This document shows, one piece after another, positions 1 to 64,000 of a stretch of 64,000 nt of DNA. Made by a program: the position numbers and the translations under genes. The notes beneath the pieces are model-generated. The model ran no database searches. It was not told the origin of the DNA and was given only the letters and a program-made list of their open reading frames with translations. Location of the stretch: IMG/VR virus record IMGVR_UViG_3300022866_000322, positions 124,001 to 188,000 of that record. The stretch is one strand, 5' to 3'. Positions within the stretch are counted from its first letter, which is position 1, and the number at the start of each line of letters is the position of its first letter.

Positions 1-2
1 CA

Positions 3-302
3 CAAGCACACGTTTGTGGTGCTGAATACTTGGAGACAGCAAGACCAGATCCTGCTTGTCATATTTTTAACCTTGGTACCAATACAGGTATTAGCAATTG
101 GGAAATTGTAAACTTCGTAAAAGAAAAATACGGTTTACCAAAGTTTACTGTTAGCGAACGAAGAGCCGGAGATCCTGCTCAATTGATTGCTGATGCTACT
201 CGTGCAAAAGAAATACTTAACTGGGTTCCTGAATACAGTAACTTGGAAGACGTTGTATCTACTGCACATCATTGGTATCTAAACAGCCTTACAAAACACT
301 AA
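3..302 (+). CDS. galE: UDP-glucose 4-epimerase-like protein, C-terminal part (5' truncated by window edge)
   Basis: Frame open from nt 3 (QAHVCGAEYL...). IFNLGTNTG, RRAGDPAQLIAD and LNWVPEYSNLEDVVSTAHHW match the GalE C-terminus. Confidence 0.85.
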   Translation, partial: QAHVCGAEYLETARPDPACHIFNLGTNTGISNWEIVNFVKEKYGLPKFTVSERRAGDPAQLIADATRAKEILNWVPEYSNLEDVVSTAHHWYLNSLTKH

Positions 303-880
303 TGTTTGACAAAATATTTGAATTTGAACAAGCACTTGCAGAATACACAGGTGCTCCGTATGCAGTAATGACCGATTGTTGTACACATGCACTGGAACTT
401 TGCTTTAGATTAAAACAGGTTAAACGTGTACAGTTTACCTGTTACACATACCTGAGCATACCCATGTTGATGCACAAACTTGGTATCGAATATGAGTTGG
501 TTCCAGAGAAATGGACAGGCGAGTATCGATTTTATGGCACGGATATTTGGGATAGCGCACGTAAAGTAGAGCGTGGCATGTATCAAGCAGGACAAATGCA
601 GTGTTTAAGTTTTGGTTACGGAAAGCCTTTACATATAGGACACGGTGGTGCTATACTAGTAGATGATGTAGAAACTTATGATCAGCTATCGCAAATGAGA
701 TATGACGGTCGGGACTTGAACATTAGTCCATGGGAGCAACAGAGATCATTTAGGGTAGGGTATCATTACAAACCAGCAATTGAAGATGCTGTGCTAGGAT
801 TAGAAAAATTATCAGTACTGGAAGAACAGTCTAAATATCATCAATATCCAGACCTAAGAGAGATTGAAATACATGATTAG
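302..880 (+). CDS. Short DegT/DnrJ/EryC1/StrS-family PLP aminotransferase-like protein (~192 aa)
   Basis: FEQALAEYTGAPYAV..DCCTHALEL and CLSFGYGKPLHIGHGGAIL (SFxxxK Schiff-base Lys). ATG at 302 is coupled to the upstream stop (TAATG). Confidence 0.75.
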   Translation: MFDKIFEFEQALAEYTGAPYAVMTDCCTHALELCFRLKQVKRVQFTCYTYLSIPMLMHKLGIEYELVPEKWTGEYRFYGTDIWDSARKVERGMYQAGQMQCLSFGYGKPLHIGHGGAILVDDVETYDQLSQMRYDGRDLNISPWEQQRSFRVGYHYKPAIEDAVLGLEKLSVLEEQSKYHQYPDLREIEIHD

Positions 881-1556
881 CAAAACTATTAAAGACAGAA
901 TTGAACAAGCAGGCAAACGCTACTGGGCAGGCGATAACATCAGTGAGCATATTCAAGAAGGAGATCTGGATCAGCTGGTGGATGAACTTACTGGTAAGTT
1001 TTCGGGTGTGTTGGATAGTTTGGTTATTGACCAAGCAAATGATCCCAACAGCAAAGGCACAGCAAAGCGTCTTGCTAAGATGTATATACATGAACTTATG
1101 GCAGGGCGGTATGATCCAATGCCTCCGGCAACAGCATTCCCAAATGATTCAGATGATCGTTATGACGGTATGCTAGTAGTACGTAGCGAACTAAAGAGCA
1201 TGTGTTCACATCACCATCAGCCTGTTACAGGCATAGCCTATATTGGTATTATTGCCGCAGACAAACTTATTGGCCTAAGCAAGTATACCCGTATTGCACA
1301 GTGGTGTGCTAGACGTGGTACGTTGCAAGAAGAACTTGCAAACGACATTGCACGTGAGATTGGTAACGCAACCGACGCAAAGCATTTGGGTGTTTACATC
1401 CAAGCAACACACGGGTGTTGTGAAAATAGAGGCATTATGGCACATAGTAGTCTTACGCAAACTACTGTATTACGTGGATCTTTCAAAGATGATCCGGGCA
1501 CAAAGAAAGAGTTCTTTGACAACATCAAACTGCAACAGGAGTTTTCGCCAAGATAA
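873..1556 (+). CDS. folE: GTP cyclohydrolase I
   Basis: SMCSHHH, LIGLSKYTRI, LQEEL, ATHGCCENRG motifs. Start chosen at ATG 873 (ORF track gives 864). Confidence 0.95.
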   Translation: MISKTIKDRIEQAGKRYWAGDNISEHIQEGDLDQLVDELTGKFSGVLDSLVIDQANDPNSKGTAKRLAKMYIHELMAGRYDPMPPATAFPNDSDDRYDGMLVVRSELKSMCSHHHQPVTGIAYIGIIAADKLIGLSKYTRIAQWCARRGTLQEELANDIAREIGNATDAKHLGVYIQATHGCCENRGIMAHSSLTQTTVLRGSFKDDPGTKKEFFDNIKLQQEFSPR

Positions 1557-1561
1557 AATGA

Positions 1562-1590
1562 TTGACAAAATCATTAACTGAGTATATAAT
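1562..1590 (+). promoter_or_regulatory. Consensus sigma70-type promoter
   Basis: TTGACA (1562-1567), 17 bp, TATAAT (1585-1590), upstream of the lipoprotein gene. Confidence 0.85.
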
Positions 1591-1617
1591 AAGTACTTCT
1601 TTTCAACACTTAATGGT

Positions 1618-4056
1618 GTGATCATGAAGTACTTTTTTGTTTGTGCGTTGTCTTTATCTATTGTAGCCTGTGGTGGCGGAGGCGGGGGCGGAGGTCCAAA
1701 CGTTAGACCCACAATATCCAGCCCAACACTTTCGGCTTCTAGCAACACCAATTTTGTTGCACCAGTAAAAGCAGGCAGTTACAATCTATTTGTTAGTGGT
1801 AGCACAACTGCCCCTGTGCAGGACATATTTGTACAAGACCTAAACAATGACAACAAAGAAGAAATTGTCATTGCTGGACGTATGAGCCAGAGTGATACTA
1901 ACCTTGTAACTGCACCCGATCAAACAGCTAAAAATGCCGCCTGGCAGAACAGTCAAATTAGTGTATTTGGTTGGAACGGTAGCGACCAACTTGAAAACCA
2001 AACCAGCAGTTGGTTCACAGGAACAGAAAATCAAATAATAGGTGCCGAGCCAGGAATCGCATTTGGTGACTTCAACGGTGATAACAACACTGACATGGTT
2101 GTTGGGCATTCAACTGATATGGATTTCCTTGGAGATACTGTTGTGTTTACCAACAGTGGTACCAGTAGTTTTGGCAGAGATGATTATGCTACTAACCTTT
2201 GGACACATGATGTTGAGGTACACGATATAAATGGTGACGGATTAGATGATGTTATACTAGGAGGGTACGGTAATCCAGTTGTGATGTTAGGCGATGTATC
2301 TGGTACAATGACACAGATAACTACAGATCACTTTGGTATGAGCGGACTAGCCGCAGGAGATTTTCTAGGTGATGGTTCCACAACGTTTGTATTTGTAGAC
2401 AGTTCATTTAATACCACTTTGCCAGATAAAGCAACTAGGGAAATTGAAGATTCTAGACTGTTTAGTTTTACACAGACTGGTGCTAACACTGGAACATTCA
2501 CTGAACTAGCAAAACTGCCCAACCCCATATTTGAGTCCAGTGACTTTGATTCTTTGTTTGCTGTAGGTGTAGAACGTAGTCATGATATCAGAGCATTACC
2601 TTTCGACTTTAACAACGACGGTTCACTTGATGTTGTGGTTGTTAGCGTTAGCACAAATCCAAACGATGGTGTAAACAGAACTGAAGTACAATTTTTACAA
2701 AACAACGGTGGCGGTAACTTTGTTGACGTGACTGACGATGTGCGAGTAGGTTGGGATAATGTTACCAACGGAGATTATAATTCGCAGTTAAGAGATGTCA
2801 ATGATGATGGGTTGACTGACATATTATTAAGCGCACAGAACAGCACAGGTGACAGCACCAGAGTCTTACTGCAAACAGCCGAAGGCAAGTATGTGCAAAG
2901 TTTTGAAGAAATTTTTGATGATTTTGTGTCAGACGCTAGAGCAAATGAGTCTAATGCTACTGGCTTGTTCAACACTGTTAGATTCTTAACTGGACCTAAC
3001 GGAGATAAACTGTTGGTTACTGCTGTAACACTGAACGACGGAAGCAATGCAGTGTATACCAGTAGGCTAGGTGATGCAGGAGGTACCACAGCGGCAGCCA
3101 GCATAGCACTGATTCAGCAAGTATGGCCATATGTTACAGATGAAGTAGCCGCACAAATACTAGCAGGTACAGCATTCACAGACTTTGCAGGATTCGATCC
3201 TGATGTACACGGACTAGGTGTAATTGATATAGATCAGGCACTGTTGCCCGTGGGCGAACTGCGCATGCCACTAGACGGACGTGAAGGGACACGGGCCATT
3301 AACGGTGAGATCGCTGGTGTAAACTTTGGCAGTTTTGATAACGTTACAGCAGTAGACAGTACTGGCAGAGGATTTGACATCAACATCAACAGTATGCATA
3401 CTCCGGACATACAGAACAATTGGTATGATGTAGCTCTAATAGACAGCATAACCAGAATGGACTATAACTTCGAGCATGTGTACAGCGATGGTATGTTGAA
3501 CTACAGTCCAACTGATGAGTCTGGTAACTTCACCATGGGGCTGAGAGATATCAAACTTGCCAAAGGCTGGTACTTGCAAGGACAGTACACTACACTAGCA
3601 GATCGCAACCCTTGGTTCCACATGAGCGGTATGTGGGGTACAATAAACAGTTCCGAAACAATAGAAACTGTAGTGACCCACGTAAAAGACAAGTTTATGT
3701 TTAACATAGGCAACATGCACACAACTACCGACTTTGATGGTGGGTTAGTAACAAATGTAACCCCAATAGACAGTGTTTGGGGCGAAATCAGCTGGAGAAA
3801 TGACGGTTTACGACTAGCTGTGGGTAGTATGCCCTATGTTGTCAAAGGCGGTATAGATGTGCGTTTACCTAGCACAATTGATTCACAAGGCGTTGTACAC
3901 TACGATACATTCAACTTTGAAATTGAAAATCAGTTTGCCACATATTCGAGTGTAAGTTACGTTAACAGTTTCCGCAACATAAACTACACATTAGGTGCTT
4001 ACAACAACACATTAGGATTCTATCAAGCACAATTAAAACTAAATCTAGCTTTTTAA
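1618..4056 (+). CDS. Lipoprotein with FG-GAP/VCBS repeats and probable C-terminal outer-membrane beta-barrel (autotransporter-like)
   Basis: Lipobox SIVA-C then poly-Gly; repeated DxNxDGxxD motifs (DLNNDNKEE, DFNGDNNTD, DINGDGLDD, DFNNDGSLD, DVNDDGLTD); amphipathic beta-rich C-terminus ending LKLNLAF. Confidence 0.7.
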   Translation: MIMKYFFVCALSLSIVACGGGGGGGGPNVRPTISSPTLSASSNTNFVAPVKAGSYNLFVSGSTTAPVQDIFVQDLNNDNKEEIVIAGRMSQSDTNLVTAPDQTAKNAAWQNSQISVFGWNGSDQLENQTSSWFTGTENQIIGAEPGIAFGDFNGDNNTDMVVGHSTDMDFLGDTVVFTNSGTSSFGRDDYATNLWTHDVEVHDINGDGLDDVILGGYGNPVVMLGDVSGTMTQITTDHFGMSGLAAGDFLGDGSTTFVFVDSSFNTTLPDKATREIEDSRLFSFTQTGANTGTFTELAKLPNPIFESSDFDSLFAVGVERSHDIRALPFDFNNDGSLDVVVVSVSTNPNDGVNRTEVQFLQNNGGGNFVDVTDDVRVGWDNVTNGDYNSQLRDVNDDGLTDILLSAQNSTGDSTRVLLQTAEGKYVQSFEEIFDDFVSDARANESNATGLFNTVRFLTGPNGDKLLVTAVTLNDGSNAVYTSRLGDAGGTTAAASIALIQQVWPYVTDEVAAQILAGTAFTDFAGFDPDVHGLGVIDIDQALLPVGELRMPLDGREGTRAINGEIAGVNFGSFDNVTAVDSTGRGFDININSMHTPDIQNNWYDVALIDSITRMDYNFEHVYSDGMLNYSPTDESGNFTMGLRDIKLAKGWYLQGQYTTLADRNPWFHMSGMWGTINSSETIETVVTHVKDKFMFNIGNMHTTTDFDGGLVTNVTPIDSVWGEISWRNDGLRLAVGSMPYVVKGGIDVRLPSTIDSQGVVHYDTFNFEIENQFATYSSVSYVNSFRNINYTLGAYNNTLGFYQAQLKLNLAF

Positions 4057-4126
4057 ACGAGTAAATACAATAGCAATAAAGTTTCAAAGGAGGCACAGTA
4101 GCACAAATAACATTTAGGAGAACCAC

Positions 4127-4753
4127 ATGAAGTGGATATTAGCAATGTTGTTGGTATCAACAACATCAGTAGCACAAGCCCAAGAAAGCGATCCAGTTGG
4201 GTACTGTAAAGCAACAGCTTATTTGGCTTTGGATATTGGAAGACAACTTAGTCAAGGACTTGACCCAACCAGTATAAACTTTTCGTTTCCCAATGCACAA
4301 ACACCAGGAGACCAGCAAAAAGCGGAAGACTGGGGTCGATCGTTGGTCATAAGAGTAGTAAATGAATGGGCAAAGGATCCCAGCCCAGAGATAATTGCAG
4401 ATATTCTGCTTCAGGAATGCCTAACAGCATATGGTGTACTTAAACAATCACACTACCAAGATGGTAAGTTTATCAAGACACAGTCTGGCTACAATAAACA
4501 AAGTAGGAGAGCCGTCTGCTACGAGCAGATAACCAGATTTGATAAGTTACTTAAACTTTATCATAAAATTGGATACAATGGTGTGTTGAATACATTCCCG
4601 CCAGAACAGGAAGGTTTCCCTCGTGAGTACGCAATTGAAATACTAAATGAAATTGAAACCATTGATAACAAACAAAAACGAGATGCATGGATTGAAGAAA
4701 AGTGGTGGACCTGCATTGAGAAGTTTGGGGGAAGTCGTGAAACCGACGGTTGA
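4127..4753 (+). CDS. Secreted hypothetical protein
   Basis: AGGAG RBS; Sec signal peptide (MKWILAMLLVSTTSVAQA); 208 aa with paired Cys. Confidence 0.65.
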   Translation: MKWILAMLLVSTTSVAQAQESDPVGYCKATAYLALDIGRQLSQGLDPTSINFSFPNAQTPGDQQKAEDWGRSLVIRVVNEWAKDPSPEIIADILLQECLTAYGVLKQSHYQDGKFIKTQSGYNKQSRRAVCYEQITRFDKLLKLYHKIGYNGVLNTFPPEQEGFPREYAIEILNEIETIDNKQKRDAWIEEKWWTCIEKFGGSRETDG

Positions 4754-4835
4754 AGATACGGTTAACTGGACTGTTATAATTCTTGCAACTGTGGTGTGTG
4801 TGGTTTCCCTTTTGGAATTATTTGATTTATTATAA
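4734..4835 (+). CDS. Small single-TM membrane peptide
   Basis: GTG-started 33-aa ORF with hydrophobic stretch WTVIILATVVCVVSLLELF, filling the gap before the next promoter. Confidence 0.4.
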   Translation, partial: VVKPTVEDTVNWTVIILATVVCVVSLLELFDLL

Positions 4836-4850
4836 ACTTGATGTTATAAT
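4822..4850 (+). promoter_or_regulatory. sigma70-type promoter (extended -10), probably giving a leaderless mRNA
   Basis: TTGATT (4822-4827), 17 bp, TATAAT (4845-4850) with TGn extension. ATG at 4857 has no SD. Confidence 0.6.
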
Positions 4851-4856
4851 GCTAAC

Positions 4857-5393
4857 ATGATAAAGAAGAGACTTACCAATTCTACTGTGGAACAGCACGT
4901 ATATAATATGTGCCGGCAGATGGACCAATCCATGTGGCGTCCAGACATTGTAGTCGGATTAACACGTGGTGGTTTGGTTCCAGCAAACATGATCAGTCAA
5001 TACTTTGATGTACCATTAGAAACACTCAAAGTAAAACTACGTGACCTTCAGCCTGGCGAAGAAAATGAAAGCAAACATCATTTAGCGGGTTTAGCACATA
5101 CTGGCAAGCATGTACTAGTAGTAGACGATATAAACGATACTGGTGCAACACTGGACCATATATGTCGTGACTGGCAAACTAGTTTTTCCAACCCAAGGCA
5201 TTGGCGTTACTTGTTCAATAACAGTGTTAAATTTGCTATGTTGATTGATAACGAGTCAAGTAAATTTATGTACAACATTGACTACTATGGCGAACAAATA
5301 GATAAAAGTGTCGAGGATGTTTGGATTGAATTTCCTTGGGAAGTTTGGTGGGAACAGCACAGTAAATCAAGCTCATTTGTATTTGACAAATAG
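4857..5393 (+). CDS. Purine phosphoribosyltransferase (Gpt/Hpt-like type I PRTase)
   Basis: IVVGLTRGGLVPA, PRPP loop VLVVDDINDTGAT, WIEFPWE. Confidence 0.9.
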   Translation: MIKKRLTNSTVEQHVYNMCRQMDQSMWRPDIVVGLTRGGLVPANMISQYFDVPLETLKVKLRDLQPGEENESKHHLAGLAHTGKHVLVVDDINDTGATLDHICRDWQTSFSNPRHWRYLFNNSVKFAMLIDNESSKFMYNIDYYGEQIDKSVEDVWIEFPWEVWWEQHSKSSSFVFDK

Positions 5394-5924
5394 ATGGAAC
5401 TTAGCCCGTATGGTGGAGAAATAAAACAATTTTTTGATAACGAAACCTTGGGTTATTTTGCTCAAGTATTCAATTTGTTCACCCCTTCGAGAACAGAATA
5501 TCAAGCTATTTCGGATGCTCTGTGTGAAAAATTTAACACCAGTGGTGAAACCAGAAGAGAAGTACAAGAAGTCATCTTGCCGACAAATATTCTTAACCTA
5601 GTTACAGATAAACTGCGCACGTATTTTGGAAAAAACGCTTGTATTTCAGCCTGCTCATGTTGGCAAGATTATTCATATTATGAAAACAATCTGCACACAG
5701 ACGATGCTGACAGTGTTAACAATGTTCTTATTGTTGCAATAACAGCAGATCCATTTACAGGTACACAATTTTGGAGCGAAGATGAGCGGCAGTTTATATA
5801 CAGCATACTAGAGTACAACAAAGCATTTTATCTATTAGACAGCACAGAAATTATGCATGGTATGAAATTTTGGGTACCACTACATTTCCTAAGACAAAGT
5901 GTATATATTAACTTCAATAAATAG
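5394..5924 (+). CDS. Putative 2OG-Fe(II) oxygenase-like protein
   Basis: HxD (LHTDD), distal H (IMHGM), R (LRQSVY) spacing typical of DSBH dioxygenases. Confidence 0.55.
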   Translation: MELSPYGGEIKQFFDNETLGYFAQVFNLFTPSRTEYQAISDALCEKFNTSGETRREVQEVILPTNILNLVTDKLRTYFGKNACISACSCWQDYSYYENNLHTDDADSVNNVLIVAITADPFTGTQFWSEDERQFIYSILEYNKAFYLLDSTEIMHGMKFWVPLHFLRQSVYINFNK

Positions 5925-6002
5925 TTGCAACCGGCCTTTTCTGGCATTCAACCCGGTATACAAATTCTGCAAGCCTATGTTATAATAACTTTTAATATAG
6001 GA
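5925..6002 (+). promoter_or_regulatory. Structured 5' leader of queD (candidate cis-regulatory RNA)
   Basis: Nested pairings TTGCA/TGCAA, ACCG/CGGT, GCC/GGC, then CCTATGTTA/TAATATAGG covering the AGGA SD. Confidence 0.45.
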
Positions 6003-6010
6003 TAAACACA

Positions 6011-6511
6011 ATGAACAACCCAAGACAATACAAGTACGTGAGTACAAAAGAATATGTAGATCAGTTTCCTTGTGCATACAGGCAATGGAGAGCTGACAGT
6101 CACTGTAATCTGATACACGGCTATGCGTTTACAATGCGTTTCTTTTTCGGAACGGATGACTTAGACGTTAGAAACTGGGTAGCAGACTACGGTGGATTAA
6201 AAGAACTAAAAGGTGTACTACAAGATCAGTTTGATCATACGCTACTGGTTGCTGAAGATGATCCAGAACTAGAAATGTACAAGCAACTGCAAGCAAAGAA
6301 GATGGCTAAAATAACCATACTACCAAGACTTGGTTGTGAAGGACTAGCAGACCAACTGTACAAATATGTTAATGGTGTGTATATCCCAGACATGTGGGGT
6401 CAAGCAGAAGCAGACAGACTTTGGTGTTACCGAGTCGAGATACGTGAGACACAAAGCAACATGGCTTGGCGTGAAGGACACAGAGAATGGAACGAGGACC
6501 TGTTTGAATGA
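6011..6511 (+). CDS. queD: 6-carboxy-5,6,7,8-tetrahydropterin synthase (QueD/PTPS)
   Basis: SHCNLIHGY, DYGGLK, FDHTLLV, C-terminal ET motif. Confidence 0.9.
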   Translation: MNNPRQYKYVSTKEYVDQFPCAYRQWRADSHCNLIHGYAFTMRFFFGTDDLDVRNWVADYGGLKELKGVLQDQFDHTLLVAEDDPELEMYKQLQAKKMAKITILPRLGCEGLADQLYKYVNGVYIPDMWGQAEADRLWCYRVEIRETQSNMAWREGHREWNEDLFE

Positions 6512-6852
6512 GCTTGAAATATAGTTGGCATGACATTGGCGGTGACGTGGTTAAGGATACTGATGTTTATTTGCTTAAAGATAATAAAACTCTAAATAAT
6601 CTTGTATTAAGTTCTACAAAGTTATACAGAGGACAACGCACTAACGGACACAGGCACCCCGGTCAAGAAGAAGTATATGTATTTGTACAAGGCTGGGGAG
6701 AGATGATTGTTGGGGACGAAGACAGTGAACCATTTACTGTTGGCCAAGGTGATTACGTATTGATTCCAGACGGTGCATTCCACAGAGTCACAAACACTGG
6801 TGACATGAACTTGATATTCAATTGTATATTTGACGGAAAGAGAAATCATTAA
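6508..6852 (+). CDS. Cupin-domain protein
   Basis: GHRHPGQEEVY ... IPDGAFHRV cupin motifs. Confidence 0.85.
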   Translation: MSLKYSWHDIGGDVVKDTDVYLLKDNKTLNNLVLSSTKLYRGQRTNGHRHPGQEEVYVFVQGWGEMIVGDEDSEPFTVGQGDYVLIPDGAFHRVTNTGDMNLIFNCIFDGKRNH

Positions 6853-7703
6853 TGAAACTTAAAATAAGCGAACTGTTTTACTCAGTGCAGGGAGAAGGCC
6901 GTTACATGGGTGTGCCCAGTGTATTCCTGCGTACATTTGGTTGCAACTTCCAATGTGCTGGTTTTGGTATGCCTAGAGGCGAAAAGACAACAGAAGTGGA
7001 CGCTATTATTGAGCTGAACGATAAATTCAAATACAAAACCTATGGTGACTTACCACTGGTAAAAACAGGATGTGACAGTTATGCTAGTTGGCATCCCAAG
7101 TTTAGGCACTTGAGTCCTACATACGAAAACGACGAGCTGGCAGACATGATCGTGGATACACTGCCTTTTAAAGAGTGGCGTGAAGAACACTTGGTTATTA
7201 CAGGTGGCGAACCATTACTGGGTTGGCAACGTGAGTATCCTGACTTGTTGAATCAACCCAGGATGCAGAAACTAAAGGAAATAACAATAGAAACAAATGG
7301 CACGCAACCATTGCATGAGGACTTTAGGTATTTCCTAAGTGATTGGACCAGTCGCAGAAGTTCTAGTGCATTAACGTTTAGCGTAAGTGCTAAACTAAGT
7401 TGTTCGGGTGAAAAGAAGGAAGATGCTATTTGCCCTGATGTTGTAGCAGAGTATAGTCACTTTGGTTACACCTACTTGAAGTTTGTTATTGCGAACGAGC
7501 AGGATGCAGAAGAAGCATTAGAAGCAGTAAAAGAATACAGATTAGCAGGCTTTGACGGTCATGTATACTTGATGCCAGTTGGTGGCGACGAACATACGTA
7601 CAGGTTAAATAATAAAGCAGTAGCCAACCTGGCTATGCGAAATGGTTTACGTTATTCAGATCGACTCCAAGTTCCGTTGTTCAAGAATGAGTGGGGGACA
7701 TAG
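6852..7703 (+). CDS. queE: 7-carboxy-7-deazaguanine synthase (radical SAM)
   Basis: ISELFYSVQGEG, VFLRTFGCNFQC...GCDS, ITGGEP, IETNGT, RLQV; next to queD. Confidence 0.9.
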   Translation: MKLKISELFYSVQGEGRYMGVPSVFLRTFGCNFQCAGFGMPRGEKTTEVDAIIELNDKFKYKTYGDLPLVKTGCDSYASWHPKFRHLSPTYENDELADMIVDTLPFKEWREEHLVITGGEPLLGWQREYPDLLNQPRMQKLKEITIETNGTQPLHEDFRYFLSDWTSRRSSSALTFSVSAKLSCSGEKKEDAICPDVVAEYSHFGYTYLKFVIANEQDAEEALEAVKEYRLAGFDGHVYLMPVGGDEHTYRLNNKAVANLAMRNGLRYSDRLQVPLFKNEWGT

Positions 7704-7957
7704 AGTTGCCTATAAACCCCGGCCTATTATTTAAAAGTTTCGGTCACGTCAGTGGATTCAGACAGTGCAAGCACTGGGTCCCAAAGTTTTGCTTAATCCC
7801 CAAGCGATGCTATCTTAGTAATCGAATAATATTTTTAAAAAAAGCCTACAAAGGAACTGTTTCCTTATACAACTATAGAGGAAACGACAAGACAACTAGC
7901 ACGTATTGGGTGTCAGCTAACGAATTTATAATTTGGAAATTAAAAGGAAATCAATGA
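7691..7957 (+). CDS. Hypothetical phage protein
   Basis: 88-aa ORF overlapping both neighbours; ends WVSANEFIIWKLKG. Confidence 0.55.
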   Translation: MGDIELPINPGLLFKSFGHVSGFRQCKHWVPKFCLIPKRCYLSNRIIFLKKAYKGTVSLYNYRGNDKTTSTYWVSANEFIIWKLKGNQ

Positions 7958-8136
7958 GTAACACATGTGTCATCTGCAAGAAACCAATCGATGATAAATG
8001 TACATGGTCAGTCTGTGCTTTGGCAAATAAAATTAGCACTCACAGAACAGTACAATCTACCAATGATATACAGTATGATAGCAAGTTTAATCCAGAATGG
8101 AAACAAGAAATTGAAAAATACCCAGGGAGACATTAA
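7954..8136 (+). CDS. Small Cys-rich hypothetical protein
   Basis: ATGA coupling, AAGGA RBS, CVIC...C...C; TAATG coupling to next gene. Confidence 0.5.
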   Translation: MSNTCVICKKPIDDKCTWSVCALANKISTHRTVQSTNDIQYDSKFNPEWKQEIEKYPGRH

Positions 8137-8516
8137 TGTTTGACATGTTCAAGAAGAAAAAACCACAAAAGAAAGAAGCACCCAAAGCCAAGAAGACTGA
8201 TAAAGAAATAGCATCAGAAAAGAAAGAACCATGGGTAAATGTGTTAACAGTAGAAGTTGACCCAGATGATCCAGGCAATGGTGCGTTTGAACTTGATTGG
8301 AATGATCACTTTGTGGCAAAATTAGTTAAAGCAGGCTACCAACAGAAAAAAGAAGATACTGACGCTGTTATAGTCGATCGTTGGTTCCATGCAGTATGTA
8401 AAAATGTTCTAGCAGAAAACTACGAACAGTGGGAGGCTAATCAAGATCAGACAGAAGGCCGTGCAAGACAAAATACGCAGAATGACCTAGGCGAAGGCAG
8501 AACTGAAGTTTCATGA
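8136..8516 (+). CDS. Hypothetical phage protein
   Basis: 126-aa ORF, GGAG RBS; GAFELDWN motif. Confidence 0.7.
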   Translation: MFDMFKKKKPQKKEAPKAKKTDKEIASEKKEPWVNVLTVEVDPDDPGNGAFELDWNDHFVAKLVKAGYQQKKEDTDAVIVDRWFHAVCKNVLAENYEQWEANQDQTEGRARQNTQNDLGEGRTEVS

Positions 8517-9202
8517 TACTGTATGTAAATGGTGACAGCCATAGTGCGGGAGCTGAAGCAGTTAACGATTATTGTTTTGCAGAAGATGATCCTTTTTACT
8601 ATAATCTTGGACGTATACCTCATCCCGAGAACGAAAAGGTCAGTTATGGTTGTTTAATAGCAAACGAATTATTTGCTATACTGCACTGTGGTGCAGAAGC
8701 CGCCAGCAGTAACGATCGTATACTACGTACCACTAGAGCATACATTGCAGGTGGTAAACCTAATGCTGTTATTATAGGATGGAGTACACATGAAAGGCAA
8801 GAATGGTTGCACCATAACACTTATTGGCAAATTAATGCAGGTGGCGTAGGAGAAGACTGGCCTGAATTAGTAAAGGAAAAATACAAGTTTTATATTGCTA
8901 ACATAGACTGGATCATGTGCGAACAACAAGAACATGAAAAGATTTGGCAGTTCCACAAAGAACTACAAGAACAAGAAATACCGCATTTGTTTTTCAACAG
9001 TTTCAGTAACTTTCGACACATCCCATTGCAAGATCGAGAAGATTGGGAAGATTGTTTTATAGAGCCATACAACCCAGACATGACATACTACAACTATTTA
9101 AAGAATCAAGGACTTACAGCACTTCCAAGTTACCACTACAGAGCAGATGGTCATCGTAAATGGGCAGAATTCCTGTTACCTTACTTGACTAAGCTTCTGT
9201 AA
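8513..9202 (+). CDS. SGNH/GDSL hydrolase-like protein
   Basis: LYVNGDSHSAG, SNDRI, IIGWS, C-terminal YHYRADGH. Confidence 0.65.
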   Translation: MILYVNGDSHSAGAEAVNDYCFAEDDPFYYNLGRIPHPENEKVSYGCLIANELFAILHCGAEAASSNDRILRTTRAYIAGGKPNAVIIGWSTHERQEWLHHNTYWQINAGGVGEDWPELVKEKYKFYIANIDWIMCEQQEHEKIWQFHKELQEQEIPHLFFNSFSNFRHIPLQDREDWEDCFIEPYNPDMTYYNYLKNQGLTALPSYHYRADGHRKWAEFLLPYLTKLL

Positions 9203-9213
9203 TATGCTACTAT
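9185..9213 (+). promoter_or_regulatory. sigma70-type promoter, probably giving a leaderless mRNA
   Basis: TTGACT (9185-9190), 17 bp, TACTAT (9208-9213). ATG at 9220 has no SD. Confidence 0.6.
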
Positions 9214-9219
9214 TATTAA

Positions 9220-10209
9220 ATGAAATATCTTATTGTAGACACAGCAAACACATTCTTTCGCGCCCGACACAGCGCACACCGTCAAAGCGACACCTGGGAT
9301 AAACTTGGTTTTGCTGTACACGTTACACTATCAAGTGTAAACAAGGCGTGGCGTGACCATAAAGCAGACCATGTTGTGTTCTGTTTAGAAGGGCGTAGTT
9401 GGCGCAAAGACTTTTATGAACCTTATAAAAAGAATAGAGCAGTTGCAAGGCAAGCACTAACCGAAGCACAAGCAGAAGAAGATACACTGTTTTGGGAAGC
9501 ATTTGATTCATTAAAAACTTTCCTAGATGAAAAGACAAATTGCACTGTGATGCGTCACAGTAACTTAGAAGCAGATGATTTAATTGCAGGTTGGGTACAA
9601 GCACACCCAGATGACGAGCATGTTATTGTAAGTAGTGACACAGACTTCCATCAACTGTTAGCAAACAACGTAAAGCAATACAATGGTGTTGCAGACGAGC
9701 TACACACACTGGAAGGTATATTCGACAAGAGAGGTAAGTTGGTAATGGACAAGAAGACCAAAGAGGCCAAGCAAATACCTGATCCAGAGTGGATCTTGTT
9801 TGAAAAGTGTATGCGTGGTGATAGCACAGATAATGTGTTTAGTGCGTATCCGGGAGTGCGTAAAAAAGGTACAAAAAACAAAATTGGATTGCTTGAAGCC
9901 TATGCTGACCGAAATGCAAAAGGCTTTAATTGGAACAATCTAATGCTACAGCGTTGGACAGACCATAATGGTGAAGAACACAGAGTATTAGATGATTATG
10001 AACGCAACAGGATATTGGTTGATCTCACTGCACAACCCGAAGAAGTAAAACAACAAATTGCAACTACTATTACAGAAGGCAGTGTTACTAGAAAACGACC
10101 AATGGTAGGCGCACAGTTTTTAAAGTTTTGTGGCAAATATGATCTGGTTAAGCTCAGTGAACACAGTCAACAGTATGCAGAGTTTTTAGGAGCAGAGAAT
10201 CCACAATGA
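9220..10209 (+). CDS. rnh: 5'-3' exonuclease / T4 RNase H-like (FEN family)
   Basis: YLIVD, SWRKDFY..YKKNR, EADDLIA, VSSDTDF, GDSTDNV. Confidence 0.9.
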   Translation: MKYLIVDTANTFFRARHSAHRQSDTWDKLGFAVHVTLSSVNKAWRDHKADHVVFCLEGRSWRKDFYEPYKKNRAVARQALTEAQAEEDTLFWEAFDSLKTFLDEKTNCTVMRHSNLEADDLIAGWVQAHPDDEHVIVSSDTDFHQLLANNVKQYNGVADELHTLEGIFDKRGKLVMDKKTKEAKQIPDPEWILFEKCMRGDSTDNVFSAYPGVRKKGTKNKIGLLEAYADRNAKGFNWNNLMLQRWTDHNGEEHRVLDDYERNRILVDLTAQPEEVKQQIATTITEGSVTRKRPMVGAQFLKFCGKYDLVKLSEHSQQYAEFLGAENPQ

Positions 10210-10598
10210 TTGATCAATTGATGGTCCAACAGCAGGTATACAACGTGTGGCAACACATGGTTGGTGTTATATGTTTAAACTGTACAAATCGTAAACAGGT
10301 TAAACGTGTACTGCCTGAGTTTTTTGCTAAATGGCCAACGCATGATAAGTTATTGCAGGCATCGCCACAAGAGATTGAACAAGTAATTGCACCACTTGGA
10401 ATGAAACATGTACGGTTAAAAAGACTGTGTCGCATGAGTGAGCAGTTTGAAAACTGGGACGGAGAAGATGCCACTGCACTATATGGCATTGGCAAGTACG
10501 GCAGTGACAGTTATAGACTATTCTATAAACAAGAAATACCAGAGGATGTAGGGGATCACGAATTAAAAAGGTATATCCAGGAAGAACTAACGTTATGA
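10206..10598 (+). CDS. MBD4-like HhH-GPD DNA glycosylase
   Basis: WQHMVGVICLN, PLGM, LYGIGKYGSDSY, DHELKRY resemble the MBD4 catalytic domain. Confidence 0.8.
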   Translation: MIDQLMVQQQVYNVWQHMVGVICLNCTNRKQVKRVLPEFFAKWPTHDKLLQASPQEIEQVIAPLGMKHVRLKRLCRMSEQFENWDGEDATALYGIGKYGSDSYRLFYKQEIPEDVGDHELKRYIQEELTL

Positions 10599-11059
10599 AT
10601 GACCTAGTAGCAAGAACTATAATCAAAAACAAATATTGGGTGGTAGAGCAATCTGGTAACCAGATTGCTACTATACAAGCAGTAGAAAACGGCGGCTTTG
10701 TGTATGTACACGACGACCGAAGAGAAACATATTCTAACGTAAAAAATATAAAGTCCAAATACAACATACGATTTGCACCTAATGACCAATCAGGTGCCAA
10801 GGAAAATCAAAAAGAAGTTCATGGTTTTCCTGCTACCAGTCGGACATATAATGAAGTATACGATATAAAACACAAAGTTGCTATCTATACCAAGTTACCA
10901 AAAAGTCGAAGTCATTATTGTGCAGGATGGTACTTAATTAAGTCAAGCAACAAATGGTCAAAAGTATTTTGTCCCAAAACCATAGTTATCAAAAGGTATG
11001 AATACCGTGGCCCATTTAAAACAGAACAAGACATGTTAGAAAAGTTGAAACAATTATGA
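10595..11059 (+). CDS. Hypothetical phage protein
   Basis: 154-aa ORF with overlapping start/stop coupling. Confidence 0.7.
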   Translation: MNDLVARTIIKNKYWVVEQSGNQIATIQAVENGGFVYVHDDRRETYSNVKNIKSKYNIRFAPNDQSGAKENQKEVHGFPATSRTYNEVYDIKHKVAIYTKLPKSRSHYCAGWYLIKSSNKWSKVFCPKTIVIKRYEYRGPFKTEQDMLEKLKQL

Positions 11060-11430
11060 TAATTAAAAAATTTGCACAAGGTTTTATCCTGGGTGTAGTT
11101 ACAACAGGAGCAATCACAATCGGGGCAGAAATATTTGCACAGGAACTAAGCGACGACAGTGAAGAATCTGTATTGAGAAGTAAGCCAGTAGAATGCTACG
11201 CTAGCCAAAGTGTACTAACGATAGCAGAAGATCAAGGCTACGAAGTTTTTTGGCAGGGCGCAAACATCAAAGACAATTACCCAGACAACACGATTGCAAT
11301 TATAATTAACGCAGAACAAAATTCATGGATGGCGCTTGAGATGAACATAGAGGCGGCATGTGTATTAGGTTTTGGTGGTAACTTTTGGCTTTTTGATCAA
11401 TATTATTATAACGACGGAGACGCAAGTTAA
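11056..11430 (+). CDS. Secreted or membrane-anchored hypothetical protein
   Basis: N-terminal hydrophobic segment; ATGA coupling. Confidence 0.6.
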   Translation: MIIKKFAQGFILGVVTTGAITIGAEIFAQELSDDSEESVLRSKPVECYASQSVLTIAEDQGYEVFWQGANIKDNYPDNTIAIIINAEQNSWMALEMNIEAACVLGFGGNFWLFDQYYYNDGDAS

Positions 11431-11642
11431 TGCAAAAGATCAGTTTAGCAATCAAACAGTTTAACGATAAAGTTAATTTAATGAACCAGACCGGTAGTAA
11501 ACAATTGGCACTAACAGCACAAGAAGCACGTAATTTACATAGTGATGTCTATGTGCTGTTAGCTAATCTTGCTGAGACACAGGAAACAACATCTGCGTCT
11601 GAGCCTGTAAATTCAATAAGTGTAGACGGAGGTGGATTTTAA
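11430..11642 (+). CDS. Hypothetical phage protein
   Basis: 70 aa, TAATG coupling, ends DGGGF. Confidence 0.65.
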   Translation: MQKISLAIKQFNDKVNLMNQTGSKQLALTAQEARNLHSDVYVLLANLAETQETTSASEPVNSISVDGGGF

Positions 11643-11666
11643 TGATTATATACCCACTTTTTAGTC

Positions 11667-11673
11667 ATAAATA
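11667..11673 (+). promoter_or_regulatory. Putative late-promoter motif ATAAATA
   Basis: Resembles the T4 late promoter TATAAATA and recurs in several intergenic gaps. Confidence 0.45.
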
Positions 11674-11693
11674 CTGTATTCAAGGAAATAGAG

Positions 11694-11981
11694 ATGTCCA
11701 GACCAAAGCCGACGGTCTTGTTAGAGCATGTTAACAAGACAAATTATAAAAGCGATCAAGTTCTAAGTAGTGATGGAATTTGGGCAGTCTTTTATGATGA
11801 CCGTCCAATCAATCTAAAAAGTCACAACATACTATTACATTACCCAGGACCTAAGTACAAAAAGGTAAGTTTTAGTAATAGTGGGCATGCGATTAACCTT
11901 TGTAAAAAACTCAATGCGCTGTTTAAAACAGACCAATTCACAGTTGTACTGATGAAGCAAGGTGAGCAAGTCTTTCCTTAG
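11694..11981 (+). CDS. Hypothetical phage protein (MSRPKP-type)
   Basis: AAGGA RBS; 95 aa; GPKYKKVSFSNSGHA. Confidence 0.75.
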   Translation: MSRPKPTVLLEHVNKTNYKSDQVLSSDGIWAVFYDDRPINLKSHNILLHYPGPKYKKVSFSNSGHAINLCKKLNALFKTDQFTVVLMKQGEQVFP

Positions 11982-12324
11982 TCAATTAGATTACGCAAAA
12001 CTTTTCTTAGAAAAGGGCGGAGGTAAGTACTCCAACCTAGACCATTGGCTCCGTAAATGGTTTTGGAACCATACCGACCAAAATAAATTACGCCTAAGCA
12101 AAGACGGTTTCAAATACCTCAGAGGCGTAGAGTTTCCAGTATATCAAGTAAAACTTCCAGAAAAACTCAAAAATCGCACACTCATACAAATGAGTCGTCT
12201 GCTATCCTGTTGTTACTACATAGAAAATCTAAGTTCTGTTTGGCTTACAGGCGAGGACGAAACTGTGATGCTGAAACTCCATGCTGACAATCTGCAACAA
12301 TACTTAGATAATCTTTCTTTATAA
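11962..12324 (+). CDS. Hypothetical phage protein
   Basis: 120-aa ORF overlapping the upstream gene. Confidence 0.6.
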   Translation: MSKSFLSQLDYAKLFLEKGGGKYSNLDHWLRKWFWNHTDQNKLRLSKDGFKYLRGVEFPVYQVKLPEKLKNRTLIQMSRLLSCCYYIENLSSVWLTGEDETVMLKLHADNLQQYLDNLSL

Positions 12325-12353
12325 TTAACAACTTACACCGCCAAATAAACTGA

Positions 12354-12382
12354 TTGACATTTGGCCAGAAAGAGCTTATAAT
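12354..12382 (+). promoter_or_regulatory. Consensus sigma70-type promoter
   Basis: TTGACA (12354-12359), 17 bp, TATAAT (12377-12382); AAGGAG RBS before ATG 12415. Confidence 0.85.
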
Positions 12383-12414
12383 AGTATTTGATAAGTTGAT
12401 AAAGGAGAGCATAA

Positions 12415-13518
12415 ATGGCAGTTAGCGAAACAAGAACAGTAAATGTAGAAGAAGCCCGTGCTAGAATACAACGGTGCTTTAATCTTAAAAGACCTGTGTT
12501 TTTATGGGGGCCTCCGGGAGTAGGCAAAAGTGATATCATCTCCCAAATTACAGATGATCTAAACGGATACATGATTGATCTTAGACTTGGTCAAATGGAT
12601 CCAACTGATATTAGAGGTATTCCGTTCTTCAATAAAGAAGCTGAGAAAATGGATTGGGCTCCACCAATTGAATTACCAGACGAAGAACTAGCCGCAGAAT
12701 ACCCAGTTATCGTCTTGTTCTTAGACGAAATGAATTCCGCTACTCCGGCGGTACAAGCGGCGGCTTATCAGCTTATCCTGAACAGGCGTGTTGGTAAATA
12801 CTCTCTTCCTGAGAACGTGGTTATCGTAGCCGCTGGTAACCGCGACAGCGACAAAGGTGTTACATATCGTATGCCGACACCGCTGGCCAACCGCTTCGTT
12901 CACTTAGAAGTTAAAGCTGATTTTCAAACTTGGCAAACTTGGGCAGTTAAAAATAAAGTACACCAGGATGTTGTTGGTTACTTGAGTTTTGCTAAACAAG
13001 ACCTGTTTGATTTCGAACCACGTTCGTCGAGTCGTAGTTTTGCTACTCCGCGATCATGGGTGTTTGTGTCAGATTTCTGCAAAGACGCAGATATTACTGA
13101 CGGTGAACTTAGTGATCTAGTTTGTGGTAGTGTTGGTGAAGGCGTCAGTGGTAAGTTTATGGCGCACCGCAAAATTGCTGGGTCATTACCTAAGCCAGAA
13201 GATATATTAAGTGGCAAAACTACAAAGATGGAATCCAAAGAGATCAGCGCCATGTATGCTCTAACGACTAGTATGTGTTACGAGTTGCAGGACTTCTTGG
13301 AAAAGAACAAGGATAGTCTCCCAGCTTTCCACAAGCAGGCCGATAACTTCTTAAAATTTATGATGGAGAACTTTACCACCGAAGTATGTGTTATGGGTGC
13401 TCGTGTTGCTCTTACTACATACAATCTTCCAATGGTACCTGGCAAGATGCCTAGCTTTGATAATTTTCACAAGAAGTATGGCAAGTATGTAATTGCCGCG
13501 GCAAGTTCTAATAAGTAA
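12415..13518 (+). CDS. MoxR-like AAA+ ATPase
   Basis: Walker A GPPGVGKS, Walker B LFLDE, AAGNR, LANRF, TPRSW. Confidence 0.9.
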   Translation: MAVSETRTVNVEEARARIQRCFNLKRPVFLWGPPGVGKSDIISQITDDLNGYMIDLRLGQMDPTDIRGIPFFNKEAEKMDWAPPIELPDEELAAEYPVIVLFLDEMNSATPAVQAAAYQLILNRRVGKYSLPENVVIVAAGNRDSDKGVTYRMPTPLANRFVHLEVKADFQTWQTWAVKNKVHQDVVGYLSFAKQDLFDFEPRSSSRSFATPRSWVFVSDFCKDADITDGELSDLVCGSVGEGVSGKFMAHRKIAGSLPKPEDILSGKTTKMESKEISAMYALTTSMCYELQDFLEKNKDSLPAFHKQADNFLKFMMENFTTEVCVMGARVALTTYNLPMVPGKMPSFDNFHKKYGKYVIAAASSNK

Positions 13519-13534
13519 TTTACAAGGAGCGAAC

Positions 13535-14806
13535 ATGAGTGATTCAACAGTTATTAATAAGCAGGACAGTGTAGTAACTGAAACTGATCCTGCAATAGAT
13601 GCCAGGGCAAGAGAAAAACTGGTAACTGCACGAATTGGACTGTTGCTGAAAGCACCTTTCTTTGGACAACTTACATCACGTATGGATTTAGTTAATGCTG
13701 ATGCGTGGTGTCCTACTGCCGCCACGGATGGCAGGAAGTTCTACTACAACTCCGAGTTTATTGACAAGTTACCATTACGACAGTGTGAGTTCCTAGCAGG
13801 ACACGAAGTGCTACACGTAGTGTATGATCACTTGGGACGTAAAGATGATCGTAACGCTAAACTCAGTAACATTGCCGCAGACTATTGCGTTAACCAAGAC
13901 CTTATCGATCAAAGAATTGGTGAAAAAATTAACGTAGTACCAATACTTCATGACCCAAAGTTTAGAGGCTGGGCATACGAAGAAGTGTACGAGTACTTGT
14001 TCGACAATGCCGACAAGATTGATATAGAAAGCCTAGCTGATCAATTGTTGGACGAGCACCTCGAAGAAGAAGGTGAAGGTGGTGGCGCAGGTGACGATGA
14101 TCAAGATGGTAACGGTCGTCCTAGGATTAGTGCAGAAGAAGCCAAACAGATCAAAGATGAAATACGTGGTGCTGTATTATCAGCCGCACAGTCTGCAGGG
14201 TCGGGTAACTTACCATCAGGTGTAAGACGTCTTATTAAAGACTTAACTGCTCCTGTTATTGATTGGCGTGAACTGATCAGTCAGCAGATTCAATCTGTGT
14301 ACAAAGACGACTACAGTTTTGCCCGAGTTAACAGACGTGGTTGGCACTTTGATGGTATACTTCCAGGCATGAAGCCAGGCGAAATGATTGATGTGTGTAT
14401 TGCACTTGACCAGTCTGGAAGTATACTGGATGAAGATTCCAAAGCATTCCTAAGTGAAGTAAAAAGCATTATGGAATCGTTTGAGGAATACCGTATTACC
14501 ATATGGTGCTTTGATACTGGCGTGTACAATGTTAAAACATACACATCAGACAACATCGAAGACATACTAGACTATGAACTAGCAGGTGGTGGCGGTACTG
14601 ACTTTGAGTGCAACTGGGACTTTATGAAAGAAGAAGGTATCGAACCCAAACGTTTCATAATGTTTACAGATGGATATCCATTTGGTTCGTGGGGTGATCC
14701 GGACTATTGCGAAACTGTTTGGGTTATCAAAGGCAACGAAACATGTGAACCACCATTCGGCATTTGGGCCCATTACGAGAAAGAAGAAATGAAGAAGGGT
14801 CGTTGA
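13535..14806 (+). CDS. Metallopeptidase-like/VWA domain protein (DUF2201-type partner of MoxR ATPases)
   Basis: TAATDG, HEVLH zinc motif, MIDAS DQSGS, GGGGTDF, FTDGY; AAGGAG RBS before 13535. Confidence 0.85.
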   Translation: MSDSTVINKQDSVVTETDPAIDARAREKLVTARIGLLLKAPFFGQLTSRMDLVNADAWCPTAATDGRKFYYNSEFIDKLPLRQCEFLAGHEVLHVVYDHLGRKDDRNAKLSNIAADYCVNQDLIDQRIGEKINVVPILHDPKFRGWAYEEVYEYLFDNADKIDIESLADQLLDEHLEEEGEGGGAGDDDQDGNGRPRISAEEAKQIKDEIRGAVLSAAQSAGSGNLPSGVRRLIKDLTAPVIDWRELISQQIQSVYKDDYSFARVNRRGWHFDGILPGMKPGEMIDVCIALDQSGSILDEDSKAFLSEVKSIMESFEEYRITIWCFDTGVYNVKTYTSDNIEDILDYELAGGGGTDFECNWDFMKEEGIEPKRFIMFTDGYPFGSWGDPDYCETVWVIKGNETCEPPFGIWAHYEKEEMKKGR

Positions 14807-15387
14807 TGGGGGCCAGGGCACATCAGTTTATACTCAAGTACATTGATCAACTAGAAGGCGCAATAGTAGAAATAGGAGCAGGCAGAGGAGAAGGGTCAAC
14901 CGACTTCTTTGCTGGTCTTGTGGTTGGATGTACTCAGTTCACACACTATTCAGTAGACTTTGATTCTGAAGCATACAAGGTAATGAAACAGTACAGTGAC
15001 CGTATTGACAACTGTCATGCTTACTGCCTAACAGGTGAAGAGTTCTTGCGTAATCGCTTAGATGAAAAGATATGCTATGCTTATCTTGACAACTTTGATT
15101 ACATATATGATCCCGACAACTTGCCTTGGTGGGTAGAAGGACAAATAAAACGTTACCAAGAACTAGGTGTTGTTATGAACAACACAAACAGTCAACATGC
15201 ACACCTGTTACAGGCTCAACTATGTGTTAAAAAAGCACAAGATCGTTGTGTTATACAACTAGATGATACATTTAAACGTGGTAACACTTGGACAGGTAAA
15301 GGTGGTACTGCTGTACCATATCTTGTTGACCAAGGTTGGAAAATAGTTTATACTCATGAACAAAGTGTAGCGTTGATTAATTTCTAA
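14806..15387 (+). CDS. Class I SAM-dependent methyltransferase-like protein
   Basis: IVEIGAGRGEGST, SVD, YLD, LDDT...GKG; TGATG coupling. Confidence 0.6.
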   Translation: MGARAHQFILKYIDQLEGAIVEIGAGRGEGSTDFFAGLVVGCTQFTHYSVDFDSEAYKVMKQYSDRIDNCHAYCLTGEEFLRNRLDEKICYAYLDNFDYIYDPDNLPWWVEGQIKRYQELGVVMNNTNSQHAHLLQAQLCVKKAQDRCVIQLDDTFKRGNTWTGKGGTAVPYLVDQGWKIVYTHEQSVALINF

Positions 15388-15396
15388 GGAGCAACC

Positions 15397-15684
15397 ATGG
15401 AACTAACAGATTTTAAAACACTAAAAGCAACTAAGAAAGTCAAGATCATTATATACGAACTTGAAGAGCGTTTACTAAAAATGCAAGACGCACTAGACGA
15501 CATGGCTCGTGCGTGTGAAATAGCACAGATCACTAGTAACACAGACATGCTGAGTACTTTTGTAACACAGGCGCAAGACATATTAGAAGACAAACTGGTA
15601 CGTCCAGACAGCAGTATTGGTGCTGGTGACCATAAGTTTCAGATAATCACAGGCGGTAAGGCAGAGTCAAAAGATGTTACGTGA
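15397..15684 (+). CDS. Hypothetical protein
   Basis: AAGGAG RBS, 95 aa. Confidence 0.65.
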   Translation: MELTDFKTLKATKKVKIIIYELEERLLKMQDALDDMARACEIAQITSNTDMLSTFVTQAQDILEDKLVRPDSSIGAGDHKFQIITGGKAESKDVT

Positions 15685-16021
15685 TGGCGACCCCAATCCA
15701 TTAAACGTACACGGTACTAGACTGATTGAAGGAACTTGTCCGCCACACTTTACCCAAGTGATGTTTGACCTTTATGTGCATCAAACACATAAAGAATTCA
15801 CAGATTGGATTTGGGAAAATCTAGAAGGTCGTTTTTGGTTTGGTGATATCTATACTAACGACAATACCCATACTATGGAAAATGGTACACCACACAGCAC
15901 TTTAGTTAAGAACTGGAAAGCCGGAATACACATGTATGCGTGTGGCGCTTTTGAATTGCCCAGTGAAGCAACCATGTTTGCTATGTGTAAAGATCAAATA
16001 AGCAAACCTGATCGCCTATAA
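15674..16021 (+). CDS. Hypothetical phage protein
   Basis: 115 aa; PPHF and WIWENLEGRF motifs. Confidence 0.65.
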   Translation: MLRDGDPNPLNVHGTRLIEGTCPPHFTQVMFDLYVHQTHKEFTDWIWENLEGRFWFGDIYTNDNTHTMENGTPHSTLVKNWKAGIHMYACGAFELPSEATMFAMCKDQISKPDRL

Positions 16022-16078
16022 AAATTTTTGGTTTTTGTTACACAGTTAAATATATTAACAAATTGATTGGAGGAAAAC

Positions 16079-16336
16079 ATGGCAGAAACAAAAACAGCAC
16101 CCGATGATGAAAAGACACCACCGCAAGGCGTGAGTCTATCATTGCAGGATTTAGTTTTAATGATGAACTTGATCAGGGCAACCACAGAGCGTGGTGCTAT
16201 CCGTGCAGAAGAAATGACAGAAGTTGGAGCAGTGTATAACAAACTGGTTCAATTCTTACAAGAATCAGGTGCTATCCAGCAGTCTGCAGAACCGCAGGCA
16301 GAAACAGCACTAACTAAGGAGAAGAAAGATGATTAA
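16079..16336 (+). CDS. Hypothetical phage protein
   Basis: GGAGG RBS before ATG 16079; RGAIRAEEM. Confidence 0.7.
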   Translation: MAETKTAPDDEKTPPQGVSLSLQDLVLMMNLIRATTERGAIRAEEMTEVGAVYNKLVQFLQESGAIQQSAEPQAETALTKEKKDD

Positions 16337-16994
16337 ACACGTCGGTAAACACAATGATAAAAAGTGTGTTATTATTTTTAGACGCATACCAGATTTGGAT
16401 CACATGGCACTTGTAGTTTATAGTGATCTGTTACCAAGACTAGTGCATGATGAAGTAATGGCAGCATTGGAAGGTGCACCAGGACAAAATACCACAGAAC
16501 TAAATGAAGTGTTGTTTAGGACCATAATGGGTGACGGTACCAACTGTCTACACACATTGCACTCACAAGGATTCTTAAAGAAGGTTCCTACTAACCAAAT
16601 CCTTGTTACACCAACCAGCAACTCAAGTGTACGGTTAGACGAACTAAACGACTTACTTGATGAAATGGCCAAAGGTCAAAGCGCAGTTGACAGACTTGCA
16701 GACATTGAATCAAGCAAAGGCATGAGCGGTGCTCCGCGAAAAGCTCAAGCAATCGAAGTAGGCGAAACTAGATCACGTGAAGCTCAAGGCAACACCAGTG
16801 CAGAAGCATTAATTGCAGGCGCACTCACTGATGACGATATCAATGCAGGAAAGATATCCCAAGCAGAAAGAATGGAAGCAGATGCAAAGGGTATGCTTGC
16901 AGAAGCAAAGAGACTAAAAGCAGAAGCAGGTGTAGCTAAAGGGGCAAAACGTGGCGGAACAACCAAAAAAGCAAAGAAGAAGCAAACGGCTTAA
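16329..16994 (+). CDS. Hypothetical phage protein
   Basis: 221 aa, starts MIKHVG, basic C-terminal tail. Confidence 0.75.
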   Translation: MIKHVGKHNDKKCVIIFRRIPDLDHMALVVYSDLLPRLVHDEVMAALEGAPGQNTTELNEVLFRTIMGDGTNCLHTLHSQGFLKKVPTNQILVTPTSNSSVRLDELNDLLDEMAKGQSAVDRLADIESSKGMSGAPRKAQAIEVGETRSREAQGNTSAEALIAGALTDDDINAGKISQAERMEADAKGMLAEAKRLKAEAGVAKGAKRGGTTKKAKKKQTA

Positions 16995-17286
16995 TCTTAG
17001 TAAGAAAGCACAATGGGAAGCCATCCTTAAAGGTACAGAGAAAGATGAAGTTCCTATCCAGGTGCTCGATAGTATCAGTGTTAACCTAAAGGATGGCACG
17101 AGTGTAAACATCTATGTAAAAGAACTATTAAATGATGGCGAAGATCCACAGAGTTTAGAAGTTGAAATACAAAGACGTCTAGACGAAATGGATGACATTA
17201 TAAATGACGTAGACTTTTTCATTAGCGTACCGCAACTGTCAAAGACTGTTCAACCTGTTACAGATAAAATTCTAAAAGACTTATGA
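16951..17286 (+). CDS. Hypothetical phage protein
   Basis: 111-aa ORF, overlapping neighbours. Confidence 0.65.
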   Translation: MAEQPKKQRRSKRLNLSKKAQWEAILKGTEKDEVPIQVLDSISVNLKDGTSVNIYVKELLNDGEDPQSLEVEIQRRLDEMDDIINDVDFFISVPQLSKTVQPVTDKILKDL

Positions 17287-17798
17287 TATACACAATTTTT
17301 AGTATTGACCAATTGGGTGGATTTGGTCATAAAGGCAGTTTGCCTTGGGATCATGACCCAGAAGACATGGCTTGGTTTCGTGAGCACACATTAGGGCATA
17401 TAGTAGTAATGGGTCGCAACACCTGGGACGATCCTAAAATGCCCAAACCTATGCCGGACCGAGAAAATTGTGTTATCAGTTCTAGCCCATTGCATGCAAA
17501 GCACTTTAGAGTAAACCGATTCCACAAAAACTACAAACAACGTTTGGTGGAAATGAGTACATCAAACCCAGACAAAAAGATCTTCATACTTGGCGGGCCT
17601 GGCATTATAATGGACTGCTTGGATATTATTGACTGGGCGTATGTTACACATCGCAAAGGGTCAGGTTTCTATACTGAAGTCAATCTAAGCATAAACAGGT
17701 TTATGGATTCAATGACTATTAGAAGTAGTAGACCTAGCCTGTCAGGTATGTTAAACTTTTGTACATACAAGAACAACAATCTGAAGGAGAACAAATAA
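17283..17798 (+). CDS. folA: Dihydrofolate reductase
   Basis: GSLPW...EDMAWF..HT, VVMGRNTW, P.PDRENCVIS, FILGG. Confidence 0.9.
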   Translation: MIYTIFSIDQLGGFGHKGSLPWDHDPEDMAWFREHTLGHIVVMGRNTWDDPKMPKPMPDRENCVISSSPLHAKHFRVNRFHKNYKQRLVEMSTSNPDKKIFILGGPGIIMDCLDIIDWAYVTHRKGSGFYTEVNLSINRFMDSMTIRSSRPSLSGMLNFCTYKNNNLKENK

Positions 17799-18026
17799 TG
17801 TCAAAAATATATGCAAGCATGGACGAACTAGTAAAAGAGTTCATAGATAAAGCAACCAATAAGCAATGTGGGGAAAACACATCACACAACACTGTTCGAA
17901 GATTTGATGCCTGCTGATCTAGGTTATAGCAGTAATAAATTTATCGTTAAAGTACCAACATCGTATAATGTTGATTATATTGATTCGTTCCCAACAATCC
18001 AAAAAAAGCCACTTGACTACATATGA
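17798..18026 (+). pseudogene. Small (~75 aa) ORF split by a +1 frameshift, or an assembly indel
   Basis: AAGGAG RBS and TAATG coupling to DHFR. Frame 2 stops at 17917; the +1 frame is open 17847-18026 and ends in ATGA coupled to thyA. Confidence 0.45.
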
Positions 18027-18913
18027 AAACATACTTAACTGCACTAGAACAAGTACTCGACAGCGGCGTTAGGAAAAAGGACAGGACAGGCACAGGAACA
18101 ATAAGTGTGTTTGGCATGCAACAACGCTACAATTTACGTGAGTGTTTTCCAGCAGTAACCACAAAGAAACTAGCATGGCGTAGTGTTGTGTCGGAACTGT
18201 TATGGTTTATCGAAGGGTCTAGTGACGAACGTAGACTAGCAGAAATACTGCATGGTACACGTGACACAGACAAGAAAACCATATGGACTGCTAATGCGGA
18301 AGCAGACTACTGGCAACCCAACGCAAAGTTTGATGGTGACCTTGGTAGAGTATACGGAGTACAATGGCGGGACTGGCGCACACCAGTTAGCCTAGAGAAG
18401 AAAAACTTCAAAGGTATTGAATACACCCAAGCAAAAAACTCAGTGGATCAACTGGCAAATCTTATCGAAGGTATCAAGCAGGATCCAACCAGTAGAAGGC
18501 ATATACTAAGTGCTTGGAATCCAGGTGAGATTGATCAAATGGCTCTTCCTCCTTGTCATGCGTTTGCGCAGTTCTATGTTGTTGATGGTGAGCTGAGTTG
18601 TCAGATGTATCAACGTAGTTGTGACATGTTCTTGGGTGTACCTTTTAACATTGCCAGTTATAGTTTGCTAACCTGTATGATTGCACAAGTATGTGGTCTA
18701 AAACCAGGTAACTTTGTGCATACACTAGGTGACGCACACATTTACTTGGACCATGTGCCACAAGTGCATGAACAGTTGAAGCGTGAACCGTTAACTGCTC
18801 CAACACTACAACTTAACCCAGACGTAAAAGATATAAACAATTTTACCATGGATGATGTTAAACTAATTGGCTACGAAAGCCATCCAGCAATCAAGGCTCC
18901 AATGGCGGTTTAA
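18023..18913 (+). CDS. thyA: Thymidylate synthase
   Basis: [53 protein letters not shown]. Confidence 0.97.
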
Positions 18914-19192
18914 GTGACAACCAACCCTAACCACAAACTAATACACTGTCTCACAATGGGTGATGTAGAAGACCCATATCTATATGCGTCTTTTCCACTA
19001 GGTGAGTTCATGGACACAGAAAAAGGTCGGTGGGTTAAGGATAATGTTGTTGATCGCGTATTCTATTGTCGACCAAGTGATTCACCCCATCTAGGTTTCA
19101 CAGTTGTGGTGTATGGCGAATTCAAATCACCAGAAGCAGAAACTTATTTCTTATTAAAATATGCAGACAAAAAACATATCAGTTACAGGTAG
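18914..19192 (+). CDS. Hypothetical phage protein
   Basis: 92 aa; MGDVEDP motif. Confidence 0.65.
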   Translation: MTTNPNHKLIHCLTMGDVEDPYLYASFPLGEFMDTEKGRWVKDNVVDRVFYCRPSDSPHLGFTVVVYGEFKSPEAETYFLLKYADKKHISYR

Positions 19193-20144
19193 TTGTGGTT
19201 TTATAGGACACAATGTTGTTAGGATCCTATCCGAGCAAGGACACACTGTGCATGGTGCAGACTCACACACCAGTTACGGTTTTATACCCGAAGCAGAACT
19301 TGCGTATCTTAAAGAATCAAGAGAAACAGCGTCAGGGTATAAAAGTTGGCAGGCAGATATCGTAAGTCCATACACTGCCAACGGAGTAGCCATGGATGGA
19401 TCGGATGTGGTTATCCATCTTGCTAGTTTTCCAAGACAAAAGGTTGTAAATGATAACCCAATAGAAGCCAGTAGAACAATGATAACTGGGCTTATACATC
19501 TGTTGGAGTCAGCAGTAAGGTACCAAGTAAAACGTTTTGTTTACATAAGCTCTAGCATGGTATACGGTAACTTTGCAGATGATGTGACCGAGGATGCTGT
19601 GTGCTCACCACATGGGCAGTACGCCATTATGAAATATGCTGGTGAGAAATTAGTTGAAGATTACTATAGACGTCACGGTCTAGAGTATGTTATAATAAGA
19701 CCAAGTGCTGTCTACGGAGAACGTGATGTCAATGATCGTGTAGCCAGTAAGTTTGCCATTTCTGCGCTTAAAGGAGGTGATTTACTTGTACGTGGAGCAA
19801 ACGAACGACTAGATTTTACGCACGTAGACGACACAGCTATGGGCATTGCGCAAGCCGCAGTCAGCACTTCTTCCGCTAATAAGATTTACAACTTAACACG
19901 CAGTAATCAACACACACTAACACTACTAGAAGCCGCTGAACTAATGACCAAACTTGCAGGATCAGGCACAATCAAAGTAGAGGACAGGGATATGAATTTC
20001 CCTAGCCGTGGAAGATTAAGCATTGACCGTGCTAGGCAAGATTTTGAGTACGATCCCAAGATTGACGCTAACGAAGGTTTCACTCGTTACCTAAGTTGGT
20101 TCCAGACCAGCAAGTACTGGCGCAGTCAAATATATGGCTACTGA
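19161..20144 (+). CDS. NAD-dependent NDP-sugar epimerase/dehydratase (extended SDR)
   Basis: VTGSCGFIG, HLAS, ISSSMVYG, YAIMK (YxxxK), RPSAVYG, DFTHVDD. Confidence 0.9.
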   Translation: MQTKNISVTGSCGFIGHNVVRILSEQGHTVHGADSHTSYGFIPEAELAYLKESRETASGYKSWQADIVSPYTANGVAMDGSDVVIHLASFPRQKVVNDNPIEASRTMITGLIHLLESAVRYQVKRFVYISSSMVYGNFADDVTEDAVCSPHGQYAIMKYAGEKLVEDYYRRHGLEYVIIRPSAVYGERDVNDRVASKFAISALKGGDLLVRGANERLDFTHVDDTAMGIAQAAVSTSSANKIYNLTRSNQHTLTLLEAAELMTKLAGSGTIKVEDRDMNFPSRGRLSIDRARQDFEYDPKIDANEGFTRYLSWFQTSKYWRSQIYGY

Positions 20145-21249
20145 CCATATTCCTTTCTTTGGCATCAGGCGACAGTACCAAGATATTAAAGATGAATTAC
20201 TGGACGTTACTGATCAAGTGTACGCTAGTGGGCAAGTGCTTGATGGCAACTATACAGAAAAGTTTGAAAGAGAAATAGCACTCAGATGCAACCGTAGGCA
20301 TGCTATTGCAGTTAACAGTGGCACACAGGGACTATCCTTTGCTACCAAAGCATTAACGGATAGTCAAAACAGCCATATACTGTTACCCACACTTAGTTTT
20401 CCGGCCACACTAAATGCTGTTAACCAAAATAATAATTTTATTGATTTTTGCGACATTGATGATCACGGAATAATAGATTTAGACAGTTACAATGCACGAG
20501 TTGATCATACAACAGATGTTATTGTGCTGGTTAATCTTTTTGGCAACACTGTGGACTACGATCGTTTTAGAATGCATACAGAATTCTTTAACCAGGATGT
20601 TGCTGTACTTGAAGATGCCGCACAGAGTTTTGGTGCTAGTTACAAAGACATACCCAGTGGCAAAATGGGTGCTGTGAGTGTATTAAGTTTTGACCCCACA
20701 AAGAACTTTAACAGTTACGGATCCGGTGGCATGGTGTTGACTGATGACGAAGACATTGCGTACCACGTACTTAATTTACGTGACAATGGTAAAGCCAGTG
20801 ACCATGGCTATTGGGGCACCAATAGTAAAATGAGTGAAGCAGACTGTGCCCAAATGTTAGTTAAACTACAGCACTTTGATTCATGGCAGAAGCGTAGGTC
20901 TGACATTGCCCATTTTTGGATAGAAAACATGCCAGAGGAAATAATTGTGCCAATGCCCAGTACTGAGTTCACAGAGCATGCCTGGAGCAAATTTGTTATT
21001 CGAACATACCCTTCACGAGATAGGCACGATCTAATAGATTATCTATCCAACAGCCACATAGATACTAAGGTTCACTATACACAAGGACTATATGATCTAC
21101 CAACGGGCCTAGCGGCGTCAAATAATGTGTTTTTAAGCACTGAACGGTTCACAAAACACTGTTTAAGTCTACCTATATACCCTGAACTCACTGACATAGA
21201 GGTAGAACGTATAGTAGACACTATATACGAGTTTTATAGAGGCTCGTAA
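20134..21249 (+). CDS. DegT/DnrJ/EryC1/StrS sugar aminotransferase
   Basis: AVNSGT, EDAAQSFG, SFDPTKN..SYGSGG, NSKMSE, LSLPIYP. Confidence 0.92.
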   Translation: MATDHIPFFGIRRQYQDIKDELLDVTDQVYASGQVLDGNYTEKFEREIALRCNRRHAIAVNSGTQGLSFATKALTDSQNSHILLPTLSFPATLNAVNQNNNFIDFCDIDDHGIIDLDSYNARVDHTTDVIVLVNLFGNTVDYDRFRMHTEFFNQDVAVLEDAAQSFGASYKDIPSGKMGAVSVLSFDPTKNFNSYGSGGMVLTDDEDIAYHVLNLRDNGKASDHGYWGTNSKMSEADCAQMLVKLQHFDSWQKRRSDIAHFWIENMPEEIIVPMPSTEFTEHAWSKFVIRTYPSRDRHDLIDYLSNSHIDTKVHYTQGLYDLPTGLAASNNVFLSTERFTKHCLSLPIYPELTDIEVERIVDTIYEFYRGS

Positions 21250-23098
21250 AGTATTGTTGTAGCCAGTCCCAATCAAAACTTAACATGAGTTTGTTATAAT
21301 TACCCCCGACACTCTTGTAATAGATCACAGCATCGTTAGCCCCATTAATGCACCACTCAGCATGTTGGCCATGTGCTACTGTGGTCCAAACCTTAAGTCT
21401 ATGCTCTGTTTCTAGTGTGGGCTCTGTATCCATAAACAGTTTTAGTTTAAGCACTTCTCTAAATGCTGTACGCCACGTCATCCAAGGACTTTGGTTAAAG
21501 TGTGCTACGCCTGACTGTAGTGGTACTGACTCGTGTGGTTGGCTCAGTGTAAAGTCAATCCCGGGATCGTTGTTTTCTAATACCAAACGTTTGTTGTAGG
21601 CAATCATGCCTTGGTGTCCATACTCCAGCCCGTTTACAGGATTAACACTATTAAAAATATAATGCTTAGGCTCTTGCCAATAGTCCGGGCGCCAGTTAAA
21701 ATTAAATGCTGGACTAATTTCTAGTTTAGCAAACACTGCAAAGAACCACGGTGTAGTACTTTGCCTGGCCGCTTCCTGGTATGCGGCTGTTCTACCGTTA
21801 ACACCACGCACCCATTTTACTCTAGGACTTGTAGTAAGCCTATTACCTGACGCGGCAACATCAAATGCATAACGCAGTTCATCTGAGGTACAGTAAGTTA
21901 AATGGTTGTAATACTTGCGTTCGTCAGGCTCACCGTTGCTGATGTACACAATATCAAGATTCTGTTCCAGCACATGATATTCACCTTTGGTCTCTATTAC
22001 ATACGGGTAGTCATACATTTGTGTTTTTAAATCTACCTTCACATCCTTGGGTACTAAACTTGATGCACCACTTAGGCTAACACGTTTGGCTACACGATCC
22101 TTGGCATGCCACAAACAAAAATGGTAATTCATGTTTAGGTATTTTTGATTGGTAAACAGTGTATAGGGAAATTTAAAATCGTGATTTTTAACTTCTTCTA
22201 TTAGATTATCATGATCATACACAACTGTTGGTATTGGAAACCATCTCACAGTTTGGTCATCGCAATAGTTAATCACATTAAACCAGTCCAGCAGTTCTAG
22301 TTCATACAATTGTTGTCGGATGCTCTCTACACGAATATAGAATGTATCACCACGACGATTATTGCCACTAGGAAACACATGTATCATGTTACGTTGTGCT
22401 TGGTCCGGGTGCCAACTAAAATCAAACGTGCTGTAATCACACAGACTGCTGATAACCCACACATACTCTGTTGTGGCTAAGTTTATGATACGTTTAAACA
22501 CATTCAAGTGACTATCCACGTAACGTGTGCTTTTTATTGTAGGGTGTTGTTCACGCAAACTTTCCAGTTGATCTTTACTCTGTTCATTCATAAAGTCCAT
22601 GTAGAATATTTGCGTACTGTTGGTCTTAACTTTTTGGCTACTCATAAACTTAATACCAGCAGTGCCGCGATACACAGGTCCACCTTGTCGTTGCCACTGT
22701 GTAGGGAAATGGTATTCGTATTCTGGTTCTAGATCGTCAGGATGCCAACTGTAATCAAAGTCTGTATCATCAACCTCTTTGGGCGTGATCCAGTTTGTCT
22801 TATCTTGTATGCGTTTTATTTCACTGGTGTGGAAGTTGTATTCTTCGTTATGTGCTGTAAGTGGACTGGCCAGGTATGCTCCGCCTGTGCGTTGCCATTG
22901 CGTACTGAAACTGTGTACATGATCTGCTTCCCACGGCACAGGTACAAAATTAAAATTAAAATTTGAGTAATCATTGCCCCCATAAATATACCAGTAGAAG
23001 CGTGTACGACTTTGATCTGCCGCATCCCTAAGACTACTAGCAGGTTTCTCAAATTCAAATAAGTTGGGCTTTGGCCCGTAATAAAAAACATCAAACAT
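21221..23098 (-). CDS. Multi-repeat glycosyltransferase-like (GT-A) protein
   Basis: Four internal F[DN]F.W.P..W....H.F-type repeats. C-terminal domain (DIVYISNGEP...NGLEYG...WRTAFRE) is paralogous to 39631-40560. Confidence 0.55.
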   Translation of the reverse strand: MFDVFYYGPKPNLFEFEKPASSLRDAADQSRTRFYWYIYGGNDYSNFNFNFVPVPWEADHVHSFSTQWQRTGGAYLASPLTAHNEEYNFHTSEIKRIQDKTNWITPKEVDDTDFDYSWHPDDLEPEYEYHFPTQWQRQGGPVYRGTAGIKFMSSQKVKTNSTQIFYMDFMNEQSKDQLESLREQHPTIKSTRYVDSHLNVFKRIINLATTEYVWVISSLCDYSTFDFSWHPDQAQRNMIHVFPSGNNRRGDTFYIRVESIRQQLYELELLDWFNVINYCDDQTVRWFPIPTVVYDHDNLIEEVKNHDFKFPYTLFTNQKYLNMNYHFCLWHAKDRVAKRVSLSGASSLVPKDVKVDLKTQMYDYPYVIETKGEYHVLEQNLDIVYISNGEPDERKYYNHLTYCTSDELRYAFDVAASGNRLTTSPRVKWVRGVNGRTAAYQEAARQSTTPWFFAVFAKLEISPAFNFNWRPDYWQEPKHYIFNSVNPVNGLEYGHQGMIAYNKRLVLENNDPGIDFTLSQPHESVPLQSGVAHFNQSPWMTWRTAFREVLKLKLFMDTEPTLETEHRLKVWTTVAHGQHAEWCINGANDAVIYYKSVGGNYNKLMLSFDWDWLQQYFTSLYKTRI

Positions 23099-24356
23099 GT
23101 ATAATATATATAGTCATAATGAGAACATCTTAAATTTAGCTAAAAGTATTATAACAGAATGTTCCCTAATGTACCTACATCCTTTTGGATCAACTCAACC
23201 AGAAAATGTTGAAATAATAGGAGGTAACGACAATGGACCAATGGTTGTAATTTATGATCAAGAACCTCTTGACTTGTTTTATAACACACCTTTATTTAAT
23301 TACATTAACGATGTCCATAGAGATTTACAAGGTGAATTCAGACCAATGATTTTGCTAAGCACAGAAAGACATAGTGAGGAGAAAGAAAAGATACTTAAAC
23401 ATTACAATGCGGTAGATGTTAATTACTTCTTCCATGCGTTTTGTGCAAGTGATTGGTATAGAGGTTATAGATATAATGTTAACATTACTGATCCATCAAA
23501 AAGAAAACTGCAAAAGAAGTTTGTTTGTTTTAATAGAATTACTGGCAACATGCGTGTTTATAGAAGTCTGCTAGTAGCAGAATTAGCTGATGTCATCGAT
23601 CAAGGGTATGTTAGTTATAGTCACAACTGCCCAGTACACAACGAAACATGCCGTGATGCATTAGTTAACAATAATAAAAAGTTTCTCTTTAGCCGTGAAT
23701 ATATTAACCAAGTTGTAGCAAAAGTAAACAGTTTGCCGCGCTCATTGCGTATCGACAGTTCCGAAGCAGACATCCCCAATGGAAGTCAAAGTATAGGACC
23801 ATTACCAGAATTAATGTCAAGTTTCTTACATGTAGTAACTGAGACTATGTTCTGGGACGATCGTACACACTTAACTGAAAAAATATTCAAACCTATTGTT
23901 GCTAAACAACCGTTTGTACTTGTTGGTTGCGCAAACAATTTAGATTATTTCCGTAGTTACGGATTTAGAACATTCGGTCGTTGGTGGGACGAAAGTTATG
24001 ATGCTATTACTGATCCTGTACAGCGTTTAGAAGCCGTAAGTAATATTATAAAAAGTATATGCAAGAAATCATTGGGTGAGTTAGAGGACATGTTACAGGA
24101 CATGACAGAAGTGCTGGAACACAATTATAATTTATTTTACAGCACAGACTTTTTAGATAAAGCCTGGGCCGAACTTGCATCCAATTTTGAAAAAGTAAAT
24201 GATAAATTGATTGATTGGACTAAGCCAGACATAGGTGTTCCTCTGCCACCGATCGGGAGAGATCAGATATTAGAAATAAGACAAAATGCTACGAGCTATG
24301 AAGAGTCTCTCAAGACAATAGCTGAAGTTGAATCCCAGATTTTGTCAAAAACTTAA
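23097..24356 (+). CDS. Glycosyltransferase-like protein (GT10/GT-B-like C-terminal motif)
   Basis: HVVTET...LTEKIFKPI..KQPFVLVG..YGFRTF..WWDESYD, resembling the TEK motif of alpha-1,3-fucosyltransferase-like proteins. Confidence 0.5.
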   Translation: MYNIYSHNENILNLAKSIITECSLMYLHPFGSTQPENVEIIGGNDNGPMVVIYDQEPLDLFYNTPLFNYINDVHRDLQGEFRPMILLSTERHSEEKEKILKHYNAVDVNYFFHAFCASDWYRGYRYNVNITDPSKRKLQKKFVCFNRITGNMRVYRSLLVAELADVIDQGYVSYSHNCPVHNETCRDALVNNNKKFLFSREYINQVVAKVNSLPRSLRIDSSEADIPNGSQSIGPLPELMSSFLHVVTETMFWDDRTHLTEKIFKPIVAKQPFVLVGCANNLDYFRSYGFRTFGRWWDESYDAITDPVQRLEAVSNIIKSICKKSLGELEDMLQDMTEVLEHNYNLFYSTDFLDKAWAELASNFEKVNDKLIDWTKPDIGVPLPPIGRDQILEIRQNATSYEESLKTIAEVESQILSKT

Positions 24357-24771
24357 TACCGCTGTCATCGCGATATTCTTGCTCGTAGTAAACTTCTTTA
24401 ATACCTGCTTGATGCATGCCTTTTGCGCAGTCCAAACAAGGACTGTGTGTAATAAACATTGTAGCACCATTACCACTTTCAGTAGACCTTGCCAACTTCA
24501 TTAGTGCGTTCATTTCAGCATGAAGTACTTCTGGTTTACTTTTAAGCTCTATCACATGATGCTGATGTGGATTGGGATATTTCTTTAGGTGTTCATTTTC
24601 AACTTCAATTTCGCAATTGTTATCCCAACCACTAGGCATTCCATTATAGCCAATGCTAATGATCCTATTGTCTTTTACGACAATAGCGCCTACTTGTAGT
24701 CTACGTGCTGTACTACACTCCGCAAATGCATGCGCAGTTTTCATGTATGCTTTTATGTGCTTCTGTTTCAA
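24310..24771 (-). CDS. dCMP deaminase
   Basis: VGAIVV, GYNG, HAEMNA, PCLDC. Confidence 0.92.
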   Translation of the reverse strand: MKQKHIKAYMKTAHAFAECSTARRLQVGAIVVKDNRIISIGYNGMPSGWDNNCEIEVENEHLKKYPNPHQHHVIELKSKPEVLHAEMNALMKLARSTESGNGATMFITHSPCLDCAKGMHQAGIKEVYYEQEYRDDSGIKFLTKSGIQLQLLS

Positions 24772-25181
24772 AGTTTACCTTCTGCTCGTAACTGTTCTCT
24801 AATTTGTGTAGCACTAATCTGATGTATATCGTTGCCAAGATCATGTTCTGTAAATGTGTATCCAACACCTCTACCATAACTGATGTCAACAATATTAGGT
24901 ACTTGCGTTATAATGTATTCCTCACCATACGTAAAGCCTGCGGCAAACAGTCCTTGAGTGATGTTGTTTTTTACTGTGCCGAAGTTAAATGGATTATCAG
25001 TTTGTGCGCCCGTTCGTCCACCACCTGCGTCTTCACCCACAATGCCTCCAACATCACGTACCATAATACATACTTGTCCTGACTCCAGCAGTGCTTTTTT
25101 AAACAGTGCAGTGTGTCCGTCGTGCCAAGGTTGCCAACGACCCAACATTTCTGTAGTTGGTTTCTGATTATCAAATGCCAT
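24768..25181 (-). CDS. HxGH cytidyltransferase-like nucleotidyltransferase
   Basis: GRWQPWHDGH, NPF, YGRGVGY, ISATQIR. Confidence 0.75.
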   Translation of the reverse strand: MAFDNQKPTTEMLGRWQPWHDGHTALFKKALLESGQVCIMVRDVGGIVGEDAGGGRTGAQTDNPFNFGTVKNNITQGLFAAGFTYGEEYIITQVPNIVDISYGRGVGYTFTEHDLGNDIHQISATQIREQLRAEGKL

Positions 25182-25387
25182 TATTTTGTTACTCCATATT
25201 TTATGTGGTTGTACCATACACGTTCGTGTGCATAGTATAATATAAATTTAATTACCAAGTCTGCCGCAAATACCAATCCTACTGCCTTGGCAGGTAAACC
25301 AAACCACCATGCAATCAGTGCTGTTACAGTACTAGCAATTATTCGCCATGTAATTGCTTTTGCTAAGTGTCTACGTTTAGATATCAT
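25181..25387 (-). CDS. Small membrane protein (DUF2061-like)
   Basis: KAITWR, two hydrophobic segments, YYAHERVW. Confidence 0.75.
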   Translation of the reverse strand: MISKRRHLAKAITWRIIASTVTALIAWWFGLPAKAVGLVFAADLVIKFILYYAHERVWYNHIKYGVTK

Positions 25388-25841
25388 GTACGTTTATCTT
25401 TATCTTCTTATCATTGATAAAAGGCCACAAGTACTTGCTTACAATCTGCAAAAGTTCTTGGTGCGTATTTTCAAACCATTCCGCAACATGGTAGTCATAT
25501 TCATCACGTTCTAAAGGCTCAAACATTTTGTTTGTATCTTCAAACCTACCTTCTTTAATTGTGTCCATCCAGATAGTATAGTCTGCACCAAACCCTGCTC
25601 TTGCTTGTTTTGTGGGTGCAATAAAATCTGCTATACAGATCTTACCTGCCTTGACAATACCGTCTGCCAGATACTTCATGCGTAGTGCTTGTCGCATACG
25701 CCCTTCTGGGGAAAAGTCCCAGTCGTCGTATTCTTTTCTAATAGCGTCAGCGTTGATATGCACTGCTCCAATTAGTTTGGCAAATGGTTCTGCTAGTGTA
25801 GTTTTACCGCTTCCGGGTAATCCGCATATTAATATTTTCAT
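25377..25841 (-). CDS. Adenylyl-sulfate (APS) kinase-like P-loop kinase
   Basis: GLPGSGKTT, NADAIR, DWDFSPEGR.RQ, DFIAP, FEP. Confidence 0.75.
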   Translation of the reverse strand: MKILICGLPGSGKTTLAEPFAKLIGAVHINADAIRKEYDDWDFSPEGRMRQALRMKYLADGIVKAGKICIADFIAPTKQARAGFGADYTIWMDTIKEGRFEDTNKMFEPLERDEYDYHVAEWFENTHQELLQIVSKYLWPFINDKKIKINVHDI

Positions 25842-25851
25842 GCTATTCTTT

Positions 25852-26508
25852 CTAATTTAGTTGAAAATGATCCAAGTTGAATTCGTGGTCGCCTGGAGAA
25901 TAATCTGTAATTAGCTTGCATAATTGGGTCGCAATGACAGAATTATTCTCTTTACTAAAATGATTTAGTCTGGTGTCTTGATGCAATGTGTTAGGATGTG
26001 CTGTGTCCTTGTATATTTCTGCAATACTAATCGATGTTAAGTCTGGAAGTACTTGTACACCACCTAGTAGGTTTCGAAATGGCAACGAACTAGGAAAACC
26101 ATGTAAATGGACAGTTTTGATGTTAGAATATTCTTTATTGATTTCTTCAAACCATTTCTGCTGTGCCCATTCTGCAAAAGGTGCATTTTCTAAATACTTG
26201 TAATACAGTTTCACTGCTAGTCCTACTTCTGTTTTAGGAGTAGGATCAAATTTATTGATGTTTGCTATTTCATAGTTAGGGCAATCGAACGGGATTCTTT
26301 CTGCGAAACTGTGAACAAAAACAAGGGCATCGGTTTCTGTTGCCAACATATCTTTAATATATTTTTGATTCAAGAAATGTCGATAAGCCCACCATGGGTG
26401 TCCGCTATACCCTGCAACAACTAAATTTAAATTTAGTAATTGTGCTAGTTCCTGGGGCCAACCTTTACTAGCACAGAAACTGTCACCGACTACAACTAAA
26501 TTTTTCAT
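25852..26508 (-). CDS. SGNH-like protein
   Basis: VVVGDSF...W, C-terminal LNHFSKENN; AT-rich. Confidence 0.55.
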   Translation of the reverse strand: MKNLVVVGDSFCASKGWPQELAQLLNLNLVVAGYSGHPWWAYRHFLNQKYIKDMLATETDALVFVHSFAERIPFDCPNYEIANINKFDPTPKTEVGLAVKLYYKYLENAPFAEWAQQKWFEEINKEYSNIKTVHLHGFPSSLPFRNLLGGVQVLPDLTSISIAEIYKDTAHPNTLHQDTRLNHFSKENNSVIATQLCKLITDYSPGDHEFNLDHFQLN

Positions 26509-27998
26509 GATAGTACTCGAACTCCATATTCAGTTTCGAAACGATCAGCATCTGCACGATCGTTTACCATCGGTTCGCCCCTGATGTTTAAACTTGTATT
26601 AAGCAACATCGGGCAACCTGTTTTCTTATACCATGCTTCTAACAGTTTTCTAAATCCACTGCCGCTATCTGCAGGTACTGTTTGTACTCTACTTGTTCCG
26701 TCAGCATGTAGTATAGCAGGAAACTTGTCACTTGTACACCGTGCTACCACTTGCATGTAATCACTACGTTGCCAACCTTTGGGCATTTCAAAATAGTCAT
26801 GCACATGCTCTGCCAGTATAGCAGGAGCAAATGGCCTAAAGTGTTGTCTACGTTTAATTTCATTTACACGATCCTTTATTTCTTTGCCACGTGGGTCCGC
26901 TAGTAAACTTCTGTTACCCAATGCTCTAGGACCAAACTCTGCTCTGCCACTTGCTACACCTGCTATTTTATTCTTGGCTAATTCTTTTACCAGTGCCTTT
27001 ACAGGATACTCACCAGGTATGTTGTGACCAAGATAAGGATGTTGCCAATTTAGTCTGCCACCATGCACTAGTGCCGCGGCTCCTAAACTACTACCAGCAT
27101 CACCTGGGTTTGGCATAATCCAAAAATTGTCAAAGCAACTACCTAAAAGTCTATTGGCTAAACAGTTAAGTGCAACACCTCCCATGAATACTAAATTTTT
27201 ACTCCAATGAAAGTTTGCCGCATTCCACATAACACTGTTAAGCAATGTTTCTGTAACTGCTTGTATACTACCAGCCATGTCTGCATCGCTAATAACCGAC
27301 AGTTCGTTGCTCAACACACCGTCAAAGCCTGTGTGTAAATTATGTTTTAATTTTATATTAGTAAAGTCTGCTACAAGTTTGTGAGACAACTGATTAGAAT
27401 AATGTCGTACTTTTTCTTTGTCGGCATAAGCGGCCATTCCCATTAGAATATACTCTTCGTCCATTGGGCGTAGTCCTATGTGTGCAGTTGCGGCCGAGTA
27501 CATCAACCCGATACTGTGTGGGTAACGTCTGGTCCAAAGTTTCTTGTACACTGCACGACCATTCTTGTATTCAGCGCCCCATATGGTAATACAATCCAAC
27601 TCACCTATAGCGTCTACTACAACAACTGTTGCACGTTCAAACGGAGATGTTTGAAATCCAGCGGCAGCATGGCTTAAATGATGATTATGTGTGCTAACAG
27701 GAACATCAACAGGACGTCCGATTTGATCGAATATCAATTTATCAACACTGGTTTGCGTCCAGTTGAATCCTTCACCTGATATGAGTCTGCGTATTTGTTT
27801 CAACCAAGGACGCTCATAGTATGCAATATGATCAATACCGTGGCTCATTGCTTCTTGCACAATCCCCTCGCATAGATTGGGATCGTGTTTTTGTTTGCTG
27901 TAGCGTTCGCTATGACTAGCAAACAGTATGTCGCCTGCTGTGTTTATTACACTAGCACCAGCGTCATGAAAACCACTGCTTATTCCTAATATGTTCAT
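26505..27998 (-). CDS. Carbamoyltransferase (NodU/CmcH/TobZ family)
   Basis: GFHDA, SERYS..KHD, HHLSHAA, MGMAAY, GGVALNC, PGDAG, EFGPRALGNRS, RPFAP, HADGTSRVQT, LLNTSLN. Confidence 0.95.
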   Translation of the reverse strand: MNILGISSGFHDAGASVINTAGDILFASHSERYSKQKHDPNLCEGIVQEAMSHGIDHIAYYERPWLKQIRRLISGEGFNWTQTSVDKLIFDQIGRPVDVPVSTHNHHLSHAAAGFQTSPFERATVVVVDAIGELDCITIWGAEYKNGRAVYKKLWTRRYPHSIGLMYSAATAHIGLRPMDEEYILMGMAAYADKEKVRHYSNQLSHKLVADFTNIKLKHNLHTGFDGVLSNELSVISDADMAGSIQAVTETLLNSVMWNAANFHWSKNLVFMGGVALNCLANRLLGSCFDNFWIMPNPGDAGSSLGAAALVHGGRLNWQHPYLGHNIPGEYPVKALVKELAKNKIAGVASGRAEFGPRALGNRSLLADPRGKEIKDRVNEIKRRQHFRPFAPAILAEHVHDYFEMPKGWQRSDYMQVVARCTSDKFPAILHADGTSRVQTVPADSGSGFRKLLEAWYKKTGCPMLLNTSLNIRGEPMVNDRADADRFETEYGVRVLS

Positions 27999-28599
27999 AA
28001 ATTTTATCTGCTATTCGTTGATGTCCAAGTTCCAATGGATGTCCATTTGGGCCTAACGGACAACCATCCTGCCAATGCGTGAATCCCTCATGAGGCCAAC
28101 CCAAGTAGTGTTCTTTGTCTACTGCATCAGCCATATGCTGTAAACCAATATTCTTATAGTGGTAGTCGTCCCAGTGCCCGTCCATACTAACAAACACATA
28201 CTTTTGTCTACGCTGTTTTAAAAGATCTTGTAGTGCTAATACCTTTGCTAACCAAGTTTGTGTTGCGTGTGCTACATCATAGTGTTCTGCATAATACTGT
28301 TTAATCCACGGGAACCTAGTGTGGTGATGATAACTAGCACTGGTTATTTGTAGCTCTTTTCCTCCGAACATTAAATCAAGTCTTGACGGTTCAGTCCAAG
28401 CGCATATTACTAGTTCATAATTATTTTGTACAACCCGGTCAATAGTAACCCTAAACATCCTATCGTTACTACCCCCAGGTACAGCAAGGTTGTAAACTCC
28501 AAAGTCTAATTCTCTTCCCAATAGATACGGCCATGCGTCTTGTTCACGATTGTCAAGTTCTGCACCGTAGGTAAAACTGTCGCCTATTGTTAAAATCAT
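27964..28599 (-). CDS. SGNH/GDSL hydrolase-like protein
   Basis: TIGDSFTYG, NLAVPGGSNDR, CAWT, GHPLELGH. Confidence 0.7.
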   Translation of the reverse strand: MILTIGDSFTYGAELDNREQDAWPYLLGRELDFGVYNLAVPGGSNDRMFRVTIDRVVQNNYELVICAWTEPSRLDLMFGGKELQITSASYHHHTRFPWIKQYYAEHYDVAHATQTWLAKVLALQDLLKQRRQKYVFVSMDGHWDDYHYKNIGLQHMADAVDKEHYLGWPHEGFTHWQDGCPLGPNGHPLELGHQRIADKIYEHIRNKQWFS

Positions 28600-28697
28600 T
28601 TGTAAATAAAAGGATCTCGTTTTTTAAGTTCTTTGAGCTTTTTACGATAGCGTATTTCTAGGATGATTCTATTCCAAAGGTTCTTTAACCAGTTCAT
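28596..28697 (-). CDS. 33-aa basic micropeptide MNWLKNLWNRIILEIRYRKKLKELKKRDPFIYK (not in ORF track)
   Basis: Read manually. Fills the gap between two SGNH genes; its TGA overlaps the next ATG (ATGA). Confidence 0.65.
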   Translation of the reverse strand: MNWLKNLWNRIILEIRYRKKLKELKKRDPFIYK

Positions 28698-29481
28698 TGA
28701 ACTTGTCCTTCATAAGTTGATAAGCGGCATCGTGCGCTTCTTCTAGTGGATGTGTTTCTCCACTAGGGTATTTATTTTCCATTGCCCACTGGTAAAAACC
28801 TCTTGGGCCTGTTTCACCATCCGGAAACCAAAACCAGTTTTGTTGTCGATCTTTGATCTCCTTGACTAGCATGTTGATGTTATCATCACACATCTTCATT
28901 GATCTGTTACTAGCGTCATGTATCAATTTATTGCACAAGATACTGTTATCTGCACATGTGAACATGTACTTTATTCCGTTTGCAATTAAGTAGTTTTGCA
29001 GATACACTATTTCTTTTAACGATTGGTATGTGTCCCAGTAATCCCCACCTACATGTTTGTAGAAAGTTTCAGCAAAACCTGCCATACCTTTTTGCGTAGC
29101 TCTAGCAATGTGCTCGCTTTGCATTCTTGCTATAGGATTTTCTAATTTGATATCTGCGGTGTGCGGAGTAATAGCGTACCAATTACCTGTGCGTTGCCCT
29201 GTGTCGTAGTTGAATCTAAATTCATACCTGCCAGGGAATGTCCAGTTTACAATAACAAATAAATCACGGACCTGAGTGCCGTGCATGCGGTATACATAAA
29301 CTTCATCAATCACTCTACGTGCAATAGCATCGTTGCCTATACCGGGCCAGGCTGTGCATCTATATGTTTGTTTAATATCATGTGCCAACAATGCAGGAAA
29401 TGTGCTGTGACTATGCGCACGTATGCAGTCTTTTAATTCACTACCGTATACGAAACTATCACCCCCTGCTACTATGTTCAT
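28669..29481 (-). CDS. SGNH/GDSL hydrolase-like protein
   Basis: AGGDSFVYG, GIGNDAIAR, VNWT, THPLEEAH. Confidence 0.7.
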   Translation of the reverse strand: MNIVAGGDSFVYGSELKDCIRAHSHSTFPALLAHDIKQTYRCTAWPGIGNDAIARRVIDEVYVYRMHGTQVRDLFVIVNWTFPGRYEFRFNYDTGQRTGNWYAITPHTADIKLENPIARMQSEHIARATQKGMAGFAETFYKHVGGDYWDTYQSLKEIVYLQNYLIANGIKYMFTCADNSILCNKLIHDASNRSMKMCDDNINMLVKEIKDRQQNWFWFPDGETGPRGFYQWAMENKYPSGETHPLEEAHDAAYQLMKDKFNELVKEPLE

Positions 29482-30607
29482 ACCCTGGCCTCATCATGTC
29501 TATTTGCGTTTGTTTGTAGTTATGGTCACCCCAACAATAATCAAACGTATTACTCACGTCTCCAACTTCTATACGGTAAATGTCTAAGTGATTGCTAAGA
29601 TGTTGTAGTATTGCTTGGGGATGACATTGTCCAAAACTTTCTGTCAGCAATACTTGTCCAATTTTTGCATGCCCTAAACTTAACTGTGGATCAGTTGGGT
29701 CCATGCCGTTAAGTTCTAACCAATTAGTAAAGTCATCAATTTCTTTATTGTGCCACTCGTAACCATCAACATAGCGTATTGTTTTACCCCACTCTACATC
29801 AAACTCTCCCGAGTAGTATTGTAAATGAGTAATTGCTTCACATACCGTGTCAGTTAATTCTGGTGCATGCTCATCCCTAAACACTTCCATCAGTGTTTTG
29901 CCAATTTGTGTCCAGTGCATGTATACTCCACCAAACTCTCTGTCGTATCCGTTTGCAATAAAATCTTTCCTATGCTCGTCCGTTAGCTCAAAACGTAATG
30001 CTTGCAAGAATGTTGTAATCTGACTAGGACGTACCCAGTCTGGCACTGTTGCTTGTTTACGTTGACTTAGAATAAGCGTTTCTGATTCGTGACATAAGTT
30101 GTTTAGTTGCCTAATAGCGTATTTGGTTTCAAAATCTGCATGTTTGTAATAAGGACTTAGATTTTCTACAGTGCCTTGCAGTACTTCGAAGTAGTTATGT
30201 AGTCTATTCATTGCACCATGCTTGACCCCAAGGCCCAAGTTGTCACTATCATAGCCAACAGGATATTCATCACCGAATCGGACAGTGTCTGGCGTAAAGT
30301 AATCTTCTATTATGTAAGGTTTAAGTCCCGCTTGCTGCCAAATACCTGTGCGATTAAAAATATTAATACGGTATATCGAATCATTTATTTCGCGACACAG
30401 ATAGGGCAAGTTGCGCGGCGAATGGGGGAAGCCCATAAAGCAATAATTTTTTTCTAATAGTCTGTTGCTTCGTAATTCTACCTGCAATGCACTCGCCCAG
30501 TCCTGCGCCAATTGGGTATCTGTTAATTCTATTGTGTAGTCTAACTGATCTTTTTTGTCTAAAGGATTACGTAGTACTACCTTAACTGATTTGATTCCAC
30601 CACTCAT
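29459..30607 (-). CDS. Hypothetical protein within the radical SAM cluster
   Basis: ~380-aa ORF; NRLHNYFE, LNNLCHE, HWTQIGKT. Start uncertain (30607 or 30637). Confidence 0.7.
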   Translation of the reverse strand: MSGGIKSVKVVLRNPLDKKDQLDYTIELTDTQLAQDWASALQVELRSNRLLEKNYCFMGFPHSPRNLPYLCREINDSIYRINIFNRTGIWQQAGLKPYIIEDYFTPDTVRFGDEYPVGYDSDNLGLGVKHGAMNRLHNYFEVLQGTVENLSPYYKHADFETKYAIRQLNNLCHESETLILSQRKQATVPDWVRPSQITTFLQALRFELTDEHRKDFIANGYDREFGGVYMHWTQIGKTLMEVFRDEHAPELTDTVCEAITHLQYYSGEFDVEWGKTIRYVDGYEWHNKEIDDFTNWLELNGMDPTDPQLSLGHAKIGQVLLTESFGQCHPQAILQHLSNHLDIYRIEVGDVSNTFDYCWGDHNYKQTQIDMMRPGYEHSSRG

Positions 30608-31868
30608 ATACGTCTGGTCTCTTGGACAATATTTCATCCATTGTAGTTGATTGCGTTCTAATACTTTCTAATTGTAACACACGAGCCTTGCCTTTTGCAA
30701 GTCCTTGTTTGTATTCATTTGGCCATTGTTCGTCAAACGTAGGACGTGATTTAAGTTGCTGTAGTACATCATGCATTGCACCATGTGTGTCCGGCAACAG
30801 TTCGTCCACCCATTTATGTAAAATAGATTTTGGTAGTGCTAGTGGACTCAACGCAATATCCGGGCTAAAGCTGAAAACAACTTTAGCCAAGATATCTACA
30901 TTAAGCTCACGTGCTAGTTTGATTATTGGAACGACTTCAAACATACCCGGTAAGGTAAGCGTGAAGTCTATTCTCATTTGTCTTCTATGAGTAGCTGTAC
31001 TAACTCCTCGTTTAAAATTTTCAAGCCACTCCGGATAGTCAAGACCTGTTCTGACATACTCTCCAATTGTGCCTGTACCGTCAATGCTTGCGCATATTTG
31101 CCAGTCGCGAAGCCCAGGTAAAATATCACTGTAAAGATCGCAACCGCGATAAGTGATCCTACTAAGATTAGTGTTGTACCTTGCATAAACATTTTTTCCA
31201 TCTCCCAGTTCAATTATTCTCTGCATGTACTTCCAGTGTTGCTCGTACATGAGAGGTTCACCGCCTACCCAATAGACTTCCTCGACACGGTGGTCCTCTA
31301 CCGCTTGTGCAAACTCTTGTTCAACTTGAGTACTTTGGAAATGTTCAATCTGATTCTTGACCTCGGGGCGCATCCAACTGTTTTTTGGATCGTGCCAATT
31401 GACCATGTCATGCTGTTTTTGCTCAGTTTCCCATGCACTGGACAGCATGTCGCCGCACATACGGCATTTGAAGTTACATAGGTTACTGAATCGATAATCC
31501 CAGGAGATTGGCTCCATGGAGGTGTAACCTGTTTCGTCAGTTGTTTCTACTGCGTGTAAGTACTTATGCCCAAATAAACTGTTAAAATATGAGCGGTAAA
31601 CGTCAGTGTTTAATAACTTGTCATTGCACACTTCACACTCTGGTAACGTTTCTCCTGCCATCATGCGCTTGCGCACACTACGCATGTGTTCACTATTCCA
31701 ATGCTGTTCTAATGTAATAGGTATATAAGTACCAGTACCTGCTTTTGTATCTATGTACTGTTCAAAGTTTTGTGCTGGTTCACGTGATGCACAACATAAA
31801 CGTCTTTCTGTCTGTGGACTCAGATACGTGTGTGTCCACGGTGCCATGCATAATGTTTTTGATTTCAA
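30582..31868 (-). CDS. Radical SAM enzyme with N-terminal SPASM/Twitch-like domain (7 of 7)
   Basis: CMAPW..LCC..CEVC; CNFKCRMC; GGEP; YNTN. Confidence 0.9.
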   Translation of the reverse strand: MKSKTLCMAPWTHTYLSPQTERRLCCASREPAQNFEQYIDTKAGTGTYIPITLEQHWNSEHMRSVRKRMMAGETLPECEVCNDKLLNTDVYRSYFNSLFGHKYLHAVETTDETGYTSMEPISWDYRFSNLCNFKCRMCGDMLSSAWETEQKQHDMVNWHDPKNSWMRPEVKNQIEHFQSTQVEQEFAQAVEDHRVEEVYWVGGEPLMYEQHWKYMQRIIELGDGKNVYARYNTNLSRITYRGCDLYSDILPGLRDWQICASIDGTGTIGEYVRTGLDYPEWLENFKRGVSTATHRRQMRIDFTLTLPGMFEVVPIIKLARELNVDILAKVVFSFSPDIALSPLALPKSILHKWVDELLPDTHGAMHDVLQQLKSRPTFDEQWPNEYKQGLAKGKARVLQLESIRTQSTTMDEILSKRPDVYEWWNQIS

Positions 31869-33133
31869 TTTTCGGCCATTGGTAAATTAGCTAACTTAAA
31901 ATATTCTTTTAAATCGTCGTACAAATAATGTTTGCTATCATATACATTCATGTCATAAAAAACTTCTTTGTCCCAGGTATCCCAATTCCACATTTTTTGT
32001 ATATTCATCGACAATCCAAACTCTCTACACAGGTTAGCAAATAGAGGTAGATCTTTATAATTACTCTTTTGTACTACAAAGTCAGCAGATAACTTTGTTT
32101 TAAAATTATTTTCTTCTATTAGATCTTTAACAAATTTTACATTTTTTAATAGGTTGTCCCACTGTCCGCCAACTCGTGTTAGTTTATAGGTTTGCTCACA
32201 GCCTGCATCAAAACTTATACGTAACTCTGAGATATAAGGAAGTAACTTCAACACTAAGTCTTTCTTTGCAATAAGGACACTGCCATTTGTGTGTATAATA
32301 TTCTGTATGTTTGTTTTACCACTATCTATTATGTAGTCAAGCAGTTCTAAATAAACGTCACTTATAAATGGCTCGCCGCCAGCCCATCTGATAATTATAG
32401 GTTGGTCCTTGATTTCGTCAATTATCAATTTTTTAATCTTTTCAGATATCGTATCATTAATTGGTCTTATAATGAGATCATTGTTGTAATTTTGATATTC
32501 TACTCTACAACTCGGACACTTAAAATTACAGCTAATATCAAAATCAAAAACTAAATTTTTTGGTATTTGTGTAACACAAAGATTTGAATCATCTTGATCG
32601 TCTAACTCTAAAGGTATTTGATCTTTATCAGTGTACGTTTTTTTGTGCGATGCTGGGTTAGCAGACTGGAAAAACGTACATATACTAGAATTGCAGTAGT
32701 AATATCTATCTTTAAGAATCTCGAATCTAATTTTCTTTGCTTGGTTGCAATTTAATATTTCGTAAATGTTTTTTGAATCCAATACTGTGCCTAAGAAAAT
32801 AGGAATCCAACTTGAGCAAGCACATAAAAAAACATTCCCGTTTTCATTGACTCCCATTGTTTCCCATGGTTCCCTGCACCTGTTTGTTCCAGTATATGAT
32901 TTGTTATAAAAAACTTGATCCTGGCGTGTTTGAATTGATGTTGACAACTCTTCGGTTGACTTAGATGCTATATCTTTATAATGTTCCTCCATTACGCCAA
33001 CAAAATTACTTAATTCATTGTCAATGGTAGGAGAAACACTATAGTTGTCATTAATAAAATCGTCATACTGAGGCCAATCCGCCCCTTTAAATTTTCTGTA
33101 TGATTTACTATCTATTATTTTCTTTAATTCCAT
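31865..33133 (-). CDS. Radical SAM enzyme (6 of 7), divergent, with an extra N-terminal module
   Basis: CREPW..LCAC..C...C; CNFKCPSC; AGGEP; HTNG; SFDA. Confidence 0.88.
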   Translation of the reverse strand: MELKKIIDSKSYRKFKGADWPQYDDFINDNYSVSPTIDNELSNFVGVMEEHYKDIASKSTEELSTSIQTRQDQVFYNKSYTGTNRCREPWETMGVNENGNVFLCACSSWIPIFLGTVLDSKNIYEILNCNQAKKIRFEILKDRYYYCNSSICTFFQSANPASHKKTYTDKDQIPLELDDQDDSNLCVTQIPKNLVFDFDISCNFKCPSCRVEYQNYNNDLIIRPINDTISEKIKKLIIDEIKDQPIIIRWAGGEPFISDVYLELLDYIIDSGKTNIQNIIHTNGSVLIAKKDLVLKLLPYISELRISFDAGCEQTYKLTRVGGQWDNLLKNVKFVKDLIEENNFKTKLSADFVVQKSNYKDLPLFANLCREFGLSMNIQKMWNWDTWDKEVFYDMNVYDSKHYLYDDLKEYFKLANLPMAEN

Positions 33134-33140
33134 AGTCTTG

Positions 33141-34346
33141 TTAGTACCCCATTGCCTTTGCTATTTCCGGGTGTGTGTCTGAAAAACTTTCTTTACGATA
33201 TCTATCAGTTTGTTGCATCTTAAACACAAACTCTTCGCCGTCAGTTCCTGCACCATTTTCGATAAATTTTACAATGCGCATGATTTCTGCTTTATGTTTG
33301 GGCATGAATTTACCGTTAAGTAACTTCTCCACCACAATACGTTTTGCTACTGGTGTCAATCCATCAATACACATGTGCTTAGGATCGTGTAACATGTTAA
33401 AGTAATGATCATTGAACGTTTGTGTGTTTACCCACTCGCATAGTTCTTCTAAGTAATAAACATTTTGTGCGTTAATGGTCATGCACACTTGTGTGGTAAT
33501 TTTTCTTATGTTGCGATCACGCAGTTTATGAAAACGTCTTATGTTGTCTTCTACTTCGTTCCACTTAGCACCGTAGCGTTCGTATTCAAAACGCTTGCCT
33601 ACGTTGTCGATACTGAATGCAATATCCACACGTTTAAAGTGACTCCATAACTCATACGCATCTGGCCATTGTGTACCGTTTGTGTTGTAGTGTATGTCAA
33701 TGTCTTTGGCGTAGCCTTGATCTACTGCATACTGTAGCAATTCAAAGTGTTCTTTGATCATAAATGGCTCACCGCCAGTGAATTCTAGATACTTGATGTT
33801 GGGTAGTAGTTCACGTAGGTTGTCCCAGAAGGCTTGTGTCTTTCTTGGCCATTGTCCTTGTTGCAAGAACTTGTATGCCAAGTGGCTCTTTTTGTTCTTC
33901 AATTCGGGTATATAATCTATTTCTTCTTGTGCCCATTTACTACTGCTCCAACTTCCGCATATACGACACTTTAGGTTACAAATGTTCCCCAGCTTTAAAT
34001 CCACAAACCATAATTGGTCTGGTTTGTCGTTAGCATAGTCTACTTTGTCAACAAACTCTTTTAGTCGGATCCTACTGTGTATGCGTTTGCTTGCACGGCC
34101 TGCGGCTTCTTCTTGCCAACAGCGTGTGCAGGTCTCTGGTTTCTCACCATTTCTAAATTGTTGCCGTAAGTCTTGCATGTACTTGCTGTTGTATATTGTC
34201 TGCAAATTGTCTTTGTTTAAGTCATACTTTTCGCCTGACTCATCTGTTATTTCGTCTATTGCCAAACAGCAAGGTCTTGCGGATCCAATTGGACTAGCTT
34301 CTATGCTAATCCAAGGTAGCATGCATATTGTTTTAGGAAGTTCCAT
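33141..34346 (-). CDS. Radical SAM enzyme with N-terminal SPASM/Twitch-like domain (5 of 7)
   Basis: CMLPW..PCC..CTRCW; CNLKCRIC; TGGEP; YNTNG; FSID. Confidence 0.92.
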   Translation of the reverse strand: MELPKTICMLPWISIEASPIGSARPCCLAIDEITDESGEKYDLNKDNLQTIYNSKYMQDLRQQFRNGEKPETCTRCWQEEAAGRASKRIHSRIRLKEFVDKVDYANDKPDQLWFVDLKLGNICNLKCRICGSWSSSKWAQEEIDYIPELKNKKSHLAYKFLQQGQWPRKTQAFWDNLRELLPNIKYLEFTGGEPFMIKEHFELLQYAVDQGYAKDIDIHYNTNGTQWPDAYELWSHFKRVDIAFSIDNVGKRFEYERYGAKWNEVEDNIRRFHKLRDRNIRKITTQVCMTINAQNVYYLEELCEWVNTQTFNDHYFNMLHDPKHMCIDGLTPVAKRIVVEKLLNGKFMPKHKAEIMRIVKFIENGAGTDGEEFVFKMQQTDRYRKESFSDTHPEIAKAMGY

Positions 34347-35661
34347 TTAGTTCCTTGTACTCAGGGAATGTGTCCCAGAAGTTTTCGTTTCTTATAACAT
34401 CTAATTTTGCAATTTGTTGCTCAAACTCAGGCCACTGCTTGTTGTTATCTTGTCCTTGTAATAAACTCAACACACTCTCATAGCCATTAATGGCACGACG
34501 TAAACTGTCCTGCGGGTCTAACCATGCAATATGTTCTTTGTACTTGGGCGTTATAACATTCTTTTTAAATTCCGTTGTAAATATATCTGGTCTGTACCAG
34601 TCTGGTGACTGACATATATTAATATTCCAGTCTTTTGCTTCAATTAGCCCTAACTCTACCCACTCTTTGTGAAAGTCTGGCACGTGTAGCACGTTCATTG
34701 CACTCACGGTTGCGCTTACATAAAAGTCCACATGCGGTACTTCTTTTAACATGCGTTGTCTGTTCTCAACTGTTTGTTTCCAATCTGTGCCTTTGCGCAT
34801 AAGCTCTGCTCTAGCACCACTAGCATCTAAACTGGCGCCAACACTAACATTCGTAAAATGTTGCCAGTAATCGAATACATGTTTGTTTTTATAACGCATT
34901 TCGCTAAAGTTTGTATTGTACTGTATTCGCACATCTGTCTTACCGTACTCTATTAGTTTGTCTAATAGATAATAATGTTCTTTCATTATAAGTGGTTCGC
35001 CACCTGCAAAATACACCTGCTCTAAATGTGGAATATGCTGTTCCATTTGTTCCAACATACTGTCTTCGTTGCCCGCAGTATACTCTACTCGTGCCATGTC
35101 CCTACCCAGTACATCTGGCTTACGATTATACAGTTTTACATGGTCATTATACCAATTACTGCTAAAGATAGGACCACAACTTCTACAGCTAAAGTTACAC
35201 AGGTTACTGAACCTAACGTCCCAGTAGCGTATTTTAAAATCATCTACAGAACCATCTGCATTAGTCTGCTCTGCTTCTGCTATGTGATGACCGTAGTTTC
35301 TGTTTGAATCGTTGCGCATACTAAATGCACCGTGTTGTTCTTGCTCGTAACACTTGGTACATTCTTTACACTCTTTACCTGCAAGCATATTTGTACGCAT
35401 TGTTTTGTAATCGTCTTGATTCCATACCTCTTCCATAGTATGCTTGCGTAAGTCACCTACAGGATGCCAATAATCACTTAGACAACAAGGATATGCTCTG
35501 CCATCTGGAAATGCATGCATGTGCATCCAGGGCAACATGCAAAACGTTTTGCTGTCCATTAACAAGTCTGTTTGTTTCTCAGTCAAGTCTTCTAGTTCTG
35601 CAAAGTACGGCTTGCGACTCATGTAGTCGTAGCCTTTGTTGTAAAATTTTTTAGAGTCCAT
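34333..35661 (-). CDS. Radical SAM enzyme with N-terminal SPASM/Twitch-like domain (4 of 7)
   Basis: CMLPW..PCC..CTKCY; CNFSCRSC; AGGEP; YNTN; ASLD. Confidence 0.92.
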   Translation of the reverse strand: MDSKKFYNKGYDYMSRKPYFAELEDLTEKQTDLLMDSKTFCMLPWMHMHAFPDGRAYPCCLSDYWHPVGDLRKHTMEEVWNQDDYKTMRTNMLAGKECKECTKCYEQEQHGAFSMRNDSNRNYGHHIAEAEQTNADGSVDDFKIRYWDVRFSNLCNFSCRSCGPIFSSNWYNDHVKLYNRKPDVLGRDMARVEYTAGNEDSMLEQMEQHIPHLEQVYFAGGEPLIMKEHYYLLDKLIEYGKTDVRIQYNTNFSEMRYKNKHVFDYWQHFTNVSVGASLDASGARAELMRKGTDWKQTVENRQRMLKEVPHVDFYVSATVSAMNVLHVPDFHKEWVELGLIEAKDWNINICQSPDWYRPDIFTTEFKKNVITPKYKEHIAWLDPQDSLRRAINGYESVLSLLQGQDNNKQWPEFEQQIAKLDVIRNENFWDTFPEYKELNGTS

Positions 35662-36994
35662 TGTACCAATCTGCTAGTTCTGGAAAAGTCTCTGTCAAGT
35701 TCTTTCCTCTGCGTTTGTCATACTGTTCGTGAAACTGTTTAAAGTCGTTGTGTAGTTTGGGCATGTCGAATGTGTCTGAATGTGGTGTTTCTACTACATC
35801 CAAGTAATCAATTAATCGTATGATGTGGTTAATCTCATGTTCATGCAACAACTGCCCAATTGGTCGTGCCGTTTGATAATCCAACCATGTGCGTAAACGT
35901 TCTTTGTGTTTAATTCTAATTTCTTCAGGGAACACCAACGGACTTTGGAAACTAGGGAAGCGTAAGATATTAAGTGTAAAACTTACAGCATGTTTACCGT
36001 GTTTTGATTTCCATCCAACTAATAAATCTAAAAAGGCAGTCAGACTTTCCAAACACAATGCATTAATTGTACACATTACATGTAACCCACGCAATTTATT
36101 TCTATGTACTTTTAGTACTTTGTTTATGTTATCACACCACAGTTCCCATTCCAGGCCGTCACGTATATACTCTGCTTGTTTATCCCAACTTTCGTTGCTA
36201 GTATATAGGTCTATAGGTTGGTCTACACTGTCGAACAATCTATCTACATCTATATCCTTACCTAAGTTACTGTTAATCGCCAAGCGTGTTTTACTCTTGC
36301 CTTTGTTTTGTTTAAACCAGTCTATAAGTTTCCAGGTGTAGCCACTCATTAGTGGTTCGCCACCTGTAATGCGTAGTTCGTCTAGCGTTCGGTGTAGGTC
36401 TGATTCCCACCACTTGAAGAACGCCTCAACATAAGGATTTTCCTCGCCGAATTTGTACAACTGCGCACTGTCATGAGCATGGGTAAAATGATTACGCCCG
36501 TCAGAAACAAGCCCAGTATAACTTCCGTTTGATTTGATATCCTTAACCCATGTACTACTAAAAGCAGGGTTGCAATAACTGCAAGCAAATTGACAAGTCC
36601 TATCGAAACTGATTTCCAAAGTTCGTAAGTCCACGTCTCCTGTTGCATCTGATTGATATGCATCGTCTAATTCCTTTATAGTATATATTTTACTTTTATA
36701 CACACGGTCAGAAATGTTATCACGTTTGATATCTTCAATCTTCCAGCAGTACTCACAACCTGGCGGACGTTCTCCTGCCTGCATCTGCGCCCTGTCTTGC
36801 TTCTTTTCGGGCGTGTTGTGTATTGCTTTGGGATTACGCTTAACTTCTTCAATATCAACTTTGTGTGCTGGTGGATGATGACAACTGGTACTCATGCCAC
36901 TACCAAGCCATATAGTAGCGTTATACCATTTTGCTCCACAAAAGCTCGCTGACTTTGTGTCTAATATTTGTTGTTTAAATTCTAAATCATTCAT
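35651..36994 (-). CDS. Radical SAM enzyme with N-terminal SPASM/Twitch-like domain (3 of 7)
   Basis: CGAKW..SCHH..CEYCW; CQFACSYC; TGGEP. Confidence 0.92.
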   Translation of the reverse strand: MNDLEFKQQILDTKSASFCGAKWYNATIWLGSGMSTSCHHPPAHKVDIEEVKRNPKAIHNTPEKKQDRAQMQAGERPPGCEYCWKIEDIKRDNISDRVYKSKIYTIKELDDAYQSDATGDVDLRTLEISFDRTCQFACSYCNPAFSSTWVKDIKSNGSYTGLVSDGRNHFTHAHDSAQLYKFGEENPYVEAFFKWWESDLHRTLDELRITGGEPLMSGYTWKLIDWFKQNKGKSKTRLAINSNLGKDIDVDRLFDSVDQPIDLYTSNESWDKQAEYIRDGLEWELWCDNINKVLKVHRNKLRGLHVMCTINALCLESLTAFLDLLVGWKSKHGKHAVSFTLNILRFPSFQSPLVFPEEIRIKHKERLRTWLDYQTARPIGQLLHEHEINHIIRLIDYLDVVETPHSDTFDMPKLHNDFKQFHEQYDKRRGKNLTETFPELADWYNGL

Positions 36995-38253
36995 TTTAAA
37001 TTATATTTTCCAAATTCGGCAACTAGCCAAGGAAAGGTTTTCCTCCAATTTATGTTTCTTCTCAAATCAATATCATTTAAAAAGTGAAACAAACTTGTTA
37101 TTTCCTTGACATTCGGTTCTTTGCTGTTGCTTTGCTTTCTTAATCCATCTAAGTAGTCTTTACTAAGCTGTTCTTCCTCTGTGTCAACAGGCTTTAATGC
37201 CAATGCCTTTTGAAAGTCTTCTTCGAATATGTTTCCGAATATGTCTATTCTTTGATTAGTAGGATCATTTACAGAGTTTTGATACAAGTAAATCTTTCTA
37301 ACCTTAGACCATTCCCTAACTTTTTCAAGTAATATAGGATAAGTTTTTATAGTCATTGGAGTAAGTGTTGAGTTAATAACTAAGTTAATATACTTCTTAG
37401 ACAATATGTACAAAAAGTTTTCTTCCCATTGTTTTAAATCTAACGGAAATCTAACATACTCGGCTTCCGGCCCCCAATTGTCCAAACTTGCTGTAACTTG
37501 AAACCCACCTATTTTTCTTTTTGCTATTAATTTCTCTACTTTACTTATAATTTCAACTAATCTATCTTTCTTAACACTAAGATTGGTAAAAATTTGTAGT
37601 GTAAGTTTCGGACTGGGGTATTGATCAAATATATCCAAACATTCTATAAATTCTTTTTGAAATAAAGGTTCTCCACCTAAAAAGTTAAACTGGCTTAAAT
37701 TATGCCCTTCGTTCTTTAACCAATCGTATACCTTTTGCTTGTTGGCATCGAAGCTATTTGCATTCTTAAAAATTACGCCATGTCTCGAATAACTCCACTT
37801 TTGACTTGTGTATTGCCCGACATGCTTGAAGTTTTCTTCTGCCCACATAGAGCTGAAAAGTTCTGAACAGTATAGACATTTTTGATTACACAAGTTGCTG
37901 AAATAAACTTCCAACACTGTAGGTGTCACACTGGTTGCTATCGGATTGTCCTTGAGTTCAGGGGGAGTTGGGACGCCGGGCATTGCCAGATTTGTTGTTC
38001 TATCGCTCTCGCCTCCTGCTTGTTCTATGTCTCTGCAGTATTCGCATCCTTGGCCAGGCCACTTGCCTTCTAGCATCATTTCCCTTGATTTAACTTTCTC
38101 TTCTGTATTATGAAAATCAAATGTATCTAAATCAAATTCATGTCGGTTGCAACGATGACAACTTGCTGTTTCGCCTAAACTGAGATATATGGTGCTCCAT
38201 CCCCATTTCAGACGGCAAGCAGTTTCTGTTTTTATAGGAAATATTTTATTCAT
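36991..38253 (-). CDS. Radical SAM enzyme with N-terminal SPASM/Twitch-like domain (2 of 7)
   Basis: CRLKW..SCHRC..CEYC; CNQKCLYC; LGGEP; ASLD. Confidence 0.92.
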   Translation of the reverse strand: MNKIFPIKTETACRLKWGWSTIYLSLGETASCHRCNRHEFDLDTFDFHNTEEKVKSREMMLEGKWPGQGCEYCRDIEQAGGESDRTTNLAMPGVPTPPELKDNPIATSVTPTVLEVYFSNLCNQKCLYCSELFSSMWAEENFKHVGQYTSQKWSYSRHGVIFKNANSFDANKQKVYDWLKNEGHNLSQFNFLGGEPLFQKEFIECLDIFDQYPSPKLTLQIFTNLSVKKDRLVEIISKVEKLIAKRKIGGFQVTASLDNWGPEAEYVRFPLDLKQWEENFLYILSKKYINLVINSTLTPMTIKTYPILLEKVREWSKVRKIYLYQNSVNDPTNQRIDIFGNIFEEDFQKALALKPVDTEEEQLSKDYLDGLRKQSNSKEPNVKEITSLFHFLNDIDLRRNINWRKTFPWLVAEFGKYNLK

Positions 38254-39631
38254 TGTGTGCGTGGTACCTGCATTCTTCCCAAAACTCTTTCATTTGTGGG
38301 AACGTTGCTAAAAAGTTAGTCTTACTACGTTTGTCTTGCTCGTTAAAAAATCTATAAAAGTCTGCACGTTGCATTATAACATACTCTGGTGTTAATTTGC
38401 TACCTTCGCGCATCCAATCTAGAACTCTGTGCATACGTGCTATTTCATAATCTTTAAATCCAACATACATGTTTTCTTCTGTTTCGCGATGTAATTCCAT
38501 CCACTCTATAATGCCCGCTAACCTGTCTGCATACACAGGCGGGAGTATCTGCAAACTTTGCCAAGTTGGCTGGCGCAGTATGGGAGTGTCAAACCAAACA
38601 CGTTGGTATGTATGACTCTGAGTTGCTCGTAAACGCAATATTTCTTGCAATAGATCCTGTAAACCTAATATGTTTAGATTATTCATTGTTATAATAAACG
38701 TTAAACTATTTCGGTACGGAATCTGAGTAAGGAAACTGTCACACCGCTTTATAATCTTCTGATAGTCTGCACCGTATCTGATATAATGTGCATGTTCTGC
38801 TATGCCAGTATCAATACTAACATACTGCATAAAGTGTTCTATGTTGCTGTTACATAGTTTTTCTACATAATTTAAGTATTGGATCCACAACTTTTCATCT
38901 ACACTAAAGTTACTGGTAACATCTATGTGCAGATCAGGCTTGGGAAACGCCAACACATAATCAAACACTTTGAATGTGTTACGATCCATAAGTGGTTCGC
39001 CGCCAGTCATCCTAAAGTGTTTTAGTTTAGGATACAGTTCGGGCCACCATTTCCAAAATGCTTCCACATACGGATTCTCTTCGCGAGCAGGGATAGGTCT
39101 ACGTCTGCCTGCAAAGTGTTCCGGGGCATTGTGTGGTTTGCTGGTTGGGTATGCGCCAAATCTTTTTATTTCGTCAGCCCAAGTACTGCTAAACTGAGGG
39201 CTACAGTAACTACACTTAAGATTACAAGCGTTGTTAAAATTGACTTCCACATAACTCGGTATTTCATCTTCATCGCCAGTGCTCTCCATTATACGGTCAA
39301 AGTGTTCTGCGGCCCAAGGCTCGCCTGAGCGATAATGTCTATCACTAAGGTTACCCATGTCTTCTTGTGTCCAACAATAACTACATTCGTTTGGACGTTC
39401 CTGCTTGATCATTATTTTGCGTTGTTCTTTTTTGTGCTTGGTATTGTGCAGTGCGCTAGGATTATCTTTTAGTTCAGCGGCATCTATTTGGTGCAGTGGC
39501 GGATGATAACAACTGTTGTTCAACCCTGTAGGCAAGTGCAGACTTACCTGTTGCCATTTGGCAAGGCACATTCCGTTTCCAAGTTTGTCACGCATCTGTT
39601 CTGCGCTATTCATAAAAACTGATTTAGCCAT
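38246..39631 (-). CDS. Radical SAM enzyme with N-terminal SPASM/Twitch-like domain (1 of 7)
   Basis: CLAKW..SCYH..CSYCW; CNLKCSYC; TGGEP; VSID. Confidence 0.92.
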   Translation of the reverse strand: MAKSVFMNSAEQMRDKLGNGMCLAKWQQVSLHLPTGLNNSCYHPPLHQIDAAELKDNPSALHNTKHKKEQRKIMIKQERPNECSYCWTQEDMGNLSDRHYRSGEPWAAEHFDRIMESTGDEDEIPSYVEVNFNNACNLKCSYCSPQFSSTWADEIKRFGAYPTSKPHNAPEHFAGRRRPIPAREENPYVEAFWKWWPELYPKLKHFRMTGGEPLMDRNTFKVFDYVLAFPKPDLHIDVTSNFSVDEKLWIQYLNYVEKLCNSNIEHFMQYVSIDTGIAEHAHYIRYGADYQKIIKRCDSFLTQIPYRNSLTFIITMNNLNILGLQDLLQEILRLRATQSHTYQRVWFDTPILRQPTWQSLQILPPVYADRLAGIIEWMELHRETEENMYVGFKDYEIARMHRVLDWMREGSKLTPEYVIMQRADFYRFFNEQDKRSKTNFLATFPQMKEFWEECRYHAHNE

Positions 39632-40560
39632 TACCAGCCTTCCTGTTTCCTAATAACACTTATCTCTGTGGTCATTACCTCAGCATTGCGTAGTGTAGCA
39701 CCATAATGATGTTTGAAAAACTTGCTCTGTTGTGCATCTAGTGTAACAATAGGTAAACCTAGCCGTTTTGTGAGTGCTGTTTCTAAATTTGCGTTATGCT
39801 CCATTGGGTCGTTGTCTTTAACTGACTCCCATAACTTTTCTAATTCAGCAAAGTCTTGTACACGCTTGTAAGGCCAGTCTTCTAACATGGTCATGTAAGT
39901 ACCAAGTCGTGCGCCATACATTGCCCACACACCATTCTCAACATCCATGCCTACACTTTGCCAAATACACAAATGATCATAGTTGCGATTGTTTACTTTC
40001 TTTTCAAACTCTACCAGTGTTGGCTTTGCACCACGATCCAAACACATCTTTACACCTTCTCTAAATCCTGCTCGCCATGCTTGCTTGGGTGTGCCGTTTG
40101 GGTATGTTGTACTGTAGCAGTTGTGCATTGCTATGTACTTGGGATCAAAACAAAACTCCACTGCTGTGTCGTCACTGCCATCACTGGCTTCGTGTGTTTG
40201 CATGTTGTTAACAAATGTACGTGACCAAACACTTAGTCCGCCGTTGCCGTAACGTAGTCCATTGATCGTGTTCTTAGCTTTCCAACGGAATGCGCCACCT
40301 TCGAACGCAGGTTCTATTTCCAACTGTAGGTTAAAGAAGTCAGGATCAGGTAAGTTATCACCATCGATCAGCACAAACCATTCTGTGTTGCTCAGAGCGG
40401 CTGCGGCTTTGTGTGCGGCATCTGACCCTTCTACTCCGTCAACACGATCCGCCCAAGGTACCATGTTCTGTATTTGTATCCAGAACTCTTCCTTCTTTGG
40501 TTCGTCATAACTTAGATAGATGCAATCCAAGTCTGCTATGTCAATAATCTGTGTATCCAT
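39631..40560 (-). CDS. GT-A fold glycosyltransferase-like protein
   Basis: CIYLSYDEP, SDAAHKAAA, FVLIDGDN (DxD), NGLRYGNGG, WRAGFREG. Confidence 0.6.
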   Translation of the reverse strand: MDTQIIDIADLDCIYLSYDEPKKEEFWIQIQNMVPWADRVDGVEGSDAAHKAAAALSNTEWFVLIDGDNLPDPDFFNLQLEIEPAFEGGAFRWKAKNTINGLRYGNGGLSVWSRTFVNNMQTHEASDGSDDTAVEFCFDPKYIAMHNCYSTTYPNGTPKQAWRAGFREGVKMCLDRGAKPTLVEFEKKVNNRNYDHLCIWQSVGMDVENGVWAMYGARLGTYMTMLEDWPYKRVQDFAELEKLWESVKDNDPMEHNANLETALTKRLGLPIVTLDAQQSKFFKHHYGATLRNAEVMTTEISVIRKQEGW

Positions 40561-40900
40561 AATATTCTGTGTTGTTGTGGGTTTCATCTTGCTCTAACAA
40601 TAAGCCTGCGTGGTTCTTTACTACTTGAAAATCACCTTCACCGTGTACCAATTGTCTTTTATATCCTGGGTTGAACACTTTTACTTTTAGTTCACCATCT
40701 TTTACTCGTGCGTACTTGTGCATGTTTTCGTATTCGTCTTGTTCGACAACAATATAATCACCTTCAAGGTGCGGCTCAGTCATTGACTGGCCTACAATCT
40801 CTCCATTGAGATCATGGTATACTCTGTACTCCTTTACTATTTCTTTAGGAGTACCAACCAGTGCATTAACTTCTGCTAAAAACTTTTCAAGCTCGTTCAT
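40541..40900 (-). CDS. Hypothetical protein
   Basis: ~119-aa ORF overlapping both neighbours. Confidence 0.65.
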   Translation of the reverse strand: MNELEKFLAEVNALVGTPKEIVKEYRVYHDLNGEIVGQSMTEPHLEGDYIVVEQDEYENMHKYARVKDGELKVKVFNPGYKRQLVHGEGDFQVVKNHAGLLLEQDETHNNTEYYGYTDY

Positions 40901-41708
40901 ACTGTTCAATAAGTTCTGCTGTGCACCATTCTTTTACATGATAGTGTACAGGGTTAAGTTGATTAATGTTGTTGATCCTGATTACTGGTGGGTCTGTTTC
41001 ACACATAACTGTGTCTGTCCATTTACTTGACCCTGCCCATCCTTGTATGTGTGGTTTCATATGAACAAAGTTGAAGTAATCTAAACTGGGCATTGTGCAA
41101 TTTTCAACGCCATACATCTTAGCGGCAAGTGCGTATATAACATCAGTGCTAGGACGTTCTTCCCTGCAGTTTATCAACACGTTATCTCTAATATGATTAT
41201 AGTGTTTATACAAAGTGCGAGCAAGTTGGAAAAATTCAGTTGCCTCACGTGTAAATCTAAAATACATCATACCATTATAGATGTTTGGCAAGTCGTTGTC
41301 AACCCAGAACTTTCTGTATCCAGTGTCAACAACCACTTGATCCTGAAGATTCCTGCAATGCGTTGCAAGCACAACAGGTTTCAGTCTAAGTGCGTCCCAC
41401 CAGTGATCCACATTGCGTGTGAACAACAAATCCGCTTCTACCTTAATTGTTTCTTTAAAAGGTGAACATGAAAATAGGTCTGGTTCACGTTCCATAGGCC
41501 AGTCAGTCGCATTTACAGTTCTAACATAATCAAACACCAGGCTCTGCTTGTCTGTAATCAACTCTTGTGTAGTTGGGTCCACTGCTACACAATATCGTGC
41601 ATCGGGCATTACTAACTTTATACTAAGTGCTTGCAAGTATGCCATTTTCAAATAGTCTGCACCAATTGCCAGGGTCATGAACCCTTGCTGTTCTTTGTGA
41701 TCAAACAT
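40887..41708 (-). CDS. Nucleotide-diphospho-sugar transferase-like protein (GT8/GT-A-like)
   Basis: YLKMAYLQALSIK, SPFKETIKVEADLLF, YNGMMYF, STDVIYA, HMK, PVHYH; paralogue of the next gene. Confidence 0.6.
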   Translation of the reverse strand: MFDHKEQQGFMTLAIGADYLKMAYLQALSIKLVMPDARYCVAVDPTTQELITDKQSLVFDYVRTVNATDWPMEREPDLFSCSPFKETIKVEADLLFTRNVDHWWDALRLKPVVLATHCRNLQDQVVVDTGYRKFWVDNDLPNIYNGMMYFRFTREATEFFQLARTLYKHYNHIRDNVLINCREERPSTDVIYALAAKMYGVENCTMPSLDYFNFVHMKPHIQGWAGSSKWTDTVMCETDPPVIRINNINQLNPVHYHVKEWCTAELIEQYERA

Positions 41709-42525
41709 CAAGTATTTCCTCAACAAACTCTTCAAACGCATCACTGACTAAAAAGTTCTTGTCCATAATATGTACATTGTGCTTTGGTATGGTGATTGCT
41801 AAATCTTTGAGTCGCACAATAATCTTGTCTTTTAAATTTGTGTCCATGCGCACAACTTCTTGCACCACAGTAAACATCTTCCACGGAATAATGTTCTTAG
41901 ACGTGGAACAATATCCATTTAGTATTGTGTTAGCCATAGCAAACGAATAATCATTGCGATAACTTGTACCGTCTACCATAAACAGGTTTCTGTAATAAGC
42001 CCAGTTGCGCTGTATACGTCCTATTAGATTAAAGAACAGCTCACTGCGTGGGCATTTTCTAAACATTACCACAGTAGCCCACAAGTAAGGCAAACTTACT
42101 TGCCCCATACGTGCTGGCATGGTTTCTGCACTACTGTTGCTGTGTTCCATAACACGATAATCATAGTCCAGTTCCATTAACTTTAATAAACCGTCGTCTA
42201 ACACCAAGTAGTCTGTGTCTATCAGCAGTGTGTTATCGTATGGACTATGTTCGTATGCAGTATAACGACCGTGATTCTTCCACTGCTTTACTTCTTTAGA
42301 TATATGGTCGTTTCTAAAGTTGTTGCCTGTGTAGTTGACACGCACAACATTGTCATAATTATGCTTGGGCTGTGACTCTGTGTCAGTTACTAGCGTGATA
42401 GGCAAGTTGAGATGTTGTTCTACTAACCGTGCAGAAAGGTCTGCGATACGAACATAGTCAACATCAACAGTGTTATGAGCAAAAAATACTACACCTTTAG
42501 ACTCTGCGGAGTCGTCTGAGTTCAT
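41701..42525 (-). CDS. Nucleotide-diphospho-sugar transferase-like protein (GT-A, DxD)
   Basis: SPYDNTLLIDTDYLV, WATVVMF, RNDYSFA, HIMDK. Confidence 0.65.
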   Translation of the reverse strand: MNSDDSAESKGVVFFAHNTVDVDYVRIADLSARLVEQHLNLPITLVTDTESQPKHNYDNVVRVNYTGNNFRNDHISKEVKQWKNHGRYTAYEHSPYDNTLLIDTDYLVLDDGLLKLMELDYDYRVMEHSNSSAETMPARMGQVSLPYLWATVVMFRKCPRSELFFNLIGRIQRNWAYYRNLFMVDGTSYRNDYSFAMANTILNGYCSTSKNIIPWKMFTVVQEVVRMDTNLKDKIIVRLKDLAITIPKHNVHIMDKNFLVSDAFEEFVEEILDV

Positions 42526-42811
42526 TATATTGTTGATGCCAGTCATTCATTACCGCTTGATATCGTTGTTGAGCTAATTCTAAGAATTCTGTTCTGTCTA
42601 CTTTGATTGGATTCTCATATGTGTCTTCTAAATACAGTTCGTCACTGTTCCACGTTGCCACGAATGATATCAGGTCAGGCGTGATCTTAAACAACCCATT
42701 ACCGTATGTCATGTGCAACTCTGTTTGAATGTGTTCTCTTAGTGTGCGTCTGTTGGCTTGATAGTCCGTGGCCTGCTTGATTTCTGCAACTATGTTGTCT
42801 AATTCTGTCAT
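42497..42811 (-). CDS. Hypothetical protein, first gene of the modification cluster
   Basis: 104 aa downstream of a consensus promoter. Confidence 0.7.
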   Translation of the reverse strand: MTELDNIVAEIKQATDYQANRRTLREHIQTELHMTYGNGLFKITPDLISFVATWNSDELYLEDTYENPIKVDRTEFLELAQQRYQAVMNDWHQQYNELRRLRRV

Positions 42812-42821
42812 GGTATTATAT

Positions 42822-42860
42822 AAAAAGAATGGATAAGCATATTATACTGCCTATCCATTC
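42822..42860 (-). terminator. Rho-independent terminator after the structural genes
   Basis: Minus strand GAATGGATAGGCA-GTATAATA-TGCTTATCCATTC-TTTTT: 13-bp stem (one G-U) plus U tract. Confidence 0.75.
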
Positions 42861-42869
42861 TGTTGTCAA
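42841..42869 (-). promoter_or_regulatory. Consensus sigma70-type promoter driving the modification cluster
   Basis: Minus strand TTGACA (42869-42864), 17 bp, TATAAT (42846-42841). Confidence 0.8.
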
Positions 42870-42882
42870 CTACAATTAACTA

Positions 42883-43812
42883 TTAACCAATAGTTACTGA
42901 GCCCCAGACAGCAGACAAACCTGATGCTGTCTCTGGTGCTGTTACGTTTACTTTACTAACAAACTGTACATCAATGTTGTCATTGAAACTGCCGCCAGCG
43001 CCAGTAGCCGCGGCCTCAAGTGTTATTGTCCAAGTAATAATTGTGCCTACGTCACCATTTGCGCCTTGTGTACCATTTGACTTAACAGCAACTTGACAGA
43101 AGTCTGATGTGTATGGAGTGTATGCCGCACCTGACTCGTCGACTCTTGAAATTACTTGGTTACTGGTTGTTAAATCATAATAACCAATGGTTAGATTGTT
43201 TGTGGTCTCAGTTTCGCCTGTGCCTGTACGTCCGTTGTTAGTGGTTGCTCTAAAATCTGCAACACCCCCAACTGCTGTTACCATTGATAGTGCTTGTGCG
43301 CCACGTCCTGTACCACCTGTGTTCGCACCTGCCGTTAAATCTAAATTAAGTTCGCCGCCTGCGTTAAAAAAGTAACGTGCTTGGTCTGCACTAGCAAATG
43401 TTGCTGTGCGGGTAAATGTAAATGTTGCGATACCGTCAGCATCAACTGGATTGTGTGTTGTACCTGAATCTGTTGTGGTTGAGCCTTGTGCGTTAAAAAC
43501 CAAACGATTCGTGTATGCTAGGTCAACGCCGTCATCAACACCAAGTTGGTATGCAACAATGTCACCTGTCACAACCGCAACAACACCTGTGCCTACACCA
43601 GTCTGATGTGTACGCACAATGTTCAGTTTGTTGATTACACTAGCCCACTCAGTGGCGCTGACTGTGTCACCGGCACTTTTAGTGGTTATTGCTGTTTGTC
43701 CGTAGCCTGCATCGCCGGTTCCAACAGACCAAGTTGTGTTAAGTTTGTTTCCCCCATTAATGAGAGTGTTATAATCGGCTGCTGATATGATCCCACCGGA
43801 TTCGTATGCCAT
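42883..43812 (-). CDS. Virion structural protein (tail/baseplate-associated)
   Basis: G/T/A-rich; MAY..G..I.AADYN, GYGQ, ARYFFNAGG; structural gene context; AAGGA RBS. Confidence 0.6.
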   Translation of the reverse strand: MAYESGGIISAADYNTLINGGNKLNTTWSVGTGDAGYGQTAITTKSAGDTVSATEWASVINKLNIVRTHQTGVGTGVVAVVTGDIVAYQLGVDDGVDLAYTNRLVFNAQGSTTTDSGTTHNPVDADGIATFTFTRTATFASADQARYFFNAGGELNLDLTAGANTGGTGRGAQALSMVTAVGGVADFRATTNNGRTGTGETETTNNLTIGYYDLTTSNQVISRVDESGAAYTPYTSDFCQVAVKSNGTQGANGDVGTIITWTITLEAAATGAGGSFNDNIDVQFVSKVNVTAPETASGLSAVWGSVTIG

Positions 43813-43832
43813 GTTCTACTTCCTTATGCTAT

Positions 43833-45488
43833 TTAACTATTTAGTTTCACAATGGCCTCAACTACTCCTGCGCCATCATCTAATTTATTTTCTAATGATC
43901 TTCCGATCACATTAAATGCAGTAACTTCACTCTTTGTTCCTGCACGAGCTAATCCGTTTCCTGCGGCAACTAATCGTTGCCCTTTCTTGATTGGGCCAAT
44001 TACTCGAACTGGTACACGCCCGTTTACTGCAACTGGTGGATGTGTTGCATCACCACCAGCCCCACTGTTCATTAAGTATGCTGCCTTTGTACTAATAACG
44101 CCAAATACATCTTCACTTAATGCATCTGACGCCGCTGTAATTTCTTCTACACCACCTAGTGCAACAACTGTGCCTGCTGGGTATGCTGAATCACTAGCAA
44201 AACGCTCTGCCAAGTCAGCATATTGTGCTTGTAGCGAAACACCAAAAATAGTATTAAATCGCATACCGTTACTTCCCAGGTTAACAGTATTACCCACAGT
44301 TGGGAATACTGAATTGGCAATGTAAATGTCTGTTACGTTAGCTCTTGTAGTGGCTACATTAGCACTAAACAGGTTGCCTGTAAAGCTGGTTTGGCTAATT
44401 ACATTACTCCAACGGTTAGTTATGTTACCTAAAGTATATGTAACATTTGCGGACGGGTTTACATTTGCTGTAAATGTAGTTGTTCCAACACCACCACCTA
44501 ATCTTGTGTCAACATAATTCTTGGTTGCTATACTAAATCCACTGCTTGCGGCTGTTGGATTTGCATAAACTTCTGCAAGTCCTGATGTTGCATTACCTTT
44601 AAAGAAGTTAGTATCAACACTTCCTTTGTTTAAACTGAATATTACATCTTTGTTGTTTGTAAGTCCTTTGACATGCAATTGATCAGATGTAATTAAAATT
44701 TGTCCGTCGCTTCCTGCGCCAACTGTTAGGCCGGAATCGTTTGTTAATGATACTGCACCATTAATTGTTTGTGCTCCAACACCACCGTTTAGTATAATGT
44801 TATCAACACTAGTAGCTGAACTATCGCCTGTTCTAAATATACCCAAAGTCGAGCTTGCGTTGCCTTGGAATGCATTGTTTGCAATTGCTGTTGATAAGTT
44901 CAATCCAGGCTTAATAGTTGCAAAACCTGCAACTGCTGTTGTAAAGTCTGATTCCTTACTCCAAATAGCAACTAGTGTGTTATCGACATAAATTTTTACA
45001 ACAACATAAGTTGCACTAGGGCTTACTGCAACAATAGTATCTGGTATAGCACCCGAGTTACCTGTTGAGCTTGTTGCCGCTGGACCTACTGTAGTAAAGC
45101 TGGTTCCGTTATAAACTTTTAGTTGAAGAGTACTAGTATCCCACCACTGTTCGCCAACTACCGGACTATTTGGTGCGCTTGCACCGCTAGACATTGTTGC
45201 TAGTGGTTTAAATGCTTGACTTGCGGCACCTTTTGTGGTTGCTGTGTTAATTTGCATTAACTTAGTTCCGGTGTCCCACCATAGTTGTCCTGGCAATGGG
45301 CCAGTCGGTGCAGATCCGTTAGCAAAGTTTTCTACTATACGTACAACATTCTGATTTAAGAACGTGCCATATCCTGGGTAGTTTTTACCAACAAGTGTTA
45401 AACTGGTAGTTGTAGTGTCGATAGTTCCATCGGCTAAGCCTCCTGATATCAGCTCTGTACCGTTGGTTTGTGTAATATTGTATGCCAT
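43833..45488 (-). CDS. Tail fibre-like structural protein with C-terminal YADLAE domain
   Basis: N-terminal domain shared with 46998-48119 (GQLWWDT); C-terminal AQYADLAERF..GTVV.LGG..GRVPV. Confidence 0.65.
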   Translation of the reverse strand: MAYNITQTNGTELISGGLADGTIDTTTTSLTLVGKNYPGYGTFLNQNVVRIVENFANGSAPTGPLPGQLWWDTGTKLMQINTATTKGAASQAFKPLATMSSGASAPNSPVVGEQWWDTSTLQLKVYNGTSFTTVGPAATSSTGNSGAIPDTIVAVSPSATYVVVKIYVDNTLVAIWSKESDFTTAVAGFATIKPGLNLSTAIANNAFQGNASSTLGIFRTGDSSATSVDNIILNGGVGAQTINGAVSLTNDSGLTVGAGSDGQILITSDQLHVKGLTNNKDVIFSLNKGSVDTNFFKGNATSGLAEVYANPTAASSGFSIATKNYVDTRLGGGVGTTTFTANVNPSANVTYTLGNITNRWSNVISQTSFTGNLFSANVATTRANVTDIYIANSVFPTVGNTVNLGSNGMRFNTIFGVSLQAQYADLAERFASDSAYPAGTVVALGGVEEITAASDALSEDVFGVISTKAAYLMNSGAGGDATHPPVAVNGRVPVRVIGPIKKGQRLVAAGNGLARAGTKSEVTAFNVIGRSLENKLDDGAGVVEAIVKLNS

Positions 45489-45537
45489 TTTAAGTTTTCC
45501 TCAACTTTATTATTTATGCGTATTTAAAACTGTGGTG

Positions 45538-47001
45538 CTAAGAACTGTACGCTCTCACAACAGTGCCATATTCACCGCTTACTGCTGCCAATGCGCCTTG
45601 CGTTTGGCCAGCATCTTCTACTTTTCTCCATGTGCCGTCAACCTTTACTTGCACGTCGTTAATACTTTTCCATGCACCACTTACTTTAACAAAGGCGTCT
45701 GTGACCTGTTTCCAATTTCCACTTACTCTAGTAGAGAACAAGCCTACTGGTGCTATTTCTAAAACTATCAATCCATTTTGTCCGTTGCCGCCCCCGCGAG
45801 CACCTCCGCCTGCAAATCCTGATTTGTAATACAATGTACCAACACCGGTTGATGCACTGTTGGCTGGTAAGTTGCCTCCTGTTTTACCAGGGTTGGCTGG
45901 CACATCCGGAATACTGCCAGTGGGAATAGGGCCCTCGCGACTGGGACGAGAGAAGGTAAGTGTGTTACCGCTACCGCCTGTGCCACCAGGGTATCCACCA
46001 CCACCTGCGCCACCACCGCCACCATCGGGAACACCTTTATCTTGGCCGTTCATTCCCCTATAGTCTGATGGTGTTGCACCTATAACATTGTTACCAATTG
46101 ATGCATTAGGGTCGGTTGCTGGAAACAACCCTGCGCCGCCACCTCCACCACCACCTCCGGCTATTAATATAGGAGTATTGTTGAGAAGCACAACCGAGGC
46201 TCCCCCACCGCCACCTCCGGTTCCTGATGCTCCATTAAAGCCTGACCTTCCACCTGTGCCACCGTTGAGTGATAGTGTAGAATTACTGCTTATGTTTGTT
46301 CTAGCATCGCCGGCGGCGCCGCCAGGACTCTGACCTCTCGGCTGATTGCCAGGACCGCCTTTACCGCCTTCGCCAACTACTACTTCTAGTGTATCACCTG
46401 ATGTTGTCGTAAAGGTTAATGTATTGTACAGTCCCGGTGACCCAACACCACCGCTAACAGAAGCATCATTGCCGCCGCCTCCACCGGCACCACCCCATAT
46501 GTGGGCTGTAATAGTTGCCGCATACGGAAGGACGGCCTGATATCTTCCACTGGGAATCGCCGTAACAGTTAAGTTATCTTTAAGGTTAAAATTGTTTCCG
46601 CCTACAGGTGCTGTCACTGTTGCGGCAAGTCCGGCCGCTCCACTGGTATTAGTTACTTGCCAACTAAGCAAATACTGTGTGCCTGCAACAAATGTTACTG
46701 TGTCTGAAGATGTACTTTGTGGATTGCTACCTGCTAGAACTTGTTCACCAGTAAAAGTCCCGCCAGTGATTGCCCACGAAAAACTGTCATCGCATGATGC
46801 TTGTAATGTGTGTGTCCCGGATGTATTTGGTATGTAGTATCTTGAAATTGTATATGTTACTGTCGTGTTACTATAGTCACGCCATACTGCATTGTTGTTT
46901 AAAAATGTGGGCCAAGAAGCATCACTTCGTAATACCAGATTAGTACGGCCTTGGGGGGAAGGATCAACTACAAATTCTTTAACAGTTAACCTAGTACTCA
47001 T
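45538..47001 (-). CDS. Glycine-rich tail fibre/receptor-binding-like protein
   Basis: PA14-like segment (LQASCDDSF), WGGAGGGGG...GGGGG Gly-rich domain, C-terminal (V)KV.G.W repeats. Confidence 0.55.
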   Translation of the reverse strand: MSTRLTVKEFVVDPSPQGRTNLVLRSDASWPTFLNNNAVWRDYSNTTVTYTISRYYIPNTSGTHTLQASCDDSFSWAITGGTFTGEQVLAGSNPQSTSSDTVTFVAGTQYLLSWQVTNTSGAAGLAATVTAPVGGNNFNLKDNLTVTAIPSGRYQAVLPYAATITAHIWGGAGGGGGNDASVSGGVGSPGLYNTLTFTTTSGDTLEVVVGEGGKGGPGNQPRGQSPGGAAGDARTNISSNSTLSLNGGTGGRSGFNGASGTGGGGGGASVVLLNNTPILIAGGGGGGGGAGLFPATDPNASIGNNVIGATPSDYRGMNGQDKGVPDGGGGGAGGGGYPGGTGGSGNTLTFSRPSREGPIPTGSIPDVPANPGKTGGNLPANSASTGVGTLYYKSGFAGGGARGGGNGQNGLIVLEIAPVGLFSTRVSGNWKQVTDAFVKVSGAWKSINDVQVKVDGTWRKVEDAGQTQGALAAVSGEYGTVVRAYSS

Positions 47002-48119
47002 GGGGTATACTTAAACCAAATGTCTCCGTCGGCACCATCACTAACGGTTGGATCTGCTGTGCTTACAAACTTTCTACTACCGTCCCAAAATACACCACGT
47101 GTCATTACATATTGTGTTGTGGCAACCTGTGTGGTATTGGCACCAAATGTTGCTGTTGGTGCAACAGGAGTTCCTGTGAATGTTGGACCTGCTGTGTCTG
47201 CTTTTAGGTTAACATTTGCACTAAGTGCGGCAGTTTGTGCTAGGTTAACGCTGTCAAGTCTTCCGCTCAGTGTACTGATGCTAGTATTTGCACCAGTGAC
47301 GTTGTTGTTGATTGTTGTAATACTGGTGTTTGCATAAGTTTGGAATGCACCAACATTGGCATTTATACCAGGTACAGTTGTCCCTACTACTGTACCTAAG
47401 TTTGCACTTGTAGTTTGTGCTCTTGTGTTGGAAAATGCTTGGTACGAACCTATATTGGCCTGCGTAGTGTCTATTTCAACATTAGCCGCTGTTACGTTTG
47501 CTCTTAGTGCTGACTCTGCGTCAGTTCTAACTGCAAGATTGGCATTTATGGTTGCTACATTAGCAGTCATTGCTACACCAGCATCATACCTGTTTTGCGC
47601 ATCCACGCTGTCTACATATATCTTAGTAGTAACACCCATGTTGCTCGTAGCATTAGCAGATACTGTTGCTAGTCCTGTGTTGCCTTGGATGTTTAAAACA
47701 TTAGTGCTTGTGCCCGCAACATTAGCAAATACTGCAATATTGCCATTATTGTTTGTATTTGTTACGTTTACAAGTCCGGCAACTTCTTTTATTTCTACGT
47801 TGCCACCACCACCAACAGTTAAGTTGCCGGCTATGTCTACATTACCTGAAATGTTTGAGCCTACTTTAAACCAGGTCGTACCATTATAACTGTTTAGGTT
47901 GTTGGTACTAGTGTCGAACCACAGTTGTCCTGTAATAGGATTAGGTGGACTGGTACTTAATGCAAAGTTTTCCAGTATGTGTACAAAATTTTCGTTAGTA
48001 GCATCACCGTAGTTTTGAACTAGACGTCCAAAAAGCGTAATACTAGTACTGGTGGTATCCTTAGTACCATCAAGTACTACTATTGTTGTTCCATCTGTTT
48101 TATTTACATTATATGCCAT
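46998..48119 (-). CDS. Tail fibre/baseplate-associated structural protein
   Basis: MAYNVNKTDGT..NENFVHILENFA..GQLWFDT; coiled-coil middle; PTFTGTPVAPTA..TQVATTQYV fibre motif; GDIWF. Confidence 0.65.
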   Translation of the reverse strand: MAYNVNKTDGTTIVVLDGTKDTTSTSITLFGRLVQNYGDATNENFVHILENFALSTSPPNPITGQLWFDTSTNNLNSYNGTTWFKVGSNISGNVDIAGNLTVGGGGNVEIKEVAGLVNVTNTNNNGNIAVFANVAGTSTNVLNIQGNTGLATVSANATSNMGVTTKIYVDSVDAQNRYDAGVAMTANVATINANLAVRTDAESALRANVTAANVEIDTTQANIGSYQAFSNTRAQTTSANLGTVVGTTVPGINANVGAFQTYANTSITTINNNVTGANTSISTLSGRLDSVNLAQTAALSANVNLKADTAGPTFTGTPVAPTATFGANTTQVATTQYVMTRGVFWDGSRKFVSTADPTVSDGADGDIWFKYTP

Positions 48120-48125
48120 TGTTTA

Positions 48126-48788
48126 TTACCCCTGACTTGTCAAGTTGGTCAGTGTTTGTATTCTAACTGTGTAGTCAATCTGTATCAATCTGTTGAGTGA
48201 CTTTTGCACAGGGTGGAATACTACATGTGTTAACAACTTGCCTGTTGTTGCTAATCCACTTGTACCATCTGTGCTTCTTGCTTTAAGTCCAAGCTCGTCG
48301 AATGTGTATGTGTCGTCAAGGGTAGTTGAATTGTCAAATGCGCTTTGTCCTGTTGGTTCGCCATAATCAAGCAAGCAACTTACTACTATGTCTGTAAATA
48401 CCTTGCCTGGTGTGTGTCTAATTTCCATCTTGTTGCGTGTAGGATCAGTGTTAAGTGTACTGGTGTTGTCTACAATCTTAGCAAAAGTTGGGTTGTACAA
48501 ATTACTGTTGCTGGTATTGGTATTGCTTGGCAAATAGTTGATGACCCCTGTTGGATCAACACTAGTACCTCCGTTACCAAAATGCATTTCGTAAATGTAA
48601 CCTTGTTGTTTATTTGCAAGGTTGTATGCGATTGCTTCACTGATGTTTTCATAGTGAATAGCATTTCGCTTGTTAATAAAGATTTCCCCAGACTCTGGGT
48701 CAAAAATCTTAATGTGTCCTTGAACGTGTAAACCACCGTGCTCGTCTGGTTTTGGTTCAAGTTCTGAATTTTCAGGTAAGGTTTGCAT
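48126..48788 (-). CDS. Baseplate-associated hypothetical structural protein
   Basis: FGNGGT, FDELGL, LTHVVFHPVQKSLNR; between structural genes. Confidence 0.6.
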   Translation of the reverse strand: MQTLPENSELEPKPDEHGGLHVQGHIKIFDPESGEIFINKRNAIHYENISEAIAYNLANKQQGYIYEMHFGNGGTSVDPTGVINYLPSNTNTSNSNLYNPTFAKIVDNTSTLNTDPTRNKMEIRHTPGKVFTDIVVSCLLDYGEPTGQSAFDNSTTLDDTYTFDELGLKARSTDGTSGLATTGKLLTHVVFHPVQKSLNRLIQIDYTVRIQTLTNLTSQG

Positions 48789-48829
48789 ATTATTTTCTTC
48801 CGTGTCTAGAGTATTTATCTGGGGTTTAA

Positions 48830-51800
48830 TCATGGAGTATAACTCCTCTCTGCTTTGATGTATTCAGCCCACTCAGTGGTACTAGAATCCAGTGTATCAC
48901 CAGTTCCGTATGCCTTCCATAAGTAGTCCTGTTTAATTGTTTTGCCTGTTACACTAACATTACCAGTACTAAGTACTTCACCTAGTATGTTAAGTGCGGA
49001 AACATTAGCTGTTGTTGTAGTGCCATTGATACTAACATTAGCATTAGCAATTCTTAGGTTGCCATCAACAAAGTCTACAGCAACCACATTGGCGTTTGCT
49101 ACAGTTTCAAGTATTCTAACATTTGCTGTAGGACCAGTCTGCGTTATGTAATCACCAATGTTAGCACTGATTGTGTTGTTTAACGACACACGCCATGTAA
49201 CATTTGCGGCTACTTTCTTTTCACCCGTTAGTGAGTTGGTTGTTGCTAGTGCTATGTTTGGTAACTGCTGTGCCAATGAGCTATCAACTACACGAGCATT
49301 GGCATAGTGTACGTTTGCACCAGTGCCGTCAACTCCTCTGCGCAACTGTGAAATTGTGTTGGCAAATACCTGCTTAACGTTTGATGTGTTGATGTATGCG
49401 TTAGCATTAGCAAACACATTTCCTAATACTAGGAAAACATTACTGCTGTATGTAATCAAACTATCTGTTGCAAACTCAGTGTTGGCTGTCCAAACATCAG
49501 CACTGAGCATTTTAGCATCATCATACTTCTGGTAGTAGTAAATCAATTCACCGTTGATGAATACCTCACCTGGTGAACCACCGACTCCAGTGCCTGGATC
49601 TGGTAGCAAGGCAGCGTTGTCAACAAATATGTTAACATCGTCAAGAGCCAAGTTAGCAGTAAGTGTTGTTGTACTGTTTGCACTTATTCGGTAGTAACTT
49701 CTGTCACGGTCCATTGGTTCAAACACTCTAAAGCCATAACTTGCAGTGTTTGACGCTGTATTAGTAAACACACGCATTTCAAGTGTGTCATACATTCTAC
49801 CCGGAACTAGTTCTTCTGGTGCATGACTATTGTAAGCATCTAAGTAGAAACCACCAGCAATGTTAATGTCCTCTGGTCTAGTTCCTAGTGCGGTGTCTGT
49901 GTAAAAACTTGCAATGTTGCTGTCAAGTAAGTCGTCAATGTACAAGTTACTGATCTTAACATTAGCAGTACCGGAACCTAACACATCCATAACATTAGCA
50001 GTAGTTGCAACACCATTTACGCGAACAACATTAGCATCAAGTTCTAAGAAACCTTGCTTTTCTTGGATAACTGCAATTTCTTTTACACTAGTATAGTTGT
50101 TCAACACTCTTGCGTTTGCAGTTGAATTAGTCTGAGTAATGTAGTCGCCTTCGTTTGCACTTATACTTTCACCTAACGACAACGTCACAATACTTTCGAT
50201 CGGTTGCCCACTTAGCATCATTTCATCACGTGACACGCTTACTACTCTGAACGTTGCATTGTTCTCAAAATTGAAGGTTTCGTACATGCCCTCAATTTTA
50301 ATAGGATCATTTAGATTAAAGCCACGGTCAACGAAGTCTACCTGTTGTGTGTTTGCACTAGTAATCTTATGACCTGTGTAGTTGAATCCAATTACATTGC
50401 TCGTTAAGGTAAAGCTGTTAGATGTAAACGTCTCTCCACTTATTTTATTACCAGGATAACTTGTACCAAACATCAATTGATTGATGTCTTTGCCTGGTCT
50501 TCCAAAACTTGGAACATAGTAACTGGTTATTCTATCTGCGGCACTAAGCAATACATTACCGCTATCAATTTCTGTAAAGCGTGTAAAGTCAAACACTGTC
50601 TGCGAACTTACATTTGCGTTTGTAGCCAAGTATGCTGTGTTGTTGTAGAATATAATGTTGCCACTTGTGATATACAAGTTGCCGTCTATTTGTGTAATTC
50701 CGTTGCTGTTGAAATCATACTGTTGTACAAAGTTGCCTACGTCATCTGCTACAAACAAGCGTGTACCGTCGTGTCTCATGTACAAGCCAGTTGGATTAGT
50801 TGCATTCAAGTCTGCTGAATTATTAAGTGTAGCAGTTGAGATATCCCATGCCGTTGAAAGTGTATAACTCCATATCTTGTTATACTGCTGTCCAGTTACA
50901 AACAGTTCTTTACCATCTTCTCTGAAGCGCATACCTGTTGGAATATTTTCTTCGCTAGCCACGCTCTTGCTTCGTGTGCTGTATGTTGCACTGCTTGCTA
51001 ACCACGGAATGCTAAGTTCATATTCAAACACTGTGTCATTTGCTGTGCCTAACACGTACATTCTTGTGCCGTCTGTACTGAATTCAACACTAGTTGCACT
51101 TGTTTCTTGGCTGTTAATGCTTACAACACTGATGTTAGCGGCTGTATTAACAAACCAAGGAGTAGCAAGTCTGTACTCGTAAACGCTGTTACTTGTATCC
51201 CCAACAGTGTACATGCGAGATCCGTCTTCTCTAAAGAACAAACCTTGCACACTGGTGTCTTGAACATTAACATTAGCTACAGCAACGTTGCTTGCCGTTG
51301 TAACTTCCCATGGTGTACCTAGTGTGTACTCATACACACTGTTTGATGTGTCGCCTGCGATATACATTTTAGTACCGTCAGGTTTGAAAAATACATCTGT
51401 AATAGTAGTATCTTGTGGAGCAACATTTGCATTGCCGTCAAGTTCTATTCTGTTCAAGTCATAGCTGTTTGCAAAGTTGCCATTTACTACAACAGTATCT
51501 TCGTATGCAACATTCGCGGTCCATTGTGCTACATTACTGGTGTAGGTTATTCTATCAAATTTAATTGTGCTGTCTATGCTTCTAACAGTGTTGTATCCAC
51601 CTTGGCTATCAAACTCACTGTTTAACATTGCATACGCTGTTGCACCCTCACCTGTGCCGTTAATTACCACGTTTGGTGTAGTAGTGTATCCTGATCCTGC
51701 CTTTGTAACAGTAATACTAGTTACAGTTCCATCAGCGGCACTAATTGTTGCAGTTGCATTGGCTCCTGATCCGCCACCTCCTGTTATTTCGACGTTTGGT

Positions 51801-54800
51801 GCAATGGTGTAATTTTGTCCTATATTGCCTACAATAATTTCACCAACTTTAAGTTTATAGTTGTCTGCATATGGCTGGTACAAGTCAGTTGTAAAATATG
51901 TACTGTCAGATGTAACCTGGATGTTTGGTGAGCGGAATGTATTTTCTTCTGCATACCAACGTGCCGGGATGTCAAAGTCTGTCCAACTACCAGTTGCAGT
52001 ATCAGTCTTTGTGTAAACTGGAGTAAACTCTTTAAGTTGTGTTCTGTATGGCTTTACTTCATCTATATACTGTTTATAAAAATCTTGATTATCTTTGCTG
52101 TAGGTTGGCAATTGCTCGAGTGATCTAAGATTATGTAATACATCAATAAAGCTGGTTTTAAATATCCAGTCTGGATTTTTCTGTTCTTCAAACACATAAT
52201 TTATTATTGTAAAGAATAGCTTATTAAAATCTGTAGCCAAACTGTTAATAAAAATTTGGGTGTACAAACTATCAAAAATATTTCCTATTTCGCTGCCTGC
52301 TTGCTTATCGAATGCTACTGCGTCAAACACAGCAGTATCAAAGCCCAAAGTTATTGTGGTGTCGTACAATAAGCTACTTAAAGTTACTGTGGCATTTTCT
52401 GCCGCAATCAAAGAAAGCTGTCCTGTGGTTTCGTATCTATATGTGGACCAGTTTCCTGCACCATCATCTAGTATTTTTATGTAGTCGTTGTTTGCCAATA
52501 CTAATTTTTGAATATCACCATACGTATTAACAGTATGCGCTATTGCATTACCTGCAATGTAAGTACTGTCATACCATTCCGAAGGTGTCCACCACAGGTC
52601 TGTCTTGTAACTCTGGCTACGTATTAAATCAAACTCTCTTGACGTGCCGTTGAACTCAAGCAATGACCATCTGTTTTCGTAACGACTATCTTGCGGAATT
52701 AAAATTGTATACCCATCAGCAAAACCTGTAGTGTCGAGATATTCTACATCTGTATATGATGCTACTTGTGCATCATAACTAGCAGGGAACGGTTGTTGTA
52801 CATACAAACTTGTTGCTGTAGTTGTTAGCAATACTGGGTGCAGTGCTAGTAGCCTGTTGGCTTCATTTACAAAAACTTCCAAGGCAGCTGATCTATCCAA
52901 GAACAGTCCTTGTCTAGGTCTAGAAAGTATCCCTAGCCTGTCTTGTGGTTTAAGTGTAATGTCGGGCACCAATCTACCTGTGCTGTCTTCACCACGTAAA
53001 CTATCTCGCAGTTTGTCTATTACACGTTGAGGGATGGCACTTGTAGTAGTGCCTTGCTGAACTAATCCAAATTCGTTGTGTATTAATTGATCGTTATTCT
53101 CAACAGTCGTGGTGTCCAAATGCAAAATAACATCACTGCCTGTGGTCTTGTCATTTATGTTGTACAAGTTTACACTACTAGGCGAAGTTAATCCTAGGTA
53201 AGGAATATTTTGATCCTTTGGACTTCTTATATATTGTTCTAATAGAGTAGTGCTGATCCGACGGTTTGCAGTTACTGGATCGACACTAGTCTTTCCACTT
53301 ACCCAATAATAATACTTGCTTACGATTATGCCAGTGCCAGGATCAACAAAAGTTGATTGTGTGTAAGCAGAGTCATCTGCATTCTTAGGCACACCATCTC
53401 CGCCATTACCTACATATTGACTAGGTAAAACATCGCTTTCTACCCATTCGTAAATTGTTACTGTACTTCCCGGGAACAAACTACCCCAATTAATACTTCT
53501 GTACAATAGTGTACTCTGCTCGTAATCAATAAAGTTAGCTACACTAGTGTCCCACCATGTCTTACCAATTTGTTGGGTAGTCCAGTAAAATGAATCATTT
53601 GATATGCCGGTGCTTGCTGTTGTTGTATTATAAGAAGCTGGGTCAAATTCCTCAATGTAATCTAGTTCCTGTTCAACAGCACCTAGTAACTTGCCTTTGA
53701 CAGGATCTAATATATCTAAATAATTTATTATTGTTTCTGATGTCTTATTATAAATGAACGCTGAATTAATTGCATCAATTGCTACCCTTGGTTCTTTGTA
53801 CCTAAGCAATTCCCATCCAGGTTTACTACCTTCGTTGTAGTATGTGTATACACTTCCACCGCCTACTGTAATGTCTGAATCATTAGTAACACCAATTACC
53901 ATGATATCATTTACAATATCAATATCAGCACCATAATCATCACCTGTCTCGACGCCAGGTGCAGTTAGTTTTTGGCTGAATGCAAATATTGATGGATTGT
54001 CTTCTGACTCGTAAGGGTTAGCTATGAGATCATATAGGTAAACTGCACCTGAATCTTTAACTATCTTAACAAACGTAGTAGATAAACTATCAAATATTGT
54101 AACTGTGTCAGCTATATCAAAAGTCGTAGGGGTTGTAGTATCTGCGCCTTCGCTAGATATTGCCAACTTACCAACGCTTTGGCTAATGCCTATCGCAGTA
54201 CCAAACTTTTCTCCAATTTGATTAGGATGGGTTACAACTTGCGTATGCTTGTAGATCTCTATTCCGAGATCAGTTAATCCGGTACCTGTGCTTGCAGAGG
54301 TAATGTTAAGTTTTTCTGTAGCAACTTGTACATTGCTTGTAATTTGTAGCCTCCAATGGCTTTCTGTTTCTCCCGACGTTACGTTACTAATAAACACCAA
54401 TGCATTACTTGCTGTTACTCCCGGAATACCTGTTCCATTAATGTCATTGGCTACGTCTGTTATAGTAGTTCCGGTAAATTCTACTGGCCTATCGTTAATT
54501 ACAATACTGTCACCTGAAGTAACAGTGGCGTTGCTCACTGTGCCTGTTACGTTACCGTAAACTCTTCCTGTGTTTACCAGTCTATAGACTGCTCCCGAAC
54601 TATATTGATTTGCAAAGTAGGAAGGAGCACTTCCGTATAGATTACAGCCAGTACCGCATAACTGAATATCAGTTCCGAATCTTTGTCCGTTGATTCCTGT
54701 CAAACTAGGAGAGATAATCTGATCTTGGACGAAGTTATTGGTTTCAACTGTTAGCGTAAGCCCTGCTGTTTGGACATCGGGAAACTGTACAGTACTTGGT

Positions 54801-57800
54801 GCGATTATATAATAATCAAGATCTTGGGTCAGTTCTACACCATTCAATAATACTCTGTAGCTGTTAGCAAAAGCGTCCGGGGCTGTGAATGATGCCGATG
54901 TACCGTCTGTAGTAAACTCTGTAATTGTTCTATGGTACGCATACAATAGTCCGTCGTTGCCCTGTGTCCCTACAACTGCTGTGTCACTTCCAACAGTAAG
55001 TACGCTACCGTCTGAATTAGTAGCAAGACTTGATCCAAAGTTTGTACTAGCGTTTCCAGTTATTGTTGTAAGATTTGTGTAGAAGCTACCACGGGTGAAT
55101 ACCTGTATAACGTCGTTAGTTGCTGGTGGTGTTACAAATGTTATCGTTTCGCCGCTAACACTGTATTCGATGGTTGGTACATACTCTACTGCACGTAGTT
55201 GTGAGTACACAAAAACTTCGGTTGGATCGCTTGTGAGTATGGATACGTTACTGAATGTGCCTGTAGCTACAGACTGCGTGTCCGATACAATGTTGGCTGC
55301 AACGTTGGCTCCATTGATTGCAATAAGATCTGTGTCAGTGAATGCCGCAACGTTTCCTGTAATAATAACAACATTAGTGTTAGTCAAAACTCTGGTGCTA
55401 TCAAACACAACTGTACCACTTGCTGATGATGTTGTACCTGGACTTTGATACGTTATGGTATCGTTTACTGCAACACTAACATTAGCATCTAGTACTAGGT
55501 TATATCGTTCGACTGGCAGCAGAACTGGATCAACTGCTGTTCTCAGGTTCAATTGATAACAGAAAACTTTATTTGCACCACTAGCACCAATATACAAATA
55601 GTTTGCATCTCTACTAATTGCCAAACTAGATCCAAACAAATCACTTGCGCTACCTGCGGCATCAGTTAATATTTGTTGTATGATACCGTCTTTAAAGATG
55701 TAAACATAGCCTTTTCCGCTCGAACTGTCTGGTGCGCTGACTGCAACATATCCTTGTGCATTTACAACTTTGTATCCGAAGCTGTCTAGTCCTGTACTGT
55801 TTGCACTTAAAGCAAAACTTGCTGTCCAAGAATTAGTAACGGATCTGGTAAATGCATTAACTCTACCCTCGCCTGACCCTGGCGAACCTACATACATCAA
55901 CTGAGCAAGATTAGGTTCTATACTAACTGTTCTACCAAAGTTATCATTGCCGGATAGTTTACTAGGATCTAGCTCCGCTTTGCTGTTATATACCCACGGG
56001 CTTGTTTTATTGTATACACCCCAATTTCCATCGTTGTCTAAATTTTCTACCCATACCTTATCATTTTCTAACCACCCACTTACTGGCATCACTGATTGTA
56101 TGTCAACAGGATTGCTTATCTTGGCGCTGGACAATCTATACAACAATCCCGACCCACTGATTACTGCTTCTTCCTGCAATGCTTCTAAGTTTCTTGTTAT
56201 TGTAATACTAAACCTAGTAGTGTCTATGATGTTGCCTACTTTATACGCCCCGTCAAATCTATCATCAAAGTTTTTAATAACAACTACATCATCAACTGCT
56301 AGTCCGTGATTTTCATTAAACACAACTTCTGCAGAACCGTCATCTCGGCTTCGCAGTATAAACACCAAACCGTCTATATAAGTTGCTCTGAATACATTCC
56401 AGCTACCGTTAAAGTCTTTAGCTACCCAAATCTTGTACCCTGTTCCTATTTTATCAATTGATGCAGATAATGAATCATAGTTATTTAAATTAAACAGTGT
56501 AGTGTCTACGTCTGCTAGGTTTACAAAGCCTGCCACTGGCAACGGACGTAGTAACGGAAACTGTGTTCTGTCTTCAGTCACAAATACATTTGCGTTGTAA
56601 GTGCCAGATATCTTAAAGATATCGTTTTCTATAATTGCAACTGTTCCTTCTTGGGCGGCGTTGTTGTTATCTGTAAACTGTATAAGTGTAGGATTTTTAG
56701 TAATTGCAGTGTCGCTCAACGGTGTTTCAATGAACGCATTTGTATCCAATGATCCGTATTCGCCTACACGCATAGCCCAGTTTTCATACCAGTCAATATC
56801 TGAATCTAAGTTGCCAAATATTCCACCTTCTAAAGCATTAATAGAGTTAGGTGTGCCTTTTTGTGTAATTAATCCTTGGTAATACTTTGACTGGGTAGTA
56901 ACGTCTATACCTAAGTCAGTAAAGTACTGTCTTTCTCTGAACCCAGTGATACCGTCACTGAATAATTGTATTTCTTCGTTAGCAGGTTGATTGTCTATAT
57001 CGTAGAAACTAACACCAAGTTGTGCGTTTGATGCAAGATTTCTCAACATTCCGCTTTGTAATTCTGCCTTGTCAAACTGCTTCCATTTCGTAGTTTGGAA
57101 ATTAGGATCGGCGGTTATGTTTTCTAACGCTGTATAGTATCTATTTTTATGCTGGACAATAGATCCTTTAAGGTAATCAGTTCCGCCGCCCCACGCATCG
57201 ATGCTATCACTGCTGAACATGAATCCTGGCAGTTCTAAACTTCCGTTCCAAGAATCAGTTTTGTATCCAACAAACTTTAATCTATATTGTCTATTACCTA
57301 ATTCCGGAACGTAGATAACATCATTGAATTCAGTAACGTTATCTAATATCAACAAGTGTTCTGTTTGTACTAAGTTTAGTTCAGCAAAACCCACTGACTT
57401 TTGTGCGTTGGATTGGAATGTAAACAAGTTATCTTCTCTATAAACCGAAAATTCGTTTTTATTAATTGGTTTAAAGTTTAGGTCAAGTACTCTACTGCCA
57501 AACGGTGCATTTTTTATCTCGTCTACAATTGCTGTTTGTTCGAATACCTTTAAAGTATCGCTCACAGGACTTAACACAAGAATATTATTAACACGCCATC
57601 CTTGTGTTGTCCAATGTAAGAATTCCTTAACACTTAGTATAAAATCTTTTTGTTGCTTGAGAGAGTCGTCATTGTCTACAAAAAGAAATCCTTGACTCTG
57701 TAGGAATCGCTGATAGCCTACTAAAAAATCAGTAACTTGTTGACTGGAATTAAATTCAAAACCATAAGGTATTGTAATTTTTTGTTTTTTAAAGTCTCTA

Positions 57801-60800
57801 AAGATTACAGCACTGGCATCACCGTCAGTAACTTGATATGCGTTATTGTTAGGCTCGCTAGGTATAATAGTAAAGAATGGGCTGGTTATATCATACCCGC
57901 TTACTGTATACCCATTGGCTGTTCTTTGTACAATGACAGCACTATATGTAATCTTCCTAATAGGGCTACCTTTGTATATCTTTAATGCATAGTTGTCATC
58001 GGGAATAACAACACTGTTGTTTATACTACTCGGACTGCTCTGCTCTGCCAGTAGTTCAATGAATTTTTTATCGGTATATCCTGCCACTTTGTTTAACAAT
58101 TGAACATTTAGTTTTGCTAAATTTTCTTGTATTACTGTAGGCGCTGAACCTGCACCTAAGTTGGTTATGTAATCTGTTATCCAGTTTAAGTACCCAGCAG
58201 TGCGTTGTGTTACACCGTTTGCATCTACGTACCCGTTAACATGAAGTGAGGTAGGGGTAAGGTGCTGACTTGTGTCAGTGATTTCAAATTGTCCAGTAAA
58301 ACTATTTCTTTTGTATCTATGTACGTCTGCTTGTAGTCCGTAAAATCTAGCAGGTTTTGTTAGTGCCAACGCTAACATTAACGCATATGGATATTCACTA
58401 CTGCGTCTCCATGCAAGTTCAACAGGACCTATATCTCCAACTGCATAACTTATATTAGCTCGACTACCATCAAAATCAGTGACGAGCATTTGCTCAGGAC
58501 TACGTAAGTTACCGTTATCGTCTACTGGTATAAATTCACTTAGGTTTGGTCTTTGGTAACGTAGATCAATACCTTGTCTATCGCCACTGTGTATGTAGCC
58601 TATACTTAAATCACTCCATAGGGTGCTATTTCCGCCTGTGTACGGAGAAACTCCATATCTGGTTTCCCAGTAGTCTGGCTTTTTGCTAAAGCCTAGCATT
58701 TCCCATGGATGCGTATGTGGTCTATCAGTGTCGTAGAAGTATCTGTAAATGCTTCTCCAGGTTCCTGGTAAAGTTTCACCATTGACTATATCTCTAAATG
58801 CTTTGTAGTTCCAAGTGAACGGATCGCTTGCACTAAAATAACTGTTTGTAGAAAAGTCAACTCTATTTGTGCCTACCCAGGCCAAAAATCCTTGGCTTAA
58901 AACTTGTGTAAATTCTGCTCTAGTATAGTCAGTGTCTCTGAATTTGCCGGGCACGTAGTCAATGATGTTAAAAGTATCAGTATCATATTCAACCTTGACG
59001 TTGTTATAAATTCTACGCTCTAGTTCTAATAACAGATCATCTCTAAAGTCATTAAAGGCGGGAGTAATACTACCATCATGTCCTTGAATTACATTTGCTG
59101 GTGTACGCAGTGTATTGTCTAAATACTTCTCAGGAATGAACTTAGGATACATTCCCATCTTTGTAGGAGTTTCTGGGATGAAACTTCCGTCTGTATCACT
59201 GTACTCTACAATATCTATCTTGTCTTCAAATAACAATCTAAAATTACTTGTGAAAGTTATTGCGGCACGATCTGTATTGAAGGTATAATCTCTGCCTTTT
59301 ACTACTAAGGTCTTTGTTGTAACATCATCTACAGTTCTAGTCACATAAACTAAAACAGATTTGTTACTCGGAATAGTGTCGTTGAATATACTTGTGATTT
59401 CGTATGCAGTGATCTCTGGGTCAAGAACAGTGTAAGTAGGAATCAATGATCTATTGTCATCTCCATGTGGTATCATGTCACTACGGAACCACGGGAAACT
59501 ACTGTTCTTAACGCTGTGCATTTGCAGAAGCACTGCATCAAAACTAGTCTGCACGTTGTTTAAATCTAACTCAATCTTTCCTGCAACTTCTAAGAAATTC
59601 TTCCTGAATTTTGAGTATTCTCTATTGGCTAATTTAATGGCGTTAATCGAATCCATCGTTGGGTGATTTAAAAACAGTCCTGCATACACTGCAGGGGCAC
59701 TATGCTGAAGTATACTTCCTGATGTGTTTTTATACACAATGTCTCTCAGGTTACTACTTCCAGGTACAGTACCCACAACACGTAAACTGTTATTTTTCAG
59801 CTCTATTAGATGATTCCTCATTTGCCCTAGTGTAACTGTAGACAGATTTTTATTCAAAGTATTGATGTCTAAGTTAATAGGAACTTCGTAGTGTGCGTTA
59901 GCAGTGACCGGTATATCTTTATTAAAGATAGCAACAAACACTGCATCGTTTTTTGTAATCAGATCTGGATTAACCAATACTGCAAATTTATCTACTACTT
60001 TTGTAGTTGCAAAGTTACCCACGCTTACAATCTTGTTGTTGACGTAAACTTTGATATGCGGGAAATTAGTACTAACGTCAGGCAAATTATCAATTGGGAA
60101 TAAATTAGTTACGCCGTCGTATACAAAATCATAAATTTTAAATTGTTTACTAAAATTGGTTGCAATTTCCCATACGTTGTCTCTGGCACATGTTGTAGTT
60201 GACACGTTCTTCTGTAAATAACCAGCATTCACTTTTTGTGGAGTTACAACATTGTTGGTCCCTGCCAGGTAAGTGAATGTTTGAGAATCAAAAGTGTTTT
60301 CAAATTCAATATCACCTTGATTCGTAAAGTTTTTGTAACTGAGAGGGAAACCCAATACTGTATCGTTACTGCCAGTTCCTCGCTTATAAGAAAATATCTT
60401 AGATCCAGTGAACGTTGTTCCAGTGAATGTACTTGCGTCGGAATAACTTATGCCTTTACTGTCAACTACGTCAAATAACGGTTCTTGGTTATTTGCAGTT
60501 TTCTCTTGCGCTATAGTCCAACTGAAGCCATTGAAGTACCATTGTTTACCACCATTGGTTCCTGACAGGACCAGCACAGTATTGTTGTCTACAACTGTTG
60601 CATCATCTGCTTCAACTAAGTATGCCTTGTAAACATCACTCGGGTCGTCTATTGCTTTTTCAATAGTAAAATTGTAAATTTTGTTTCTTACGTTGTCATC
60701 TAAGTCACTTGCAAATATAACTCTATCGCCGGTTGTAAGAGTGAGTGTCCCTATAGTAAAAACTGTTGTGTCGACCGATACCACACCTTGCACTTGTTGA

Positions 60801-62989
60801 AATGCTCTGGTAATAGTAGTGTCTAAAATGTCGACAGGTAACTTAGCAACTGCTCCGCTATTATATAATTGGTAATCTGCGTCAAATTCAATAATTGGTC
60901 TGCTGGCACGTTGTGCTTGATCTAATAATACTTCTTGATCAAGATACCCTGCTGTCTTTTCTATAACATCTATGTGTACCCATCTATTGCCACGGCTCCA
61001 TGCATTTCTGTCCAGGCTAGATCTGTTTACTGTGATGTAATCTTGGTACTCTGGTTGTAAATATACTTCAAAACTTGCGCCTGAGCCCGACCCGCCTGTT
61101 ACCGAAACAGGATTAGTAGGTAATACTGTGTAGTTTCCTCGTTGTTTAATCTTAAATGTCTTTATTGATCCAGACTCCGGGGCTGTTACTGTAATTATAG
61201 GATTAGCCTCGTATCCACTGCCGCCACTTGCTAGTGTAACTGCTGTAACAACACCATTTGTCAATGTTGCTGTGGCACTAGCCAAACTTCCAAATGCACT
61301 TGATGGATTTGCAAAAGTTAACGTTGGCGTTGCTAAGTAACCGCTACCGCCATCTACAATAGTTACCGCCGTGACTGCCCCTGAAGAAGGATCTATAGTT
61401 GCTGACAATACCGCGGTATCTTTAGTTATGCTATCAACTACTGCTATTGCCGCAGTAGTAAAAGTTCCGCCTTGGATAGTGACTCTATCATTGACTTGAT
61501 AGTTTAGTCCTCCAGCTGTAACAAAACTATCGTTTAGAGTTTCCACACTGATTAGCTCGTCTTCAGGCACTAGTCTGATTCCTGTGCCTACACCTTCGAT
61601 ATAATAGTTTTTGTTTCGATAACTTGCTGTAACTGTACTGTCAAAACTAATTTTTAAACCATTTGTAAATACCACACCGTTAGGACTTGTGTAATTTATT
61701 TCGCCTACTATGTCCCTATCAGGATCTATAGTGTCAACTACAGCATCAACAATGTTTATGATGCCACTGGCACCTGAATCAGCTTGATTTTGGTAATATA
61801 AATTTGTTAATGGGGCAGTAATGTATGGTACAAGTTCATAAACAGAGTTTCTAACAAACCACTGTTTACTTGCGTATGTAGCGCCACCTTTAATTCTTAC
61901 TTTATTGTTTTCAGGCACAGCAATTTTACGTACCAAGAAAATTCTATCATTGCCGGCAGCGTCAGGCTGTATTGACACAGTGTAAACAGAAGTCCTTTCG
62001 GATAACGGAATTTGTACACTCTGATCCAAGTATACGACACCTTCCTCAGTTCTAGCAACATCAATCCAGAAACTATCATCAATGTAATTTCTATTAACGA
62101 ATACAACTGTAGCACCATCTAAATATGCAACAGGACCATCAATGCCGCCGTATGTGTCAATTAACTCCTGTGGCTTGGCTCCTTGCACTTGATTAAATGC
62201 CAAATCAGTAGCATAACTTACTGCTTCTACTGTAGGGAGATCTAAAAAGCTATCTTGCGCTGTTGCGCCAGGTACCGTGAAAGTTACAGTGCCCGAGTCA
62301 GTTCCATTATTCGAAACTCCCAGTACTCCCCTAGTTTCAACGTTACTCAGATCAGGATCTATACCGTCCTTGCCTGGCTTGCCTTGTATCCAGAAGTTGT
62401 TTCCTGGGTTATTAATTACAAACTCGTATACTCCGCCACGTGCTAGTGCAATACTTGGGTTAGGCACGTTGTCACTGCCAGTAAATTCAAAAGCGTTGTT
62501 TACAGGATTATATGTTACAGTAAACGTCTGGGGTGTGCTTATGCCACTGGATGTAATTTGTACTGGGTTAGGTCCTGAACTTAACCAATAGTACTGGCTG
62601 AAGTTTACAAATTTATCAAAACTTAACTTAGGATCATACGTATAAAACTCATTGTCGAACAATCTGTTGTGATTGTTTGTTAGGCCGCCTTCGTATCCAA
62701 TTTTATTAACAATGTCTACATAAGTTGTTGCATAGTCTACTTTGTTAGTTATTTGATCTTTAATTATCACGCCAGGTTCTAGCTGATAGTCTGCTCTCGA
62801 TGCAGTTGGTTCAGATACATAGCTATCAGTTGCTTTATAAGAAGGTGCTAGTTTTCTACCAATGTAACCATTGACTTGTTTAAGTTGTGGTTCATTAACT
62901 AGCTGATCAACTGTAGCGTTTAAAAACTTTTTATTAGTATCAGTTTGAAAAACGTCAGGTAAAAACTGGTGAGTTTTGAATGCTGCCAT
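48830..62989 (-). CDS. Giant (4719 aa) virion structural protein, baseplate-wedge-like, with beta-propeller and other repeats
   Basis: Uninterrupted ORF; FGxSxA (FG-GAP-like) repeats, GGSGY..P repeats, DGT[KR]MY propeller repeats; structural context. Confidence 0.75.
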   Translation of the reverse strand: MAAFKTHQFLPDVFQTDTNKKFLNATVDQLVNEPQLKQVNGYIGRKLAPSYKATDSYVSEPTASRADYQLEPGVIIKDQITNKVDYATTYVDIVNKIGYEGGLTNNHNRLFDNEFYTYDPKLSFDKFVNFSQYYWLSSGPNPVQITSSGISTPQTFTVTYNPVNNAFEFTGSDNVPNPSIALARGGVYEFVINNPGNNFWIQGKPGKDGIDPDLSNVETRGVLGVSNNGTDSGTVTFTVPGATAQDSFLDLPTVEAVSYATDLAFNQVQGAKPQELIDTYGGIDGPVAYLDGATVVFVNRNYIDDSFWIDVARTEEGVVYLDQSVQIPLSERTSVYTVSIQPDAAGNDRIFLVRKIAVPENNKVRIKGGATYASKQWFVRNSVYELVPYITAPLTNLYYQNQADSGASGIINIVDAVVDTIDPDRDIVGEINYTSPNGVVFTNGLKISFDSTVTASYRNKNYYIEGVGTGIRLVPEDELISVETLNDSFVTAGGLNYQVNDRVTIQGGTFTTAAIAVVDSITKDTAVLSATIDPSSGAVTAVTIVDGGSGYLATPTLTFANPSSAFGSLASATATLTNGVVTAVTLASGGSGYEANPIITVTAPESGSIKTFKIKQRGNYTVLPTNPVSVTGGSGSGASFEVYLQPEYQDYITVNRSSLDRNAWSRGNRWVHIDVIEKTAGYLDQEVLLDQAQRASRPIIEFDADYQLYNSGAVAKLPVDILDTTITRAFQQVQGVVSVDTTVFTIGTLTLTTGDRVIFASDLDDNVRNKIYNFTIEKAIDDPSDVYKAYLVEADDATVVDNNTVLVLSGTNGGKQWYFNGFSWTIAQEKTANNQEPLFDVVDSKGISYSDASTFTGTTFTGSKIFSYKRGTGSNDTVLGFPLSYKNFTNQGDIEFENTFDSQTFTYLAGTNNVVTPQKVNAGYLQKNVSTTTCARDNVWEIATNFSKQFKIYDFVYDGVTNLFPIDNLPDVSTNFPHIKVYVNNKIVSVGNFATTKVVDKFAVLVNPDLITKNDAVFVAIFNKDIPVTANAHYEVPINLDINTLNKNLSTVTLGQMRNHLIELKNNSLRVVGTVPGSSNLRDIVYKNTSGSILQHSAPAVYAGLFLNHPTMDSINAIKLANREYSKFRKNFLEVAGKIELDLNNVQTSFDAVLLQMHSVKNSSFPWFRSDMIPHGDDNRSLIPTYTVLDPEITAYEITSIFNDTIPSNKSVLVYVTRTVDDVTTKTLVVKGRDYTFNTDRAAITFTSNFRLLFEDKIDIVEYSDTDGSFIPETPTKMGMYPKFIPEKYLDNTLRTPANVIQGHDGSITPAFNDFRDDLLLELERRIYNNVKVEYDTDTFNIIDYVPGKFRDTDYTRAEFTQVLSQGFLAWVGTNRVDFSTNSYFSASDPFTWNYKAFRDIVNGETLPGTWRSIYRYFYDTDRPHTHPWEMLGFSKKPDYWETRYGVSPYTGGNSTLWSDLSIGYIHSGDRQGIDLRYQRPNLSEFIPVDDNGNLRSPEQMLVTDFDGSRANISYAVGDIGPVELAWRRSSEYPYALMLALALTKPARFYGLQADVHRYKRNSFTGQFEITDTSQHLTPTSLHVNGYVDANGVTQRTAGYLNWITDYITNLGAGSAPTVIQENLAKLNVQLLNKVAGYTDKKFIELLAEQSSPSSINNSVVIPDDNYALKIYKGSPIRKITYSAVIVQRTANGYTVSGYDITSPFFTIIPSEPNNNAYQVTDGDASAVIFRDFKKQKITIPYGFEFNSSQQVTDFLVGYQRFLQSQGFLFVDNDDSLKQQKDFILSVKEFLHWTTQGWRVNNILVLSPVSDTLKVFEQTAIVDEIKNAPFGSRVLDLNFKPINKNEFSVYREDNLFTFQSNAQKSVGFAELNLVQTEHLLILDNVTEFNDVIYVPELGNRQYRLKFVGYKTDSWNGSLELPGFMFSSDSIDAWGGGTDYLKGSIVQHKNRYYTALENITADPNFQTTKWKQFDKAELQSGMLRNLASNAQLGVSFYDIDNQPANEEIQLFSDGITGFRERQYFTDLGIDVTTQSKYYQGLITQKGTPNSINALEGGIFGNLDSDIDWYENWAMRVGEYGSLDTNAFIETPLSDTAITKNPTLIQFTDNNNAAQEGTVAIIENDIFKISGTYNANVFVTEDRTQFPLLRPLPVAGFVNLADVDTTLFNLNNYDSLSASIDKIGTGYKIWVAKDFNGSWNVFRATYIDGLVFILRSRDDGSAEVVFNENHGLAVDDVVVIKNFDDRFDGAYKVGNIIDTTRFSITITRNLEALQEEAVISGSGLLYRLSSAKISNPVDIQSVMPVSGWLENDKVWVENLDNDGNWGVYNKTSPWVYNSKAELDPSKLSGNDNFGRTVSIEPNLAQLMYVGSPGSGEGRVNAFTRSVTNSWTASFALSANSTGLDSFGYKVVNAQGYVAVSAPDSSSGKGYVYIFKDGIIQQILTDAAGSASDLFGSSLAISRDANYLYIGASGANKVFCYQLNLRTAVDPVLLPVERYNLVLDANVSVAVNDTITYQSPGTTSSASGTVVFDSTRVLTNTNVVIITGNVAAFTDTDLIAINGANVAANIVSDTQSVATGTFSNVSILTSDPTEVFVYSQLRAVEYVPTIEYSVSGETITFVTPPATNDVIQVFTRGSFYTNLTTITGNASTNFGSSLATNSDGSVLTVGSDTAVVGTQGNDGLLYAYHRTITEFTTDGTSASFTAPDAFANSYRVLLNGVELTQDLDYYIIAPSTVQFPDVQTAGLTLTVETNNFVQDQIISPSLTGINGQRFGTDIQLCGTGCNLYGSAPSYFANQYSSGAVYRLVNTGRVYGNVTGTVSNATVTSGDSIVINDRPVEFTGTTITDVANDINGTGIPGVTASNALVFISNVTSGETESHWRLQITSNVQVATEKLNITSASTGTGLTDLGIEIYKHTQVVTHPNQIGEKFGTAIGISQSVGKLAISSEGADTTTPTTFDIADTVTIFDSLSTTFVKIVKDSGAVYLYDLIANPYESEDNPSIFAFSQKLTAPGVETGDDYGADIDIVNDIMVIGVTNDSDITVGGGSVYTYYNEGSKPGWELLRYKEPRVAIDAINSAFIYNKTSETIINYLDILDPVKGKLLGAVEQELDYIEEFDPASYNTTTASTGISNDSFYWTTQQIGKTWWDTSVANFIDYEQSTLLYRSINWGSLFPGSTVTIYEWVESDVLPSQYVGNGGDGVPKNADDSAYTQSTFVDPGTGIIVSKYYYWVSGKTSVDPVTANRRISTTLLEQYIRSPKDQNIPYLGLTSPSSVNLYNINDKTTGSDVILHLDTTTVENNDQLIHNEFGLVQQGTTTSAIPQRVIDKLRDSLRGEDSTGRLVPDITLKPQDRLGILSRPRQGLFLDRSAALEVFVNEANRLLALHPVLLTTTATSLYVQQPFPASYDAQVASYTDVEYLDTTGFADGYTILIPQDSRYENRWSLLEFNGTSREFDLIRSQSYKTDLWWTPSEWYDSTYIAGNAIAHTVNTYGDIQKLVLANNDYIKILDDGAGNWSTYRYETTGQLSLIAAENATVTLSSLLYDTTITLGFDTAVFDAVAFDKQAGSEIGNIFDSLYTQIFINSLATDFNKLFFTIINYVFEEQKNPDWIFKTSFIDVLHNLRSLEQLPTYSKDNQDFYKQYIDEVKPYRTQLKEFTPVYTKTDTATGSWTDFDIPARWYAEENTFRSPNIQVTSDSTYFTTDLYQPYADNYKLKVGEIIVGNIGQNYTIAPNVEITGGGGSGANATATISAADGTVTSITVTKAGSGYTTTPNVVINGTGEGATAYAMLNSEFDSQGGYNTVRSIDSTIKFDRITYTSNVAQWTANVAYEDTVVVNGNFANSYDLNRIELDGNANVAPQDTTITDVFFKPDGTKMYIAGDTSNSVYEYTLGTPWEVTTASNVAVANVNVQDTSVQGLFFREDGSRMYTVGDTSNSVYEYRLATPWFVNTAANISVVSINSQETSATSVEFSTDGTRMYVLGTANDTVFEYELSIPWLASSATYSTRSKSVASEENIPTGMRFREDGKELFVTGQQYNKIWSYTLSTAWDISTATLNNSADLNATNPTGLYMRHDGTRLFVADDVGNFVQQYDFNSNGITQIDGNLYITSGNIIFYNNTAYLATNANVSSQTVFDFTRFTEIDSGNVLLSAADRITSYYVPSFGRPGKDINQLMFGTSYPGNKISGETFTSNSFTLTSNVIGFNYTGHKITSANTQQVDFVDRGFNLNDPIKIEGMYETFNFENNATFRVVSVSRDEMMLSGQPIESIVTLSLGESISANEGDYITQTNSTANARVLNNYTSVKEIAVIQEKQGFLELDANVVRVNGVATTANVMDVLGSGTANVKISNLYIDDLLDSNIASFYTDTALGTRPEDINIAGGFYLDAYNSHAPEELVPGRMYDTLEMRVFTNTASNTASYGFRVFEPMDRDRSYYRISANSTTTLTANLALDDVNIFVDNAALLPDPGTGVGGSPGEVFINGELIYYYQKYDDAKMLSADVWTANTEFATDSLITYSSNVFLVLGNVFANANAYINTSNVKQVFANTISQLRRGVDGTGANVHYANARVVDSSLAQQLPNIALATTNSLTGEKKVAANVTWRVSLNNTISANIGDYITQTGPTANVRILETVANANVVAVDFVDGNLRIANANVSINGTTTTANVSALNILGEVLSTGNVSVTGKTIKQDYLWKAYGTGDTLDSSTTEWAEYIKAERSYTP
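50712..51410 (-). repeat. Five tandem ~49-aa beta-propeller repeats inside the giant protein
   Basis: FKPDGTKMY, FREDGSRMY, FSTDGTRMY, FREDGKELF, MRHDGTRLF; the first four are followed by [EY]Y.L..[PA]W-type segments. Confidence 0.8.
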
Positions 62990-63000
62990 TGCTTATCTTC

Positions 63001-63999
63001 CTATACCCTATTAAGTTGTCCTGCTGTAATAGCAGAAATAATTTGTACATCATTAACTGTTGCCGCACTTATAAGAATCTCGTTTGGCTCTGTGTTAATC
63101 TGATATAAGTTACCAAAACTGTTTGACCCCGTATTAGGTACAATTATGATACTACTCACTGTTGGTGTTAATTCACTATGCAAATATGCACTTAGTTCAC
63201 TCATGTAAAATGATTCTCCGAAGTCCCAGTTGTTGATATCAAAGTAAGTGTTGATAGATTCAATTATTAAACTCTTTACTTCGTTATCACTTACGTTGGA
63301 ACTAGGATTCTTAACCACTTTAAATGTTGCTCGCAACTCTGTCTCTGCTTTGCTACCAAACAAAGGTTTGAACGTTGCCGCGTTGTATATTAAACTGTCA
63401 CTTACAGTTTTAAGATTTTCGATAGTGCTGTATGCTGTTTGTAAGTCTTCACTGGTTGGTGCAACCGGCTCTGGCAATGTTGCTGTTGTATCTGTAATGT
63501 ATGCAGTGTAGTCGTCACCATATGCCTTGGTTAATATATACAGATCTATTAGGTTGTTTGGACTAGGATCTATTCTATTATTGTTTGGACTATTATGCTT
63601 GTATTGAAATGATACCTGCTCTCTACCAATTCTGGCAATGTAATTTGTAAGTAACGTTATTGCAGTGCCGCTGGATCGGAAAAACTTATTGTCAGTGTAC
63701 GCATAAAAGATTGTATCAATTGCGTACAAAGATATGTTGTTTAGAACGTCGCTTTCAGTTGCATAACTAGAAACTATGTCTGTCTTTGCAACAGGATCGT
63801 ATTGCAGGAAGTTTACGGTATCTTGCGACTCTACAAAATATATATACTTGTTCTGTGGATTAACTGTAGGGGCAACAAACGTAACAAACAAGTCAGGATC
63901 GTCAGGTACACCATCTAAATTTTCATCTGGGAACGTAACTAATATTTTCCTATTATCAACAGTGCCATCTTCGGCGATAACACGATTGTCGATAGCCCA
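63001..63999 (-). CDS. Baseplate wedge-like structural protein, C-terminal part (5' end beyond window)
   Basis: Frame open to the window edge (WAIDNRVIAEDG...); RIDPSPNNLID, NWDFGESFY.SEL; next to the giant structural gene. Confidence 0.6.
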   Translation of the reverse strand, partial: WAIDNRVIAEDGTVDNRKILVTFPDENLDGVPDDPDLFVTFVAPTVNPQNKYIYFVESQDTVNFLQYDPVAKTDIVSSYATESDVLNNISLYAIDTIFYAYTDNKFFRSSGTAITLLTNYIARIGREQVSFQYKHNSPNNNRIDPSPNNLIDLYILTKAYGDDYTAYITDTTATLPEPVAPTSEDLQTAYSTIENLKTVSDSLIYNAATFKPLFGSKAETELRATFKVVKNPSSNVSDNEVKSLIIESINTYFDINNWDFGESFYMSELSAYLHSELTPTVSSIIIVPNTGSNSFGNLYQINTEPNEILISAATVNDVQIISAITAGQLNRV

Positions 64000-64000
64000 T

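Follow-up and report, generated by a model that had tools for sequence, protein, structure and literature searches.

The Gene, Its Promoter and Its Start Codon

The gene described here lies near the beginning of the window, i.e., the whole 64-kb stretch of DNA that was analysed, which derives from a large phage of saline water and includes virion structural genes. The open reading frame (1618–4056, plus strand) counts 812 codons if GTG 1618 is taken as the first one, and residues of the encoded protein, P0001, are numbered from this GTG. The likelier start of the coding sequence (1624–4056, +; stop codon 4054–4056) is ATG 1624, because the ESM Atlas record begins there, at residue 3, GTG 1618 being the alternative. 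Upstream, a sigma70-type promoter (1562–1590, +) associates TTGACA (1562–1567) and TATAAT (1585–1590) across a 17-nt spacer; the perfect promoter announced by an earlier reading of the sequence alone is thus confirmed (12/12 match), and only five such sites exist in the 64 kb. Among the related loci that could be scored, 33 of 39 have a match of at least 10/12 ending 27–33 nt 5' of the start codon, versus about 5% of random 150-nt segments reaching that score, so the conservation of the promoter goes beyond chance. A perfect antisense promoter (2801–2774) is regarded as fortuitous, being absent from a 94%-identical relative. Metatranscriptome contigs from four runs (90–95% identical) together tile nt 2025–4069, but they do not prove transcription, as DNA carry-over is possible.

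A Lipoprotein Signal and an FG-GAP Propeller

According to a pattern match, the protein begins with a lipoprotein signal peptide (1624–1671, +), which is closed by the lipobox I-V-A-C18 (codon of Cys18: 1669–1671). The hydrophobic signal is followed by the motif [LVI][ASTVI][GAS]C, with a Gly at position +2, i.e., a non-Asp residue (outer-membrane sorting); by this pattern, P0001 is a lipoprotein precursor and a predicted substrate of signal peptidase II. Next comes a flexible tether (1672–1752, +; residues 19–45) made of a run of eight Gly and of a Pro/Ser-rich part. Neither Cys18 nor Gly19 varies among the 53 aligned sequences (A1), the poly-Gly after the Cys is kept family-wide, and lipobox and poly-Gly are found again together in nearly all related loci. 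In the structural model, residues 1–43 have a pLDDT below 50.

The tether leads to an FG-GAP beta-propeller (1753–3054, +; residues 46–479), delineated by Pfam matches, AF2 modelling (pLDDT mostly >85), Foldseek and loop motifs. Pfam FG-GAP_3 is matched at 2.4e-16 over five stretches (60.5 bits vs. a cut-off of 26.9) and Pfam FG-GAP at 1.3e-6 (28.6 bits vs. 22.1), while six loops of the DxNxDGxxD type are of the kind that binds Ca in integrin alpha. Both the lipobox with its Gly8 linker and the FG-GAP/VCBS repeats, as first recognised by eye, are therefore borne out. Foldseek retrieves LGI1-EPTP, as well as CRTAC1, ITFG2, integrin alpha and the PVL lectin (E-values from 1e-8 to 1e-6 for the last four), and these fold matches suggest a propeller of the seven-bladed FG-GAP type. 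P0001 shares FG-GAP repeats and Ca-loop motifs with these known propellers, but only 9–15% identity, and, unlike them, it combines the propeller with a lipid anchor and a membrane barrel in one polypeptide. The origin of the last hairpin (about residues 450–479) is ambiguous in a junction HMM test.

A neighbouring protein of 4719 aa itself has FG-GAP and propeller matches. The hypothesis that the P0001 propeller and a virion receptor-binding protein are paralogues was discarded, as this neighbour has no specific similarity to the propeller.

A Subtilase Remnant and Its S8-Bearing Relatives

Alignment to S8-bearing relatives delimits, after the propeller, a C-terminal remnant of a Peptidase_S8 domain (3055–3252, +; residues 480–545); the S8-like text quoted in the sequence-only reading is present at residues 485–548 (nt 3070–3261). 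The remnant retains the strand that precedes the position of the catalytic Ser, the two helices after it and the HGxG end, for an S8-homologous segment of ~65–85 aa without catalytic residues. The catalytic-Ser column, occupied by D486 or a gap, is variable across the family. A profile search of the tail against Peptidase_S8, as that reading had proposed, yields no direct match: Pfam and NCBIfam scans of P0001 do not report S8 (PF00082: no match at E <= 1 in Pfam), nor does a full-length family profile searched against the PDB, nor a tail profile built from S8-less members only and searched against the PDB and Pfam. In phmmer, residues 470–812 match proteins endowed with a full Pfam Peptidase_S8 (E-values down to 1e-39), of which the last ~60 S8 residues and the following barrel align to P0001. 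The Pfam S8 envelope of P0129 (3e-39) covers the aligned tail, and P0243 is a tail-only match at 3.8e-7 (library of 1.8 billion proteins). By sequence comparison, residues ~480–545 are homologous to the strand and helices that form the C-terminal end of the S8 fold, the link being transitive via S8-bearing intermediates. Hence, the phmmer matches and the S8-bearing relatives uphold the claim of an S8 C-terminal segment devoid of catalytic residues, and the S8-containing homologues expected to share the C-terminal region do exist.

Longer relatives with a full Peptidase_S8 occur on phage-like contigs. Two of them, P0129 and P0235, read as lipobox, poly-Gly, passenger with an intact D/H/S protease, and barrel, i.e., the outward layout of the lipidated subtilase autotransporters NalP and SphB1 (type Va, MEROPS S8), and comparison with these two relatives confirms that the S8 catalytic core is missing from P0001. 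The targets of NalP (Neisseria) and SphB1 (Bordetella) are surface proteins (PMC9977779, PMC9289746), and subtilase autotransporters have a ~200-aa beta-helix stalk (PMC9289746). P0001 departs from these systems in having neither protease core, nor catalytic residues, nor stalk, in having an FG-GAP propeller as its passenger, and in being encoded by a phage.

P0235 is found in the syntenic slot and combines the same propeller as P0001 with an intact S8; the two proteins align in two colinear blocks, on either side of the S8 core of P0235. In the phylogenetic tree, S8-less proteins form a single clade (SH-aLRT 100) with one state change, consistent with the catalytic core having been lost once. 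P0235 was not retained as a direct ancestor-like intermediate, since by tail and barrel it clusters with P0218, which belongs to another S8 lineage, and the domain trees conflict. Indeed, the propeller tree and the barrel tree disagree, and this discordance suggests that propeller and barrel modules were swapped between alleles. Because P0235 joins the same propeller to an intact S8, the passenger swap, which was the scenario of the sequence-only reading, is not borne out; a deletion inside the gene and a recombination of modules are equally possible. Of that interpretation as a whole, the origin from an S8 remnant stands, owing to the S8-bearing relatives, while the autotransporter identity and the swapped passenger are unproven and the one-phage chimera does not hold.

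A Conserved Phage Family under Purifying Selection

The family of P0001 comprises >170 proteins of about 800 aa, mainly from marine/saline jumbo-phage contigs, with >130 full-length homologues of P0001 itself; the gene is present on about 50 IMG/VR contigs (up to 344 kb), and ESM Atlas clusters of the family are labelled “Viruses 100%, Uroviricota”. Among GenBank phages, neither a DNA match (megablast) nor a protein match (tblastn) was obtained. The gene order DegT-FolE-gene-...-QueD/PRT/QueE is kept in about 40 loci, across which FolE is 70–87% identical versus about 31% for the P0001-family gene. With so many members at a fixed locus, the chimera is not peculiar to one phage. A secreted 208-aa ORF lying downstream was rejected as a partner, as it is kept only in the closest relative and has no family matches.

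The family is old, conserved and under purifying selection, with a dN/dS of 0.08 over the whole gene. That P0001 might be a decaying relic, i.e., a broken protease autotransporter nearing loss in which the S8 tail is junk, is suggested by the disappearance of all three catalytic residues (Asp, His and Ser), but the selection data contradict it and make it highly improbable. One clade contains >170 members that are intact and full-length, and the S8 stump, where dN/dS falls to 0.065, is better conserved than any other part of P0001 (column identity in A3: 48% vs. 39% overall), with several invariant residues in the stump and the junction that follows. These values argue that the stump is retained for a structural role.

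The Barrel and the Location of the Propeller

The conserved junction (3253–3417, +; residues 546–600) is beta-rich, common to S8-bearing relatives and confidently modelled (pLDDT about 89–96); its dN/dS is 0.024, and the invariant residues of the region are P544, G563, D580 and R584 (A1 and A2 columns). Directly before the barrel, a variable linker (3418–3474, +; residues 601–619) has a lower pLDDT (59–72) and no consensus in A2. The protein is completed by a predicted outer-membrane beta-barrel of about 12 strands (3475–4053, +; residues 620–812), and the beta-rich C-terminus ending in Phe that had been read from the sequence is confirmed; the last residue is F, W or Y in 46 of 53 family members. 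P0001 is most likely located in the outer membrane of the host.

As a fold, the barrel matches porins (KdgM, CymA, OmpG) and also translocators. The structural matches to NalP and EspP start 30–55 residues upstream of the barrel, before or within the linker, unlike most porin matches, which begin at the barrel itself; in these model-based comparisons, this extension is a hint only of a threaded linker. The prediction shows no long helix ahead of the barrel (DSSP gives only a 5-residue helix, 613–617). Pfam Autotransporter (PF03797) is matched neither by P0001, nor by any of the 57 A2 members, nor in the phage record; for 22 bona fide Autotransporter beta-domains, hhalign returns a probability of 3% (E = 0.015). 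In lacking both a PF03797 match and a predicted long pore helix, the barrel differs from those of NalP and SphB1, and the autotransporter identity initially advanced is unproven.

The propeller might instead be periplasmic, carried by a porin-like 12-stranded barrel that resembles KdgM and is an ordinary channel or anchor, with the lipid in the inner leaflet; its ligand could then be peptidoglycan, Tol-Pal or a periplasmic substrate, or it could control uptake as a gate. We consider this arrangement unlikely. At face value, the fold of the barrel is compatible with it; KdgM/NanC-type porins are 8% identical to the P0001 barrel and have no N-terminal passenger, lipobox or S8-derived junction. 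Against it, the combination of S8, lipobox and poly-Gly in the relatives is the layout of the surface-acting NalP and SphB1, and the autotransporter matches run upstream into the linker. Finally, the genes around P0001 concern DNA modification and not transport, and a periplasmic binder has no obvious need of a double anchor made of a lipid and a barrel.

A Possible Role at the Surface of the Infected Cell

To the reading that P0001 is a surface-displayed lipidated propeller on a barrel, presented in the manner of an autotransporter and modifying the surface of the infected cell, we attribute an even chance. Under such a surface display, the host RNA polymerase would transcribe the gene early after infection, and the protein would be exported, lipidated and inserted into the outer membrane by the host machineries (Sec, Lgt/LspA/Lnt, Lol and BAM). 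The junction and the linker would then be threaded through the barrel autotransporter-fashion, so as to show the propeller on the cell surface, where the N-terminal lipid and the Gly tether would keep it, an arrangement like that of NalP and SphB1. Stump and junction, which formerly bore the protease, would serve as a base for folding and attachment. Once displayed, the propeller would bind, and not cleave, a surface component (protein or glycan), thereby altering the surface of the infected cell. The purpose would most likely be to block further phage adsorption or to keep progeny from being lost on cell debris. The sequence-only reading had likewise suggested an early remodelling of the host surface, with superinfection exclusion, adhesion or grazing defence as candidate functions. 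An arms-race interface of this kind fits both the fast divergence and the module swapping of the P0001 family. With respect to known exclusion and defence families, PADLOC gives no match and PHROGs only a signal-peptide-level match to an unknown family.

Llp of phage T5 and Cor are phage proteins with a lipoprotein signal. Like these and lambda Lom/Bor, P0001 is a phage-encoded protein for the host envelope, but it is far larger and multidomain. Barrel outer-membrane proteins are present in large phages (preprint 10.64898/2026.10.24.761521), where they are only now being catalogued; the P0001 family is not named in that catalogue, and the main text of the preprint mentions neither autotransporters nor FG-GAP.

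More broadly, and as a tentative proposal that we regard as somewhat doubtful, the family may be a cassette for display on the outer membrane that descends from lipidated subtilase transporters and is installed at a fixed early-promoter locus of marine/saline jumbo phages. Some versions would carry an active surface protease and most a non-catalytic propeller on a protease stump, with propeller and barrel modules recombining, the whole being a fast-evolving tool for masking or cleaving receptors that is occasionally donated to a host chromosome. In any case, a single genomic slot offers a natural series, from an active S8 transporter to a propeller with S8 and to a propeller on an S8 stump, which makes it possible to ask how a protease transporter turns into a display device for a binding protein and what the retained stump adds to folding or export. 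If P0001 alters adsorption, marine phages that are abundant but uncultured would possess an exclusion or anti-debris mechanism that is widespread and had so far escaped notice.

Bacterial Copies of the Gene

In a bacterial chromosome of 1.8 Mb, which also encodes lolB and tolQRAB-pal, a 72%-identical copy of the gene is flanked by ychF and yebC-ruvCAB. Another homologue sits in an alphaproteobacterial island, and Ca. Puniceispirillum marinum has a chromosomal subtilase that belongs to the wider S8-barrel family. These occurrences would be expected if P0001 were host-derived cargo, i.e., a recently acquired bacterial surface protein without a phage-specific role, or if the contig were bacterial owing to a binning artefact. 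Such an explanation is nonetheless very unlikely, as none of the 60 searched relatives of the bacterium with the 72%-identical copy has the gene, while the copy itself is nested inside the phage clade and has neither the conserved promoter nor the short start. Besides, the gene occupies a conserved phage locus on the IMG/VR contigs mentioned above, and the window includes virion structural genes. The nested copy is a lead to the host and, if the display-cassette proposal is true, it could serve as a resident exclusion factor. In a pattern scan of species genomes, generic FG-GAP proteins predominate among the matches listed.

Architecture and Predicted Structure

The window covers bases 124001–188000 of a 221-kb IMG/VR virus record with an estimated completeness of 63%, and the same DNA occurs in salt-lake metagenome runs. 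It contains genes for virion structural proteins, a radical-SAM cluster and a set of 7-deazaguanine genes. The lipoprotein ORF (1618–4056, + strand; protein P0001) has 812 codons counted from the GTG at 1618, which sets the residue numbering, the ATG at 1624 being the likelier start. Its N-terminus reads MKYFF...SIVAC, then eight glycines, i.e., a lipobox with Gly at +2. The perfect sigma70 promoter announced by the sequence-only reading is present (TTGACA-17-TATAAT, 1562–1590, + strand, 12/12 consensus positions) and is one of five perfect sites within the 64 kb. A perfect antisense TTGACA-16-TATAAT inside the gene (2774–2801, − strand) is not kept in a 94%-identical relative, so that the coding sequence itself most likely accounts for it.

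Pfam recognizes FG-GAP_3 (2.4e-16, five stretches) and FG-GAP in P0001, which has six DxNxDGxxD-type loops, while PHROGs and PADLOC gave no informative match. The whole-protein AlphaFold2 model (53-sequence alignment, mean pLDDT 84.5) runs from a disordered segment (residues 1–43) to a beta-propeller (~46–485), two helices (492–502 and 508–517), and short strands leading to about twelve long antiparallel strands that end at the C-terminal Phe. Foldseek with the whole model matched only FG-GAP-type propellers (CRTAC1, ITFG2, LGI1-EPTP, integrin alpha, PVL lectin). Folded separately with 57 sequences, the C-terminal 343 residues reached pLDDT 90.7 and pTM 0.83, and a structural search (all versus representatives) grouped residues 597–812 with outer-membrane barrels: KdgM (12.9), CymA (12.6), the NalP translocator (12.0; 178 residues, rmsd 3.7 Å), and EstA, EspP, AIDA-I, Hbp and BrkA (9–10). 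The sequence-only reading had picked out the right parts and was correct about their origins.

A Subtilase Remnant under Purifying Selection

The subtilase-like text quoted in the sequence-only reading is indeed there, at residues 485–548, but similarity to S8 peptidases escaped every direct profile search: Pfam and NCBIfam scans found no Peptidase_S8 in P0001, the full family profile matched no subtilase in the PDB, and a tail profile built from S8-less proteins alone had zero matches in the PDB or Pfam. The link comes from S8-bearing relatives. An exhaustive phmmer search with residues 470–812 against 1.84 billion representatives matched 206 proteins, among them the ~800-aa family and longer proteins bearing a full Pfam Peptidase_S8 domain. 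In one of these, P0129, the S8 domain spans 517–817 and the query aligns at 761–1067 (E 3e-39), with 32% identity by BLASTP across residues 500–799; others match by the tail alone, such as P0243 (3.8e-7), where the aligned stretch overlaps the end of the S8 domain. In a local census, 49/49 S8-bearing proteins show the “tail” match immediately after the S8 core. In the alignment, P0001 from Y480 to HGLG pairs with the relatives' stretch from just before GTSMAAP to HGQG, and in the column of the catalytic Ser P0001 has D486 or a gap, the family varies, and one subfamily still reads G-T-A. The middle segment is thus a true remnant of S8, which can be shown only by way of these intermediates.

Against the 94%-identical relative, dN/dS is 0.08 for the whole gene, 0.065 for this stump (residues ~480–545) and 0.024 for the conserved junction after it, which rules out a decaying relic. 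No other part of the protein is as well conserved as the stump (mean column identity 48% versus 39% overall); against a 61%-identical relative, dN is 0.10 in the stump and 0.31 in the propeller. W503, P544, G546, G563, D580 and R584 are invariant. Its retention thus reflects a structural role of the stump.

Evolution of the Modules

The relative P0235 (1174 aa) combines a lipobox and Gly9, the same propeller (family propeller HMM: 8e-118), an intact S8 domain (ADSGID, HGTHVAG, GTSMAAP) and a barrel. It aligns with P0001 in two colinear blocks (residues 67–442 with 87–457, 36% identity; 493–771 with 822–1124, 23%), while its ~360-residue S8 core has no counterpart in P0001. The P0235 locus shares its gene order with the window (epimerase, FolE, the gene, PRTase, 2OG-Fe oxygenase, PTPS), and P0129 has a similar, phage-like setting. 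A tail-plus-barrel tree of 98 rows separates all 82 S8-less proteins from the rest by a branch of SH-aLRT 100, with a single state change, consistent with the catalytic core having been lost once.

The sequence-only reading had supposed a swapped passenger. This is unproven: since P0235 holds the same propeller with an intact S8, an internal deletion is equally compatible with the data, and both routes, deletion or grafting of a propeller onto the stump by recombination, remain plausible. The P0235 barrel clusters with a different S8 lineage (P0218), and of the proteins related to its S8 core (best 120 of 561), only P0235 itself joins propeller and S8. Propeller and barrel trees conflict. In the family member P0018, the propeller is 81% identical to P0001 and 67% to P0022, another member, while its tail and barrel are 63% and 77% identical, respectively; such identities show module exchange, and the modules recombine at the propeller/stump junction.

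A Conserved Phage Family and Its Bacterial Copies

Far from a one-off chimera, P0001 belongs to a conserved phage family. More than 130 full-length homologues, from 93% to 28% identical, come from marine and saline metagenomes, and ~50 sit on IMG/VR contigs, the longest reaching 344 kb; ESM Atlas cluster labels read “Viruses 100%, Uroviricota”. In ~40 syntenic viral loci, the gene lies 3' of DegT-FolE and 5' of QueD/PRT/QueE, and it evolves much faster than its neighbours, FolE being 70–87% identical across loci versus ~31% for the lipoprotein gene. A sigma70 match of at least 10/12, ending 27–33 nt before the start codon, occurs in 33 of 39 scorable loci (random windows: ~5%), and the lipobox and poly-Gly are likewise kept. 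Metatranscriptome contigs from four runs of three studies (marine, salt marsh; 90–95% identical) tile nt 2025–4069, which fits transcription of close relatives but would also fit DNA carry-over; the contigs reveal neither start nor strand. In a second, large-phage-like contig lineage (L004/L141, carrying P0074/P0088), the family gene sits between ClpX and HSP20-ClpS-Porin_4; the Porin_4 outer-membrane porin gene lies ~2.5 kb downstream, which gives these contigs at least two genes for outer-membrane barrels.

A 72%-identical copy (L002) is carried by a bacterial chromosome of 1.8 Mb, flanked by ychF on one side and yebC-ruvCAB-tolQRAB-pal on the other; lolB is found upstream. It is nested within the phage clade, and the gene was found in none of 60 searched relatives of that genome; a phage-to-bacterium transfer is the best reading, and a lead to the host. 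The copy has no consensus promoter and no short start: ATA replaces the phage ATG (L002 9990–10130), and the only ATG, far upstream, would give a 43-residue presequence. The copy may be inactive or only weakly expressed. Another homologue, P0121, lies on an alphaproteobacterial MAG contig, in an island that also holds NACHT-TPR genes (a 1203-aa NACHT-TPR product), genes for MORN and DUF2779/Cas4-like proteins, and further TPR-protein genes, a setting that resembles a defence island.

Orientation and Putative Function

The S8-bearing relatives of P0001 resemble in outward layout NalP and SphB1, two lipidated subtilase autotransporters which their lipid anchors at the surface and whose substrates are surface proteins (PMC9977779, PMC9289746). 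In P0001, the beta-helix stalk that subtilase autotransporters have (~200 aa) is missing. The label “autotransporter” itself is unproven, as no PF03797 signal was found in P0001, 57 relatives or the phage record, and hhalign of the barrel against 22 bona fide autotransporter beta-domains, drawn from relatives of the candidate host, gave a probability of 3%; by sequence, P0001 falls outside the Autotransporter family. The main rival places the propeller in the periplasm, on a porin-like barrel. Most porin matches start at model residue ~148–150, while autotransporter matches start 30–55 residues upstream of the barrel (NalP model residue 92, EspP 96–117), which hints that the linker may occupy the pore. 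With moderate confidence, we favour a protein working like a lipidated autotransporter without being classed as one.

The architecture, homology and conservation of P0001 and its conserved promoter are established. In the likeliest mechanism, host sigma70 polymerase would transcribe the gene early, and the Sec, lipoprotein, Lol and BAM machineries of the host would bring the protein to the outer membrane. There, barrel and threaded junction would display the propeller outside, tethered by the lipid and Gly linker, and its binding to a surface component would alter the exposed surface of the infected cell. An interface under conflict, e.g., exclusion or the shielding of progeny from debris, would fit the rapid divergence, the exchange of modules, the active-protease alleles of sister phages and the occasional capture by bacteria. 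The main text of a 2026 preprint that reports 1,603 barrel OMPs from huge phages makes no mention of autotransporters or FG-GAP (10.64898/2026.10.24.761521).

Other Genes in the Window

Around the lipoprotein gene, the 7-deazaguanine-type set, whose order is kept in ~40 related phage loci, comprises (all + strand) GTP cyclohydrolase I (864–1556), a phosphoribosyltransferase (4857–5393), PTPS/QueD (6011–6511), a cupin (6508–6852) and a radical-SAM QueE-like gene (6852–7703), with a 176-aa ORF (5394–5924) in the slot of the 2OG-Fe oxygenase of related loci. Directly 3' of the lipoprotein gene, without intervening terminator, a 208-aa ORF (4127–4753, + strand) starts with what looks like a cleavable signal peptide. 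It matched nothing in Pfam, PHROGs or PADLOC, and only the closest relative shares it (L050, 84%). A single 4719-aa ORF (48830–62989, − strand) adjoins the virion structural genes; Pfam finds in it an FG-GAP_2 repeat (3005–3050) and a seven-bladed lactonase-type propeller (3969–4095), with no specific similarity to the lipoprotein propeller. Finally, a run of a dozen ORFs of ~270–460 aa (28669–40587, − strand), of which the three scanned against PHROGs all match radical-SAM families, and a Nol-like carbamoyltransferase (26505–27998) form a modification or biosynthesis block that is unusually large for a phage.

What the first reader, a model, noticed from the sequence alone, without database searches (positions are those of the whole stretch)
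5917..6013. Riboswitch-like structured leader that hides the queD ribosome-binding site
Seen: one of few long intergenic gaps (86 nt) in a compact genome. After an ATAAATA motif (5917-5923) come TTGCA(5925-29)/TGCAA(5968-72), ACCG(5930-33)/CGGT(5954-57) and GCC/GGC around TTTTCT. A 9-bp stem CCTATGTTA(5974-82)/TAATATAGG(5993-6001) then covers the AGGA SD of queD. Known: que genes are often controlled by preQ1 riboswitches and folE by THF-II switches, but this does not resemble the class I preQ1 consensus. Inference: a candidate new cis-regulatory RNA in a phage (pterin, 7-deazaguanine or GTP sensing, or a protein-binding operator). A TGnTATAAT at 5978-5986 could start a shorter transcript lacking the 5' arm, releasing the SD.
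Basis: partly seen in the sequence, partly recalled or inferred. Interest (0 to 1): 0.7.

Follow-up and report, generated by a model that had tools for sequence, protein, structure and literature searches.

The report
New riboswitch-like pseudoknot before phage queD
The 86-base gap before the queD gene of this large T4-like phage encodes a small knotted RNA, conserved in over a hundred uncultivated phages and matching no catalogued RNA family, that most likely senses a metabolite and controls access to the queD ribosome-binding site.

Summary
The coordinates are all correct. Comparison rescues the finding.

About 145 phage contigs carry the same leader, as 120 distinct aptamer sequences. It forms an H-type pseudoknot:
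- P1: 5930-34 / 5953-57
- an invariant C at 5952
- an invariant ...A.A.A.UC.GC tail

Both helices covary (0 of 500 shuffles reach the observed score). The model finds one copy per genome. A QueD-like gene is the next ORF in 136 of 142 cases, and lies within 1 kb in every exception with enough sequence. No credible bacterial copy and no cultured-phage copy was found, and nothing in Rfam 15 matches.

The last two bases of P2 are the first two of the helix that hides the Shine-Dalgarno (5974-82 / 5993-6001). Other subfamilies overlap by 4-5 bases. A folded pseudoknot should therefore open the ribosome site, giving an ON switch; this is inferred.

A T4-type late promoter motif (ATAAATA) puts the RNA start at P1. 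A conserved sigma-70-like promoter inside the leader would make a short transcript that bypasses the switch. The ligand is unknown and no binding was tested. The fold resembles preQ1-I but fails the Rfam model.

The parts
5917..5923 (+). ATAAATA, a T4-type late-promoter-like motif. It overlaps the TAG stop (5922-5924) of the upstream ORF. If the T4 spacing holds, transcription starts at about A5929.
   Evidence: 31 of 41 genome copies lie within 70 nt upstream of a same-strand gene start, against 4% expected. TAA[A/G]TA is found within 40 nt 5' of P1 in 114 of 139 leaders, most often 5-9 nt away. The phage has a T4-type Gp23 capsid protein.
5930..5934 (+). P1 5' strand (ACCGG)
   Evidence: Pairs with 5953-5957. 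99.5% paired in A2. Variants include AGCGG/CCGCU, ACCGG/CCGGU, AGUGG/CCACU, UGCGG/CCGCA and AGAGG/CCUCU.
5935..5942 (+). L1 (CCUUUUCU), a pyrimidine-rich loop with a conserved N-C-U start
   Evidence: A2 columns 10-11 are at least 90% C and U; length varies from 4 to 10 nt.
5943..5947 (+). P2 5' strand (GGCAU) of the pseudoknot
   Evidence: Pairs with 5971-5975. All 5 pairs show changes on both sides. Mean duplex energy is -4.75 against -3.26 +/- 0.13 for partner-shuffled pairs.
5948..5952 (+). L2 (UCAAC). C5952 is invariant and occupies the place of the specificity cytidine of preQ1-I.
   Evidence: Invariant CCC columns in A2. The comparison with preQ1-I features comes from PMC10622847.
5953..5957 (+). 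P1 3' strand (CCGGU)
5958..5970 (+). L3 (AUACAAAUUCUGC), a 13-nt tail of fixed length. Seven of its positions are invariant (A, A, A, U, C, G, C) and four more are at least 90% conserved. As DNA, 5957-5962 (TATACA) reads as a -35-like hexamer.
   Evidence: Invariant columns in A2. The tail is kept even in subfamilies that lack the internal -10 element.
5971..5975 (+). P2 3' strand (AAGCC). C5974 and C5975 are shared with the SD-hiding stem.
   Evidence: Blocking these bases weakens the SD helix from -8.4 to -2.3 kcal/mol in the model.
5974..6001 (+). P3, the SD-sequestering hairpin (5974-5982 paired with 5993-6001), which covers AGG of the SD
   Evidence: Other subfamilies have different anti-SD stems (UGUCUU/GAGACA, AUGUCUU/GAGACAU, GUGUC/GACAU) that overlap the P2 3' strand by 4-5 nt.
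5957..5986 (+). Embedded sigma-70-like promoter: TATACA, 18 nt, then TGTTATAAT (extended -10 at 5978-5986, in the P3 5' arm and loop). The predicted start near 5993 would give a transcript without the aptamer or the anti-SD arm.
   Evidence: The scan scores it 10 of 12 with TG. TAnnnT lies at 17-18 nt in 107 of 135 leaders, 105 of them with TG. The variants keep T1, A2 and T6.
5999..6002 (+). Shine-Dalgarno (AGGA)
   Evidence: Relatives have AGGAG at the same place.
6011..6511 (+). queD-like gene (T-fold / PTPS family), followed by a cupin gene (6508-6852) and a QueE-like radical SAM gene (6852-7703)
   Evidence: PF01242 at 2e-13, phrog_2389 at 2e-34, phrog_2076 at 2e-54.

Best explanation
The leader of the queD-cupin-queE operon is a translational riboswitch candidate of a class not in Rfam.

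Shown: the RNA forms an H-type pseudoknot. P1 is 5930-34 / 5953-57 and P2 is 5943-47 / 5971-75. The pyrimidine-rich L1, L2 ending in the invariant C5952, and a 13-nt largely invariant tail (L3) are conserved. The pseudoknot sits directly upstream of a helix that pairs with the Shine-Dalgarno. The element occurs once per genome and always in front of a queD operon, in many T4-like aquatic phages.

Inferred:
1. The pseudoknot is an aptamer for a small molecule from the GTP-to-pterin-to-7-deazapurine pathway. A ligand with a guanine-like face, read by C5952, is the best guess.
2. The 3' strand of P2 is also the start of the anti-SD strand. Ligand-stabilised P2 therefore pulls the anti-SD away, frees the SD, and turns translation ON.
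3. Long transcripts that start at about A5929 from the T4-type late promoter (ATAAATA) carry the switch. Short transcripts from the embedded sigma-70-like promoter start near 5993, lack the aptamer and the anti-SD arm, and are translated without control.
For: Conservation:
- queD homologues gave 80 loci, and a motif pattern alone gave more than 120 further stretches, nearly all true copies.
- The 149 unique instances reduce to 120 distinct aptamers.

Covariation on a structure-blind MAFFT alignment:
- 89.1% of cells pair against 73.1% in shuffles, and the covariation score is 0.383 against 0.125 +/- 0.009 (0 of 500 shuffles reach either).
- Slid controls score at most 0.115.
- P1 has 3 of 5 pairs changed on both sides, and P2 has 5 of 5.
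- P2 duplex energy is -4.75 against -3.26 +/- 0.13 for shuffled partners.
- About 50 G-U cells would be A-C mismatches on the other strand, so the structure belongs to the sense RNA.

Specific association:
- The next ORF is QueD-like in 136 of 142 cases. In the exceptions with enough sequence, queD lies within 1 kb.
- The model finds one copy in the window's genome (51.5 bits, E 3e-15) and one in each of five 236-360 kb relatives.
- In 185,579 bacterial and archaeal genomes the only true copy is on an 8-kb contig in a MAG bin. No cultured phage has it.

RNA start at P1:
- TAA[A/G]TA lies 5-9 nt before P1 in most leaders. In a few subfamily members a sigma-70 -10 element ends 6-8 nt before P1, three of them with a perfect TTGACA-17-TGTATAAT.

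Switch logic:
- P2 and the SD helix share 2 nt in the main type and 4-5 nt in three other platform types.
- Blocking the P2 3' strand lowers SD-helix stability from -8.4 to -2.3 kcal/mol in the window and from -6.9 to -3.9 in L012.
- The same block raises modelled RBS accessibility in 118 of 142 leaders.

Resemblance to preQ1-I:
- The features listed in PMC10622847 that are present here are the H-type pseudoknot, a 5-bp P1, an invariant C at the end of L2 and an A-rich start of L3.
Against: - No ligand binding has been tested and the ligand is unknown.
- The window's own fold is not significant on its own (z -1.31).
- No preQ1-I, -II or -III model matches, even at E up to 10 on 111-126 nt.
- The first base of L1 is not the conserved U of preQ1-I, and the SD is not part of P2.
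- An ON switch is unusual for a biosynthetic operon, since known preQ1 switches repress.
- The accessibility model is a weak test, because blocking any bases tends to open a structure. In the window itself the gain from blocking P2 is nil (0.69 against 0.69).
- P3 is mostly conserved rather than covarying, with only 6 compensatory cells.
- Three complete relatives lack TGT/DpdA and a credible QueC, and the QueD-like protein has CxxxHGY instead of CxxxHGH. The pathway product, and so the likely ligand, is therefore uncertain.
- Transcript starts are inferred from motifs only. The metatranscriptome contigs gave no end information.
Confidence: 0.6

Rival explanations
1. The pseudoknot is a protein-binding translational operator. 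A phage or host protein, possibly a product of the operon, recognises the pseudoknot at the 5' end of the mRNA and represses or activates translation. This would resemble the gene 32 leader pseudoknot of T4-like phages, which nucleates gp32 binding (recalled from established T4 biology, not tested here).
For: The phage is T4-like. The pseudoknot sits at the very 5' end of the mRNA and is followed by an A/U-rich stretch. One copy per genome fits an autoregulatory loop. No ligand is known.
Against: The many invariant unpaired bases (the C before P1 3', A.A.A, UC.GC) in a 46-nt knot, together with a preQ1-I-like layout, are typical of small-molecule pockets. The downstream enzymes (T-fold, cupin, radical SAM) are not known RNA binders. 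The operon's later genes vary between relatives while the RNA stays the same.
Confidence: 0.17
2. It is the same aptamer with opposite polarity. Ligand binding stabilises the pseudoknot, the SD hairpin stacks on it, and translation is repressed. This would be the usual feedback OFF logic of preQ1 switches.
For: All known preQ1 riboswitches repress (PMC10622847). P2 and P3 are adjacent and could stack. In the window, P3 keeps 7 A-U or G-U pairs even without the two shared C-G pairs, and modelled accessibility barely changes (0.69 against 0.69).
Against: P2 and the anti-SD strand share bases in every platform type, 2 nt in the main type and 4-5 nt in others, so both helices cannot be complete at once. 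No alternative partner for the SD is visible in the pseudoknot state.
Confidence: 0.15
3. There is no sensing. The knot is a constitutive 5' structure that stabilises the late mRNA or keeps the anti-SD strand occupied. Alternatively, the conservation is only that of two overlapping promoters.
For: Both promoter-like elements are conserved, and the L3 tail doubles as a -35-like hexamer. The single-sequence fold is not significant.
Against: - Promoters cannot explain compensatory changes in P1 and P2, nor G-U pairs confined to one strand.
- UC.GC is invariant although it lies in the promoter spacer.
- The aptamer is kept in the subfamily that lacks the internal -10 element.
- A general stabiliser would not be restricted to one gene per genome.
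Confidence: 0.08

Closest known systems
preQ1-I riboswitch (Rfam RF00522; types I-III)
   Same: It is an H-type pseudoknot with a 5-bp P1 and an invariant cytidine at the 3' end of L2, immediately before the P1 3' strand. L3 begins U-A-x-A-A-A. It is associated with genes of the 7-deazaguanine pathway and acts on translation.
   Different: The Rfam model gives no match even at E 10. L1 is 4-10 nt and begins C, U or A instead of a conserved U. L3 is 13 nt with an extra invariant UC.GC. P2 is 4-7 Watson-Crick pairs and does not contain the SD, which lies about 25 nt downstream in a separate helix. The predicted polarity is ON. It is found in phages only.
Other small H-type pseudoknot riboswitches (guanidine-III, SAM-II/SAM-V, preQ1-II)
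   Same: They are compact pseudoknot aptamers of about 40-50 nt that control translation, with a pyrimidine-rich loop that may lie in the groove of the second helix. Guanidine-III is an ON switch. These points are recalled from the literature and were not tested here.
   Different: None of their Rfam models matches. The conserved bases and the gene association are different.
T4 gene 32 mRNA leader pseudoknot (autogenous translational operator)
   Same: It is an H-type pseudoknot at the 5' end of one specific mRNA of a T4-like phage, upstream of an A/U-rich leader. This is recalled from T4 biology.
   Different: It binds a protein (gp32) rather than a metabolite and belongs to gene 32, not to an enzyme operon. 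No sequence similarity was tested.
Glutamine riboswitch copies in marine myophages
   Same: They are a precedent for a riboswitch carried by T4-like aquatic phages. The same paper notes that riboswitches are rare in phages (PMC9004378).
   Different: That class is shared with bacteria and is in Rfam. The present element was not found in bacterial genomes and is not in Rfam.

Membership tests
preQ1-I riboswitch (RF00522) | Matches the Rfam covariance model | tested here: not met
   cmscan with permissive filters at E up to 10 on window 5905-6030 and on L012 3900-4010 gave no preQ1 family hit. The 2-kb scan also gave none.
preQ1-I riboswitch (RF00522) | H-type pseudoknot with a 5-6 bp P1 | tested here: met
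   P1 is 5 bp and 99.5% paired. The P2 pseudoknot is supported by changes on both sides at all 5 pairs.
preQ1-I riboswitch (RF00522) | Highly conserved specificity cytidine in L2 next to the P1 3' strand | tested here: met
   The C before the P1 3' strand (window C5952) is invariant in 120 sequences. Its role in recognition is not tested.
preQ1-I riboswitch (RF00522) | Short L1 with a conserved U; a short A-rich L3 that runs directly into a P2 3' strand holding part of the SD | tested here: not met
   L1 is 4-10 nt and begins C, U or A. L3 is 13 nt and ends UC.GC. The SD lies about 25 nt beyond P2 in a separate helix.
preQ1-I riboswitch (RF00522) | Binds preQ1 or preQ0 | not testable with these tools
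   This needs in-line probing, ITC or SPR.
preQ1-II (RF01054) and preQ1-III (RF02680) | Matches the Rfam covariance model | tested here: not met
   No hit.
Riboswitch (general) | Conserved structured 5' leader with covariation, tied to genes of one pathway, with an expression platform that overlaps the aptamer | tested here: met
Riboswitch (general) | Direct, protein-free binding of a metabolite that changes expression | not testable with these tools
T4-type late promoter | TATAAATA-like motif about 6 nt upstream of the transcript start, placed before late genes of a T4-like phage | tested here: inconclusive
   ATAAATA is enriched 18-fold before gene starts (31 of 41 against 4%) and is conserved 5-9 nt before P1. 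The phage has Gp23. The late sigma factor gp55 and the real 5' ends were not examined.
Sigma-70 promoter with extended -10 | A -35-like hexamer, 17 +/- 1 nt, then TGnTAnnnT | tested here: met
   TATACA-18-TGTTATAAT scores 10 of 12. It is kept in 105-107 of 135 leaders, with variation only at -10 positions 3-5. Activity was not tested.

The most novel reading that the evidence does not exclude
This is a phage-specific new riboswitch class. It would be a preQ1-I-like pseudoknot with enlarged loops that activates, rather than represses, translation of a QueD/QueE operon in response to a pterin or 7-deazapurine pathway metabolite. It would be wired so that late-promoter transcripts are regulated while an embedded early sigma-70 promoter bypasses it. 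It occurs in phages that lack DpdA and QueC, so the pathway product may itself be new.
Probability: 0.4. Interest if true: 0.88.

Novelty: new variant of a known kind. Interest (0 to 1): 0.8.

Why it matters
Riboswitches are rare in phages, and the few known ones are copies of bacterial classes (PMC9004378). This element is abundant in aquatic T4-like jumbo phages and was found in no credible bacterial genome among 185,579 species. No catalogued RNA family matches it. If it binds a ligand, it adds a riboswitch class and shows how a phage meters a 7-deazapurine or pterin pathway.

It would also give a chemical handle on what that pathway makes in phages that have QueD and QueE but no QueC or DpdA. 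The promoter-inside-the-switch layout would be a compact way to make regulation depend on the stage of infection. The aptamer is only about 46 nt, so it suits structural work and ligand screening.

Tried and rejected
- Rfam scans at three scales gave only chance-level hits, such as freshwater-2 at 15 bits against a 49.9 gathering score.
- Single-sequence folding was not significant.
- BLASTN of the locus and of a typical leader against 50,697 GenBank phages found no homologue. The closest cultured QueD is 53% identical.
- RNAalifold on the first MAFFT alignment, A1, returned zero pairs. MAFFT had shifted the P1 5' strand of some rows. I re-aligned trimmed aptamers as A2 and counted named pairs instead.
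- An intrinsic terminator for the upstream gene is rejected, because the scan found none there and no U-tract is present.
- A second copy before folE or elsewhere is rejected: the model finds one copy per genome.
- A bacterial origin is not supported: 11 of 12 genome hits are chance matches inside coding sequence.
- Metatranscriptome contigs of relatives about 90% identical cover the leader, but they give no direction or ends and may be DNA.
- Literature searches for a described motif found nothing.
- The accessibility model is kept only as weak support.
Full report
**1. What is in the sequence**

The window is part of a 221-kb IMG/VR virus record (G000:C1:124001-188000, 40% G+C). CheckV rates it 63% complete, and it was assembled from salt-lake metagenomes. 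The phage is T4-like: it encodes a Gp23-type major capsid protein (PF07068, E 1e-98).

The upstream ORF (5394-5924) has no credible family match. It ends with a TAG at 5922-5924. The queD-like gene starts at ATG 6011, so the gap is 86 nt as stated. The genes that follow, and two nearby genes, are:
- queD-like, 6011-6511 (PF01242; phrog_2389, E 2e-34)
- a cupin, 6508-6852
- a QueE-like radical SAM enzyme, 6852-7703 (phrog_2076, E 2e-54)
- a phosphoribosyltransferase, 4857-5393
- FolE, 864-1556

As a single sequence the fold is unremarkable: -17.9 kcal/mol against -14.3 +/- 2.8 for shuffles, z -1.31. Rfam 15 has nothing credible there.

**2. Comparative evidence**

A search of IMG/VR for QueD relatives returned 217 hits, and 80 loci were kept. 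In about 50 of these the gene is preceded by a recognisably homologous leader, even where the upstream gene differs (L003 and L009 against the window).

All but about six of these are true copies. Parsing gave 149 unique instances and 120 distinct aptamer sequences, which I aligned with MAFFT without any structural guidance (A2).

**3. The structure is an H-type pseudoknot**

- P1 (window 5930-34 with 5953-57) is 99.5% paired. Variants include AGCGG/CCGCU, ACCGG/CCGGU, AGUGG/CCACU, UGCGG/CCGCA and AGAGG/CCUCU. The fetch pattern constrained only the 3' strand, so the matching 5' strands are independent evidence.
It pairs the 3' part of the P1 loop (5943-47, GGCAU) with the bases just after an invariant CUGC (5971-75, AAGCC). 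Neither strand was constrained by the search.
- P2 pair types include GGCG/CGCC, GGUG/CACC, GGCA/UGCC, GGCAU/AUGCC, GACGC/GUGUC, GACAU/AUGUC, GGGC/GUCC, GGCU/AGCC and ACGAC/GUCGU.
- For P1 and P2 together, 89.1% of cells pair against 73.1% in shuffles. The covariation score is 0.383 against 0.125 +/- 0.009 (0 of 500 shuffles), and slid controls reach at most 0.115. All five P2 pairs and three of five P1 pairs show changes on both sides.
- About 50 cells are G-U. These would be A-C mismatches on the other strand, so the structure belongs to the sense RNA and not to DNA.
- Unpaired positions are strongly conserved. L1 begins N-C-U. L2 is UCA(Y)C, ending in an invariant C (5952). The 13-nt L3 reads N-U-A-N-A-A-A-Y-U-C-U-G-C. 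Seven of its positions are invariant and four more are at least 90% conserved.

**4. Specificity of the element**

A covariance model of A2 (R1) finds exactly one copy in the window's genome (51.5 bits, E 3e-15; the next hit is 13.9 bits). It also finds exactly one in each of five relatives of 236-360 kb, three of them rated 100% complete (50-67 bits). All five relatives are Gp23-type phages.

The first ORF after the element is QueD-like in 136 of 142 cases. In the exceptions with enough sequence, a QueD-like ORF follows within 1 kb on the same strand.

A scan of one genome for each of 185,579 bacterial and archaeal species gave 12 pattern matches. Eleven are chance matches inside coding sequence, about the number expected. 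The twelfth is a true copy on an 8-kb contig binned with a Chitinophagales MAG, probably phage DNA. No GenBank phage has the element, and no paper describing it was found.

**5. Where the RNA starts**

ATAAATA occurs 41 times in the genome. Thirty-one copies lie within 70 nt upstream of a same-strand gene start, against 4% expected. This fits the T4-type late promoter TATAAAT(A), which PMC9004378 cites as the known T4-like late promoter.

In 114 of 139 leaders a TAA[A/G]TA motif lies within 40 nt of P1, most often 5-9 nt before it. In T4 the start is the sixth base after the motif (my own knowledge). That places +1 at about A5929, one base before P1.

In a subfamily that lacks this motif, several members have a sigma-70 -10 element ending 6-8 nt before P1, three of them with a perfect TTGACA-17-TGTATAAT. 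Two unrelated promoter types therefore put the transcript start at the aptamer. That outer helix is kept in only 4 of 141 leaders. The GCC/GGC hairpin is not supported either (61% paired against 58% in shuffles).

**6. The expression platform**

In 114 of 141 leaders a stem of at least 6 bp, usually CCUAUG/CAUAGG, covers AGG of the SD. It is 96.7% paired in A1, with a few compensatory changes such as CCUAUA/UAUAGG and CUCUAUU/AAUAGAG.

Its first two bases (C5974, C5975) are the last two of the P2 3' strand. Other subfamilies use different anti-SD or anti-start stems (UGUCUU/GAGACA, AUGUCUU/GAGACAU, GUGUC/GACAU). These overlap the P2 3' strand by 4-5 bases. P2 and the SD-hiding helix are therefore mutually exclusive, at least in part, in every design.

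In the model, removing the P2 3' strand from play weakens the SD helix from -8.4 to -2.3 kcal/mol in the window and from -6.9 to -3.9 in L012. It also raises RBS accessibility in 118 of 142 leaders. That second test is weak, and in the window itself it shows no gain. I infer an ON switch: the folded, ligand-bound pseudoknot frees the SD. The opposite polarity remains possible.

**7. The embedded promoter**

As DNA, the start of L3 reads as a -35-like hexamer (TATACA in 50 leaders, TTTACA in 45, with occasional TTGACA). Seventeen or 18 nt further on, in the 5' arm and loop of the SD hairpin, lies TGnTAnnnT. It is present in 107 of 135 unique leaders, 105 of them with the TG. The variants (TATAAT 69, TAAAAT 20, TATCAT, TACAAT, TATTAT, TACACT and others) change only positions 3-5 of the hexamer. 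The background frequency of TGnTAnnnT is 0.2% per position.

This is the signature of selection on a -10 element rather than on a hairpin loop. The window's copy is TATACA-18-TGTTATAAT (5957-5986). Transcripts from it would start near 5993. The aptamer is retained in the subfamily without this -10 element, so the conservation of L3 is not merely promoter conservation.

**8. What it resembles and what it may sense**

The topology and several landmarks match preQ1-I as described in PMC10622847: an H-type pseudoknot, a 5-6 bp P1, a specificity cytidine at the end of L2 and an A-rich L3 lying along P1. It fails the family test in other respects. There is no Rfam match, L1 and L3 are long, L1 has no conserved U, and the SD lies outside P2. 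I therefore treat it as working like a preQ1-I-type aptamer but not as a member of that family.

The ligand is open. Three complete relatives have no TGT/DpdA-family gene and no credible QueC. Yet DpdA has been found in all phages known to carry 7-deazaguanine DNA (bioRxiv 10.1101/2023.04.13.536721). The QueD-like protein has CxxxHGY where QueD has CxxxHGH. Downstream genes vary among relatives and include sugar-nucleotide enzymes, UvdE and a SPASM radical SAM enzyme.

A guanine-faced 7-deazapurine (CDG, preQ0, preQ1 or 7-deazaguanine) or the QueD substrate dihydroneopterin triphosphate are the candidates I would test first. An ON switch would fit induction by a substrate or precursor better than feedback by the end product.

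**9. Verdict**

| Claim | My estimate |
|---|---|
| A conserved, covarying cis-acting RNA pseudoknot with an SD-hiding platform | shown, about 0.95 |
| It is a metabolite-sensing riboswitch | inferred, about 0.6 |
| Its polarity is ON | inferred, about 0.55 |
| Its ligand is a 7-deazapurine or pterin intermediate | a guess, about 0.4 |

It appears to be undescribed, phage-specific and abundant, which makes it a strong candidate for experimental follow-up.

Noticed in passing
G000 genome coordinates 33288, 33971, 40162, 57750, 209274 (+); 14667, 60688 (-); others (outside the window): Eleven of the 41 ATAAATA motifs sit exactly 5-6 nt before the ATG of an ORF of at least 50 aa, with no room for a Shine-Dalgarno. 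If transcription starts at the sixth base after the motif, as in T4, these late mRNAs would be leaderless and begin at the AUG.
   Followed up: partly
window 6011-6511; relatives G002-G004: The QueD-like protein has C-N-L-I-H-G-Y where QueD has CxxxHGH. Three relatives rated 100% complete carry the leader and queD/queE but no TGT/DpdA-family gene and no credible QueC. The pathway may therefore not end in the usual DpdA-inserted 7-deazaguanine DNA base.
   Followed up: partly
window 4857-5393 and 864-1556: A phosphoribosyltransferase (PF00156) and FolE lie a few kb upstream of queD, separated from it by an 812-aa FG-GAP repeat protein. A phosphoribosyltransferase next to 7-deazapurine genes recalls nucleoside-antibiotic-type pathways (from memory). 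Its role here is unknown.
   Followed up: no
window 48830-62989 (-): A single ORF of 4,719 aa lies among virion-structural-like genes.
   Followed up: no
window 1562-1590 (+), 12354-12382 (+), 2801-2774 (-): There are three perfect TTGACA-(16-17 nt)-TATAAT promoters. The genome has 11 with TTGACA-(16-18 nt)-TATAAT. The host therefore probably uses a canonical sigma-70.
   Followed up: no
alignment A2, columns 9 and 21 (window 5935 and 5944): The first base of L1 correlates with a base of the P2 5' strand (CG 41, UG 35, UA 14, AU 6), although the three-pair hairpin as a whole is not supported. It could be a base triple or a transient alternative pairing.
   Followed up: partly
L211 (contig CAZXGO010000106.1, 8 kb): The only true copy of the motif among 185,579 prokaryote genomes lies on a short contig binned into a Chitinophagales MAG. 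It is probably phage DNA in the bin and is at best a weak hint about the host.
   Followed up: no
L074 5650-7878; L022 5743-7292; L132 9282-10325; L133 168-1265: Downstream of queD/queE, relatives carry varied genes: a C-methyltransferase, a cupin, short-chain dehydrogenases, GDP-mannose 4,6-dehydratase, UvdE and a SPASM radical SAM enzyme. The regulated operon is not uniform.
   Followed up: partly
window 5300-7700: Marine and salt-marsh metatranscriptome assemblies hold contigs about 90% identical that span the upstream gene, the leader and queD. Close relatives are therefore widespread and may be transcribed through the leader, although DNA carry-over cannot be excluded.
   Followed up: partly

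What the first reader, a model, noticed from the sequence alone, without database searches (positions are those of the whole stretch)
21221..42869. Phage-encoded ~21.6-kb tailoring cluster: 5 glycosyltransferase-like genes, 7 radical SAM enzymes, carbamoyltransferase, 3 SGNH proteins and an APS-kinase module, directly behind the tail genes
Seen: a tightly coupled minus-strand run (ATGA/TAATG overlaps) starting at a perfect sigma70 promoter (42869). Order: two GT-A paralogues, a DxD GT, seven radical SAM genes, a hypothetical, SGNH, micropeptide, SGNH, NodU/CmcH carbamoyltransferase, SGNH, APS kinase, DUF2061, HxGH nucleotidyltransferase, dCMP deaminase, then a GT-repeat gene. One antisense GT-like gene interrupts the run. 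NDP-sugar epimerase and DegT aminotransferase genes converge on it from the other strand. Known: Twitch-type radical SAMs such as BtrN oxidise aminosugars, NodU/TobZ carbamoylate sugar hydroxyls, and SGNH proteins add or remove O-acyl groups on glycans. Inference: a secondary-metabolite-style assembly line that builds and heavily tailors a glycan, most plausibly on virion proteins or as a DNA hypermodification. I know of no characterised phage pathway with this composition.
Basis: partly seen in the sequence, partly recalled or inferred. Interest (0 to 1): 0.9.

Follow-up and report, generated by a model that had tools for sequence, protein, structure and literature searches.

The report
Jumbo-phage radical-SAM sugar-tailoring operon
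A widespread family of very large freshwater phages carries, next to its tail-fibre genes, a conserved 21-kb operon with seven unusual radical SAM enzymes, sugar-building enzymes, a carbamoyltransferase and a tiny conserved peptide; it probably makes a heavily decorated sugar product by chemistry nobody has characterised, and its target is still unknown.

Summary
The cluster is real. About 22 tightly coupled minus-strand genes (21221-42869) start at a perfect sigma-70 promoter. Gene order is conserved in about 50-120 IMG/VR jumbo-phage contigs.

Confirmed:
- Seven radical SAM genes. Six pass NCBIfam NF033640, the N-terminal-twitch family of unknown function.
- A NodU/CmcH-type carbamoyltransferase.
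- An APS-kinase-like kinase, DUF2061, an NMNAT-like nucleotidyltransferase and a dCMP deaminase.
- Convergent DegT and SDR dehydratase genes.

Overcalled:
- Only three of the five "glycosyltransferases" have support, and it is weak (GT8-like pair) to moderate (DxD GT-A).
- The repeat protein has lost its DxD motif, and the antisense gene has no GT evidence.
- Only two of the three "SGNH" genes are supported (DUF6071).

New here:
- The 33-aa micropeptide is the best-conserved gene. It is a carbamoyltransferase companion, probably SxtK-like.
- Five core radical SAM paralogues are one-to-one orthologues of members of an array in a Bacteriovoracaceae chromosome.
- The trio of radical SAM, DUF6071 and carbamoyltransferase recurs in Ralstonia phage RsoM2USA and in a Crocinitomicaceae glycan locus.

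Best reading: a soluble pathway that builds and tailors a sugar or glycan, perhaps on virion fibres. A genuine ThyA plus DHFR argues against hydroxymethyl-pyrimidine DNA hypermodification. The target is unproven.

The parts
42841..42869 (-). perfect sigma-70-type promoter (TTGACA-N17-TATAAT) in front of the operon
   Evidence: 4 perfect sites in the window against 0.03 expected; conserved upstream of orthologues
42497..42811 (-). g104: conserved acidic 104-aa protein, first gene of the operon, function unknown
   Evidence: no family hit; 50-64% identical orthologues at the same position
41701..42546 (-). GTa1: GT8-like (glycogenin-like) candidate glycosyltransferase with invariant DxD (D110, D112)
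   Evidence: no Pfam hit
40887..41744 (-). GTa2: paralogue of GTa1 with ExD at the same place (public gene aa, starting 12 codons in)
   Evidence: hhalign 97.8% with GTa1; glycogenin E 0.015; gene call
   Evidence: tblastn 28-45% identity at the same position in about 28 relatives; called as 119 aa
39631..40587 (-). GT3: divergent GT-A glycosyltransferase with invariant IDGDN, plus a helical C-terminal domain
38246..39631 (-). rS1: N-terminal-twitch radical SAM, core paralogue
   Evidence: NF033640 306 bits; orthologue of Bacteriovoracaceae copy 8514
36991..38253 (-). rS2: N-terminal-twitch radical SAM in a variable slot
   Evidence: NF033640 218 bits; mostly 24-30% hits in relatives, rising to about 54% in a few
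35651..36994 (-). rS3: N-terminal-twitch radical SAM, core paralogue
   Evidence: NF033640 295 bits; groups with the RsoM2USA and Bacteriovoracaceae copies
34333..35661 (-). rS4: N-terminal-twitch radical SAM, core paralogue; its group holds the single-copy bacterial genes
   Evidence: NF033640 410 bits, SPASM 41-104 then Radical_SAM 150-315
33141..34346 (-). rS5: N-terminal-twitch radical SAM, core paralogue
   Evidence: NF033640 357 bits
31865..33133 (-). rS6: divergent radical SAM with N-terminal SPASM-like domain in a variable slot
   Evidence: NF033640 92 bits, below the cut-off of 170; SPASM 24.5 bits; absent from most relatives
30582..31868 (-). rS7: N-terminal-twitch radical SAM, core paralogue (public aa)
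   Evidence: NF033640 300 bits
29459..30637 (-). hyp392: conserved protein with a confident model but no known fold match
   Evidence: pLDDT 82, pTM 0.82; best Foldseek PDB E 0.8; no PDB or Pfam hit
28669..29481 (-). SG1: DUF6071-like, SGNH-like protein (N-terminal GDSF)
   Evidence: DUF6071 17.8 bits, below cut-off; homologous to SG2
28596..28697 (-). mp33: 33-aa basic micropeptide ending DPFIYK; companion of the carbamoyltransferase and the best-conserved gene of the cluster
27964..28599 (-). SG2: DUF6071 family, SGNH-like protein
   Evidence: DUF6071 38 bits against a cut-off of 27; weak GDSL hits; relatives beside N_Twi radical SAM genes in 15 of 65 bacterial loci
26505..27998 (-). CmT: NodU/CmcH/TobZ-type carbamoyltransferase
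   Evidence: Carbam_trans_C 176 bits, Carbam_trans_N 125 bits; 43.5% identical to the RsoM2USA homologue
25852..26508 (-). SG3: 218-aa protein with an N-terminal GDS motif only; present in few relatives
   Evidence: no family hit; does not match the SG1 or SG2 profiles
25377..25841 (-). kin: APS-kinase-like P-loop kinase
25181..25387 (-). DUF2061 small hydrophobic protein
   Evidence: 46 bits; the only hydrophobic segment in the cluster
24768..25217 (-). NT: NadM/NMNAT-like HxGH nucleotidyltransferase; fused or paired with the kinase in other phages
   Evidence: (phrog_10255)
24310..24771 (-). dCMP deaminase; probably nucleotide supply rather than glycan chemistry
23097..24356 (+). asGT: conserved antisense ORF of unknown function (public aa); a GT identity is not supported
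21221..23098 (-). GTrep: repeat-containing protein whose C-terminal domain (residues 425-595) is GT3-like but lacks the DxD
20134..21249 (+). DegT-family sugar aminotransferase (best match PseC-like), convergent
19161..20144 (+). SDR NDP-sugar 4,6-dehydratase/epimerase, convergent

Best explanation
The region is a conserved operon, probably read by the host sigma-70 RNA polymerase, that encodes a soluble pathway for building and heavily tailoring a sugar-based product.

**Inferred flow**
1. The convergent SDR dehydratase and DegT aminotransferase make an NDP-4-amino-4,6-dideoxy-type sugar.
2. The GT8-like pair and the DxD GT-A enzyme transfer sugars to an acceptor. The DxD-less repeat protein may serve as a non-catalytic binding or scaffold partner.
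3. A fixed team of five N-terminal-twitch radical SAM enzymes, plus one or two variable ones, each carries out a distinct radical step at unactivated C-H positions. Oxidation, epimerisation, deoxygenation or C-C/C-O coupling are the usual options for twitch enzymes.
4. The DUF6071/SGNH-like proteins add or remove acyl groups.
5. The carbamoyltransferase, working with the 33-aa DPFIYK peptide, O-carbamoylates the product.
6. The APS-kinase-like kinase and the NMNAT-like adenylyltransferase make a PAPS-like or dephospho-CoA-like activated donor.

**Target.** The product is most likely attached to virion surface proteins, meaning the Ser/Thr-rich tail-fibre-like proteins encoded directly upstream. 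This would parallel mycobacteriophage and giant-virus virion glycosylation.

**Shown versus inferred.** Shown: gene identities, conservation, paralogue orthology and recurrent partnerships. Inferred: every substrate, the order of steps and the target.
For: -
- Tight coupling and a conserved promoter.
- Synteny from the tail-fibre genes through to GTrep, DegT and the epimerase holds in about 50-75 contigs at 35-78% amino-acid identity. It also holds in marine relatives binned into MAGs, which keep tail-fibre homologues beside the cluster.
- Each of the five core radical SAMs has 58-83% identical 1:1 orthologues, so they are not redundant.
- The radical SAM plus DUF6071 plus carbamoyltransferase plus DPFIY-peptide set recurs in RsoM2USA. 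It also recurs in a Crocinitomicaceae chromosome with GT2, a UbiA-GT4-GT1-GDSL fusion, UDP-sugar dehydrogenase and epimerase.
- GT3 relatives are fused to GT1/GT28 domains and give GT2 hits. The GT3 model's Foldseek tail consists of GT-A enzymes, including the Che8 and Gordonia phage transferases.
- No cluster protein except DUF2061 has a membrane-like segment, and there is no flippase, polymerase or phosphoglycosyltransferase.
- The upstream fibre-like proteins are 20-23% Ser+Thr.
Against: - No experiment and no direct computational link ties the product to virion proteins. Adjacency to tail genes is seen only within one clade and its marine relatives, where the whole genome region is syntenic.
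- A strong sigma-70 promoter suggests early or middle rather than late expression.
- In RsoM2USA the mini-module lies near DHFR, not near recognised tail genes.
- The Bacteriovoracaceae array has eight radical SAMs and none of the cluster's other protein families. Single-copy bacterial genes sit in uninformative contexts. The radical SAM substrate may therefore not be a glycan.
- GT assignments for GTa1/GTa2 are marginal, and there is none for asGT.
Confidence: 0.4

Rival explanations
1. **Host-envelope remodelling.** The operon makes modified NDP-sugars and decorations that enter the host's own LPS, capsule or peptidoglycan pathways during infection. The purpose could be superinfection exclusion, keeping progeny from re-adsorbing to debris, or marking the cell.
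For: - A sigma-70 promoter is compatible with early expression.
- The closest bacterial locus with the same trio contains a UbiA-GT4-GT1-GDSL fusion, GT2 and an ABC transporter, typical of lipid-linked surface glycans.
- Peripheral GT-A enzymes need no membrane segment.
- N_Twi radical SAM genes are frequent in Bdellovibrionota, Polyangiaceae and Lysobacterales, organisms that manipulate prey envelopes.
Against: - The cluster has no initiating phosphoglycosyltransferase, flippase, polymerase or exporter, and no membrane protein except DUF2061.
- The position directly behind tail-fibre genes is conserved.
Confidence: 0.2
2. **Radical SAM team acts on a protein or peptide.** The radical SAMs would perform RiPP-like or structural-protein post-translational modification, for example cross-links or epimerisation in fibre proteins or in the small g104/g122 proteins. 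The sugar genes would be a separate, merely neighbouring function.
For: - SPASM/twitch enzymes are often peptide maturases. Profile hits include anSME and SkfB.
- The Bacteriovoracaceae array orthologous to the five core paralogues has no GT-like protein or carbamoyltransferase, and it has a 110-aa ORF in its middle.
- Two conserved small acidic proteins sit at the head of the phage operon.
Against: - No RRE/PqqD-like domain or recognisable precursor is present.
- g104 and g122 have no homologues in the bacterial loci.
- The recurrent partners of the radical SAMs are DUF6071/SGNH-like proteins and a carbamoyltransferase, which normally act on sugars or small molecules.
- The N-terminal domain aligns with the BtrN twitch domain.
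Confidence: 0.15
3. **Diffusible small molecule.** The product would be an aminoglycoside-like, nucleoside-like or Nod-factor-like compound, carbamoylated and possibly sulfated, that acts on the host or on competitors.
For: - The enzyme mix (twitch radical SAM, DegT, dehydratase, carbamoyltransferase with SxtJ/K-type companions, APS-kinase-like module) resembles natural-product tailoring sets.
- All proteins are soluble.
Against: - There is no exporter, resistance gene or core scaffold synthase.
- The operon is conserved as part of a lytic jumbo-phage backbone next to tail genes.
- A burst-limited infection leaves little time for a secreted metabolite to pay off.
Confidence: 0.12
4. **DNA hypermodification.** The transferases and tailoring enzymes would decorate bases in phage DNA to evade restriction.
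For: - The cluster neighbours nucleotide-metabolism genes: dCMP deaminase inside it, ThyA and DHFR beside it.
- 7-deazaguanine pathway genes (FolE, QueD, QueE) lie in the same window.
- Phage GT-A and GT-B enzymes are known to glycosylate DNA (Pyle et al. 2024, seen only as a reference in PMC12619734).
Against: - ThyA passes the thymidylate synthase equivalog cut-offs and is paired with DHFR, so it is not a hydroxymethylase.
- No hydroxymethylase, TET/JBP, 5-hmdU kinase or aGPT-Pplase-like gene was recognised in the window.
- The trio also occurs in a bacterial surface-glycan-type locus.
Confidence: 0.08

Closest known systems
NCBIfam NF033640 (N_Twi_rSAM, twitch domain-containing radical SAM protein)
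   Same: Six of the seven radical SAM ORFs score 218-410 bits against a cut-off of 170. They show the defining order: an N-terminal SPASM/twitch Cys domain followed by the CxxxCxxC core.
   Different: The family has no assigned function, and no paper found uses the name for a characterised enzyme. Here it occurs as 5-11 tandem, non-redundant paralogues. rS6 falls below the cut-off.
BtrN-type twitch radical SAM enzymes (2-deoxy-scyllo-inosamine dehydrogenase) and relatives (anSME, SkfB, BlsE, MoaA, viperin)
   Same: They share the radical SAM core. The BtrN twitch domain aligns to the N-terminal 14-90 of the family profile at E 4e-5.
   Different: The auxiliary-cluster domain is N-terminal here and C-terminal in BtrN. 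Identity is low, and no substrate can be transferred by homology.
Virion glycosylation operons of mycobacteriophages (Che8-type; Freeman et al. 2023, cited in PMC12619734), and giant-virus capsid or fibril glycosylation (from my own knowledge)
   Same: Soluble GT-A transferases are encoded beside structural genes, and there is no lipid-carrier machinery. The GT3 model's Foldseek matches include the Che8, Ardmore and Gordonia phage transferases.
   Different: Those systems have a few transferases and methyltransferases only. They lack a radical SAM array, carbamoyltransferase, DUF6071 proteins and an APS-kinase-like module. Glycans on virions are not shown here.
SxtI-SxtJ-SxtK arrangement: an O-carbamoyltransferase with two short companion ORFs of unknown function
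   Same: A carbamoyltransferase is accompanied by a very small conserved ORF. In the bacterial loci an SxtJ-like Pfam hit and a 49-aa ORF ending PFIYSLF lie beside the carbamoyltransferase. The literature notes such companions next to sxtI (PMC2885083).
   Different: The phage peptide (33 aa) keeps the N-terminal xWLKxxW/RKK and C-terminal DPFIY motifs but has a charged helix where the bacterial form has a hydrophobic segment. The phage has no SxtJ-like gene. The SxtK/DUF5989 name comes from memory and was not checked with a profile.
Nod-factor tailoring set (NodU carbamoylation, NodPQ/NodH sulfation, NodL acetylation) - functional analogy from my own knowledge
   Same: It combines a NodU-family carbamoyltransferase, an APS-kinase-type activation module and acyl-handling enzymes acting on an oligosaccharide.
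   Different: The NodU equivalog score is far below cut-off (134 against 1000). No sulfotransferase, NodC or NodA was recognised, and radical SAM enzymes play no part in Nod-factor synthesis.
Phage DNA glycan hypermodification systems (T4-type glucosyl-hmC and diverse glycans)
   Same: They are phage-encoded glycosyltransferases near nucleotide-metabolism genes.
   Different: They need a hydroxymethylase or TET enzyme. Here ThyA is a genuine thymidylate synthase paired with DHFR.

Membership tests
Radical SAM superfamily | CxxxCxxC cluster motif and GGE(P) SAM-binding motif | tested here: met
   All seven ORFs have both motifs in aligned columns. Pfam Radical_SAM is at or above cut-off for four of them, below cut-off for rS2 and rS7, and absent for rS3.
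NF033640 N_Twi_rSAM | Whole-protein score of at least 170 bits, with the twitch/SPASM-like Cys domain N-terminal to the core | tested here: met
   Six ORFs score 218-410 bits. rS6 (31865-33133) scores 92 bits and does not meet it. The SPASM Pfam hit lies N-terminal to Radical_SAM in rS4, rS5, rS6 and rS7.
NodU/CmcH carbamoyltransferase family | Carbam_trans_N and Carbam_trans_C domains above Pfam gathering scores | tested here: met
   125 and 176 bits against cut-offs of 24 and 27.
NodU (equivalog NF041651) | Score of at least 1000 bits | tested here: not met
   134 bits. This is a family member, not NodU itself.
GT-A glycosyltransferase (GT2-like) - GT3, 39631-40587 | Rossmann-like GT-A fold with a DxD motif after a beta strand, plus a match to a GT family model | tested here: inconclusive
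   IDGDN is invariant. The model has pLDDT 78. Foldseek hits are nearly all GT-A or nucleotidyltransferase folds, but E is at least 0.01. There is no Pfam hit on the window protein. Relatives give GT2 hits, and some are fused to GT1/GT28 domains.
GT8 (glycogenin-like) - GTa1 and GTa2 | GT8 model match through the DxD and the C-terminal HxxGxxKPW region | tested here: inconclusive
   Glycogenin chains are essentially the only PDB matches (all 14 with the merged profile; 17 of 20 with the GTa2 profile), at E 0.015-0.03. They align only over the N-terminal half through the DxD. No Pfam or NCBIfam hit.
Glycosyltransferase - asGT, 23097-24356(+) | Any GT family or fold match | tested here: not met
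   No PDB, Pfam, NCBIfam or PHROG match for the protein or its ten-member alignment.
Glycosyltransferase - GTrep, 21221-23098 | GT-A domain with a catalytic DxD | tested here: not met
   Residues 425-595 match the GT3 profile at 36.7 bits, but the DxD position reads FAVFAK.
SGNH/GDSL hydrolase | Pfam GDSL model above cut-off, with blocks I (GDS), III and V (DxxH) | tested here: inconclusive
   SG2 scores 21 bits on Lipase_GDSL_2 against a cut-off of 33, and 38 bits on DUF6071 against 27. SG1 is sub-threshold on DUF6071 but homologous to SG2. SG3 has only the GDS motif and matches nothing.
Adenylyl-sulfate (APS) kinase | Pfam APS_kinase above cut-off; NCBIfam equivalog cut-off; P-loop, DGDxxR, FSxxxR and FxSP motifs | tested here: inconclusive
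   Pfam 38 bits against 21, but covering only 5-90 of 152 profile positions. NCBIfam apsK 28.5 bits against 139, so not met. The profile hits PDB APS kinases at E 9e-12 with the motif positions aligned.
NadM-type NMN adenylyltransferase | GRxQPxHxGH and ISxTxxR motifs; NCBIfam cut-off | tested here: inconclusive
   Both motifs are invariant. PDB NadM/NMNAT matches at E 5e-5. NCBIfam 21 bits against 127, so not met.
Thymidylate synthase ThyA (bears on the DNA-hypermodification rival) | Equivalog cut-offs of NF002497 and TIGR03284 | tested here: met
   374 bits against 327, and 362 bits against 108. DHFR is adjacent.
Virion glycosylation system | Glycan chemically detected on virion proteins and dependent on the phage transferases | not testable with these tools
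   Only position next to the fibre genes and fold resemblance to the Che8-type transferases are available.

The most novel reading that the evidence does not exclude
A portable team of five or more N-terminal-twitch radical SAM enzymes performs a new kind of multi-step radical tailoring of a glycan or glycoconjugate. The team is inherited as a set and shared between abundant aquatic jumbo phages and bacteria that prey on other bacteria (Bdellovibrionota and others). It works with DUF6071 proteins and with a carbamoyltransferase plus its DPFIY micropeptide. The result would be a previously unseen, chemically hardened surface decoration on virion fibres, or on the attacked cell's envelope, used in the interaction between attacker and prey.
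Probability: 0.25. Interest if true: 0.9.

Novelty: new variant of a known kind. Interest (0 to 1): 0.7.

Why it matters
- The GT3 protein alone has more than 8000 90%-identity clusters in public metagenomes, on contigs up to about 370 kb. This operon therefore belongs to a very common group of freshwater, and some marine, jumbo phages.
- Virus-encoded glycan pathways are known. None is known with an array of 5-11 radical SAM enzymes, and the N-terminal-twitch family they belong to has no assigned function.
- Each core paralogue has its own orthologue in a bacterial array, which shows a fixed multi-enzyme chemistry waiting to be discovered.
- Cultured carriers (Ralstonia phage RsoM2USA, Vibrio phage K566/K567) and a minimal recurrent unit (radical SAM, DUF6071, carbamoyltransferase, micropeptide) make the question directly testable.
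- The micropeptide result gives a first handle on the long-unexplained small ORFs that accompany SxtI/NodU-type carbamoyltransferases.

Tried and rejected
- **Megablast** of the whole cluster against 50,697 phage records found nothing.
- **Sequence searches** of the GT3, GTa1, hyp392 and asGT profiles, and of rS4 as a single sequence, against PDB gave nothing usable.
- **Pfam** at E up to 10 on all unassigned ORFs, and on all ten asGT homologues, returned noise only. The precomputed Pfam marks on the public gene calls also show nothing for them.
- **The hyp392 model** is confident but has no PDB fold match.
- **The first large protein search** with GT3 returned only close, unnamed relatives.
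- **Single-copy bacterial N_Twi genes** in Agaribacillus and Reichenbachiella sit in uninformative neighbourhoods. One look-up failed on the start codon.
- **hhalign** of the GT3 and hyp392 profiles against the unknown genes of the Bacteriovoracaceae array found no relation.
- **g104 and g122** have no homologues outside the phage clade.
- **A T4-type late promoter** (TATAAATA) is absent from the window.
- **Literature searches** found no description of the cluster or of the family's function. The "moraphage" paper reports four core GT orthogroups in another aquatic jumbo lineage, but it does not mention radical SAM genes and could not be tied to this clade.
- **NAD salvage for the kinase-NT pair:** I considered that the pair is a NadR-like salvage unit. 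The NT looks NMNAT-like, but the kinase is specifically APS-kinase-like, so this stays open.
- **Sulfate activation for the module:** I considered that it activates sulfate, but no sulfotransferase was recognised in the phage.

Full report
**What the window is**

The window is part of IMG/VR contig UViG_3300022866_000322, which is 221 kb long. It carries a baseplate wedge gene, a 4719-aa ORF and tail-fibre-like genes. The phrog_11259 protein at 48126-48833 is 39-48% identical to proteins of Atu_ph07, Phosso and Rak2-like jumbo myoviruses. Homologues of cluster proteins lie on contigs of 318-374 kb, and one source names its record "uncultured Caudovirales phage UFOVP257". The cluster has no megablast match in 50,697 phage records. 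No tRNA genes are present.

**Checking the observation**

- Junctions along the minus strand mostly overlap by 1-56 nt.
- A perfect TTGACA-N17-TATAAT lies 29 nt upstream of the first gene. Four such perfect sites occur in the window against 0.03 expected.
- A promoter with at most 2 mismatches is found at a similar distance in 19 of 26 orthologous positions.

Family searches confirm the following:
- Seven radical SAM genes, all with CxxxCxxC and GGEP.
- A carbamoyltransferase with both domains, DUF2061 and a dCMP deaminase.
- DegT and an SDR dehydratase/epimerase.

Six radical SAM ORFs pass NCBIfam NF033640, a family defined by a twitch/SPASM-like domain placed before the radical SAM core. The seventh, 31865-33133, scores only 92 bits against a cut-off of 170. 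A profile of the family aligns its N-terminal 14-90 with the C-terminal twitch domain of BtrN at E 4e-5. Its core aligns with 8vpo, viperin, anSME, SkfB, BlsE and MoaA.

**The glycosyltransferase claim**

None of the five "GT-like" ORFs hits a glycosyltransferase model in Pfam, NCBIfam or PHROGs, even at lax thresholds.
- **GTa1 and GTa2** are true paralogues (hhalign 97.8%). Their profiles match essentially only glycogenin (GT8), through the DxD, but at E 0.015-0.03.
- **GT3** has an invariant IDGDN motif.
  - Its AlphaFold model has pLDDT 78.
  - Only weak Foldseek matches come back, but they are almost all GT-A or nucleotidyltransferase folds: hyaluronan synthase, PBCV-1 A64R, STIV A197 and HddC in PDB, and the Ardmore, GodonK and Che8 transferases and GT25 enzymes in BFVD.
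  - The family is large, with 1405 representatives at 50% identity. Some members are fused to GT1/GT28-type domains or give Pfam GT2 hits.
  - I accept it as a divergent GT-A enzyme.
- **GTrep** carries the same domain at residues 425-595, but the DxD position reads FAVFAK, so it is probably not catalytic.
- **The antisense ORF** is conserved but has no detectable relation to any transferase.

That leaves three plausible transferases, one degenerate copy and one unknown.

**The SGNH claim**

SG2 is a DUF6071 member with weak GDSL hits. SG1 is its homologue. SG3 has only an N-terminal GDS motif, matches neither profile and is present in few relatives.

**The activation module**

- The kinase profile hits APS kinases at E 9e-12, with the P-loop, D-x-x-R, FS...R and F-x-x-P positions aligned.
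- The nucleotidyltransferase has invariant GRWQPWHxGH and ISATxIR motifs, and its nearest solved relatives are NadM-type NMNAT.
- The two are joined in one PHROG family, and apparently in single ORFs in some relatives.
- They also occur at 57-64% identity beside a single N_Twi radical SAM in more distant phages.
- A kinase of the APS type plus an adenylyltransferase suggests a PAPS-like or dephospho-CoA-like two-step activation. The substrate is unknown.

- Two conserved small acidic genes: g104 at the head of the operon, and g122 between GTa2 and GT3.
- The significance of the micropeptide at 28596-28697.
  - It is the best-conserved gene of the cluster, at 76-91% identity where its neighbours are 30-55%.
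  - Across 71 DNA versions, changes concentrate at third codon positions (437/324/1068), so it is translated and under purifying selection.
  - It stays directly upstream of the carbamoyltransferase even where SG1 and SG2 are absent.
  - Homologous ORFs ending DPFIY(K/R) precede the carbamoyltransferase in RsoM2USA (unannotated there), in several MAG-binned contigs and in a distant phage.
  - In true bacterial loci a 49-aa ORF with the same N-terminal and C-terminal motifs, but a hydrophobic middle, lies beside the carbamoyltransferase and an SxtJ-like gene.
  - The literature records two short uncharacterised ORFs beside the sxtI carbamoyltransferase (PMC2885083).
  - That the peptide is an SxtK/DUF5989 relative is my recollection.

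**Conservation**

- Using rS4 as bait gave 63 IMG/VR loci. GTrep as bait matched 124 stretches, of which 80 loci were fetched.
- The conserved order runs as follows:
  1. tail fibres, t309, g104, GTa1, GTa2, g122, GT3
  2. rS1, (variable slot), rS3, rS4, rS5, (variable slot), rS7
  3. hyp392, SG1, peptide, SG2, CmT, (SG3)
  4. kinase, (DUF2061), NT, (dCMP deaminase)
  5. antisense ORF, GTrep
  6. then the convergent DegT, epimerase, ThyA and DHFR genes
- It is kept at 35-78% amino-acid identity.
- Relatives have 5-7 radical SAM copies, and one has 11.
- ThyA and DHFR are also syntenic, so part of this conservation reflects a conserved genome backbone. Independent contexts therefore matter more.

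**Independent contexts**

- **Ralstonia phage RsoM2USA** (cultured, 344 kb) has DUF6071-like, N_Twi radical SAM, DUF6071-like, peptide, DUF6071-like and carbamoyltransferase (43.5% identity) genes in a row.
- **Vibrio phage K566** has four N_Twi-like genes together.
- **A scan of one genome per GTDB species** found 350 relatives. The closest are phage contigs binned into MAGs, including marine ones that keep tail-fibre homologues beside the cluster. The rest are bacterial.
- **A Crocinitomicaceae chromosome** has three N_Twi genes lying with a carbamoyltransferase, an SxtJ-like gene, the 49-aa ORF, a UbiA-GT4-GT1-GDSL fusion, GDSL-like proteins, a faint sulfotransferase hit, an epimerase, a UDP-sugar dehydrogenase and GT2.
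- **DUF6071-like genes** occur in 15 of 65 bacterial loci and are directly adjacent to the radical SAM gene in nine.
- **A Bacteriovoracaceae contig** has eight N_Twi genes in tandem beside rplU, rpmA and obg, and none of the cluster's other protein families was detected there.
- **A maximum-likelihood tree** pairs rS1, rS4, rS5 and rS7 each with a different member of that array (ultrafast-bootstrap support 99-100). rS3 falls in a 100/99-supported group with two further array members and the RsoM2USA gene. Single-copy bacterial genes fall in the rS4 group.
- The five core paralogues are therefore an old, co-inherited set with distinct roles.

**What it most likely does**

- The enzyme set points to sugar chemistry:
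  - NDP-sugar dehydratase and aminotransferase;
  - GT-A transferases;
  - twitch radical SAMs;
  - SGNH-like proteins;
  - a NodU-type carbamoyltransferase;
  - an activation module.
- The Crocinitomicaceae locus points the same way.
- No cluster protein except DUF2061 has a membrane-like segment, and no lipid-carrier machinery is present. The pathway therefore looks cytoplasmic.
- The conserved position behind Ser/Thr-rich fibre-like proteins, and the fold resemblance of GT3 to mycobacteriophage virion transferases, make virion glycosylation the leading target. This is inference only.
- Against it: the strong sigma-70 promoter, the different neighbourhood in RsoM2USA, and the GT-free bacterial array.
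- DNA hypermodification of the hydroxymethyl-pyrimidine kind is unlikely. ThyA passes both thymidylate synthase equivalog cut-offs and sits with DHFR and the dCMP deaminase. Modification of other bases is not excluded.
- I put about 0.4 on a virion-directed glycan. Smaller weights go to host-envelope remodelling, protein or peptide modification by the radical SAMs, a small molecule, and DNA.

**Novelty**

No paper found describes this cluster or assigns a function to the N-terminal-twitch family. Virus-encoded glycan pathways are a known kind of system. The radical SAM team, the DUF6071 partnership and the carbamoyltransferase micropeptide make this a new variant with unknown chemistry, in a very abundant phage group.

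Noticed in passing
window 28596-28697 (-); L232:11168-11278; L226:6479-6628 (-): A 33-aa peptide ending DPFIYK is the best-conserved ORF of the cluster. It always lies just upstream of the carbamoyltransferase. It is unannotated in Ralstonia phage RsoM2USA. Bacterial loci have a 49-aa version with a hydrophobic middle beside an SxtJ-like gene.
   Followed up: yes
window 1562-1590 (+), 12354-12382 (+), 41274-41302 (-), 42841-42869 (-); also 2801 (-) with a 16-nt spacer: Perfect sigma-70 consensus promoters occur far more often than chance (4 against 0.03 expected). One lies inside the GTa2 coding sequence.
   Followed up: partly
whole window: The T4-type late-promoter octamer TATAAATA is completely absent on both strands (0 against 5.5 +/- 1.9 expected).
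   Followed up: no
window 864-1556, 6011-6511, 6508-6852, 6852-7703, 4857-5393: GTP cyclohydrolase I, a QueD-like PTPS, a cupin, a QueE-like radical SAM and a phosphoribosyltransferase are present. This is a partial 7-deazaguanine pathway and suggests deazaguanine chemistry in this phage. QueC and DpdA were not recognised in the window.
   Followed up: partly
window 48830-62989 (-) and 1618-4056 (+): A 4719-aa ORF lies between the baseplate wedge and the fibre genes (faint FG-GAP hit). A separate 812-aa FG-GAP repeat protein sits behind a perfect promoter.
   Followed up: no
window 272-880 (+): A short (202-aa) DegT-like ORF matches only parts of the aminotransferase model. It may be a fragment or a split gene.
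   Followed up: no
window 13493-14806 (+): A large HNH endonuclease (phrog_1314) follows an ATPase gene.
   Followed up: no
Genome-contig loci L153-L221: Bacterial carriers of N_Twi radical SAM genes are rich in Bdellovibrionota (about 17 of 78 loci), with Polyangiaceae and Lysobacterales also present. These lineages prey on other bacteria. Bacteroidota and Elusimicrobia are also common. No statistical test was done.
   Followed up: no
L144 (Polynucleobacter MAG contig), L145-L152: Phage-like contigs with this cluster are binned into MAGs of Polynucleobacter, Legionellales, Verrucomicrobia, Betaproteobacteria, Rickettsiales and Haliscomenobacter. This is probably mis-binning, and at best a weak hint about hosts.
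   Followed up: no
L186 (Elusimicrobia MAG): Several N_Twi radical SAM domains are fused to long TPR-repeat N-terminal regions (proteins of 815-1078 aa) in a tandem array.
   Followed up: no
window 29459-30637 (-): hyp392 gives a confident model (pTM 0.82) with no match in PDB. It is possibly a new fold and is specific to this phage clade.
   Followed up: partly
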